DNA of 64,000 nt from Auanema rhodensis. Its lineage: Eukaryota > Animalia > Nematoda. The stretch is taken from contig CAXKVF010000076.1 in NCBI GenBank assembly GCA_964057225.1, positions 682,001-746,000 of the forward strand, given 5' to 3'. The notes under the pieces were generated by a model. That model was not told the origin of the DNA, made no database searches, and saw only the letters and a list, made by a program, of their open reading frames with translations. How positions within the stretch are numbered: position 1 is the first letter of the stretch; each line of letters starts with the position of its first letter. The translations under genes and the position numbers were made by a program. Of the stretch, positions 1 through 64,000 are shown piece after piece.

Positions 1-176
1 ATCAATAAAAATTTGTTTTTAGACTAATATGGACATGGGGAATCTAATTTTGAAAACCGCATCTCTTTATCTTTCACGTGAAGCGAGTTACATACCAAGT
101 GCACATCACGTGCACATTTAATTAGCATAAATTAAAGTTCACGTAAATTTCAAAGTCATGGTTACCATGCACCAAT
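1..176 (+). repeat. Representative monomer (176 bp; consensus 56 G+C, 5 CpG)
   Basis: Contains palindromes TTCACGTGAA (73-82), GTGCAC (99-104), CACGTG (107-112), TTTAATT-agcata-AATTAAA (117-136) and CATGGT-T-ACCATG (157-169; BstEII site GGTNACC). Confidence 0.95.
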
Positions 177-291
177 ATCAATAAAAATTTGTTTTTAGAC
201 TAATATGGACATGGGGAATCTAATGTTGAAAACCGCATCTCTTTATCTTTCACGTGAAGCGAGTTACATACCATGGTTACCATGAAGCAAT
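177..291 (+). repeat. Truncated 115-bp monomer (61-bp deletion), copy 1
   Basis: CATACCA|TGGTTACC junction removes monomer positions 98-158. Linked to the AATGTTGAA variant. Confidence 0.95.
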
Positions 292-1347
292 ATCAATAAA
301 AATTTGTTTTTAGACTAATATGGACATGGGGAATCTAATTTTGAAAACCGCATCTCTTTATCTTTCACGTGAAGCGAGTTACATACCAAGTGCACATCAC
401 GTGTACATTTAATTAGCATAAATTAAAGTTCACGTAAATTTCAAAGTCATGGTTACCATGAAGCAATATCAATAAAAATTTGTTTTTAGACTAATATGGA
501 CATGGGGAATCTAATTTTGAAAACCGGATCTCTTTATCTTTCACGTGAAGCGAGTTACATACCAAGTGCACATCACGTGTACATTTAATTAGCATAAATT
601 AAAGTTCACGTAAATTTCAAAGTCATGGTTACCATGAACCAATATCAATAAAAATTTGTTTTTAGACTAATATGGACATGGGGAATCTAATTTTGAAAAC
701 CGCATCTCTTTATCTTTCACGTGAAGCGAGTTACATACCAAGTGCACATCACGTGTACATTTAATTAGCATAAATTAAAGTTCACGTAAATTTCAAAGTC
801 ATGGTTACCATGAACCAATATCAATAAAAATTTGTTTTTAGACTAATATGGACATGGGGAATCTAATTTTGAAAACCGCATCTCTTTATCTTTCACGTGA
901 AGCGAGTTACATACCAAGTGCACATCACGTGTACATTTAATTAGCATAAATTAAAGTTCACGTAAATTTCAAAGTCATGGTTACCATGAAGCAATATCAA
1001 TAAAAATTTGTTTTTAGACTAATATGGACATGGGGAATCTAATTTTGAAAACCGCATCTCTTTATCTTTCACGTGAAGCGAGTTACATACCAAGTGCACA
1101 TCACGTGTACATTTAATTAGCATAAATTAAAGTTCACGTAAATTTCAAAGTCATGGTTACCATGAACCAATATCAATAAAAATTTGTTTTTAGACTAATA
1201 TGGACATGGGGAATCTAATTTTGAAAACCGCATCTCTTTATCTTTCACGTGAAGCGAGTTACATACCAAGTGCACATCACGTGTACATTTAATTAGCATA
1301 AATTAAAGTTCACGTAAATTTCAAAGTCATGGTTACCATGAACCAAT

Positions 1348-1462
1348 ATCAATAAAAATTTGTTTTTAGACTAATATGGACATGGGGAATCTAATGTTGA
1401 AAACCGCATCTCTTTATCTTTCACGTGAAGCGAGTTACATACCATGGTTACCATGAAGCAAT
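1348..1462 (+). repeat. Truncated 115-bp monomer, copy 2
   Basis: Same deletion and linked SNP, 1171 bp (6x176+115) after copy 1. Confidence 0.95.
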
Positions 1463-4400
1463 ATCAATAAAAATTTGTTTTTAGACTAATATGGACATGG
1501 GGAATCTAATTTTGAAAACCGCATCTCTTTATCTTTCACGTGAAGCGAGTTACATACCAAGTGCACATCACGTGTACATTTAATTAGCATAAATTAAAGT
1601 TCACGTAAATTTCAAAGTCATGGTTACCATGAAGCAATATCAATAAAAATTTGTTTTTAGACTAATATGGACATGGGGAATCTAATTTTGAAAACCGGAT
1701 CTCTTTATCTTTCACGTGAAGCGAGTTACATACCAAGTGCACATCACGTGTACATTTAATTAGCATAAATTAAAGTTCACGTAAATTTCAAAGTCATGGT
1801 TACCATGAACCAATATCAATAAAAATTTGTTTTTAGACTAATATGGACATGGGGAATCTAATTTTGAAAACCGCATCTCTTTATCTTTCACGTGAAGCGA
1901 GTTACATACCAAGTGCACATCACGTGTACATTTAATTAGCATAAATTAAAGTTCACGTAAATTTCAAAGTCATGGTTACCATGAACCAATATCAATAAAA
2001 ATTTGTTTTTAGACTAATATGGACATGGGGAATCTAATTTTGAAAACCGCATCTCTTTATCTTTCACGTGAAGCGAGTTACATACCAAGTGCACATCACG
2101 TGTACATTTAATTAGCATAAATTAAAGTTCACGTAAATTTCAAAGTCATGGTTACCATGAAGCAATATCAATAAAAATTTGTTTTTAGACTAATATGGAC
2201 ATGGGGAATCTAATTTTGAAAACCGCATCTCTTTATCTTTCACGTGAAGCGAGTTACATACCAAGTGCACATCACGTGTACATTTAATTAGCATAAATTA
2301 AAGTTCACGTAAATTTCAAAGTCATGGTTACCATGAACCAATATCAATAAAAATTTGTTTTTAGACTAATATGGACATGGGGAATCTAATTTTGAAAACC
2401 GCATCTCTTTATCTTTCACGTGAAGCGAGTTACATACCAAGTGCACATCACGTGTACATTTAATTAGCATAAATTAAAGTTCACGTAAATTTCAAAGTCA
2501 TGGTTACCATGAACCAATATCAATAAAAATTTGTTTTTAGACTAATATGGACATGGGGAATCTAATTTTGAAAACCGCATCTCTTTATCTTTCACGTGAA
2601 GCGAGTTACATACCAAGTGCACATCACGTGTACATTTAATTAGCATAAATTAAAGTTCACGTAAATTTCAAAGTCATGGTTACCATGAACCAATATCAAT
2701 AAAAATTTGTTTTTAGACTAATATGGACATGGGGAATCTAATTTTGAAAACCGCATCTCTTTATCTTTCACGTGAAGCGAGTTACATACCAAGTGCACAT
2801 CACGTGTACATTTAATTAGCATAAATTAAAGTTCACGTAAATTTCAAAGTCATGGTTACCATGAAGCAATATCAATAAAAATTTGTTTTTAGACTAATAT
2901 GGACATGGGGAATCTAATTTTGAAAACCGCATCTCTTTATCTTTCACGTGAAGCGAGTTACATACCAAGTGCACATCACGTGTACATTTAATTAGCATAA
3001 ATTAAAGTTCACGTAAATTTCAAAGTCATGGTTACCATGAACCAATATCAATAAAAATTTGTTTTTAGACTAATATGGACATGGGGAATCTAATTTTGAA
3101 AACCGCATCTCTTTATCTTTCACGTGAAGCGAGTTACATACCAAGTGCACATCACGTGTACATTTAATTAGCATAAATTAAAGTTCACGTAAATTTCAAA
3201 GTCATGGTTACCATGAACCAATATCAATAAAAATTTGTTTTTAGACTAATATGGACATGGGGAATCTAATTTTGAAAACCGCATCTCTTTATCTTTCACG
3301 TGAAGCGAGTTACATACCAAGTGCACATCACGTGTACATTTAATTAGCATAAATTAAAGTTCACGTAAATTTCAAAGTCATGGTTACCATGAACCAATAT
3401 CAATAAAAATTTGTTTTTAGACTAATATGGACATGGGGAATCTAATTTTGAAAACCGCATCTCTTTATCTTTCACGTGAAGCGAGTTACATACCAAGTGC
3501 ACACCACGTGTACATTTAATTAGCATAAATTAAAGTTCACGTAAATTTCAAAGTCATGGTTACCATGAACCAATATCAATAAAAATTTGTTTTTAGACTA
3601 ATATGGACATGGGGAATCTAATTTTGAAAACCGCATCTCTTTATCTTTCACGTGAAGCGAGTTACATACCAAGTGCACATCACGTGTACATTTAATTAGC
3701 ATAAATTAAAGTTCACGTAAATTTCAAAGTCATGGTTACTATGAAGCAATATCAATAAAAATTTGTTTTTAGACTAATATGGACATGGGGAATCTAATTT
3801 TGAAAACCGCATCTCTTTATCTTTCACGTGAAGCGAGTTACATACCAAGTGCACATCACGTGTACATTTAATTAGCATAAATTAAAGTTCACGTAAATTT
3901 CAAAGTCATGGTTACCATGCACCAATATCAATAAAAATTTGTTTTTAGACTAATATGGACATGGGGAATCTAATTTTGAAAACCGCATCTCTTTATCTTT
4001 CAAGTGAAGCGAGTTACATACCAAGTGCACATCACGTGTACATTTAATTAGCATAAATTTAAGTTCACGTAAATTTCAAAGTCATGGTTACCATGCACCA
4101 ATATCAATAAAAATTTGTTTTTAGACTAATATGGACATGGGGGATCTAATTTTGAAAACCGCATCTCTTTATCTTTCACGTGAAGCGAGTTACATACCAA
4201 GTGCACATCACGTGTACATTTAATTAGCATAAATTAAAGTTCACGTAAATTTCAAAGTCATGGTTACCATGAACCAATATCAATAAAAATTTGTTTTTAG
4301 ACTAATATGGACATGGGGAATCTAATTTTGAAAACCGCATCTCTTTATCTTTCACGTGAAGCGAGTTACATACCAAGTGCACATCACGTGTACATTTAAT

Positions 4401-5334
4401 TAGCATAAATTAAAGTTCACGTAAACTTCAAAGTCATGGTTACCATGAAGCAATATCAATAAAAATTTGTTTTTAGACTAATATGGACATGGGGAATCTA
4501 ATTTTGAAAACCGGATCTCTTTATCTTTCACGGGAAGCGAGTTACATACCAAGTGCACATCACGTGTACATTTAATTAGCATAAATTAAAGTTCACGTAA
4601 ATTTCAAAGTCATGGTTACCATGAACCAATATCAATAAAAATTTGTTTTTAGACTAATATGGACATGGGGAATCTAATTTTGAAAACCGCATCTCTTTAT
4701 CTTTCACGTGAAGCGAGTTACATACCAAGTGCACATCACGTGTACATTTAATTAGCATAAATTAAAGTTCACGTAAATTTCAAAGTCATGGTTACCATGA
4801 ACCAATATCAATAAAAATTTGTTTTTAGACTAATATGGACATGGGGAATCTAATTTTGAAAACCGCATCTCTTTATCTTTCACGTGAAGCGAGTTACATA
4901 CCAAGTGCACATCACGTGTACATTTAATTAGCATAAATTAAAGTTCACGTAAATTTCAAAGTCATGGTTACCATGAACCAATATCAATAAAAATTTGTTT
5001 TTAGACTAATATGGACATGGGGAATCTAATTTTGAAAACCGCATCTCTTTATCTTTCACGTGAAGCGAGTTACATACCAAGTGCACATCACGTGTACATT
5101 TAATTAGCATAAATTAAAGTTCACGTAAATTTCAAAGTCATGGTTACCATGAACCAATATCAATAAAAATTTGTTTTTAGACTAATATGGACATGGGGAA
5201 TCTAATTTTGAAAACCGCATCTCTTTATCTTTCACGTGAAGCGAGTTACATACCAAGTGCACATCACGTGCACATTTAATTAGCATAAATTAAAGTTCAC
5301 GTAAATTTCAAAGTCATGGTTACCATGCACCAAT

Positions 5335-5449
5335 ATCAATAAAAATTTGTTTTTAGACTAATATGGACATGGGGAATCTAATGTTGAAAACCGCATCTCT
5401 TTATCTTTCACGTGAAGCGAGTTACATACCATGGTTACCATGAAGCAAT
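5335..5449 (+). repeat. Truncated 115-bp monomer, copy 3
   Basis: Same deletion and SNP, 5158 bp after copy 1. Confidence 0.95.
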
Positions 5450-6505
5450 ATCAATAAAAATTTGTTTTTAGACTAATATGGACATGGGGAATCTAATTTT
5501 GAAAACCGCATCTCTTTATCTTTCACGTGAAGCGAGTTACATACCAAGTGCACATCACGTGTACATTTAATTAGCATAAATTAAAGTTCACGTAAATTTC
5601 AAAGTCATGGTTACCATGAAGCAATATCAATAAAAATTTGTTTTTAGACTAATATGGACATGGGGAATCTAATTTTGAAAACCGGATCTCTTTATCTTTC
5701 ACGTGAAGCGAGTTACATACCAAGTGCACATCACGTGTACATTTAATTAGCATAAATTAAAGTTCACGTAAATTTCAAAGTCATGGTTACCATGAACCAA
5801 TATCAATAAAAATTTGTTTTTAGACTAATATGGACATGGGGAATCTAATTTTGAAAACCGCATCTCTTTATCTTTCACGTGAAGCGAGTTACATACCAAG
5901 TGCACATCACGTGTACATTTAATTAGCATAAATTAAAGTTCACGTAAATTTCAAAGTCATGGTTACCATGAACCAATATCAATAAAAATTTGTTTTTAGA
6001 CTAATATGGACATGGGGAATCTAATTTTGAAAACCGCATCTCTTTATCTTTCACGTGAAGCGAGTTACATACCAAGTGCACATCACGTGTACATTTAATT
6101 AGCATAAATTAAAGTTCACGTAAATTTCAAAGTCATGGTTACCATGAAGCAATATCAATAAAAATTTGTTTTTAGACTAATATGGACATGGGGAATCTAA
6201 TTTTGAAAACCGCATCTCTTTATCTTTCACGTGAAGCGAGTTACATACCAAGTGCACATCACGTGTACATTTAATTAGCATAAATTAAAGTTCACGTAAA
6301 TTTCAAAGTCATGGTTACCATGAACCAATATCAATAAAAATTTGTTTTTAGACTAATATGGACATGGGGAATCTAATTTTGAAAACCGCATCTCTTTATC
6401 TTTCACGTGAAGCGAGTTACATACCAAGTGCACATCACGTGTACATTTAATTAGCATAAATTAAAGTTCACGTAAATTTCAAAGTCATGGTTACCATGAA
6501 CCAAT

Positions 6506-6620
6506 ATCAATAAAAATTTGTTTTTAGACTAATATGGACATGGGGAATCTAATGTTGAAAACCGCATCTCTTTATCTTTCACGTGAAGCGAGTTACATAC
6601 CATGGTTACCATGAAGCAAT
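6506..6620 (+). repeat. Truncated 115-bp monomer, copy 4
   Basis: Same deletion and SNP, 5158 bp after copy 2. Confidence 0.95.
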
Positions 6621-8028
6621 ATCAATAAAAATTTGTTTTTAGACTAATATGGACATGGGGAATCTAATTTTGAAAACCGCATCTCTTTATCTTTCACGTG
6701 AAGCGAGTTACATACCAAGTGCACATCACGTGTACATTTAATTAGCATAAATTAAAGTTCACGTAAATTTCAAAGTCATGGTTACCATGAAGCAATATCA
6801 ATAAAAATTTGTTTTTAGACTAATATGGACATGGGGAATCTAATTTTGAAAACCGGATCTCTTTATCTTTCACGTGAAGCGAGTTACATACCAAGTGCAC
6901 ATCACGTGTACATTTAATTAGCATAAATTAAAGTTCACGTAAATTTCAAAGTCATGGTTACCATGAACCAATATCAATAAAAATTTGTTTTTAGACTAAT
7001 ATGGACATGGGGAATCTAATTTTGAAAACCGCATCTCTTTATCTTTCACGTGAAGCGAGTTACATACCAAGTGCACATCACGTGTACATTTAATTAGCAT
7101 AAATTAAAGTTCACGTAAATTTCAAAGTCATGGTTACCATGAACCAATATCAATAAAAATTTGTTTTTAGACTAATATGGACATGGGGAATCTAATTTTG
7201 AAAACCGCATCTCTTTATCTTTCACGTGAAGCGAGTTACATACCAAGTGCACATCACGTGTACATTTAATTAGCATAAATTAAAGTTCACGTAAATTTCA
7301 AAGTCATGGTTACCATGAAGCAATATCAATAAAAATTTGTTTTTAGACTAATATGGACATGGGGAATCTAATTTTGAAAACCGCATCTCTTTATCTTTCA
7401 CGTGAAGCGAGTTACATACCAAGTGCACATCACGTGTACATTTAATTAGCATAAATTAAAGTTCACGTAAATTTCAAAGTCATGGTTACCATGAACCAAT
7501 ATCAATAAAAATTTGTTTTTAGACTAATATGGACATGGGGAATCTAATTTTGAAAACCGCATCTCTTTATCTTTCACGTGAAGCGAGTTACATACCAAGT
7601 GCACATCACGTGTACATTTAATTAGCATAAATTAAAGTTCACGTAAATTTCAAAGTCATGGTTACCATGAACCAATATCAATAAAAATTTGTTTTTAGAC
7701 TAATATGGACATGGGGAATCTAATTTTGAAAACCGCATCTCTTTATCTTTCACGTGAAGCGAGTTACATACCAAGTGCACATCACGTGTACATTTAATTA
7801 GCATAAATTAAAGTTCACGTAAATTTCAAAGTCATGGTTACCATGAACCAATATCAATAAAAATTTGTTTTTAGACTAATATGGACATGGGGAATCTAAT
7901 TTTGAAAACCGCATCTCTTTATCTTTCACGTGAAGCGAGTTACATACCAAGTGCACATCACGTGTACATTTAATTAGCATAAATTAAAGTTCACGTAAAT
8001 TTCAAAGTCATGGTTACCATGAAGCAAT

Positions 8029-11000
8029 ATCAATAAAAATTTGTTTTTAGACTAATATGGACATGGGGAATCTAATTTTGAAAACCGCATCTCTTTATCT
8101 TTCACGTGAAGCGAGTTACATACCAAGTGCACATCACGTGTACATTTAATTAGCATAAATTAAAGTTCACGTAAATTTCAAAGTCATGGTTACCATGAAC
8201 CAATATCAATAAAAATTTGTTTTTAGACTAATATGGACATGGGGAATCTAATTTTGAAAACCGCATCTCTTTATCTTTCACGTGAAGCGAGTTACATACC
8301 AAGTGCACATCACGTGTACATTTAATTAGCATAAATTAAAGTTCACGTAAATTTCAAAGTCATGGTTACCATGAACCAATATCAATAAAAATTTGTTTTT
8401 AGACTAATATGGACATGGGGAATCTAATTTTGAAAACCGCATCTCTTTATCTTTCACGTGAAGCGAGTTACATACCAAGTGCACATCACGTGTACATTTA
8501 ATTAGCATAAATTAAAGTTCACGTAAATTTCAAAGTCATGGTTACCATGAACCAATATCAATAAAAATTTGTTTTTAGACTAATATGGACATGGGGAATC
8601 TAATTTTGAAAACCGCATCTCTTTATCTTTCACGTGAAGCGAGTTACATACCAAGTGCACACCACGTGTACATTTAATTAGCATAAATTAAAGTTCACGT
8701 AAATTTCAAAGTCATGGTTACCATGAACCAATATCAATAAAAATTTGTTTTTAGACTAATATGGACATGGGGAATCTAATTTTGAAAACCGCATCTCTTT
8801 ATCTTTCACGTGAAGCGAGTTACATACCAAGTGCACATCACGTGTACATTTAATTAGCATAAATTAAAGTTCACGTAAATTTCAAAGTCATGGTTACTAT
8901 GAAGCAATATCAATAAAAATTTGTTTTTAGACTAATATGGACATGGGGAATCTAATTTTGAAAACCGCATCTCTTTATCTTTCACGTGAAGCGAGTTACA
9001 TACCAAGTGCACATCACGTGTACATTTAATTAGCATAAATTAAAGTTCACGTAAATTTCAAAGTCATGGTTACCATGCACCAATATCAATAAAAATTTGT
9101 TTTTAGACTAATATGGACATGGGGAATCTAATTTTGAAAACCGCATCTCTTTATCTTTCAAGTGAAGCGAGTTACATACCAAGTGCACATCACGTGTACA
9201 TTTAATTAGCATAAATTTAAGTTCACGTAAATTTCAAAGTCATGGTTACCATGCACCAATATCAATAAAAATTTGTTTTTAGACTAATATGGACATGGGG
9301 GATCTAATTTTGAAAACCGCATCTCTTTATCTTTCACGTGAAGCGAGTTACATACCAAGTGCACATCACGTGTACATTTAATTAGCATAAATTAAAGTTC
9401 ACGTAAATTTCAAAGTCATGGTTACCATGAACCAATATCAATAAAAATTTGTTTTTAGACTAATATGGACATGGGGAATCTAATTTTGAAAACCGCATCT
9501 CTTTATCTTTCACGTGAAGCGAGTTACATACCAAGTGCACATCACGTGTACATTTAATTAGCATAAATTAAAGTTCACGTAAACTTCAAAGTCATGGTTA
9601 CCATGAAGCAATATCAATAAAAATTTGTTTTTAGACTAATATGGACATGGGGAATCTAATTTTGAAAACCGGATCTCTTTATCTTTCACGGGAAGCGAGT
9701 TACATACCAAGTGCACATCACGTGTACATTTAATTAGCATAAATTAAAGTTCACGTAAATTTCAAAGTCATGGTTACCATGAACCAATATCAATAAAAAT
9801 TTGTTTTTAGACTAATATGGACATGGGGAATCTAATTTTGAAAACCGCATCTCTTTATCTTTCACGTGAAGCGAGTTACATACCAAGTGCACATCACGTG
9901 TACATTTAATTAGCATAAATTAAAGTTCACGTAAATTTCAAAGTCATGGTTACCATGAAGCAATATCAATAAAAATTTGTTTTTAGACTAATATGGACAT
10001 GGGGAATCTAATTTTGAAAACCGCATCTCTTTATCTTTCACGTGAAGCGAGTTACATACCAAGTGCACATCACGTGTACATTTAATTAGCATAAATTAAA
10101 GTTCACGTAAATTTCAAAGTCATGGTTACCATGAACCAATATCAATAAAAATTTGTTTTTAGACTAATATGGACATGGGGAATCTAATTTTGAAAACCGC
10201 ATCTCTTTATCTTTCACGTGAAGCGAGTTACATACCAAGTGCACATCACGTGTACATTTAATTAGCATAAATTAAAGTTCACGTAAATTTCAAAGTCATG
10301 GTTACCATGAACCAATATCAATAAAAATTTGTTTTTAGACTAATATGGACATGGGGAATCTAATTTTGAAAACCGCATCTCTTTATCTTTCACGTGAAGC
10401 GAGTTACATACCAAGTGCACATCACGTGTACATTTAATTAGCATAAATTAAAGTTCACGTAAATTTCAAAGTCATGGTTACCATGAACCAATATCAATAA
10501 AAATTTGTTTTTAGACTAATATGGACATGGGGAATCTAATTTTGAAAACCGCATCTCTTTATCTTTCACGTGAAGCGAGTTACATACCAAGTGCACACCA
10601 CGTGTACATTTAATTAGCATAAATTAAAGTTCACGTAAATTTCAAAGTCATGGTTACCATGAACCAATATCAATAAAAATTTGTTTTTAGACTAATATGG
10701 ACATGGGGAATCTAATTTTGAAAACCGCATCTCTTTATCTTTCACGTGAAGCGAGTTACATACCAAGTGCACATCACGTGTACATTTAATTAGCATAAAT
10801 TAAAGTTCACGTAAATTTCAAAGTCATGGTTACTATGAAGCAATATCAATAAAAATTTGTTTTTAGACTAATATGGACATGGGGAATCTAATTTTGAAAA
10901 CCGCATCTCTTTATCTTTCACGTGAAGCGAGTTACATACCAAGTGCACATCACGTGTACATTTAATTAGCATAAATTAAAGTTCACGTAAATTTCAAAGT

Positions 11001-14000
11001 CATGGTTACCATGCACCAATATCAATAAAAATTTGTTTTTAGACTAATATGGACATGGGGAATCTAATTTTGAAAACCGCATCTCTTTATCTTTCACGTG
11101 AAGCGAGTTACATACCAAGTGCACATCACGTGTACATTTAATTAGCATAAATTTAAGTTCACGTAAATTTCAAAGTCATGGTTACCATGCACCAATATCA
11201 ATAAAAATTTGTTTTTAGACTAATATGGACATGGGGGATCTAATTTTGAAAACCGCATCTCTTTATCTTTCACGTGAAGCGAGTTACATACCAAGTGCAC
11301 ATCACGTGTACATTTAATTAGCATAAATTAAAGTTCACGTAAATTTCAAAGTCATGGTTACCATGAACCAATATCAATAAAAATTTGTTTTTAGACTAAT
11401 ATGGACATGGGGAATCTAATTTTGAAAACCGCATCTCTTTATCTTTCACGTGAAGCGAGTTACATACCAAGTGCACATCACGTGTACATTTAATTAGCAT
11501 AAATTAAAGTTCACGTAAACTTCAAAGTCATGGTTACCATGAAGCAATATCAATAAAAATTTGTTTTTAGACTAATATGGACATGGGGAATCTAATTTTG
11601 AAAACCGGATCTCTTTATCTTTCACGGGAAGCGAGTTACATACCAAGTGCACATCACGTGTACATTTAATTAGCATAAATTAAAGTTCACGTAAATTTCA
11701 AAGTCATGGTTACCATGAACCAATATCAATAAAAATTTGTTTTTAGACTAATATGGACATGGGGAATCTAATTTTGAAAACCGCATCTCTTTATCTTTCA
11801 CGTGAAGCGAGTTACATACCAAGTGCACATCACGTGTACATTTAATTAGCATAAATTAAAGTTCACGTAAATTTCAAAGTCATGGTTACCATGAACCAAT
11901 ATCAATAAAAATTTGTTTTTAGACTAATATGGACATGGGGAATCTAATTTTGAAAACCGCATCTCTTTATCTTTCACGTGAAGCGAGTTACATACCAAGT
12001 GCACATCACGTGTACATTTAATTAGCATAAATTAAAGTTCACGTAAATTTCAAAGTCATGGTTACCATGAAGCAATATCAATAAAAATTTGTTTTTAGAC
12101 TAATGTGGACATGGGGAATCTAATTTTGAAAACCGCATCTCTTTATCTTTCACGTGAAGCGAGTTACATACCAAGTGCACATCACGTGTACATTTAATTA
12201 GCATAAATTAAAGTTCACGTAAATTTCAAAGTCATGGTTACCATGAACCAATATCAATAAAAATTTGTTTTTAGACTAATATGGACATGGGGAATCTAAT
12301 TTTGAAAACCGCATCTCTTTATCTTTCACGTGAAGCGAGTTACATACCAAGTGCACATCACGTGTACATTTAATTAGCATAAATTAAAGTTCACGTAAAC
12401 TTCAAAGTCATGGTTACCATGAAGCAATATCAATAAAAATTTGTTTTTAGACTAATATGGACATGGGGAATCTAATTTTGAAAACCGGATCTCTTTATCT
12501 TTCACGGGAAGCGAGTTACATACCAAGTGCACATCACGTGTACATTTAATTAGCATAAATTAAAGTTCACGTAAATTTCAAAGTCATGGTTACCATGAAC
12601 CAATATCAATAAAAATTTGTTTTTAGACTAATATGGACATGGGGAATCTAATTTTGAAAACCGCATCTCTTTATCTTTCACGTGAAGCGAGTTACATACC
12701 AAGTGCACATCACGTGTACATTTAATTAGCATAAATTAAAGTTCACGTAAATTTCAAAGTCATGGTTACCATGAACCAATATCAATAAAAATTTGTTTTT
12801 AGACTAATATGGACATGGGGAATCTAATTTTGAAAACCGCATCTCTTTATCTTTCACGTGAAGCGAGTTACATACCAAGTGCACATCACGTGTACATTTA
12901 ATTAGCATAAATTAAAGTTCACGTAAATTTCAAAGTCATGGTTACCATGAAGCAATATCAATAAAAATTTGTTTTTAGACTAATATGGACATGGGGAATC
13001 TAATTTTGAAAACCGCATCTCTTTATCTTTCACGTGAAGCGAGTTACATACCAAGTGCACATCACGTGTACATTTAATTAGCATAAATTAAAGTTCACGT
13101 AAATTTCAAAGTCATGGTTACCATGAACCAATATCAATAAAAATTTGTTTTTAGACTAATATGGACATGGGGAATCTAATTTTGAAAACCGCATCTCTTT
13201 ATCTTTCACGTGAAGCGAGTTACATACCAAGTGCACATCACGTGTACATTTAATTAGCATAAATTAAAGTTCACGTAAATTTCAAAGTCATGGTTACCAT
13301 GAACCAATATCAATAAAAATTTGTTCTTAGACTAATATGGACATGGGGAATCTAATTTTGAAAACCGCATCTCTTTATCTTTCACGTGAAGCGAGTTACA
13401 TACCAAGTGCACATCACGTGTACATTTAATTAGCATAAATTAAAGTTCACGTAAATTTCAAAGTCATGGTTACCATGAACCAATATCAATAAAAATTTGT
13501 TTTTAGACTAATATGGACATGGGGAATCTAATTTTGAAAACCGCATCTCTTTATCTTTCACGTGAAGCGAGTTACATACCAAGTGCACATCACGTGTACA
13601 TTTAATTAGCATAAATTAAAGTTCACGTAAATTTCAAAGTCATGGTTACCATGAACCAATATCAATAAAAATTTGTTTTTAGACTAATATGGACATGGGG
13701 AATCTAATTTTGAAAACCGCATCTCTTTATCTTTCACGTGAAGCGAGTTACATACCAAGTGCACATCACGTGTACATTTAATTAGCATAAATTAAAGTTC
13801 ACGTAAATTTCAAAGTCATGGTTACCATGAAGCAATATCAATAAAAATTTGTTTTTAGACTAATATGGACATGGGGAATCTAATTTTGAAAACCGCATCT
13901 CTTTATCTTTCACGTGAAGCGAGTTACATACCAAGTGCACATCACGTGTACATTTAATTAGCATAAATTAAAGTTCACGTAAATTTCAAAGTCATGGTTA

Positions 14001-15600
14001 CCATGAACCAATATCAATAAAAATTTGTTTTTAGACTAATATGGACATGGGGAATCTAATTTTGAAAACCGCATCTCTTTATCTTTCACGTGAAGCGAGT
14101 TACATACCAAGTGCACATCACGTGTACATTTAATTAGCATAAATTAAAGTTCACGTAAACTTCAAAGTCATGGTTACCATGAAGCAATATCAATAAAAAT
14201 TTGTTTTTAGACTAATATGGACATGGGGAATCTAATTTTGAAAACCGGATCTCTTTATCTTTCACGGGAAGCGAGTTACATACCAAGTGCACATCACGTG
14301 TACATTTAATTAGCATAAATTAAAGTTCACGTAAATTTCAAAGTCATGGTTACCATGAACCAATATCAATAAAAATTTGTTTTTAGACTAATATGAACAT
14401 GGGGAATCTAATTTTGAAAACCGCATCTCTTTATCTTTCACGTGAAGCGAGTTACATACCAAGTGCACATCACGTGTACATTTAATTAGCATAAATTAAA
14501 GTTCACGTAAATTTCAAAGTCATGGTTACCATGAACCAATATCAATAAAAATTTGTTTTTAGACTAATATGGACATGGGGAATCTAATTTTGAAAACCGC
14601 ATCTCTTTATCTTTCACGTGAAGCGAGTTACATACCAAGTGCACATCACGTGTACATTTAATTAGCATAAATTAAAGTTCACGTAAATTTCAAAGTCATG
14701 GTTACCATGAAGCAATATCAATAAAAATTTGTTTTTAGACTAATATGGACATGGGGAATCTAATTTTGAAAACCGCATCTCTTTATCTTTCACGTGAAGC
14801 GAGTTACATACCAAGTGCACATCACGTGTACATTTAATTAGCATAAATTAAAGTTCACGTAAATTTCAAAGTCATGGTTACCATGAACCAATATCAATAA
14901 AAATTTGTTTTTAGACTAATATGGACATGGGGAATCTAATTTTGAAAACCGCATCTCTTTATCTTTCACGTGAAGCGAGTTACATACCAAGTGCACATCA
15001 CGTGTACATTTAATTAGCATAAATTAAAGTTCACGTAAATTTCAAAGTCATGGTTACCATGAACCAATATCAATAAAAATTTGTTCTTAGACTAATATGG
15101 ACATGGGGAATCTAATTTTGAAAACCGCATCTCTTTATCTTTCACGTGAAGCGAGTTACATACCAAGTGCACATCACGTGTACATTTAATTAGCATAAAT
15201 TAAAGTTCACGTAAATTTCAAAGTCATGGTTACCATGAACCAATATCAATAAAAATTTGTTTTTAGACTAATATGGACATGGGGAATCTAATTTTGAAAA
15301 CCGCATCTCTTTATCTTTCACGTGAAGCGAGTTACATACCAAGTGCACATCACGTGTACATTTAATTAGCATAAATTAAAGTTCACGTAAATTTCAAAGT
15401 CATGGTTACCATGAACCAATATCAATAAAAATTTGTTTTTAGACTAATATGGACATGGGGAATCTAATTTTGAAAACCGCATCTCTTTATCTTTCACGTG
15501 AAGCGAGTTACATACCAAGTGCACATCACGTGTACATTTAATTAGCATAAATTAAAGTTCACGTAAATTTCAAAGTCATGGTTACCATGAACCAATATCA
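8029..15600 (+). repeat. Successive 11-mer (1936 bp), 5-mer (880 bp) and 10-mer (1760 bp) duplications
   Basis: CACGGGAA variant at 9691, 11627, 12507, 14267; ACACCACG at 8662/10598; GTTCTTAG at 13326/15086. Boundaries approximate. Confidence 0.85.
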
Positions 15601-18600
15601 ATAAAAATTTGTTTTTAGACTAATATGGACATGGGGAATCTAATTTTGAAAACCGCATCTCTTTATCTTTCACGTGAAGCGAGTTACATACCAAGTGCAC
15701 ATCACGTGTACATTTAATTAGCATAAATTAAAGTTCACGTAAAATTCAAAGTCATGGTTACCATGCACCAATATCAATAAAAATTTGTTTTTAGACTAAT
15801 ATGGACATGGGGAATCTAATTTTGAAAACCGCATCTCTTTATCTTTCACGTGAAGCGAGTTACATACCAAGTGCACATCACGTGTACATTTAATTAGCAT
15901 AAATTACAGTTCACGTAAATTTCAAAGTCATGGTTACCATGCACCAATATCAATAAAAATTTGTTTTTAGACTAATATGGACATGGGGAATCTAATTTTG
16001 AAAACCGCATCTCTTTATCTTTCACGTGAAGCGAGTTACATACCAAGTGCACATCACGTGTACATTTAATTAGCATAAATTAAAGTTCACGTAAATTTCA
16101 AAGTCATGGTTACCATGAACCAATATCAATAAAAATTTGTTTTTAGACTAATATGGACATGGGGAATCTAATTTTGAAAACCGCATCTCTTTATCTTTCA
16201 CGTGAAGCGAGTTACATACCAAGTGCACATCACGTGTACATTTAATTAGCATAAATTAAAGTTCACGTAAACTTCAAAGTCATGGTTACCATGAAGCAAT
16301 ATCAATAAAAATTTGTTTTTAGACTAATATGGACATGGGGAATCTAATTTTGAAAACCGCATCTCTTTATCTTTCACGTGAAGCGAGTTACATACCAAGT
16401 GCACATCACGTGTACATTTAATTAGCATAAATTAAAGTTCACGTAAATTTCAAAGTCATGGTTACCATGAACCAATATCAATAAAAATTTGTTTTTAGAC
16501 TAATATGGACATGGGGAATCTAATTTTGAAAACCGCATCTCTTTATCTTTCACGTGAAGCGAGTTACATACCAAGTGCACATCACGTGTACATTTAATTA
16601 GCATAAATTAAAGTTCACGTAAACTTCAAAGTCATGGTTACCATGAAGCAATATCAATAAAAATTTGTTTTTAGACTAATATGGACATGGGGAATCTAAT
16701 TTTGAAAACCGCATCTCTTTATCTTTCACGTGAAGCGAGTTACATACCAAGTGCACATCACGTGTACATTTAATTAGCATAAATTAAAGTTCACGTAAAT
16801 TTCAAAGTCATGGTTACCATGAACCAATATCAATAAAAATTTGTTTTTAGACTAATATGGACATGGGGAATCTAATTTTGAAAACCGCATCTCTTTATCT
16901 TTCACGTGAAGCGAGTTACATACCAAGTGCACATCACGTGTACATTTAATTAGCATAAATTAAAGTTCACGTAAATTTCAAAGTCATGGTTACCATGAAC
17001 CAATATCAATAAAAATTTGTTTTTAGACTAATATGGACATGGGGAATCTAATTTTGAAAACCGCATCTCTTTATCTTTCACGTGAAGCGAGTTACATACC
17101 AAGTGCACATCACGTGTACATTTAATTAGCATAAATTAAAGTTCACGTAAACTTCAAAGTCATGGTTACCATGAAGCAATATCAATAAAAATTTGTTTTT
17201 AGACTAATATGGACATGGGGAATCTAATTTTGAAAACCGCATCTCTTTATCTTTCACGTGAAGCGAGTTACATACCAAGTGCACATCACGTGTACATTTA
17301 ATTAGCATAAATTAAAGTTCACGTAAATTTCAAAGTCATGGTTACCATGAACCAATATCAATAAAAATTTGTTTTTAGACTAATATGGACATGGGGAATC
17401 TAATTTTGAAAACCGCATCTCTTTATCTTTCACGTGAAGCGAGTTACATACCAAGTGCACATCACGTGTACATTTAATTAGCATAAATTAAAGTTCACGT
17501 AAATTTCAAAGTCATGGTTACCATGAACCAATATCAATAAAAACTTGTTTTTAGACTAATATGGACATGGGGAATCTAATTTTGAAAACCGCATCTCTTT
17601 ATCTTTCACGTGAAGCGAGTTACATACCAAGTGCACATCACGTGCACATTTAATTAGCATAAATTAAAGTTCACGTAAATTTCAAAGTCATGGTTACCAT
17701 GAAGCAATATCAATAAAAATTTGTTTTTAAACTAATATGGACATGGGGAATCTAATTTTGAAAACCGCATCTCTTTATCTTTCACGTGAAGCGAGTTACA
17801 TACCAAGTGCACATCACGTGTACATTTAATTAGCATAAATTAAAGTTCACGTAAATTTCAAAGTCATGGTTACCATGAACCAATATCAATAAAAATTTGT
17901 TTTTAGACTAATATGGACATGGGGAATCTAATTTTGAGAACCGCATTTCTTTATCTTTCACGTGAAGCGAGTTACATACCAAGTGCACATCACGTGTACA
18001 TTTAATTAGCATAAATTAAAGTTCACGTAAATTTCAAAGTCATGGTTACCATGAACCAATATCAATAAAAATTTGTTTTTAGACTAATATGGACATGGGG
18101 AATCTAATTTTGAAAACCGCATCTCTTTATCTTTCACGTGAAGCGAGTTACATACCAAGTGCACATCACGTGTACATTTAATTAGCATAAATTAAAGTTC
18201 ACGTAAATTTCAAAGTCATGGTTACCATGAACCAATATCAATAAAAATTTGTTTTTAGACTAATATGGACATGGGGAATCTAATTTTGAAAACCGCATCT
18301 CTTTATCTTTCACGTGAAGCGAGTTACATACCAAGTGCACATCACGTGTACATTTAATTAGCATAAATTAAAGTTCACGTAAAATTCAAAGTCATGGTTA
18401 CCATGCACCAATATCAATAAAAATTTGTTTTTAGACTAATATGGACATGGGGAATCTAATTTTGAAAACCGCATCTCTTTATCTTTCACGTGAAGCGAGT
18501 TACATACCAAGTGCACATCACGTGTACATTTAATTAGCATAAATTACAGTTCACGTAAATTTCAAAGTCATGGTTACCATGCACCAATATCAATAAAAAT

Positions 18601-20160
18601 TTGTTTTTAGACTAATATGGACATGGGGAATCTAATTTTCAAAACCGCATCTCTTTATCTTTCACGTGAAGCGAGTTACATACCAAGTGCACATCACGTG
18701 TACATTTAATTAGCATAAATTAAAGTTCACGTAAATTTCAAAGTCATGGTTACCATGAACCAATATCAATAAAAATTTGTTTTTAGACTAATATGGACAT
18801 GGGGAATCTAATTTTGAAAACCGCATCTCTTTATCTTTCACGTGAAGCGAGTTACATACCAAGTGCACATCACGTGTACATTTAATTAGCATAAATTAAA
18901 GTTCACGTAAACTTCAAAGTCATGGTTACCATGAAGCAATATCAATAAAAATTTGTTTTTAGACTAATATGGACATGGGGAATCTAATTTTGAAAACCGC
19001 ATCTCTTTATCTTTCACGTGAAGCGAGTTACATACCAAGTGCACATCACGTGTACATTTAATTAGCATAAATTAAAGTTCACGTAAATTTCAAAGTCATG
19101 GTTACCATGAACCAATATCAATAAAAATTTGTTTTTAGACTAATATGGACATGGGGAATCTAATTTTGAAAACCGCATCTCTTTATCTTTCACGTGAAGC
19201 GAGTTACATACCAAGTGCACATCACGTGTACATTTAATTAGCATAAATTAAAGTTCACGTAAACTTCAAAGTCATGGTTACCATGAAGCAATATCAATAA
19301 AAATTTGTTTTTAGACTAATATGGACATGGGGAATCTAATTTTGAAAACCGCATCTCTTTATCTTTCACGTGAAGCGAGTTACATACCAAGTGCACATCA
19401 CGTGTACATTTAATTAGCATAAATTAAAGTTCACGTAAATTTCAAAGTCATGGTTACCATGAACCAATATCAATAAAAATTTGTTTTTAGACTAATATGG
19501 ACATGGGGAATCTAATTTTGAAAACCGCATCTCTTTATCTTTCACGTGAAGCGAGTTACATACCAAGTGCACATCACGTGTACATTTAATTAGCATAAAT
19601 TAAAGTTCACGTAAATTTCAAAGTCATGGTTACCATGAACCAATATCAATAAAAATTTGTTTTTAGACTAATATGGACATGGGGAATCTAATTTTGAAAA
19701 CCGCATCTCTTTATCTTTCACGTGAAGCGAGTTACATACCAAGTGCACATCACGTGTACATTTAATTAGCATAAATTAAAGTTCACGTAAACTTCAAAGT
19801 CATGGTTACCATGAAGCAATATCAATAAAAATTTGTTTTTAGACTAATATGGACATGGGGAATCTAATTTTGAAAACCGCATCTCTTTATCTTTCACGTG
19901 AAGCGAGTTACATACCAAGTGCACATCACGTGTACATTTAATTAGCATAAATTAAAGTTCACGTAAATTTCAAAGTCATGGTTACCATGAACCAATATCA
20001 ATAAAAATTTGTTTTTAGACTAATATGGACATGGGGAATCTAATTTTGAAAACCGCATCTCTTTATCTTTCACGTGAAGCGAGTTACATACCAAGTGCAC
20101 ATCACGTGTACATTTAATTAGCATAAATTAAAGTTCACGTAAATTTCAAAGTCATGGTTA
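15421..20160 (+). repeat. 15-mer duplication (period 2640 bp)
   Basis: AAAATTC variant at 15744/18384 and TTACAG at 15907/18547, with the same downstream AAACTTC pattern. Boundaries approximate. Confidence 0.85.
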
Positions 20161-22989
20161 CCATGCACCAATATCAATAAAAATTTGTTTTTAGACTAAT
20201 ATGGACATGGGGAATCTAATTTTGAAAACCGCATCTCTTTATCTTTCACGTGAAGCGAGTTACATACCAAGTGCACATCACGTGTACATTTAATTAGCAT
20301 AAATTAAAGTTCACGTAAATTTCAAAGTCATGGTTACCATGAACCAATATCAATAAAAATTTGTTTTTAGACTAATATGGACATGGGGAATCTAATTTTG
20401 AAAACCGCATTTCTTTATCTTTCACGTGAAGCGAGTTACATACCAAGTGCACATCACGTGTACATTTAATTAGCATAAATTAAAGTTCACGTAAATTTCA
20501 AAGTCATGGTTACCATGAACCAATATCAATAAAAATTTGTTTTTAGACTAATATGGACATGGGGAATCTAATTTTGAAAACCGCATCTCTTTATCTTTCA
20601 CGTGAAGCGAGTTACATACCAAGTGCACATCACGTGTACATTTAATTAGCATAAATTAAAGTTCACGTAAATTTCAAAGTCATGGTTACCATGAACCAAT
20701 ATCAATAAAAATTTGTTTTTAGACTAATATGGACATGGGGAACCTAATTTTGAAAACCGCATCTCTTTATCTTTCACGTGAAGCGAGTTACATACCAAGT
20801 GCACATCACGTGTACATTTAATTAGCATAAATTAAAGTTCACGTAAATTTCAAAGTCATGGTTACCATGAAGCAATATCAATAAAAATTTGTTTTTAGAC
20901 TAATATGGACATGGGGAATCTAATTTTGAAAACCGCATCTCTTTATCTTTCACGTGAAGCGAGTTACATACCAAGTGCACATCACGTGTACATTTAATTA
21001 GCATAAATTAAAGTTCACGTAAATTTCAAAGTCATGGTTACCATGAAGCAATATCAATAAAAATTTGTTTTTAGACTAATATGGACATGGGGAATCTAAT
21101 TTTGAAAACCGCATCTCTTTATCTTTCACGTGAAGCGAGTTACATACCAAGTGCACATCACGTGTACATTTAATTAGCATAAATTAAAGTTCACGTAAAT
21201 TTCAAAGTCATGGTTACCATGAACCAATATCAATAAAAATTTGATTTTAGACTAATATGGACATGGGGAATCTAATTTTGAAAACCGCATTTCTTTATCT
21301 TTCACGTGAAGCGAGTTACATACCAAGTGCACATCACGTGTACATTTAATTAGCATAAATTAAAGTTCACGTAAATTTCAAAATCATGGTTACCATGCAC
21401 CAATATCAATAAAAATTTGTTTTTAGACTAATATGGACATGGGGAATCTAATTTTGAAAACCGCATCTCTTTATCTTTCACGTGAAGCAAGTTACATACC
21501 AAGTGCACATCACGTGTACATTTAATTAGCATAAATTAAAGTTCACGTAAATTTCAAAGTCATGGTTACCATGAACCAATATCAATAAAAATTTGTTTTT
21601 AGACTAATATGGACATGGGGAATCTAATTTTGAAAACCGCATTTCTTTATCTTTCACGTGAAGCGAGTTACATACCAAGTGCACATCACGTGTACATTTA
21701 ATTAGCATAAATTAAAGTTCACGTAAATTTCAAAGTCATGGTTACCATGCACCAATATCAATAAAAATTTGTTTTTAGACTAATATGGACATGGGGAATC
21801 TAATTTTGAAAACCGCATCTCTTTATCTTTCACGTGAAGCGAGTTACATACCAAGTGCACATCACGTGTACATTTAATTAGCATAAATTAAAGTTCACGT
21901 AAATTTCAAAGTCATGGTTACCATGAACCAATATCAATAAAAATTTGTTTTTAGACTAATATGGACATGGGGAATCTAATTTTGAAAACCGCATCTCTTC
22001 ATCTTTCACGTGAAGCGAGTTACATACCAAGTGCACATCACGTGTACATTTAATTAGCATAAATTAAAGTTCACGTAAACTTCAAAGTCATGGTTACCAT
22101 GAAGCAATATCAATAAAAATTTGTTTTTAGACTAATATGGACATGGGGAATCTAATTTTGAAAACCGCATCTCTTTATCTTTCACGTGAAGCGAGTTACA
22201 TACCAAGTGCACATCACGTGTACATTTAATTAGCATAAATTAAAGTTCACGTAAATTTCAAAGTCATGGTTACCATGAACCAATATCAATAAAAATTTGT
22301 TTTTTGACTAATATGGACATGGGGAATCTAATTTTGAAAACCGCATCTCTTCATCTTTCACGTGAAGCGAGTTACATACCAAGTGCACATCACGTGTACA
22401 TTTAATTAGCATAAATTAAAGTTCACGTAAACTTCAAAGTCATGGTTACCATGAAGCAATATCAATAAAAATTTGTTTTTAGACTAATATGGACATGGGG
22501 AATCTAATTTTGAAAACCGCATCTCTTTATCTTTCACGTGAAGCGAGTTACATACCAAGTGCACATCACGTGTATATTTAATTAGCATAAATTAAAGTTC
22601 ACGTAAATTTCAAAGTCATGGTTACCATGAACCAATATCAATAAAAATTTGTTTTTAGACTAATATGGACATGGGGAATCTAATTTTGAAAACCGCATCT
22701 CTTTATCTTTCACGTGAAGCGAGTTACATACCAAGTGCACATCACGTGTACATTTAATTAACATAAATTGAAGTTCACGTAAATTTCAAAGTCATGGTTA
22801 CCATGCACCAATATCAATAAAAATTTGTTTTTAGACTAATATGGACATGGGGAATCTAATTTTGAAAACCGCATCTCTTTATCTTTCACGTGAAGCGAGT
22901 TACATACCAAGTGCACATCACGTGTACATTTAATTAGCATAAATTAAAGTTCACGTAAATTTCAAAGTCATGGTTACCATGAACCAATA

Positions 22990-25900
22990 TCAATAAAAAT
23001 TTGTTTTTAGACTAATATGGACATGGGGAATCTAATTTTGAAAACCGCATCTCTTTATCTTTCACGTGAAGCGAGTTACATACCAAGTGCACATCACGTG
23101 TACATTTAATTAGCATAAATTAAAGTTCACGTAAATTTCAAAGTCATGGTTACCATGAACCAATATCAATAAAAATTTGTTTTTAGACTAATATGGACAT
23201 GGGGAATCTAATTTTGAAAACCGCATCTCTTTATCTTTCACGTGAAGCGAGTAGTTACATACCAAGTGCACATCACGTGTACATTTAATTAGCATAAATT
23301 AAAGTTCACGTAAATTTCAAAGTCATGGTTACCATGAACCAATATCAATAAAAATTTGTTTTTAGACTAATGTGGACATGGGGAATCTAATTTTGAAAAC
23401 CGCATCTCTTTATCTTTCACGTGAAGCGAGTTACATACCAAGTGCACATCACGTGTACATTTAATTAGCATAAATTAAAGTTCACGTAAATTTCAAAGTC
23501 ATGGTTACCATGAACCAATATCAATAAAAATTTGTTTTTAGACTAATATGGACATGGGGAATCTAATTTTGAAAACCGCATCTCTTTATCTTTCACGTGT
23601 AGCGAGTTACATACCAAGTGCACATCACGTGTACATTTAATTAGCATAAATTAAAGTTCACGTAAATTTCAAAGTCATGGTTACCATGAACCAATATCAA
23701 TAAAAATTTGTTTTTAGACTAATATGGACATGGGGAATCTAATTTTGAAAACCGCATCTCTTTATCTTTCACGTGAAGCGAGTTACATACCAAGTGCACA
23801 TCACGTGTACATTTAATTAACATAAATTGAAGTTCACGTAAATTTCAAAGTCATGGTTACCATGCACCAATATCAATAAAAATTTGTTTTTAGACTAATA
23901 TGGACATGGGGAATCTAATTTTGAAAACCGCATCTCTTTATCTTTCACGTGAAGCGAGTTACATACCAAGTGCACATCACGTGTACATTTAATTAGCATA
24001 AATTAAAGTTCACGTAAATTTCAAAGTCATGGTTACCATGAACCAATATCAATAAAAATTTGTTTTTAGACTAATATGGACATGGGGAATCTAATTTTGA
24101 AAACCGCATCTCTTTATCTTTCACGTGAAGCGAGTTACATACCAAGTGCACATCACGTGTACATTTAATTAGCATAAATTAAAGTTCACGTAAATTTCAA
24201 AGTCATGGTTACCATGAACCAATATCAATAAAAATTTGTTTTTAGACTAATATGGACATGGGGAATCTAATTTTGAAAACCGCATCTCTTTATCTTTCAC
24301 GTGAAGCGAGTTACATACCAAGTGCACATCACGTGTACATTTAATTAGCATAAATTAAAGTTCACGTAAATTTCAAAGTCATGGTTACCATGAACCAATA
24401 TCAATAAAAATTTGTTTTTAGACTAATATGGACATGGGGAATCTAATTTTGAGAACCGCATTTCTTTATCTTTCACGTGAAGCGAGTTACATACCAAGTG
24501 CACATCACGTGTACATTTAATTAGCATAAATTAAAGTTCACGTAAATTTCAAAGTCATGGTTACCATGCACCAATATCAATAAAAATTTGTTCTTAGACT
24601 AATATGGACATGGGGAATCTAATTTTGAAAACCGCATCTTTTTATCTTTCACGTGAAGCGAGTTACATACCAAGTGCACATCACGTGTACATTTAATTAG
24701 CATAAATTAAAGTTCACGTAAATTTCAAAGTCATGGTTACCATGAACCAATATCAATAAAAATTTGTTTTTAGACTAATATGGACATGGGGAATCTAATT
24801 TTGAAAACCGCATCTCTTTATCTTTCACGTGAAGCGAGTTACATACCAAGTGCACATCACGTGTACATTTAATTAGCATAAATTAAAGTTCACGTAAATT
24901 TCAAAGTCATGGTTACCATGAACCAATATCAATAAAAATTTGTTTTTAGACTAATATGGACATGGGGAATCTAATTTTGAAAACCGCATCTCTTTATCTT
25001 TCACGTGAAGCGAGCTACATACCAAGTGCACATCACGTGTACATTTAATTAGCATAAATTAAAGTTCACGTAAATTTCAAAGTCATGGTTACCATGAAGC
25101 AATATCAATAAAAATTTGTTTTCAGACTAATATGGACATGGGGAATCTAATTTTGAAAACCGCATCTCTTTTTCTTTCACGTGAAGCGAGTTACATACCA
25201 AGTGCACATCACGTGTACATTTAATTAGCATAAATTAAAGTTCACGTAAATTTCAAAGTCATGGTTACCATGAACCAATATCAATAAAAATTTGTTTTTA
25301 GACTAATATGGACATGGGGAATCTAATTTTGAAAACCGCATCTCTTTATCTTTCACGTGAAGCGAGTTACATACCAAGTGCACATCACGTGTACATTTAA
25401 TTAGCATAAATTAAAGTTCACGTAAATTTCAAAGTCATGGTTACCATGAAGCAATATCAATAAAAATTTGTTTTTAGACTAATATGACCATGGGGAATCT
25501 AACTTTGAAAACCGCATCTCTTTATCTTTCACGTGAAGCGAGTTACATACCAAGTGCACATCACGTGTACATTTAATTAGCATAAATTAAAGTTCACGTA
25601 AATTTCAAAGTCATGGTTACCATGAACCAATATCAATAAAAATTTGTTTTTAGACTAATATGGACATGGGGAATCTAATTTTGAAAACCGCATCTCTTTA
25701 TCTTTCACGTGAAGCGAGTTACATACCAAGTGCACATCACGTGTACATTTAATTAGCATAAATTAAAGTTCACGTAAATTTCAAAGTCATGGTTACCATT
25801 AACCAATATCAATAAAAATTTGTTTTTAGACTAATATGGACATGGGGAATCTAATTTTGAAAACCGCATCTCTTTATCTTTCACGTGAAGCGAGCTACAT

Positions 25901-28900
25901 ACCAAGTGCACATCACGTGTACATTTAATTAGCATAAATTAAAGTTCACGTAAATTTCAAAGTCATGGTTACCATGAAGCAATATCAATAAAAATTTGTT
26001 TTCAGACTAATATGGACATGGGGAATCTAATTTTGAAAACCGCATCTCTTTTTCTTTCACGTGAAGCGAGTTACATACCAAGTGCACATCACGTGTACAT
26101 TTAATTAGCATAAATTAAAGTTCACGTAAATTTCAAAGTCATGGTTACCATGAACCAATATCAATAAAAATTTGTTTTTAGACTAATATGGACATGGGGA
26201 ATCTAATTTTGAAAACCGCATCTCTTTATCTTTCACGTGAAGCGAGTTACATACCAAGTGCACATCACGTGTACATTTAATTAGCATAAATTAAAGTTCA
26301 CGTAAATTTCAAAGTCATGGTTACCATGAAGCAATATCAATAAAAATTTGTTTTTAGACTAATATGACCATGGGGAATCTAACTTTGAAAACCGCATCTC
26401 TTTATCTTTCACGTGAAGCGAGTTACATACCAAGTGCACATCACGTGTACATTTAATTAGCATAAATTAAAGTTCACGTAAATTTCAAAGTCATGGTTAC
26501 CATGAACCAATATCAATAAAAATTTGTTTTTAGACTAATATGGACATGGGGAATCTAATTTTGAAAACCGCATCTCTTTATCTTTCACGTGAAGCGAGTT
26601 ACATACCAAGTGCACATCACGTGTACATTTAATTAGCATAAATTAAAGTTCACGTAAATTTCAAAGTCATGGTTACCATGAACCAATATCAATAAAAATT
26701 TGTTTTTAGACTAATATGGACATGGGGAATCTAATTTTGAAAACCGCATCTCTTTATCTTTCACGTGAAGCGAGTTACATACCAAGTGCACATCACGTGT
26801 ACATTTAATTAGCATAAATTAAAGTTCACGTAAATTTCAAAGTCATGGTTACCATGAACCAATATCAATAAAAATTTGTTTTTAGACTAATATGGACATG
26901 GGGAATCTAATTTTGAAAACCGCATCTCTTTATCTTTCACGTGAAGCGAGTTACATACCAAGTGCACATCACGTGTACATTTAATTAGCATAAATTAAAG
27001 TTCACGTAAACTTCAAAGTCATGGTTACCATGAACCAATATCAATAAAAATTTGTTTATAGACTAATATGGACATGGGGAATCTAATTTTGAAAACCGCA
27101 TCTCTTTATCTTTCACGTGAAGCGAGTTACATACCAAGTGCACATCACGTGTACATTTAATTAGCATAAATTAAAGTTCACGTAAATTTCAAAGTCATGG
27201 TTACCATGAACCAATATCAATAAAAATTTGTTTTTAGACTAATATGGACATGGGGAATCTAATTTTGAAAACCGCATCTCTTTATCTTTCACGTGAAGCG
27301 AGTTACATACCAAGTGCACATCACGTGTACATTTAATTAGCATAAATTAAAGTTCACGTAAACTTCAAAGTCATGGTTACCATGAAGCAATATCAATAAA
27401 AATTTGTTTTTAGACTAATATGGACATGGGGAATCTAATTTTGAAAACCGCATCTCTTTATCTTTCACGTGAAGCGAGTTACATACCAAGTGCACATCAC
27501 GTGTACATTTAATTAGCATAAATTAAAGTTCACGTAAATTTCAAAGTCATGGTTACCATGAAGCAATATCAATAAAAATTTGTTTTTAGACTAATATGGA
27601 CATGGGGAATCTAATTTTGAAAACCGCATCTCTTTATCTTTCACGTGAAGCGAGTTACATACCAAGTGCACATCACGTGTACATTTAATTAGCATAAATT
27701 AAAGTTCACGTAAATTTCAAAGTCATGGTTACCATGCACCAATATCAATAAAAATTTGTTTTTAGACTAATATGGACATGGGAAATCTAATTTTGAAAAC
27801 CGCATCTCTTTATCTTTCACGTGAAGCGAGTTACATACCAAGTGCACATCACGTGTACATTTAATTAGCATAAATTAAAGTTCACGTAAATTTCAAAGTC
27901 ATGGTTACCATGAACCAATATCAATAAAAATTTGTTTTTAGACTAATATGGACATGGGGAATCTAATTTTGAAAACCGCATCTCTTTATCTTTCACGTGA
28001 AGCGAGTTACATACCGGGTGCACATCACGTGTACATTTAATTAGCATAAATTAAAGTTCACGTAAATTTCAAAGTCATGGTTACCATGAACCAATATCAA
28101 TAAAAATTTGTTTTTAGACTAATATGGACATGGGGAATCTAATTTTGAAAACCGCATCTCTTTATCTTTCACGTGAAGCGAGTTACATACCAAGTGCACA
28201 TCACGTGTACATTTAATTAGCATAAATTAAAGTTCACGTAAATTTCAAAGTCATGGTTACCATGAACCAATATCAATAAAAATTTGTTTTTAGACTAATA
28301 TGGACATGGGGAATCTAATTTTGAAAACCGCATCTCTTTATCTTTCACGTGAAGCGAGTAGTTACATACCAAGTGCACATCACGTGTACATTTAATTAGC
28401 ATAAATTAAAGTTCACGTAAATTTCAAAGTCATGGTTACCATGAACCAATATCAATAAAAATTTGTTTTTAGACTAATGTGGACATGGGGAATCTAATTT
28501 TGAAAACCGCATCTCTTTATCTTTCACGTGAAGCGAGTTACATACCAAGTGCACATCACGTGTACATTTAATTAGCATAAATTAAAGTTCACGTAAATTT
28601 CAAAGTCATGGTTACCATGAACCAATATCAATAAAAATTTGTTTTTAGACTAATATGGACATGGGGAATCTAATTTTGAAAACCGCATCTCTTTATCTTT
28701 CACGTGTAGCGAGTTACATACCAAGTGCACATCACGTGTACATTTAATTAGCATAAATTAAAGTTCACGTAAATTTCAAAGTCATGGTTACCATGAACCA
28801 ATATCAATAAAAATTTGTTTTTAGACTAATATGGACATGGGGAATCTAATTTTGAAAACCGCATCTCTTTATCTTTCACGTGAAGCGAGTTACATACCAA

Positions 28901-31900
28901 GTGCACATCACGTGTACATTTAATTAACATAAATTGAAGTTCACGTAAATTTCAAAGTCATGGTTACCATGCACCAATATCAATAAAAATTTGTTTTTAG
29001 ACTAATATGGACATGGGGAATCTAATTTTGAAAACCGCATCTCTTTATCTTTCACGTGAAGCGAGTTACATACCAAGTGCACATCACGTGTACATTTAAT
29101 TAGCATAAATTAAAGTTCACGTAAATTTCAAAGTCATGGTTACCATGAACCAATATCAATAAAAATTTGTTTTTAGACTAATATGGACATGGGGAATCTA
29201 ATTTTGAAAACCGCATCTCTTTATCTTTCACGTGAAGCGAGTTACATACCAAGTGCACATCACGTGTACATTTAATTAGCATAAATTAAAGTTCACGTAA
29301 ATTTCAAAGTCATGGTTACCATGAACCAATATCAATAAAAATTTGTTTTTAGACTAATATGGACATGGGGAATCTAATTTTGAAAACCGCATCTCTTTAT
29401 CTTTCACGTGAAGCGAGTTACATACCAAGTGCACATCACGTGTACATTTAATTAGCATAAATTAAAGTTCACGTAAATTTCAAAGTCATGGTTACCATGA
29501 ACCAATATCAATAAAAATTTGTTTTTAGACTAATATGGACATGGGGAATCTAATTTTGAGAACCGCATTTCTTTATCTTTCACGTGAAGCGAGTTACATA
29601 CCAAGTGCACATCACGTGTACATTTAATTAGCATAAATTAAAGTTCACGTAAATTTCAAAGTCATGGTTACCATGCACCAATATCAATAAAAATTTGTTC
29701 TTAGACTAATATGGACATGGGGAATCTAATTTTGAAAACCGCATCTTTTTATCTTTCACGTGAAGCGAGTTACATACCAAGTGCACATCACGTGTACATT
29801 TAATTAGCATAAATTAAAGTTCACGTAAATTTCAAAGTCATGGTTACCATGAACCAATATCAATAAAAATTTGTTTTTAGACTAATATGGACATGGGGAA
29901 TCTAATTTTGAAAACCGCATCTCTTTATCTTTCACGTGAAGCGAGTTACATACCAAGTGCACATCACGTGTACATTTAATTAGCATAAATTAAAGTTCAC
30001 GTAAATTTCAAAGTCATGGTTACCATGAACCAATATCAATAAAAATTTGTTTTTAGACTAATATGGACATGGGGAATCTAATTTTGAAAACCGCATCTCT
30101 TTATCTTTCACGTGAAGCGAGCTACATACCAAGTGCACATCACGTGTACATTTAATTAGCATAAATTAAAGTTCACGTAAATTTCAAAGTCATGGTTACC
30201 ATGAAGCAATATCAATAAAAATTTGTTTTCAGACTAATATGGACATGGGGAATCTAATTTTGAAAACCGCATCTCTTTTTCTTTCACGTGAAGCGAGTTA
30301 CATACCAAGTGCACATCACGTGTACATTTAATTAGCATAAATTAAAGTTCACGTAAATTTCAAAGTCATGGTTACCATGAACCAATATCAATAAAAATTT
30401 GTTTTTAGACTAATATGGACATGGGGAATCTAATTTTGAAAACCGCATCTCTTTATCTTTCACGTGAAGCGAGTTACATACCAAGTGCACATCACGTGTA
30501 CATTTAATTAGCATAAATTAAAGTTCACGTAAATTTCAAAGTCATGGTTACCATGAAGCAATATCAATAAAAATTTGTTTTTAGACTAATATGACCATGG
30601 GGAATCTAACTTTGAAAACCGCATCTCTTTATCTTTCACGTGAAGCGAGTTACATACCAAGTGCACATCACGTGTACATTTAATTAGCATAAATTAAAGT
30701 TCACGTAAATTTCAAAGTCATGGTTACCATGAACCAATATCAATAAAAATTTGTTTTTAGACTAATATGGACATGGGGAATCTAATTTTGAAAACCGCAT
30801 CTCTTTATCTTTCACGTGAAGCGAGTTACATACCAAGTGCACATCACGTGTACATTTAATTAGCATAAATTAAAGTTCACGTAAATTTCAAAGTCATGGT
30901 TACCATGAACCAATATCAATAAAAATTTGTTTTTAGACTAATATGGACATGGGGAATCTAATTTTGAAAACCGCATCTCTTTATCTTTCACGTGAAGCGA
31001 GTTACATACCAAGTGCACATCACGTGTACATTTAATTAGCATAAATTAAAGTTCACGTAAATTTCAAAGTCATGGTTACCATGAACCAATATCAATAAAA
31101 ATTTGTTTTTAGACTAATATGGACATGGGGAATCTAATTTTGAAAACCGCACCTCTTTATCTTTCACGTGAAGCGAGTTACATACCAAGTGCACATCACG
31201 TGTACATTTAATTAGCATAAATTAAAGTTCACGTAAACTTCAAAGTCATGGTTACCATGAACCAATATCAATAAAAATTTGTTTATAGACTAATATGGAC
31301 ATGGGGAATCTAATTTTGAAAACCGCATCTCTTTATCTTTCACGTGAAGCGAGTTACATACCAAGTGCACATCACGTGTACATTTAATTAGCATAAATTA
31401 AAGTTCACGTAAATTTCAAAGTCATGGTTACCATGAACCAATATCAATAAAAATTTGTTTTTAGACTAATATGGACATGGGGAATCTAATTTTGAAAACC
31501 GCATCTCTTTATCTTTCACGTGAAGCGAGTTACATACCAAGTGCACATCACGTGTACATTTAATTAGCATAAATTAAAGTTCACGTAAACTTCAAAGTCA
31601 TGGTTACCATGAAGCAATATCAATAAAAATTTGTTTTTAGACTAATATGGACATGGGGAATCTAATTTTGAAAACCGCATCTCTTTATCTTTCACGTGAA
31701 GCGAGTTACATACCAAGTGCACATCACGTGTACATTTAATTAGCATAAATTAAAGTTCACGTAAATTTCAAAGTCATGGTTACCATGAAGCAATATCAAT
31801 AAAAATTTGTTTTTAGACTAATATGGACATGGGGAATCTAATTTTGAAAACCGCATCTCTTTATCTTTCACGTGAAGCGAGTTACATACCAAGTGCACAT

Positions 31901-32390
31901 CACGTGTACATTTAATTAGCATAAATTAAAGTTCACGTAAATTTCAAAGTCATGGTTACCATGCACCAATATCAATAAAAATTTGTTTTTAGACTAATAT
32001 GGACATGGGAAATCTAATTTTGAAAACCGCATCTCTTTATCTTTCACGTGAAGCGAGTTACATACCAAGTGCACATCACGTGTACATTTAATTAGCATAA
32101 ATTAAAGTTCACGTAAATTTCAAAGTCATGGTTACCATGAACCAATATCAATAAAAATTTGTTTTTAGACTAATATGGACATGGGGAATCTAATTTTGAA
32201 AACCGCATCTCTTTATCTTTCACGTGAAGCGAGTTACATACCGGGTGCACATCACGTGTACATTTAATTAGCATAAATTAAAGTTCACGTAAATTTCAAA
32301 GTCATGGTTACCATGAACCAATATCAATAAAAATTTGTTTTTAGACTAATATGGACATGGGGAATCTAATTTTGAAAACCGCATCTCTTT
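22990..32390 (+). repeat. 24-mer duplication (4227 bp); the first copy is expanded to a 29-mer by an internal 5-mer duplication
   Basis: 3-bp insertion GAGTAGTTAC at ~23251 and ~28358 (5107 = 29x176+3). CCGGGTG at 28016/32243 (4227 = 24x176+3). GAGCTAC at 25015, 25895, 30122. Confidence 0.88.
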
Positions 32391-32402
32391 TTTTTTTGAT
32401 AT
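32391..32402. other. Inversion (strand-switch) junction with 12-nt insertion TTTTTTTGATAT
   Basis: The forward arm stops at monomer position 68 (GCATCTCTTT, 32390) and the reverse arm starts at monomer position 5 (TTGAT, 32403). The insert creates a T10 run (32388-32397) and a tandem TTGATAT-TTGATAT (32396-32409). Confidence 0.95.
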
Positions 32403-33639
32403 TTGATATTGCTTCATGGTAACCATGACTTTGAAATTTACGTGAACTTTAATTTATGCTAATTAAATGTACACGTGATCTGCACTTGGTATGTAACTCG
32501 CTTCACGTGAAAGATAAAGAGATGCGGTTTTCAAAATTAGATTCCCCATGTCCATATTAGTCTAAAAACAAATTTTTATTGATATTGGTTCATGGTAACC
32601 ATGACTTTGAAATTTACGTGAACTTTAATTTATGCTAATTAAATGTACACGTGATGTGCACTTGGTATGTAACTCGCTTCACGTGAAAGATAAAGAGATG
32701 CGGTTTTCAAAATTAGATTCCCCATGTCCATATTAGTCTATAAACAAATTTTTATTGATATTGGTTCATGGTAACCATGACTTTGAAGTTTACGTGAACT
32801 TTAATTTATGCTAATTAAATGTACACGTGATGTGCACTTGGTATGTAACTCGCTTCACGTGAAAGATAAAGAGATGCGGTTTTCAAAATTAGATTCCCCA
32901 TGTCCATATTAGTCTAAAAACAAATTTTTATTGATATTGGTTCATGGTAACCATGACTTTGAAATTTACGTGAACTTTAATTTATGCTAATTAAATGTAC
33001 ACGTGATGTGCACTTGGTATGTAACTCGCTTCACGTGAAAGATAAAGAGATGCGGTTTTCAAAATTAAATTCCCCATGTCCATATTAGTCTAAAAACAAA
33101 TTTTTATTGATATTGGTTCATGGTAACCATGACTTTGAAATTTACGTGAACTTTAATTTATGCTAATTAAATGTACACGTGATGTGCACTTGGTATGTAA
33201 CTCGCTTCACGTGAAAGATAAAGAGATGCGGTTTTCAAAATTAGATTCCCCATGTCCATATTAGTCTAAAAACAAATTTTTATTGATATTGGTTCATGGT
33301 AACCATGACTTTGAAATTTACGTGAACTTTAATTTATGCTAATTAAATGTGCACGTGATGTGCACTTGGTATGTAACTCGCTTCACGTGAAAGATAAAGA
33401 GATGCGGTTTTCAAAATTAGATTCCCCATGGTCATATTAGTCTAAAAACAAATTTTTATTGATATTGCTTCATGGTAACCATGACTTTGAAATTTACGTG
33501 AACTTTAATTTATGCTAATTAAATGTACACGTGATGTGCACTTGGTATGTAACTCGCTTCACGTGAAAGATAAAGAGATGCGGTTTTCAAAATTAGATTC
33601 CCCATGTCCATATTAGTCTAAAAACAAATTTTTATTGAT

Positions 33640-36600
33640 ATTGGTTCATGGTAACCATGACTTTGAAATTTACGTGAACTTTAATTTATGCTAATTAAAT
33701 GTACACGTGATGTGCACTTGGTATGTAACTCGCTTCACGTGAAAGAAAAAGAGATGCGGTTTTCAAAATTAGATTCCCCATGTCCATATTAGTCTGAAAA
33801 CAAATTTTTATTGATATTGCTTCATGGTAACCATGACTTTGAAATTTACGTGAACTTTAATTTATGCTAATTAAATGTACACGTGATGTGCACTTGGTAT
33901 GTAGCTCGCTTCACGTGAAAGATAAAGAGATGCGGTTTTCAAAATTAGATTCCCCATGTCCATATTAGTCTAAAAACAAATTTTTATTGATATTGGTTCA
34001 TGGTAACCATGACTTTGAAATTTACGTGAACTTTAATTTATGCTAATTAAATGTACACGTGATGTGCACTTGGTATGTAACTCGCTTCACGTGAAAGATA
34101 AAAAGATGCGGTTTTCAAAATTAGATTCCCCATGTCCATATTAGTCTAAGAACAAATTTTTATTGATATTGGTGCATGGTAACCATGACTTTGAAATTTA
34201 CGTGAACTTTAATTTATGCTAATTAAATGTACACGTGATGTGCACTTGGTATGTAACTCGCTTCACGTGAAAGATAAAGAAATGCGGTTCTCAAAATTAG
34301 ATTCCCCATGTCCATATTAGTCTAAAAACAAATTTTTATTGATATTGGTTCATGGTAACCATGACTTTGAAATTTACGTGAACTTTAATTTATGCTAATT
34401 AAATGTACACGTGATGTGCACTTGGTATGTAACTCGCTTCACGTGAAAGATAAAGAGATGAGGTTTTCAAAATTAGATTCCCCATGTCCATATTAGTCTA
34501 AAAACAAATTTTTATTGATATTGGTTCATGGTAACCATGACTTTGAAATTTACGTGAACTTTAATTTATGCTAATTAAATGTACACGTGATGTGCACTTG
34601 GTATGTAACTCGCTTCACGTGAAAGATAAAGAGATGCGGTTTTCAAAATTAGATTCCCCATGTCCATATTAGTCTAAAAACAAATTTTTATTGATATTGG
34701 TTCATGGTAACCATGACTTTGAAATTTACGTGAACTTTAATTTATGCTAATTAAATGTACACGTGATGTGCACTTGGTATGTAACTCGCTTCACGTGAAA
34801 GATAAAAAGATGCGGTTTTCAAAATTAGATTCCCCATGTCCATATTAGTCTAAGAACAAATTTTTATTGATATTGGTGCATGGTAACCATGACTTTGAAA
34901 TTTACGTGAACTTTAATTTATGCTAATTAAATGTACACGTGATGTGCACTTGGTATGTAACTCGCTTCACGTGAAAGATAAAGAAATGCGGTTCTCAAAA
35001 TTAGATTCCCCATGTCCATATTAGTCTAAAAACAAATTTTTATTGATATTGGTTCATGGTAACCATGACTTTGAAATTTACGTGAACTTTAATTTATGCT
35101 AATTAAATGTACACGTGATGTGCACTTGGTATGTAACTCGCTTCACGTGAAAGATAAAGAGATGCGGTTTTCAAAATTAGATTCCCCATGTCCATATTAG
35201 TCTAAAAACAAATTTTTATTGATATTGGTTCATGGTAACCATGACTTTGAAATTTACGTGAACTTTAATTTATGCTAATTAAATGTACACGTGATGTGCA
35301 CTTGGTATGTAACTCGCTTCACGTGAAAGATAAAGAGATGCGGTTTTCAAAATTAGATTCCCCATGTCCATATTAGTCTAAAAACAAATTTTTATTGATA
35401 TTGGTTCATGGTAACCATGACTTTGAAATTTACGTGAACTTTAATTTATGCTAATTAAATGTACACGTGATGTGCACTTGGTATGTAACTCGCTTCACGT
35501 GAAAGAAAAAGAGATGCGGTTTTCAAAATTAGATTCCCCATGTCCATATTAGTCTGAAAACAAATTTTTATTGATATTGCTTCATGGTAACCATGACTTT
35601 GAAATTTACGTGAACTTTAATTTATGCTAATTAAATGTACACGTGATGTGCACTTGGTATGTAGCTCGCTTCACGTGAAAGATAAAGAGATGCGGTTTTC
35701 AAAATTAGATTCCCCATGTCCATATTAGTCTAAAAACAAATTTTTATTGATATTGGTTCATGGTAACCATGACTTTGAAATTTACGTGAACTTTAATTTA
35801 TGCTAATTAAATGTACACGTGATGTGCACTTGGTATGTAACTCGCTTCACGTGAAAGATAAAAAGATGCGGTTTTCAAAATTAGATTCCCCATGTCCATA
35901 TTAGTCTAAGAACAAATTTTTATTGATATTGGTGCATGGTAACCATGACTTTGAAATTTACGTGAACTTTAATTTATGCTAATTAAATGTACACGTGATG
36001 TGCACTTGGTATGTAACTCGCTTCACGTGAAAGATAAAGAAATGCGGTTCTCAAAATTAGATTCCCCATGTCCATATTAGTCTAAAAACAAATTTTTATT
36101 GATATTGGTTCATGGTAACCATGACTTTGAAATTTACGTGAACTTTAATTTATGCTAATTAAATGTACACGTGATGTGCACTTGGTATGTAACTCGCTTC
36201 ACGTGAAAGATAAAGAGATGCGGTTTTCAAAATTAGATTCCCCATGTCCATATTAGTCTAAAAACAAATTTTTATTGATATTGGTTCATGGTAACCATGA
36301 CTTTGAAATTTACGTGAACTTTAATTTATGCTAATTAAATGTACACGTGATGTGCACTTGGTATGTAACTCGCTTCACGTGAAAGATAAAGAGATGCGGT
36401 TTTCAAAATTAGATTCCCCATGTCCATATTAGTCTAAAAACAAATTTTTATTGATATTGGTTCATGGTAACCATGACTTTGAAATTTACGTGAACTTTAA
36501 TTTATGCTAATTAAATGTACACGTGATGTGCACTTGGTATGTAACTCGCTTCACGTGAAAGATAAAAAGATGCGGTTTTCAAAATTAGATTCCCCATGTC

Positions 36601-37330
36601 CATATTAGTCTAAGAACAAATTTTTATTGATATTGGTGCATGGTAACCATGACTTTGAAATTTACGTGAACTTTAATTTATGCTAATTAAATGTACACGT
36701 GATGTGCACTTGGTATGTAACTCGCTTCACGTGAAAGATAAAGAAATGCGGTTCTCAAAATTAGATTCCCCATGTCCATATTAGTCTAAAAACAAATTTT
36801 TATTGATATTGGTTCATGGTAACCATGACTTTGAAATTTACGTGAACTTTAATTTATGCTAATTAAATGTACACGTGATGTGCACTTGGTATGTAACTCG
36901 CTTCACGTGAAAGATAAAGAGATGCGGTTTTCAAAATTAGATTCCCCATGTCCATATTAGTCTAAAAACAAATTTTTATTGATATTGGTTCATGGTAACC
37001 ATGACTTTGAAATTTACGTGAACTTTAATTTATGCTAATTAAATGTACACGTGATGTGCACTTGGTATGTAACTCGCTTCACGTGAAAGATAAAGAGATG
37101 CGGTTTTCAAAATTAGATTCCCCATGTCCATATTAGTCTAAAAACAAATTTTTATTGATATTGGTTCATGGTAACCATGACTTTGAAATTTACGTGAACT
37201 TTAATTTATGCTAATTAAATGTACACGTGATGTGCACTTGGTATGTAACTCGCTTCACGTGAAAGATAAAGAGATGCGGTTTTCAAAATTAGATTCCCCA
37301 TGTCCATATTAGTCTAAGAACAAATTTTTA
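33640..37330 (-). repeat. Right-arm-specific 10-mer duplication (1760 bp) with a nested 4-mer duplication (704 bp)
   Basis: GAAAGAAAAA at 33747/35507 and GTAGCTC at 33904/35664. The TCTAAGAAC + GGTTCTC monomer pair appears four times between 34.1 and 36.8 kb. Boundaries approximate. Confidence 0.82.
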
Positions 37331-37899
37331 TTGATATTGGTTCATGGTAACCATGACTTTGAAATTTACGTGAACTTTAATTTATGCTAATTAAATGTAC
37401 ACGTGATGTGCACTTGGTATGTAACTCGCTTCACGTGAAAGATAAAGAAATGCGGTTCTCAAAATTAGATTCCCCATGTCCATATTAGTCTAAAAACAAA
37501 TTTTTATTGATATTGGTTCATGGTAACCATGACTTTGAAATTTACGTGAACTTTAATTTATGCTAATTAAATGTACACGTGATGTGCACTTGGTATGTAA
37601 CTCGCTTCACGTGAAAGATAAAGAAATGCGGTTCTCAAAATTAGATTCCCCATGTCCATATTAGTCTAAAAACAAATTTTTATTGATATTGGTTCATGGT
37701 AACCATGACTTTGAAATTTACGTGAACTTTAATTTATGCTAATTAAATGTACACGTGATGTGCACTTGGTATGTAACTCGCTTCACGTGAAAGATAAAGA
37801 GATGCGGTTTTCAAAATTAGATTCCCCATGTCCATATTAGTCTAAAAACAAATTTTTATTGATATTGGTTCATGGTAACCATGACTTTGAAATTTACGT

Positions 37900-40490
37900 G
37901 AACTTTAATTTATGCTAATTAAATGTACACGTGATGTGCACTTGGTATGTAACTCGCTTCACGTGAAAGATAAAGAGATGCGGTTTTCAAAATTAGATTC
38001 CCCATGTCCATATTAGTCTAAAAACAAATTTTTATTGATATTGGTTCATGGTAACCATGACTTTGAAATTTACGTGAACTTTAATTTATGCTAATTAAAT
38101 GTACACGTGATGTGCACTTGGTATGTAACTCGCTTCACGTGAAAGATAAAGAGATGCGGTTTTCAAAATTAGATTCCCCATGTCCATATTAGTCTAAAAA
38201 CAAATTTTTATTGATATTGGTGCATGGTAACCATGACTTTGAAATTTACGTGAACTTCAATTTATGTTAATTAAATGTACACGTGATGTGCACTTGGTAT
38301 GTAACTCGCTTCACGTGAAAGATAAAGAGATGCGGTTTTCAAAATTAGATTCCCCATGTCCATATTAGTCTAAAAACATATTTTTATTGATATTGGTTCA
38401 TGGTAACCATGACTTTGAAATTTACGTGAACTTTAATTTATGCTAATTAAATGTACACGTGATGTGCACTTGGTATGTAACTCGCTTCACGTGAAAGATA
38501 AAGAGATGCGGTTTTCAAAATTATATTCCCCATGTCCATATTAGTCTAAAAACAAATTTTTATTGATATTGGTGCATGGTAACCATGACTTTGAAATTTA
38601 CGTGAACTTCAATTTATGTTAATTAAATGTACACGTGATGTGCACTTGGTATGTAACTCGCTTCACGTAAAAGATAAAGAGATGCGGTTTTCAAAATTAG
38701 ATTCCCCATGTCCATATTAGTCTAAAAACAAATTTTTATTGATATTGGTTCATGGTAACCATGACTTTGAAATTTACGTGAACTTTAATTTATGCTAATT
38801 AAATATACACGTGATGTGCACTTGGTATGTAACTCGCTTCACGTGAAAGATAAAGAGATGCGGTTTTCAAAATTAGATTCCCCATGTCCATATTAGTCTA
38901 AAAACAAATTTTTATTGATATTGCTTCATGGTAACCATGACTTTGAAGTTTACGTGAACTTTAATTTATGCTAATTAAATGTACACGTGATGTGCACTTG
39001 GTATGTAACTCGCTTCACGTGAAAGATGAAGAGATGCGGTTTTCAAAATTAGATTCCCCATGTCCATATTAGTCAAAAAACAAATTTTTATTGATATTGG
39101 TTCATGGTAACCATGACTTTGAAATTTACGTGAACTTTAATTTATGCTAATTAAATGTACACGTGATGTGCACTTGGTATGTAACTCGCTTCACGTGAAA
39201 GATAAAGAGATGCGGTTTTCAAAATTAGATTCCCCATGTCCATATTAGTCTAAAAACAAATTTTTATTGATATTGGTTCATGGTAACCATGACTTTGAAA
39301 TTTACGTGAACTTTAATTTATGCTAATTAAATGTACACGTGATGTGCACTTGGTATGTAACTCGCTTCACGTGAAAGATAAAGAGATGCGGTTTTCAAAA
39401 TTAGATTCCCCATGTCCATATTAGTCTAAAAACAAATTTTTATTGATATTGGTGCATGGTAACCATGACTTTGAAATTTACGTGAACTTCAATTTATGTT
39501 AATTAAATGTACACGTGATGTGCACTTGGTATGTAACTCGCTTCACGTGAAAGATAAAGAGATGCGGTTTTCAAAATTAGATTCCCCATGTCCATATTAG
39601 TCTAAAAACAAATTTTTATTGATATTGGTTCATGGTAACCATGACTTTGAAATTTACGTGAACTTTAATTTATGCTAATTAAATGTACACGTGATGTGCA
39701 CTTGGTATGTAACTCGCTTCACGTGAAAGATAAAGAGATGCGGTTTTCAAAATTAGATTCCCCATGTCCATATTAGTCTAAAAACAAATTTTTATTGATA
39801 TTGGTGCATGGTAACCATGACTTTGAAATTTACGTGAACTTCAATTTATGTTAATTAAATGTACACGTGATGTGCACTTGGTATGTAACTCGCTTCACGT
39901 AAAAGATAAAGAGATGCGGTTTTCAAAATTAGATTCCCCATGTCCATATTAGTCTAAAAACAAATTTTTATTGATATTGGTTCATGGTAACCATGACTTT
40001 GAAATTTACGTGAACTTTAATTTATGCTAATTAAATATACACGTGATGTGCACTTGGTATGTAACTCGCTTCACGTGAAAGATAAAGAGATGCGGTTTTC
40101 AAAATTAGATTCCCCATGTCCATATTAGTCTAAAAACAAATTTTTATTGATATTGCTTCATGGTAACCATGACTTTGAAGTTTACGTGAACTTTAATTTA
40201 TGCTAATTAAATGTACACGTGATGTGCACTTGGTATGTAACTCGCTTCACGTGAAAGATGAAGAGATGCGGTTTTCAAAATTAGATTCCCCATGTCCATA
40301 TTAGTCAAAAAACAAATTTTTATTGATATTGGTTCATGGTAACCATGACTTTGAAATTTACGTGAACTTTAATTTATGCTAATTAAATGTACACGTGATG
40401 TGCACTTGGTATGTAACTCGCTTCACGTGAAAGATAAAGAGATGCGGTTTTCAAAATTAGATTCCCCATGTCCATATTAGTCTAAAAACA
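37900..40490 (-). repeat. Right-arm-specific 7-mer duplication (1232 bp)
   Basis: CACGTAAAAG at 38669/39901; the AATATACAC and AGTCAAAAAA variants also recur at +1232. Boundaries approximate. Confidence 0.82.
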
Positions 40491-43400
40491 AATTTTTATT
40501 GATATTGCTTCATGGTAACCATGACTTTGAAGTTTACGTGAACTTTAATTTATGCTAATTAAATGTACACGTGATGTGCACTTGGTATGTAACTCGCTTC
40601 ACGTGAAAGATGAAGAGATGCGGTTTTCAAAATTAGATTCCCCATGTCCATATTAGTCTAAAAACAAATTTTTATTGATATTGGTTCATGGTAACCATGA
40701 CTTTGAAATTTACGTGAACTTTAATTTATGCTAATTAAATGTACACGTGATGTGCACTTGGTATGTAACTCGCTTCACGTGAAAGATAAAGAGATGCGGT
40801 TTTCAAAATTAGATTCCCCATGTCCATATTAGTCTAAAAACAAATTTTTATTGATATTGGTGCATGGTAACCATGACTTTGAAATTTACGTGAACTTTAA
40901 TTTATGCTAATTAAATGTACACGTGATGTGCACTTGGTATGTAACTCGCTTCACGTGAAAGATAAAGAAATGCGGTTTTCAAAATTAGATTCCCCATGTC
41001 CATATTAGTCTAAAAACAAATTTTTATTGATATTGGTTCATGGTAACCATGACTTTGAAATTTACGTGAACTTTAATTTATGCTAATTAAATGTACACGT
41101 GATGTGCACTTGGTATGTAACTTGCTTCACGTGAAAGATAAAGAGATGCGGTTTTCAAAATTAGATTCCCCATGTCCATATTAGTCTAAAAACAAATTTT
41201 TATTGATATTGGTGCATGGTAACCATGATTTTGAAATTTACGTGAACTTTAATTTATGCTAATTAAATGTACACGTGATGTGCACTTGGTATGTAACTCG
41301 CTTCACGTGAAAGATAAAGAAATGCGGTTTTCAAAATTAGATTCCCCATGTCCATATTAGTCTAAAAACAAATTTTTATTGATATTGGTTCATGGTAACC
41401 ATGACTTTGAAATTTACGTGAACTTTAATTTATGCTAATTAAATGTACACGTGATGTGCACTTGGTATGTAACTCGCTTCACGTGAAAGATAAAGAGATG
41501 CGGTTTTCAAAATTAGATTCCCCATGTCCATATTAGTCTAAAAACAAATTTTTATTGATATTGCTTCATGGTAACCATGACTTTGAAATTTACGTGAACT
41601 TTAATTTATGCTAATTAAATGTACACGTGATGTGCACTTGGTATGTAACTCGCTTCACGTGAAAGATAAAGAGATGCGGTTTTCAAAATTAGATTCCCCA
41701 TGTCCATATTAGTCTAAAAACAAATTTTTATTGATATTGCTTCATGGTAACCATGACTTTGAAATTTACGTGAACTTTAATTTATGCTAATTAAATGTAC
41801 ACGTGATGTGCACTTGGTATGTAACTCGCTTCACGTGAAAGATAAAGAGATGCGGTTTTCAAAATTAGATTCCCCATGTCCATATTAGTCTAAAAACAAA
41901 TTTTTATTGATATTGGTTCATGGTAACCATGACTTTGAAATTTACGTGAACTTTAATTTATGCTAATTAAATGTACACGTGATGTGCACTTGGTATGTAA
42001 CTCGCTTCACGTGAAAGATAAAGAGATGCGGTTTTCAAAATTAGATTCCCCATGTCCATATTAGTCTAAAAACAAATTTTTATTGATATTGGTTCATGGT
42101 AACCATGACTTTGAAATTTACGTGAACTTTAATTTATGCTAATTAAATGTACACGTGATGTGCACTTGGTATGTAACTCGCTTCACGTGAAAGATAAAGA
42201 GATGCGGTTTTCAAAATTAGATTCCCCATGTCCATATTAGTCTAAAAACAAATTTTTATTGATATTGGTTCATGGTAACCATGACTTTGAAATTTACGTG
42301 AACTTTAATTTATGCTAATTAAATGTACACGTGATGTGCACTTGGTATGTAACTCGCTTCACGTGAAAGATAAAGAGATGCGGTTTTCAAAATTAGATTC
42401 CCCATGTCCATATTAGTCTAAAAACAAATTTTTATTGATATTGGTGCATGGTAACCATGACTTTGAAATTTACGTGAACTTTAATTTATGCTAATTAAAT
42501 GTACACGTGATGTGCACTTGGTATGTAACTCGCTTCACGTGAAAGATAAAGAGATGCGGTTTTCAAAATTAGATTCCCCATGTCCATATTAGTCTAAAAA
42601 CAAATTTTTATTGATATTGGTTCATGGTAACCATGACTTTGAAATTTACGTGAACTTTAATTTATGCTAATTAAATGTACACGTGATGTGCACTTGGTAT
42701 GTAACTCGCTTCACGTGAAAGATAAAGAGATGCGGTTTTCAAAATTAGATTCCCCATGTCCATATTAGTCTAAAAACAAATTTTTATTGATATTGCTTAA
42801 TGGTAACCATGACTTTGAAGTTTACGTGAACTTTAATTTATGCTAATTAAATGTACACGTGATGTGCACTTGGTATGTAACTCGCTTCACGTGAAAGATA
42901 AAGAGATGCGGTTTTCAAAATTAGATTCCCCATGTCCATATTAGTCTAAAAACAAATTTTTATTGATATTGGTTCATGGTAACCATGACTTTGAAATTTA
43001 CGTGAACTTTAATTTATGCTAATTAAATGTACACGTGATGTGCACTTGGTATGTAACTCGCTTCACGTGAAAGATAAAGAGATGCGGTTTTCAAAATTAG
43101 ATTCCCCATGTCCATATTAGTCTAAAAACAAATTTTTATTGATATTGGTTCATGGTAACCATGACTTTGAAATTTACGTGAACTTTAATTTATGCTAATT
43201 AAATGTACACGTGATGTGCACTTGGTATGTAACTCGCTTCACGTGAAAGATAAAGAGATGCGGTTTTCAAAATTAGATTCCCCATGTCCATATTAGTCTA
43301 AAAACAAATTTTTATTGATATTGCTTCATGGTAACCATGACTTTGAAGTTTACGTGAACTTTAATTTATGCTAATTAAATGTACACGTGATGTGCACTTG

Positions 43401-46400
43401 GTATGTAACTCGCTTCACGTGAAAGATAAAGAGATGCGGTTTTCAAAATTAGATTCCCCATGTCCATATTAGTCTAAAAACAAATTTTTATTGATATTGG
43501 TTCATGGTAACCATGACTTTGAAATTTACGTGAACTTTAATTTATGCTAATTAAATGTACACGTGATGTGCACTTGGTATGTAACTCGCTTCACGTGAAA
43601 GATAAAGAGATGCGGTTTTCAAAATTAGATTCCCCATGTCCATATTAGTCTAAAAACAAATTTTTATTGATATTGGTTCATGGTAACCATGACTTTGAAA
43701 TTTACGTGAACTTTAATTTATGCTAATTAAATGTACACGTGATGTGCACTTGGTATGTAACTCGCTTCACGTGAAAGATAAAGAGATGCGGTTTTCAAAA
43801 TTAGATTCCCCATGTCCATATTAGTCTAAAAACAAATTTTTATTGATATTGGTTCATGGTAACCATGACTTTGAAATTTACGTGAACTTTAATTTATGCT
43901 AATTAAATGTACACGTGATGTGCACTTGGTATGTAACTCGCTTCACGTGAAAGATAAAGAGATGCGGTTTTCAAAATTAGATTCCCCATGTCCATATTAG
44001 TCTAAAAACAAATTTTTATTGATATTGGTGCATGGTAACCATGACTTTGAAATTTACGTGAACTGTAATTTATGCTAATTAAATGTACACGTGATGTGCA
44101 CTTGGTATGTAACTCGCTTCACGTGAAAGATAAAGAGATGCGGTTTTCAAAATTAGATTCCCCATGTCCATATTAGTCTAAAAACAAATTTTTATTGATA
44201 TTGGTGCATGGTAACCATGACTTTGAATTTTACGTGAACTTTAATTTATGCTAATTAAATGTACACGTGATGTGCACTTGGTATGTAACTCGCTTCACGT
44301 GAAAGATAAAGAGATGCGGTTTTCAAAATTAGATTCCCCATGTCCATATTAGTCTAAAAACAAATTTTTATTGATATTGGTTCATGGTAACCATGACTTT
44401 GAAATTTACGTGAACTTTAATTTATGCTAATTAAATGTACACGTGATGTGCACTTGGTATGTAACTCGCTTCACGTGAAAGATAAAGAGATGCGGTTTTC
44501 AAAATTAGATTCCCCATGTCCATATTAGTCTAAAAACAAATTTTTATTGATATTGGTTCATGGTAACCATGACTTTGAAATTTACGTGAACTTTAATTTA
44601 TGCTAATTAAATGTACACGTGATGTGCACTTGGTATGTAACTCGCTTCACGTGAAAGATAAAGAGATGCGGTTTTCAAAATTAGATTCCCCATGTCCATA
44701 TTAGTCTAAAAACAAATTTTTATTGATATTGGTTCATGGTAACCATGACTTTGAAATTTACGTGAACTTTAATTTATGCTAATTAAATGTACACGTGATG
44801 TGCACTTGGTATGTAACTCGCTTCACGTGAAAGATAAAGAGATGCGGTTTTCAAAATTAGATTCCCCATGTCCATATTAGTCTAAGAACAAATTTTTATT
44901 GATATTGGTTCATGGTAACCATGACTTTGAAATTTACGTGAACTTTAATTTATGCTAATTAAATGTACACGTGATGTGCACTTGGTATGTAACTCGCTTC
45001 ACGTGAAAGATAAAGAGATGCGGTTTTCAAAATTAGATTCCCCATGTCCATATTAGTCTAAAAACAAATTTTTATTGATATTGGTTCATGGTAACCATGA
45101 CTTTGAAATTTACGTGAACTTTAATTTATGCTAATTAAATGTACACGTGATGTGCACTTGGTATGTAACTCGCTTCACGTGAAAGATAAAGAGATGCGGT
45201 TTTCAAAATTAGATTCCCCATGTCCATATTAGTCTAAGAACAAATTTTTATTGATATTGGTGCATGGTAACCATGACTTTGAAATTTACGTGAACTTTAA
45301 TTTATGCTAATTAAATGTACACGTGATGTGCACTTGGTATGTAACTCGCTTCACGTGAAAGATAAAGAAATGCGGTTCTCAAAATTAGATTCCCCATGTC
45401 CATATTAGTCTAAAAACAAATTTTTATTGATATTGGTTCATGGTAACCATGACTTTGAAATTTACGTGAACTTTAATTTATGCTAATTAAATGTACACGT
45501 GATGTGCACTTGGTATGTAACTCGCTTCACGTGAAAGATAAAGAGATGCGGTTTTCAAAATTAGATTCCCCATGTCCATATTAGTTTAAAAACAAATTTT
45601 TATTGATATTGCTTCATGGTAACCATGACTTTGAAATTTACGTGAACTTTAATTTATGCTAATTAAATGTGCACGTGATGTGCACTTGGTATGTAACTCG
45701 CTTCACGTGAAAGATAAAGAGATGCGGTTTTCAAAATTAGATTCCCCATGTCCATATTAGTCTAAAAACAAATTTTTATTGATATTGGTTCATGGTAACC
45801 ATGACTTTGAAATTTACGTGAACTTTAATTTATGCTAATTAAATGTACACGTGATGTGCACTTGGTATGTAACTCGCTTCACGTGAAAGATAAAGAGATG
45901 CGGTTTTCAAAATTAGATTCCCCATGTCCATATTAGTCTAAAAACAAATTTTTATTGATATTGGTTCATGGTAACCATGACTTTGAAATTTACGTGAACT
46001 TTAATTTATGCTAATTAAATGTACACGTGATGTGCACTTGGTATGTAACTCGCTTCACGTGAAAGATAAAGAGATGCGGTTTTCAAAATTAGATTCCCCA
46101 TGTCCATATTAGTCTAAAAACAAATTTTTATTGATATTGGTTCATGGTAACCATGACTTTGAAATTTACGTGAACTTTAATTTATGCTAATTAAATGTAC
46201 ACGTGATGTGCACTTGGTATGTAACTCGCTTCACGTGAAAGATAAAGAGATGCGGTTTTCAAAATTAGATTCCCCATGTCCATATTAGTCTAAAAACAAA
46301 TTTTTATTGATATTGGTTCATGGTAACCATGACTTTGAAATTTACGTGAACTTTAATTTATGCTAATTAAATGTACACGTGATGTGCACTTGGTATGTAA

Positions 46401-49400
46401 CTCGCTTCACGTGAAAGATAAAGAGATGCGGTTTTCAAAATTAGATTCCCCATGTCCATATTAGTCTAAAAACAAATTTTTATTGATATTGCTTCATTGT
46501 AACCATGACTTTGAAATTTACGTGAACTTTAATTTATGCTAATTAAATGTGCACGTGATGTGCACTTGGTATGTAACTCGCTTCACGTGAAAGATAAAGA
46601 GATGCGGTTTTCAAAATTAGATTCCCCATGTCCATATTAGTCTAAAAACAAATTTTTATTGATATTGGTTCATGGTAACCATGACTTTGAAATTTACGTG
46701 AACTTTAATTTATGCTAATTAAATGTACACTTGATGAGCACTTGGTATGTAACTCGCTTCACGTGAAAGATGAAGAGATGCGGTTTTCACAATTAGATTC
46801 CCCATGTCCATATTAGTCTAAAAACAAATTTTTATTGATATTGGTGCATGGTAACCATGACTTTGAAATTTACGTGAACTTTAATTTATGCTAATTAAAT
46901 GTACACGTGATGTGCACTTGGTATGTAACTCGCTTCACGTGAAAGATAAAGAGATGCGGTTTTCAAAATTAGATTCCTCATGTCCATATTAGTCTAAAAA
47001 CAAATTTTTATTGATATTGCTTCATGGTAACCATGACTTTGAAATTTACGTGAACTTTAATTTATGCTAATTAAATGTACACGTGATGTGCACTTGGTAT
47101 GTAACTCGCTTCACGTGAAAGATAAAGAGATGCGGTTTTCAAAATTAGATTCCCCATGTCCATATTAGTCTAAAAACAAATTTTTATTGATATTGGTGCA
47201 TGGTAACCATGACTTTGAAATTTACGTGAACTTTAATTTATGCTAATTAAATGTACACGTGATGTGCACTTGGTATGTAACTCGCTTCACGTGAAAGATA
47301 AAGAGATGCGGTTTTCAAAATTAGATTCCCCATGTCCATATTAGTCTAAAAACAAATTTTTATTGATATTGGTTCATGGTAACCATGACTTTGAAATTTA
47401 CGTGAACTTTAATTTATGCTAATTAAATGTACACGTGATGTGCACTTGGTATGTAACTCGCTTCACGTGAAAGATAAAGAGATGCGGTTTTCAAAATTAG
47501 ATTCCCCATGTCCATATTAGTCTAAAAACAAATTTTTATTGATATTGCTTCATGGTAACCATGACTTTGAAATTTACGTGAACTTTAATTTATGCTAATT
47601 AAATGTACACGTGATGTGCACTTGGTATGTAACTCGCTTCACGTGAAAGATAAAGAGATGCGGTTTTCAAAATTAGATTCCCCATGTCCATATTAGTCTA
47701 AAAACAAATTTTTATTGATATTGCTTCATGGTAACCATGACTTTGAAATTTACGTGAACTTTAATTTATGCTAATTAAATGTACACGTGATGTGCACTTG
47801 GTATGTAACTCGCTTCACGTGAAAGATAAAGAGATGCGGTTTTCAAAATTAGATTCCCCATGTCCATATTAGTCTAAAAACAAATTTTTATTGATATTGG
47901 TTCATGGTAACCATGACTTTGAAATTTACGTGAACTTTAATTTATGCTAATTAAATGTACACGTGATGTGCACTTGGTATGTAACTCGCTTCACGTGAAA
48001 GATAAAGAGATGCGGTTTTCAAAATTAGATTCCCCATGTCCATATTAGTCTAAAAACAAATTTTTATTGATATTGGTTCATGGTAACCATGACTTTGAAA
48101 TTTACGTGAACTTTAATTTATGCTAATTAAATGTACACGTGATGTGCACTTGGTATGTAACTCGCTTCACGTGAAAGATAAAGAGATGCGGTTTTCAAAA
48201 TTAGATTCCCCATGTCCATATTAGTCTAAAAACAAATTTTTATTGATATTGGTTCATGGTAACCATGACTTTGAAATTTACGTGAACTTTAATTTATGCT
48301 AATTAAATGTACACGTGATGTGCACTTGGTATGTAACTCGCTTCACGTGAAAGATAAAGAGATGCGGTTTTCAAAATTAGATTCCCCATGTCCATATTAG
48401 TCTAAAAACAAATTTTTATTGATATTGCTTCATGGTAACCATGACTTTGAAATTTACGTGAACTTTAATTTATGCTAATTAAATGTACACGTGATGTGCA
48501 CTTGGTATGTAACTCGCTTCACGTGAAAGATAAAGAGATGCGGTTTTCAAAATTAGATTCCCCATGTCCATATTAGTCTAAAAACAAATTTTTATTGATA
48601 TTGGTTCATGGTAACCATGACTTTGAAATTTACGTGAACTTTAATTTATGCTAATTAAATGTACACGTGATGTGCACTTGGTATGTAACTCGCTTCACGT
48701 GAAAGATAAAGAGATGCGGTTTTCAAAATTAGATTCCCCATGTCCATATTAGTCTAAAAACAAATTTTTATTGATATTGGTTCATGGTAACCATGACTTT
48801 GAAATTTACGTGAACTTTAATTTATGCTAATTAAATGTACACGTGATGTGCACTTGGTATGTAACTCGCTTCCCGTGAAAGATAAAGAGATCCGGTTTTC
48901 AAAATTAGATTCCCCATGTCCATATTAGTCTAAAAACAAATTTTTATTGATATTGCTTCATGGTAACCATGACTTTGAAGTTTACGTGAACTTTAATTTA
49001 TGCTAATTAAATGTACACGTGATGTGCACTTGGTATGTAACTCGCTTCACGTGAAAGATAAAGAGATGCGGTTTTCAAAATTAGATTCCCCATGTCCATA
49101 TTAGTCTAAAAACAAATTTTTATTGATATTGGTTCATGGTAACCATGACTTTGAAATTTACGTGAACTTTAATTTATGCTAATTAAATGTACACGTGATG
49201 TGCACTTGGTATGTAACTCGCTTCACGTGAAAGATAAAGAGATGCGGTTTTCAAAATTAGATTCCCCATGTCCATATTAGTCTAAAAACAAATTTTTATT
49301 GATATTGCTTCATGGTAACCATGACTTTGAAATTTACGTGAACTTTAATTTATGCTAATTAAATGTACACGTGATGTGCACTTGGTATGTAACTCGCTTC

Positions 49401-52400
49401 ACGTGAAAGATAAAGAGATGCGGTTTTCAAAATTAGATTCCCCATGTCCATATTAGTCTAAAAACAAATTTTTATTGATATTGGTTCATGGTAACCATGA
49501 CTTTGAAATTTACGTGAACTTTAATTTATGCTAATTAAATGTACACGTGATGTGCACTTGGTATGTAACTCGCTTCACGTGAAAGATAAAGAGATGCGGT
49601 TTTCAAAATTAGATTCCCCATGTCCATATTAGTCTAAAAACAAATTTTTATTGATATTGGTTCATGGTAACCATGACTTTGAAATTTACGTGAACTTTAA
49701 TTTATGCTAATTAAATGTACACGTGATGTGCACTTGGTATGTAACTCGCTTCCCGTGAAAGATAAAGAGATCCGGTTTTCAAAATTAGATTCCCCATGTC
49801 CATATTAGTCTAAAAACAAATTTTTATTGATATTGCTTCATGGTAACCATGACTTTGAAGTTTACGTGAACTTTAATTTATGCTAATTAAATGTACACGT
49901 GATGTGCACTTGGTATGTAACTCGCTTCACGTGAAAGATAAAGAGATGCGGTTTTCAAAATTAGATTCCCCATGTCCATATTAGTCTAAAAACAAATTTT
50001 TATTGATATTGGTTCATGGTAACCATGACTTTGAAATTTACGTGAACTTTAATTTATGCTAATTAAATGTACACGTGATGTGCACTTGGTATGTAACTCG
50101 CTTCACGTGAAAGATAAAGAGATGCGGTTTTCAAAATTAGATCCCCCATGTCCATATTAGTCTAAAAACAAATTTTTATTGATATTGGTGCATGGTAACC
50201 ATGACTTTGAAATTTACGTGAACTTAAATTTATGCTAATTAAATGTACACGTGATGTGCACTTGGTATGTAACTCGCTTCACGTGAAAGATAAAGAGATG
50301 CGGTTTTCAAAATTAGATTCCCCATGTCCATATTAGTCTAAAAACAAATTTTTATTGATATTGGTGCATGGTAACCATGACTTTGAAATTTACGTGAACT
50401 TTAATTTATGCTAATTAAATGTACACGTGATGTGCACTTGGTATGTAACTCGCTTCACGTGAAAGATAAAGAGATGCGGTTTTCAAAATTAGATTCCCCA
50501 TGTCCATATTAGTCTAAAAACAAATTTTTATTGATATTGCTTCATAGTAACCATGACTTTGAAATTTACGTGAACTTTAATTTATGCTAATTAAATGTAC
50601 ACGTGATGTGCACTTGGTATGTAACTCGCTTCACGTGAAAGATAAAGAGATGCGGTTTTCAAAATTAGATTCCCCATGTCCATATTAGTCTAAAAACAAA
50701 TTTTTATTGATATTGGTTCATGGTAACCATGACTTTGAAATTTACGTGAACTTTAATTTATGCTAATTAAATGTACACGTGGTGTGCACTTGGTATGTAA
50801 CTCGCTTCACGTGAAAGATAAAGAGATGCGGTTTTCAAAATTAGATTCCCCATGTCCATATTAGTCTAAAAACAAATTTTTATTGATATTGGTTCATGGT
50901 AACCATGACTTTGAAATTTACGTGAACTTTAATTTATGCTAATTAAATGTACACGTGATGTGCACTTGGTATGTAACTCGCTTCACGTGAAAGATAAAGA
51001 GATGCGGTTTTCAAAATTAGATTCCCCATGTCCATATTAGTCTAAAAACAAATTTTTATTGATATTGGTTCATGGTAACCATGACTTTGAAATTTACGTG
51101 AACTTTAATTTATGCTAATTAAATGTACACGTGATGTGCACTTGGTATGTAACTCGCTTCACGTGAAAGATAAAGAGATGCGGTTTTCAAAATTAGATTC
51201 CCCATGTCCATATTAGTCTAAAAACAAATTTTTATTGATATTGGTTCATGGTAACCATGACTTTGAAATTTACGTGAACTTTAATTTATGCTAATTAAAT
51301 GTACACGTGATGTGCACTTGGTATGTAACTCGCTTCACGTGAAAGATAAAGAGATGCGGTTTCCAAAATTAGATTCCCCATGTCCATATTAGTCTAAAAA
51401 CAAATTTTTATTGATATTGCTTCATGGTAACCATGACTTTGAAATTTACGTGAACTTTAATTTATGCTAATTAAATGTACACGTGATGTGCACTTGGTAT
51501 GTAACTCGCTTCACGTGAAAGATAAAGAGATGCGGTTTTCAAAATTAGATTCCCCATGTCCATATTAGTCTAAAAACAAATTTTTATTGATATTGGTTCA
51601 TGGTAACCATGACTTTGAAATTTACGTGAACTTTAATTTATGCTAATTAAATGTACACGTGATGTGCACTTGGTATGTAACTCGCTTCCCGTGAAAGATA
51701 AAGAGATCCGGTTTTCAAAATTAGATTCCCCATGTCCATATTAGTCTAAAAACAAATTTTTATTGATATTGCTTCATGGTAACCATGACTTTGAAGTTTA
51801 CGTGAACTTTAATTTATGCTAATTAAATGTACACGTGATGTGCACTTGGTATGTAACTCGCTTCACGTGAAAGATAAAGAGATGCGGTTTTCAAAATTAG
51901 ATTCCCCATGTCCATATTAGTCTAAAAACAAATTTTTATTGATATTGGTTCATGGTAACCATGACTTTGAAATTTACGTGAACTTTAATTTATGCTAATT
52001 AAATGTACACGTGATGTGCACTTGGTATGTAACTCGCTTCACGTGAAAGATAAAGAGATGCGGTTTTCAAAATTAGATCCCCCATGTCCATATTAGTCTA
52101 AAAACAAATTTTTATTGATATTGGTGCATGGTAACCATGACTTTGAAATTTACGTGAACTTAAATTTATGCTAATTAAATGTACACGTGATGTGCACTTG
52201 GTATGTAACTCGCTTCACGTGAAAGATAAAGAGATGCGGTTTTCAAAATTAGATTCCCCATGTCCATATTAGTCTAAAAACAAATTTTTATTGATATTGG
52301 TGCATGGTAACCATGACTTTGAAATTTACGTGAACTTTAATTTATGCTAATTAAATGTACACGTGATGTGCACTTGGTATGTAACTCGCTTCACGTGAAA

Positions 52401-55400
52401 GATAAAGAGATGCGGTTTTCAAAATTAGATTCCCCATGTCCATATTAGTCTAAAAACAAATTTTTATTGATATTGCTTCATAGTAACCATGACTTTGAAA
52501 TTTACGTGAACTTTAATTTATGCTAATTAAATGTACACGTGATGTGCACTTGGTATGTAACTCGCTTCACGTGAAAGATAAAGAGATGCGGTTTTCAAAA
52601 TTAGATTCCCCATGTCCATATTAGTCTAAAAACAAATTTTTATTGATATTGGTTCATGGTAACCATGACTTTGAAATTTACGTGAACTTTAATTTATGCT
52701 AATTAAATGTACACGTGGTGTGCACTTGGTATGTAACTCGCTTCACGTGAAAGATAAAGAGATGCGGTTTTCAAAATTAGATTCCCCAGGTCCATATTAG
52801 TCTAAAAACAAATTTTTATTGATATTGGTTCATGGTAACCATGACTTTGAAATTTACGTGAACTTTAATTTATGCTAATTAAATGTACACGTGATGTGCA
52901 CTTGGTATGTAACTCGCTTCACGTGAAAGATAAAGAGATGCGGTTTTCAAAATTAGATTCCCCATGTCCATATTAGTCTAAAAACAAATTTTTATTGATA
53001 TTGGTTCATGGTAACCATGACTTTGAAATTTACGTGAACTTTAATTTATGCTAATTAAATGTACACGTGATGTGCACTTGGTATGTAACTCGCTTCACGT
53101 GAAAGATAAAGAGATGTGGTTTTCAAAATTAGATTCCCCATGTCCATATTAGTCTAAAAACAAATTTTTATTGATATTGGTTCATGGTAACCATGACTTT
53201 GAAATTTACGTGAACTTTAATTTATGCTAATTAAATGTACACGTGATGTGCACTTGGTATGTAACTCGCTTCACGTGAAAGATAAAGAGATGCGGTTTTC
53301 AAAATTAGATTCCCCATGTCCATATTAGTCTAAAAACAAATTTTTATTGATATTGGTTCATGGTAACCATGACTTTGAAATTTACGTGAACTTTAATTTA
53401 TGCTAATTAAATGTACACGTGATGTGCACTTGGTATGTAACTCGCTTCACGTGAAAGAAAAAGAGATGCGGTTTTCAAAATTAGATTCCCCATGTCCATA
53501 TTAGTCTGAAAACAAATTTTTATTGATATTGCTTCATGGTAACCATGACTTTGAAATTTACGTGAACTTTAATTTATGCTAATTAAATGTACACGTGATG
53601 TGCACTTGGTATGTAGCTCGCTTCACGTGAAAGATAAAGAGATGCGGTTTTCAAAATTAGATTCCCCATGTCCATATTAGTCTAAAAACAAATTTTTATT
53701 GATATTGGTTCATGGTAACCATGACTTTGAAATTTACGTGAACTTTAATTTATGCTAATTAAATGTACACGTGATGTGCACTTGGTATGTAACTCGCTTC
53801 ACGTGAAAGATAAAGAGATGCGGTTTTCAAAATTAGATTCCCCATGTCCATATTAGTCTAAAAACAAATTTTTATTGATATTGGTTCATGGTAACCATGA
53901 CTTTGAAATTTACGTGAACTTTAATTTATGCTAATTAAATGTACACGTGATGTGCACTTGGTATGTAACTCGCTTCACGTGAAAGATAAAAAGATGCGGT
54001 TTTCAAAATTAGATTCCCCATGTCCATATTAGTCTAAGAACAAATTTTTATTGATATTGGTGCATGGTAACCATGACTTTGAAATTTACGTGAACTTTAA
54101 TTTATGCTAATTAAATGTACACGTGATGTGCACTTGGTATGTAACTCGCTTCACGTGAAAGATAAAGAAATGCGGTTCTCAAAATTAGATTCCCCATGTC
54201 CATATTAGTCTAAAAACAAATTTTTATTGATATTGGTTCATGGTAACCATGACTTTGAAATTTACGTGAACTTTAATTTATGCTAATTAAATGTAAACGT
54301 GATGTGCACTTGGTATGTAACTCGCTTCACGTGAAAGATAAAGAGATGCGGTTTTCAAAATTAGATTCCCCATGTCCATATTAGTCTAAAAACAAATTTT
54401 TATTGATATTGGTTCATGGTAACCATGACTTTGAAATTTACGTGAACTTTAATTTATGCTAATTAAATGTACACGTGATGTGCACTTGGTATGTAACTCG
54501 CTTCACGTGAAAGATAAAGAGATGCGGTTTTCAAAATTAGATTCCCCATGTCCATATTAGTCTAAAAACAAATTTTTATTGATATTGGTTCATGGTAACC
54601 ATGACTTTGAAATTTACGTGAACTTTAATTTATGCTAATTAAATGTACACGTGATGTGCACTTGGTATGTAACTCGCTTCACGTGAAAGATAAAGAGATG
54701 CGGTTTTCAAAATTAGATTCCCCATGTCCATATTAGTCTAAAAACAAATTTTTATTGATATTGGTGCATGGTAACCATGACTTTGAAATTTACGTGAACT
54801 TCAATTTATGTTAATTAAATGTACACGTGATGTGCACTTGGTATGTAACTCGCTTCACGTGAAAGATAAAGAGATGCGGTTTTCAAAATTAGATTCCCCA
54901 TGTCCATATTAGTCTAAAAACAAATTTTTATTGATATTGGTTCATGGTAACCATGACTTTGAAATTTACGTGAACTTTAATTTATGCTAATTAAATGTAC
55001 ACGTGATGTGCACTTGGTATGTAACTCGCTACACTTGAAAGATAAAGAGATGCGGTTTTCAAAATTAGATTCCCCATGTCCATATTAGTCTAAAAACAAA
55101 TTTTTATTGATATTGGTTCATGGTAACCATGACTTTGAAATTTACGTGAACTTTAATTTATGCTAATTAAATGTACACGTGATGTGCACTTGGTATGTAA
55201 CTCGCTTCACGTGAAAGATAAAGAGATGCGGTTTTCAAAATTAGATTCCCCATGTCCACATTAGTCTAAAAACAAATTTTTATTGATATTGGTTCATGGT
55301 AACCATGACTTTGAAATTTACGTGAACTTTAATTTATGCTAATTAAATGTACACGTGATGTGCACTTGGTATGTAACTCGCTTCACGTGAAAGATAAAGA

Positions 55401-55999
55401 GATGCGGTTTTCAAAATTAGATTCCCCATGTCCATATTAGTCTAAAAACAAATTTTTATTGATATTGGTTCATGGTAACCATGACTTTGAAATTTACGTG
55501 AACTTTAATTTATGCTAATTAAATGTACACGTGATGTGCACTTGGTATGTAACTCGCTTCACGTGAAAGATAAAGAGATGCGGTTTTCAAAATTAGATTC
55601 CCCATGTCCATATTAGTCTAAAAACAAATTTTTATTGATATTGGTGCATGGTAACCATGACTTTGAAATTTACGTGAACTTCAATTTATGTTAATTAAAT
55701 GTACACGTGATGTGCACTTGGTATGTAACTCGCTTCACGTGAAAGATAAAGAGATGCGGTTTTCAAAATTAGATTCCCCATGTCCATATTAGTCTAAAAA
55801 CAAATTTTTATTGATATTGGTTCATGGTAACCATGACTTTGAAATTTACGTGAACTTTAATTTATGCTAATTAAATATACACGTGATGTGCACTTGGTAT
55901 GTAACTCGCTTCACGTGAAAGATGAAGAGATGCGGTTTTCAAAATTAGATTCCCCATGTCCATATTAGTCAAAAAACAAATTTTTATTGATATTGGTTC

Positions 56000-58900
56000 A
56001 TGGTAACCATGACTTTGAAATTTACGTGAACTTTAATTTATGCTAATTAAATGTACACGTGATGTGCACTTGGTATGTAACTCGCTTCACGTGAAAGATA
56101 AAGAGATGCGGTTTTCAAAATTAGATTCCCCATGTCCATATTAGTCTAAAAACAAATTTTTATTGATATTGCTTCATGGTAACCATGACTTTGAAGTTTA
56201 CGTGAACTTTAATTTATGCTAATTAAATGTACACGTGATGTGCACTTGGTATGTAACTCGCTTCACGTGAAAGATGAAGAGATGCGGTTTTCAAAATTAG
56301 ATTCCCCATGTCCATATTAGTCTAAAAACAAATTTTTATTGATATTGGTTCATGGTAACCATGACTTTGAAATTTACGTGAACTTTAATTTATGCTAATT
56401 AAATGTACACGTGATGTGCACTTGGTATGTAACTCGCTTCACGTGAAAGATAAAGAAATGCGGTTTTCAAAATTAGATTCCCCATGTCCATATTAGTCTA
56501 AAAACAAATTTTTATTGATATTGCTTCATGGTAACCATGACTTTGAAGTTTACGTGAACTTTAATTTATGCTAATTAAATGTACACGTGATGTGCACTTG
56601 GTATGTAACTCGCTTCACGTAAAAGATGAAGAGATGCGGTTTTCAAAATTAGATTCCCCATGTCCATATTAGTCTAAAAACAAATTTTTATTGATATTGG
56701 TTCATGGTAACCATGACTTTGAAATTTACGTGAACTTTAATTTATGCTAATTAAATGTACACGTGATGTGCACTTGGTATGTAACTCGCTTCACGTGAAA
56801 GATAAAGAGATGCGGTTTTCAAAATTAGATTCCCCATGTCCATATTAGTCTAAAAACAAATTTTTATTGATATTGGTGCATGGTAACCATGACTTTGAAA
56901 TTTACGTGAACTTTAATTTATGCTAATTAAATGTACACGTGATGTGCACTTGGTATGTAACTCGCTTCACGTGAAAGATAAAGAAATGCGGTTTTCAAAA
57001 TTAGATTCCCCATGTCCATATTAGTCTAAAAACAAATTTTTATTGATATTGGTTCATGGTAACCATGACTTTGAAATTTACGTGAACTTTAATTTATGCT
57101 AATTAAATGTACACGTGATGTGCACTTGGTATGTAACTTGCTTCACGTGAAAGATAAAGAGATGCGGTTTTCAAAATTAGATTCCCCATGTCCATATTAG
57201 TCTAAAAACAAATTTTTATTGATATTGGTGCATGGTAACCATGATTTTGAAATTTACGTGAACTTTAATTTATGCTAATTAAATGTACACGTGATGTGCA
57301 CTTGGTATGTAACTCGCTTCACGTGAAAGATAAAGAAATGCGGTTTTCAAAATTAGATTCCCCATGTCCATATTAGTCTAAAAACAAATTTTTATTGATA
57401 TTGGTTCATGGTAACCATGACTTTGAAATTTACGTGAACTTCAATTTATGCTAATTAAATGTACACGTGATGTGCACTTGGTATGTAACTCGCTTCACGT
57501 GAAAGATAAAGAGATGCGGTTTTCAAAATTAGATTCCCCATGTCCATATTAGTCTAAAAACAAATTTTTATTGATATTGCTTCATGGTAACCATGACTTT
57601 GAAATTTACGTGAACTTTAATTTATGCTAATTAAATGTACACGTGATGTGCACTTGGTATGTAACTCGCTTCACGTGAAAGATAAAGAGATGCGGTTTTC
57701 AAAATTAGATTCCCCATGTCCATATTAGTCTAAAAACAAATTTTTATTGATATTGCTTCATGGTAACCATGACTTTGAAATTTACGTGAACTTTAATTTA
57801 TGCTAATTAAATGTACACGTGATGTGCACTTGGTATGTAACTCGCTTCACGTGAAAGATAAAGAGATGCGGTTTTCAAAATTAGATTCCCCATGTCCATA
57901 TTAGTCTAAAAACAAATTTTTATTGATATTGGTTCATGGTAACCATGACTTTGAAATTTACGTGAACTTTAATTTATGCTAATTAAATGTACACGTGATG
58001 TGCACTTGGTATGTAACTCGCTTCACGTGAAAGATAAAGAGATGCGGTTTTCAAAATTAGATTCCCCATGTCCATATTAGTCTAAAAACAAATTTTTATT
58101 GATATTGCTTCATGGTAACCATGACTTTGAAGTTTACGTGAACTTTAATTTATGCTAATTAAATGTACACGTGATGTGCACTTGGTATGTAACTCGCTTC
58201 ACGTGAAAGATGAAGAGATGCGGTTTTCAAAATTAGATTCCCCATGTCCATATTAGTCTAAAAACAAATTTTTATTGATATTGGTTCATGGTAACCATGA
58301 CTTTGAAATTTACGTGAACTTTAATTTATGCTAATTAAATGTACACGTGATGTGCACTTGGTATGTAACTCGCTTCACGTGAAAGATAAAGAAATGCGGT
58401 TTTCAAAATTAGATTCCCCATGTCCATATTAGTCTAAAAACAAATTTTTATTGATATTGCTTCATGGTAACCATGACTTTGAAGTTTACGTGAACTTTAA
58501 TTTATGCTAATTAAATGTACACGTGATGTGCACTTGGTATGTAACTCGCTTCACGTGAAAGATGAAGAGATGCGGTTTTCAAAATTAGATTCCCCATGTC
58601 CATATTAGTCTAAAAACAAATTTTTATTGATATTGGTGCATGGTAACCATGACTTTGAAATTTACGTGAACTTTAATTTATGCTAATTAAATGTACACGT
58701 GATGTGCACTTGGTATGTAACTCGCTTCACGTGAAAGATAAAGAAATGCGGTTTTCAAAATTAGATTCCCCATGTCCATATTAGTCTAAAAACAAATTTT
58801 TATTGATATTGGTTCATGGTAACCATGACTTTGAAATTTACGTGAACTTTAATTTATGCTAATTAAATGTACACGTGATGTGCACTTGGTATGTAACTTG

Positions 58901-61900
58901 CTTCACGTGAAAGATAAAGAGATGCGGTTTTCAAAATTAGATTCCCCATGTCCATATTAGTCTAAAAACAAATTTTTATTGATATTGGTGCATGGTAACC
59001 ATGATTTTGAAATTTACGTGAACTTTAATTTATGCTAATTAAATGTACACGTGATGTGCACTTGGTATGTAACTCGCTTCACGTGAAAGATAAAGAAATG
59101 CGGTTTTCAAAATTAGATTCCCCATGTCCATATTAGTCTAAAAACAAATTTTTATTGATATTGGTTCATGGTAACCATGACTTTGAAATTTACGTGAACT
59201 TCAATTTATGCTAATTAAATGTACACGTGATGTGCACTTGGTATGTAACTCGCTTCACGTGAAAGATAAAGAGATGCGGTTTTCAAAATTAGATTCCCCA
59301 TGTCCATATTAGTCTAAAAACAAATTTTTATTGATATTGCTTCATGGTAACCATGACTTTGAAATTTACGTGAACTTTAATTTATGCTAATTAAATGTAC
59401 ACGTGATGTGCACTTGGTATGTAACTCGCTTCACGTGAAAGATAAAGAGATGCGGTTTTCAAAATTAGATTCCCCATGTCCATATTAGTCTAAAAACAAA
59501 TTTTTATTGATATTGCTTCATGGTAACCATGACTTTGAAATTTACGTGAACTTTAATTTATGCTAATTAAATGTACACGTGATGTGCACTTGGTATGTAA
59601 CTCGCTTCACGTGAAAGATAAAGAGATGCGGTTTTCAAAATTAGATTCCCCATGTCCATATTAGTCTAAAAACAAATTTTTATTGATATTGGTTCATGGT
59701 AACCATGACTTTGAAATTTACGTGAACTTTAATTTATGCTAATTAAATGTACACGTGATGTGCACTTGGTATGTAACTCGCTTCACGTGAAAGATAAAGA
59801 GATGCGGTTTTCAAAATTAGATTCCCCATGTCCATATTAGTCTAAAAACAAATTTTTATTGATATTGCTTCATGGTAACCATGACTTTGAAGTTTACGTG
59901 AACTTTAATTTATGCTAATTAAATGTACACGTGATGTGCACTTGGTATGTAACTCGCTTCACGTGAAAGATGAAGAGATGCGGTTTTCAAAATTAGATTC
60001 CCCATGTCCATATTAGTCTAAAAACAAATTTTTATTGATATTGGTTCATGGTAACCATGACTTTGAAATTTACGTGAACTTTAATTTATGCTAATTAAAT
60101 GTACACGTGATGTGCACTTGGTATGTAACTCGCTTCACGTGAAAGATAAAGAAATGCGGTTTTCAAAATTAGATTCCCCATGTCCATATTAGTCTAAAAA
60201 CAAATTTTTATTGATATTGCTTCATGGTAACCATGACTTTGAAGTTTACGTGAACTTTAATTTATGCTAATTAAATGTACACGTGATGTGCACTTGGTAT
60301 GTAACTCGCTTCACGTGAAAGATGAAGAGATGCGGTTTTCAAAATTAGATTCCCCATGTCCATATTAGTCTAAAAACAAATTTTTATTGATATTGGTTCA
60401 TGGTAACCATGACTTTGAAATTTACGTGAACTTTAATTTATGCTAATTAAATGTACACGTGATGTGCACTTGGTATGTAACTCGCTTCACGTGAAAGATA
60501 AAGAGATGCGGTTTTCAAAATTAGATTCCCCATGTCCATATTAGTCTAAAAACAAATTTTTATTGATATTGGTGCATGGTAACCATGACTTTGAAATTTA
60601 CGTGAACTTTAATTTATGCTAATTAAATGTACACGTGATGTGCACTTGGTATGTAACTCGCTTCACGTGAAAGATAAAGAAATGCGGTTTTCAAAATTAG
60701 ATTCCCCATGTCCATATTAGTCTAAAAACAAATTTTTATTGATATTGGTTCATGGTAACCATGACTTTGAAATTTACGTGAACTTTAATTTATGCTAATT
60801 AAATGTACACGTGATGTGCACTTGGTATGTAACTTGCTTCACGTGAAAGATAAAGAGATGCGGTTTTCAAAATTAGATTCCCCATGTCCATATTAGTCTA
60901 AAAACAAATTTTTATTGATATTGCTTCATGGTAACCATGACTTTGAAATTTACGTGAACTTTAATTTATGCTAATTAAATGTACACGTGATGTGCACTTG
61001 GTATGTAACTCGCTTCACGTGAAAGATAAAGAGATGCGGTTTTCAAAATTAGATTCCCCATGTCCATATTAGTCTAAAAACAAATTTTTATTGATATTGG
61101 TTCATGGTAACCATGACTTTGAAATTTACGTGAACTTTAATTTATGCTAATTAAATGTACACGTGATGTGCACTTGGTATGTAACTCGCTTCACGTGAAA
61201 GATAAAGAGATGCGGTTTTCAAAATTAGATTCCCCATGTCCATATTAGTCTAAAAACAAATTTTTATTGATATTGGTGCATGGTAACCATGATTTTGAAA
61301 TTTACGTGAACTTTAATTTATGCTAATTAAATGTACACGTGATGTGCACTTGGTATGTAACTCGCTTCACGTGAAAGATAAAGAAATGCGGTTTTCAAAA
61401 TTAGATTCCCCATGTCCATATTAGTCTAAAAACAAATTTTTATTGATATTGGTTCATGGTAACCATGACTTTGAAATTTACGTGAACTTCAATTTATGCT
61501 AATTAAATGTACACGTGATGTGCACTTGGTATGTAACTCGCTTCACGTGAAAGATAAAGAGATGCGGTTTTCAAAATTAGATTCCCCATGTCCATATTAG
61601 TCTAAAAACAAATTTTTATTGATATTGCTTCATGGTAACCATGACTTTGAAATTTACGTGAACTTTAATTTATGCTAATTAAATGTACACGTGATGTGCA
61701 CTTGGTATGTAACTCGCTTCACGTGAAAGATAAAGAGATGCGGTTTTCAAAATTAGATTCCCCATGTCCATATTAGTCTAAAAACAAATTTTTATTGATA
61801 TTGCTTCATGGTAACCATGACTTTGAAATTTACGTGAACTTTAATTTATGCTAATTAAATGTACACGTGATGTGCACTTGGTATGTAACTCGCTTCACGT

Positions 61901-62100
61901 GAAAGATAAAGAGATGCGGTTTTCAAAATTAGATTCCCCATGTCCATATTAGTCTAAAAACAAATTTTTATTGATATTGGTTCATGGTAACCATGACTTT
62001 GAAATTTACGTGAACTTTAATTTATGCTAATTAAATGTACACGTGATGTGCACTTGGTATGTAACTCGCTTCACGTGAAAGATAAAGAGATGCGGTTTTC
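56000..62100 (-). repeat. Triplicated 10- to 13-mer block
   Basis: AACTTGC at 57139, 58899, 60835; CATGATTTTG at 57245, 59005, 61293; CTTCAATTTATGC at 57442, 59202, 61490. Boundaries approximate. Confidence 0.82.
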
Positions 62101-64000
62101 AAAATTAGATTCCCCATGTCCATATTAGTCTAAAAACAAATTTTTATTGATATTGGTTCATGGTAACCATGACTTTGAAATTTACGTGAACTTTAATTTA
62201 TGCTAATTAAATGTACACGTGATGTGCACTTGGTATGTAACTCGCTTCACGTGAAAGATAAAGAAATGCGGTTTTCAAAATTAGATTCCCCATGTCCATA
62301 TTAGTCTAAAAACAAATTTTTATTGATATTGGTTCATGGTAACCATGACTTTGAAATTTACGTGAACTTTAATTTATGCTAATTAAATGTACACGTGATG
62401 TGCACTTGGTATGTAACTCGCTTCACGTGAAAGATAAAGAGATGCGGTTTTCAAAATTAGATTCCCCATGTCCATATTAGTCTAAAAACAAATTTTTATT
62501 GATATTGGTGCATGGTAACCATGACTTTGAAATTTACGTGAACTTTAATTTATGCTAATTAAATGTACACGTGATGTGCACTTGGTATGTAACTCGCTTC
62601 ACGTGAAAGATAAAGAGATGCGGTTTTCAAAATTAGATTCCCCATGTCCATATTAGTCTAAAAACAAATTTTTATTGATATTGGTTCATGGTAACCATGA
62701 CTTTGAAATTTACGTGAACTTTAATTTATGCTAATTAAATGTACACGTGATGTGCACTTGGTATGTAACTCGCTTCACGTGAAAGATAAAGAGATGCGGT
62801 TTTCAAAATTAGATTCCCCATGTCCATATTAGTCTAAAAACAAATTTTTATTGATATTGCTTCATGGTAACCATGACTTTGAAGTTTACGTGAACTTTAA
62901 TTTATGCTAATTAAATGTACACGTGATGTGCACTTGGTATGTAACTCGCTTCACGTGAAAGATAAAGAGATGCGGTTTTCAAAATTAGATTCCCCATGTC
63001 CATATTAGTCTAAAAACAAATTTTTATTGATATTGGTTCATGGTAACCATGACTTTGAAATTTACGTGAACTTTAATTTATGCTAATTAAATGTACACGT
63101 GATGTGCACTTGGTATGTAACTCGCTTCACGTGAAAGATAAAGAGATGCGGTTTTCAAAATTAGATTCCCCATGTCCATATTAGTCTAAAAACAAATTTT
63201 TATTGATATTGGTTCATGGTAACCATGACTTTGAAATTTACGTGAACTTTAATTTATGCTAATTAAATGTACACGTGATGTGCACTTGGTATGTAACTCG
63301 CTTCACGTGAAAGATAAAGAGATGCGGTTTTCAAAATTAGATTCCCCATGTCCATATTAGTCTAAAAACAAATTTTTATTGATATTGCTTCATGGTAACC
63401 ATGACTTTGAAGTTTACGTGAACTTTAATTTATGCTAATTAAATGTACACGTGATGTGCACTTGGTATGTAACTCGCTTCACGTGAAAGATAAAGAGATG
63501 CGGTTTTCAAAATTAGATTCCCCATGTCCATATTAGTCTAAAAACAAATTTTTATTGATATTGCTTCATGGTAACCATGACTTTGAAGTTTACGTGAACT
63601 TTAATTTATGCTAATTAAATGTACACGTGATGTGCACTTGGTATGTAACTCGCTTCACGTGAAAGATAAAGAGATGCGGTTTTCAAAATTAGATTCCCCA
63701 TGTCCATATTAGTCTAAAAACAAATTTTTATTGATATTGGTTCATGGTAACCATGACTTTGAAATTTACGTGAACTTTAATTTATGCTAATTAAATGTAC
63801 ACGTGATGTGCACTTGGTATGTAACTCGCTTCACGTGAAAGATAAAGAGATGCGGTTTTCAAAATTAGATTCCCCATGTCCATATTAGTCTAAAAACAAA
63901 TTTTTATTGATATTGGTGCATGGTAACCATGACTTTGAAATTTACGTGAACTGTAATTTATGCTAATTAAATGTACACCTGATGTGCACTTGGTATGTAA

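Follow-up and report, generated by a model that had tools for sequence, protein, structure and literature searches.

The two oppositely oriented halves of a 176-bp satellite array in Auanema rhodensis were found to carry the same order of monomer variants outward from the strand switch between them. Derivation of both arms from one segment, as claimed in the preliminary description of this DNA, was strongly supported by the alignment of the arms in mirror order and by their identity. The arrangement was probably generated by fold-back or template-switch inverted duplication in a + oriented 176-bp array, followed by unequal exchange.

TRF analysis of the window (the whole stretch of 64,000 nt) showed one 176-bp satellite, on the + strand at 1443–32390 and on the − strand at 32403–64000. 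GC skew and AT skew both flipped sign at 32 kb. A single strand switch was present in the 64 kb, the − orientation persisting to the window end as judged by skew and TRF. The following features were assigned.

1–32390, + strand: 176-bp satellite array, 184 monomers including four of 115 bp and two 179-bp variants (TRF, anchor spacing and monomer table)
32403–64000, − strand: 176-bp satellite array, 179 full monomers, every one of 176 bp (TRF, skew flip and monomer table)
157–10472, + strand: two macro-units of 5158 bp (157–5314 and 5315–10472), 2 mismatches apart (TRF, anchor spacing and monomer table)
8185–31623, + strand: left mirror arm, about 23.4 kb, with a private 4.2-kb tandem duplication (variant-string alignment and block identities)
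22969–32390, + strand: left-arm tandem duplication (22969–28075 and 28076–32302, then 88 bp that open a third period)
31624–32390, + strand: 767-nt spacer without a mirror partner, continuing the left arm and ending at monomer position 88 (the coordinate sum 64026 pairs 32403 with 31623)
32391–32402, no strand assigned: junction filler TTTTTTTGATAT, 12 nt, partly templated, between the left-arm end and the right-arm start
32403–53195, − strand: right mirror arm, about 20.8 kb, beginning at monomer position 25
53196–63931, − strand: third copy of the macro-pattern, in tandem to the right arm with a period of about 112 monomers and running off the window

Each of the two 5158-bp macro-units contained two 115-bp truncated monomers. 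The region 157–8184 lay outside the outer end of the mirror and had no counterpart on the right side within the window. Substrings of the satellite monomer gave no match in a literature search and 0 matches in a metagenome scan, and an Rfam search at the junction returned no match. A satellite of a fungus gnat was considered as the identity of this satellite and rejected, the sequences being unrelated.

The preliminary description had listed 12 pairs of variants in mirror position; all 12 were present with the same non-consensus base in reverse-complement context. Because most variants recur, pairing by unique k-mers (k = 24) identified a single mirror pair; it was replaced by strings of monomer variants. 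Local alignment of these strings, along the lines proposed earlier, recovered the mirror order with a score of 101.1, compared with 10.7 ± 1.45 for 30 shuffles (maximum 15.1) and only 12.7 for the non-mirror (reversed) order. Monomer-by-monomer variant tables likewise showed an identical order on both arms outward from the junction. The mirror extended to approximately 8185 on the left and to 53195 on the right, the point at which the pattern starts again in the right array, and its outer end bore no non-homologous scar.

The 91 aligned monomer pairs differed at 22 of 16,016 bp (99.86% identity, as against 98.8% for random monomer pairs), and 71 of them were identical. Three gapless mirror blocks were delimited.

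30015–31422 (+) with 32604–34011, coordinate sum 64026: 4 mismatches in 1408 bp (next best register, 12)
18217–22616 (+) with 39996–44395, coordinate sum 62612: 7 mismatches in 4400 bp (next best, 40)
8185–13288 (+) with 48092–53195, coordinate sum 61380: 5 mismatches in 5104 bp (next best, 35)

In a MAFFT alignment, 10297–13288 matched the reverse complement of 48092–51083 without gaps at 2991 of 2992 positions. The three blocks fit the constant sums described earlier, but these sums are net values with at least 16 indel runs in between. The monomers at 23145 and 28252, each of 179 bp, explained the residual 6 bp in the shift of 1414 (8 × 176 + 6). The indel runs between the arms, at least 16 in number, consisted of whole monomers and spanned 41 of them; the left arm has in addition a 24-monomer duplication of its own. 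The giant palindrome of more than 40 kb that had been described stands in its extent, the mirror covering about 45 kb, but it is imperfect, with 16 indel runs, arms of unequal length and a 4.2-kb duplication on the left only. Divergence between the arms was 0.28% near the junction and 0.10% distally, with no identity gradient toward the centre. Since they were formed, the arms have accumulated about 0.14% point changes, and unequal exchange has added or removed whole monomers many times.

The strand switch had been taken as the centre of the palindrome; the axis of the inner block falls at 32013, 383 bp to the left of 32391–32402. The spacer, co-oriented with the left arm, had no mirror partner, and its marker monomers (117G,118G and 14C,60A) were absent throughout the right array within the window. 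Four of its 4.35 monomers could stem from a later indel, since whole-monomer indels are frequent; if later monomer indels altered its length, the smallest possible spacer loop would be 63 nt. The mirror came within 4.35 monomers of the junction by way of a proximal segment, 39A / 168C / - / - / 16G,52A,53C, which lies outside the tandem macro-unit of the right array and is absent at the boundary between right arm and third copy. The first full right-arm monomer, 124G, mismatched its predicted partner, 168C.

At the junction itself, the left arm terminates in ...CTCTTT, and the right arm would open within the complement of the monomer's A-run (positions 27–31). The arms are joined out of monomer phase (88 versus 25), with a T/A-run overlap at the join. 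The TTGATAT of the filler duplicates the adjoining right-arm bases 32403–32409, and in the window no A/T run other than the T10 at 32388 reaches a length of 8. The 24-mers across the junction (32378–32421) each occurred once in the window.

Macro-copies of the pattern exist, because the variant order recurs a third time, direct to the right arm, at 53196–63931. The preliminary description had held that recurrence of one variant order in many macro-copies would allow a simple inversion without duplication, and this third, direct-orientation copy bears that out in part. It mirrors the left 19097–25435 with 5 mismatches in 5104 bp. Divergence was 0.10% between left arm and third copy, 0.20% between left and right arms and 0.27% between right arm and third copy, values that represent 5, 10 and 12 differences only; such small counts do not single out the left and right arms as the closest pair. 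A three-copy phylogeny was rejected, the differences being too few and an outgroup lacking. The copies of the left tandem duplication (22969–28075 and 28076–32302) were 0–2 mismatches apart; the duplication stops at the junction and was not found in the right arm. It ends no more than 88 bp from the junction, at the same monomer position as the start of the inverted copy.

Under the fold-back or template-switch reading, the 3′ end produced by a break or collapsed fork would have lain at monomer position 88 (window 32390). This end would fold back or switch template and prime about 0.77 kb upstream, at the A-run at monomer positions 27–31, and outward copying of the array as its reverse complement would then produce the right arm. 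The 12-nt filler would be the result of an untidy join, by slippage in the T-run and a 7-nt local duplication. Among the later whole-monomer gains and losses through unequal exchange are the 4.2-kb tandem duplication beside the junction on the left and the tandem repetition of the pattern of about 20 kb on the right. The outcome would be an imperfect palindrome of about 45 kb, a "macro-dyad", in which hairpins or cruciforms are possible in principle. A stretch of the array would have been roughly doubled by the event, and palindrome formation may in this sense be "a way of doubling the array". The fold-back proposed in the preliminary description agrees with the anatomy of the centre (a 767-nt spacer on one arm, the T/A overlap and the 12-nt filler); the third copy and the 16 indel runs speak against its simple form.

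Several other origins were considered. A balanced in-phase inversion, in which pre-existing direct macro-copies of about 20 kb were broken at nearly equal phase with no duplication, is unlikely. It draws on the two tandem pattern copies of the right array (32403–53195, and 53196 to the window end), on further nested direct duplications in both arms and on the roughly equal divergence of the three pattern copies, and only one breakpoint falls inside the window, which leaves room for a second outside. However, both breakpoints would have to agree in phase to within 767 bp on the 20-kb pattern, and random breakpoint pairs in these arrays gave a mirror within 5 monomers in only 1.9–3.9% of cases. 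The junction-proximal shared segment is also missing from the tandem unit at the boundary of right arm and third copy, and the left array is aperiodic for the pattern, 157–8184 being built of a different unit of 5158 bp. We infer in addition that direct repeats offer no homology-driven route that would favour their inversion in phase.

It is quite improbable that a chimeric read led the assembly to connect two copies, or two haplotypes, of the array region head-to-head, giving a palindrome that is absent from the chromosome. The Logan contigs were short (60–84 nt, from 15 small runs) and multi-placed; among those listed none bridged the junction, and their depth at approximately 32308–32341 was zero in four of four runs, which speaks neither for nor against the junction. 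Whole-monomer indels and about 0.1% substitutions would, moreover, be expected between allelic arrays too. Against such a join stand the asymmetric 767-nt spacer, the 12-nt filler with its unique T10, the 16 indel runs and the unequal arms, as do the ending of the left tandem duplication at the junction and the private macro-duplication of the right array. Fold-back reads arising from adapter loss or from template and complement give near-perfect palindromes with zero spacer, and an artefact at the read level was rejected in view of the spacer, the filler and the diverged arms. Gene conversion from arm to arm in a snap-back register, by which the mirror would have been made secondarily from unrelated inverted arrays, is highly improbable. 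Inverted arrays are able to pair, and sex-chromosome palindromes are kept alike by conversion, but this mirror spans three registers and 16 indel runs, unlike the product of in-register conversion; identity is no higher toward the centre, and all 176-bp registers pair equally well, at 98.8%. A conversion-made mirror was rejected on account of the register shifts and indels, and patchy tracts on an unrelated variant order were not seen. There is little probability that the locus is one copy of an old amplified palindromic unit, a conserved multi-copy inversion site, and not the site of the event. Such a unit would have a parallel in the conserved inversion-site types of Tribolium madens and T. 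freemani (PMC13081366). In four runs, representing at least two organisms, the bins at 32342–32409 showed high word depth next to an empty left bin; this is only a hint in its favour, the contigs being multi-placed and none of those listed bridging the junction.

Inverted junctions with neighbouring duplications and long palindromes are both known. In DUP-TRP/INV-DUP and other replication-based (FoSTeS/MMBIR) rearrangements, microhomology or a templated insertion marks the join of the inverted copy, and beside this junction lies a direct duplication; these structures require a second, tail-to-tail junction nearby. The 4.2-kb left tandem duplication likewise adjoins the inverted junction, but no tail-to-tail junction was present within the 31.6 kb to the right. 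The ampliconic palindromes of sex chromosomes have inverted arms of tens of kb around a short spacer, collinear at more than 99.9% identity through gene conversion. The present locus resembles them in arm size, short spacer and high identity and differs in its unequal arms (23.4 versus 20.8 kb), its many whole-monomer indels and the absence of visible ongoing in-register conversion. Its arms are not the collinear, near-identical arms of a conversion-maintained palindrome, given 16 gap runs totalling 41 monomers and the 24-monomer left duplication.

Every one of the 21 sequenced junctions of human constitutional inverted duplications had a spacer, with lengths from 766 bp to 70 kb; microhomology of 2–8 bp was seen at 13 of these junctions and insertions at 5 (Hermetz et al. 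2014, PMC3907307). Common to those junctions and the present one are inverted arms from one segment, a spacer (767 nt in this array) that continues the non-inverted arm and a short inverted microhomology or small insertion at the join. The event described here differs in having occurred inside a homogeneous tandem array, where it is visible only through rare monomer variants, in the subsequent remodelling of its arms by unequal exchange, and in that no terminal deletion, telomere or translocation end, or copy-number gain is visible in the window.

With 32.4 kb in + and 31.6 kb in − orientation of one 176-bp monomer, the locus has the opposed multi-kb subarrays of a macro-dyad. The accessible parts of the reports on T. 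madens and T. freemani (PMC13081366; 10.1101/2024.12.02.626372) similarly describe opposite subarrays of one satellite, multi-kb to tens of kb in length and with unequal arms, joined by a short inversion segment of truncated monomers to which the present junction may be likened. In these species, thousands of arrays share a few types of inversion site, highly conserved genome-wide according to the same parts of PMC13081366, whereas the junction here was unique in the window; major and minor satellites are intermingled there, and the satellite here is unrelated and of 176 bp. Mirror order at the level of variants was shown directly here, and neither such order nor a mechanism of origin is reported in those parts of the Tribolium work. 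Orientation changes within continuous arrays are also described for human beta-satellite, HSat3 and the CEN01 active HOR array (10.64898/2026.07.22.740206), where, as far as the accessible part of that source goes, strand switches are interpreted either as by-products of expanding arrays or as inversions and are catalogued by orientation, without arm-to-arm variant symmetry.

Strand switches in satellite and centromeric arrays have been seen in many complete assemblies, and their individual origins are rarely resolved because the arms resemble generic repeats. At this locus, the order of rare variants traces both arms of a dyad of about 45 kb to one segment, and the junction has the spacer-plus-scar anatomy of a fold-back. 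The locus is a single case of an already known mechanism. If confirmed by reads and flanks, it would be a concrete case of array growth through palindrome formation and would contain an internal clock: per approximately 20 kb, at least 16 whole-monomer indel events stand beside about 0.14% substitutions, so that substitution and unequal exchange could be compared inside one satellite. That fold-back inverted duplication is a regular route to strand switches and to growth of the satellite arrays in this genome is a possibility that we hold only tentatively. Each macro-dyad would then begin as a true palindrome whose centre stays a hotspot, and the 4.2-kb left duplication would have been produced by a renewed break or template switch at the junction site. 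Were this so, mirror variant order would record array growth in a form that can be dated, and fold-back would offer a mechanistic origin for the macro-dyad architecture of Tribolium, which the accessible parts of the reports on that genus describe without explanation.

The entire 64-kb window consisted of a single AT-rich (32% GC) 176-bp satellite, for which no match was found in the literature or among metagenome contigs, and no family in Rfam. TRF placed the array on the plus strand up to position 32390 and on the minus strand from 32403, and both GC and AT skew changed sign in the 32–34 kb bin; this was the only strand switch in the window. The consensus monomer (e.g., 32127–32302) includes a 13-bp near-palindrome, CATGGTTACCATG, two CACGTG cores and one CACGTA variant; the junction uses A/T runs only, not these elements. 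Sampled satellite words were present in runs X1–X15 from at least six coded organisms (A–F), with shares of 0.95 to 0.23, so the family is common to several related taxa.

Arrays and gapless mirror blocks in the window
Left array, to 32390, plus strand: 184 monomers, including four of 115 bp and two of 179 bp
Right array, from 32403, minus strand: 179 monomers, every one 176 bp
30015–31422 (plus) and 32604–34011 (minus): gapless mirror block, coordinate sum 64026, 4 mismatches (next best register 12)
18217–22616 (plus) and 39996–44395 (minus): gapless mirror block, coordinate sum 62612, 7 mismatches (next best register 40)
8185–13288 (plus) and 48092–53195 (minus): gapless mirror block, coordinate sum 61380, 5 mismatches (next best register 35)

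Both arms were split into monomers, all differences from the consensus were called (coded as monomer position and non-consensus base), and the monomers were ordered outward from the junction. The order of variant monomers was identical on both sides. The inner shared order was 39A; 168C; two plain monomers; 16G,52A,53C; 16G,40C,89T; 108C; 14C,38C,85T; 74G,83T, and the outer one was 16G,80G,99G; 168C; 14C,61G; 14C,154T; 10T,16G; 126C. When the variant strings were compared by local alignment, with shared variants weighted by rarity, the mirror alignment scored 101.1, as against 10.7 ± 1.45 (maximum 15.1) for 30 shuffles of the right arm and 12.7 for the non-mirror order. The mirror path comprised 91 monomer pairs (16,016 bp) with 22 differing positions, or 99.86% identity, compared with 98.8% for random left-right pairs; 71 of the 91 pairs were identical and 56 had at least one non-consensus base in common. 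An independent, gap-free MAFFT alignment of 10297–13288 with the reverse complement of 48092–51083 matched at 2991 of 2992 positions. The mirror order is confirmed far beyond chance; its outer limits lie near 8185 in the left array and 53195 in the right array. The monomer at 46684–46859, with the private substitutions 14C,70G,88C,123T,129A, diverges most in the window; it has near-consensus surroundings and no partner in the left arm.

The preliminary description had proposed a palindrome of more than 40 kb from 12 coordinate pairs and suggested the monomer encoding used here, which bore out the mirror order. In each of the 12 pairs, both members had an identical non-consensus base in reverse-complement context, and its shift of 1414, read as 8 × 176 + 6, is explained by the 179-bp monomers starting at 23145 and 28252, which lie between the first group of pairs and the second. 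Its constant coordinate sums are exact in the three gapless blocks but are otherwise net values, the arms being separated by 16 whole-monomer gap runs between blocks (41 monomers in total). The strand switch is not the centre; the symmetry axis of the inner block lies at 32013.

At the junction, the left array followed the consensus up to monomer position 88 (window 32390), and the right array, read as its reverse complement, from monomer position 25 (window 32403), with 12 nt between them: TTTTTTTGATAT. The heptamer TTGATAT, within the filler and its flank, recurs in direct orientation as the seven right-arm bases that follow. Nowhere else in the window does a run of A or T reach 8 bases; the junction run has ten T. 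Pairing would be possible between the left end, ...CTCTTT, and the A-run at monomer positions 27–31, presumably the point from which the right arm copied the upstream monomer. As the two arrays meet out of monomer phase, the join is a non-homologous scar and not a monomer-monomer exchange. Because base 32403 pairs with 31623, positions 31624–32390 (767 nt, plus strand) have no partner, and the marker monomers of this spacer (117G,118G and 14C,60A) were found nowhere in the right array of the window. Since monomer indels are frequent, a later indel could account for 4 of the 4.35 spacer monomers; the loop guaranteed by the phase offset alone is just 63 nt.

Beyond 53195 the right array restarts the macro-pattern: 53196–63931 mirrors 19097–25435 of the left array (5 mismatches over 5104 aligned bp) and continues past the window end. 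The window holds three copies, namely left (plus), right proximal (minus) and right distal (minus). Divergence was 0.10% for left-distal, 0.20% for left-proximal and 0.27% for proximal-distal, values based on 5, 10 and 12 differences, too few to rank the splits. Within the distal right array, a block of 10–11 monomers occurs in three tandem copies at 56012–61819 (16G / 88C,168C / 16G,83T / 88C,168C / 14C / 83T / 14C,105A / 83T,175A / 16G,154G / 16G), and once each in the left and proximal right arms.

In the left arm, 22969–28075 was tandemly copied as 28076–32302 (0–2 mismatches, period 24–29 monomers); the right arm lacks this duplication, which carries the 179-bp monomer. The 3-bp insertion in these monomers (23145–23323, copied by the duplication as 28252–28430) occurs in the left arm only and is younger than the separation of the three copies, since the third-copy homologue (55308–55483) is 176 bp. 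The 4.2-kb duplication ends at most 88 bp from the strand switch; monomer position 88, where the inverted arm joins, is also where its third period breaks off. The coincidence points either to the same fragile site having been hit a second time or to one multi-switch replication event that made both structures. The distal left array beyond the mirror has a private higher-order structure of 5158-bp units (157–5314 and 5315–10472, 2 mismatches apart) with four 115-bp monomers (starting at 157, 1328, 5315 and 6486; positions 116–176 deleted; spacings 1171 and 3987 bp).

An inversion in phase with a pre-existing macro-repeat had been offered earlier as an alternative, to be favoured if the same variant order recurred along the array. 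The third copy lends this some weight, as it shows that such macro-copies do exist, in direct orientation within the right array. Even so, an in-phase inversion is unlikely: only 1.9–3.9% of random breakpoint pairs in these arrays had a mirror block as good as the observed one within 5 monomers of both ends, the junction-proximal shared segment is outside the right array's tandem unit, and the left array has no periodicity for the pattern. Misassembly is less probable still. Palindromes from adapter-loss or template-complement fold-back reads have no spacer and are near-perfect, unlike the structure here with its 767-nt spacer, filler and 16 indel runs; the reads examined, short Logan contigs, neither bridged nor contradicted the junction. 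Similarly improbable is an old, amplified inversion site of the Tribolium type (PMC13081366), for which short Logan contigs gave a weak depth hint. Conversion as the maker of the mirror was rejected as highly improbable.

The feature of about 45 kb is a real, diverged palindrome in the satellite array, most probably originating as a fold-back type inverted duplication. In favour of this origin are the derivation of both arms from a single segment, the short unpaired spacer that continues one of them and, where spacer and inversion meet, microhomology with a small insertion. The same anatomy is found in human fold-back inverted duplications, in which all 21 sequenced junctions had a spacer (766 bp to 70 kb), with inverted microhomology of 2–8 bp at 13 of them and insertions at five (PMC3907307). 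From the observed structure, we infer that the array broke or a fork collapsed at 32390 and that the end primed on the complementary template about 0.77 kb upstream; the right arm would then have been synthesised outward, followed by independent unequal exchanges on both arms. Satellite strand switches are described as common in humans, and macro-dyads of tens of kb have been described in Tribolium, with no variant-level mirror analysis and no origin found for them in the account consulted (PMC13081366); here the mirror order was read from the variants. The satellite palindrome in A. rhodensis belongs to already known kinds. With an arm divergence of 0.14%, the event is young but not new, and local direct duplications in the window (0–0.1%) are younger.
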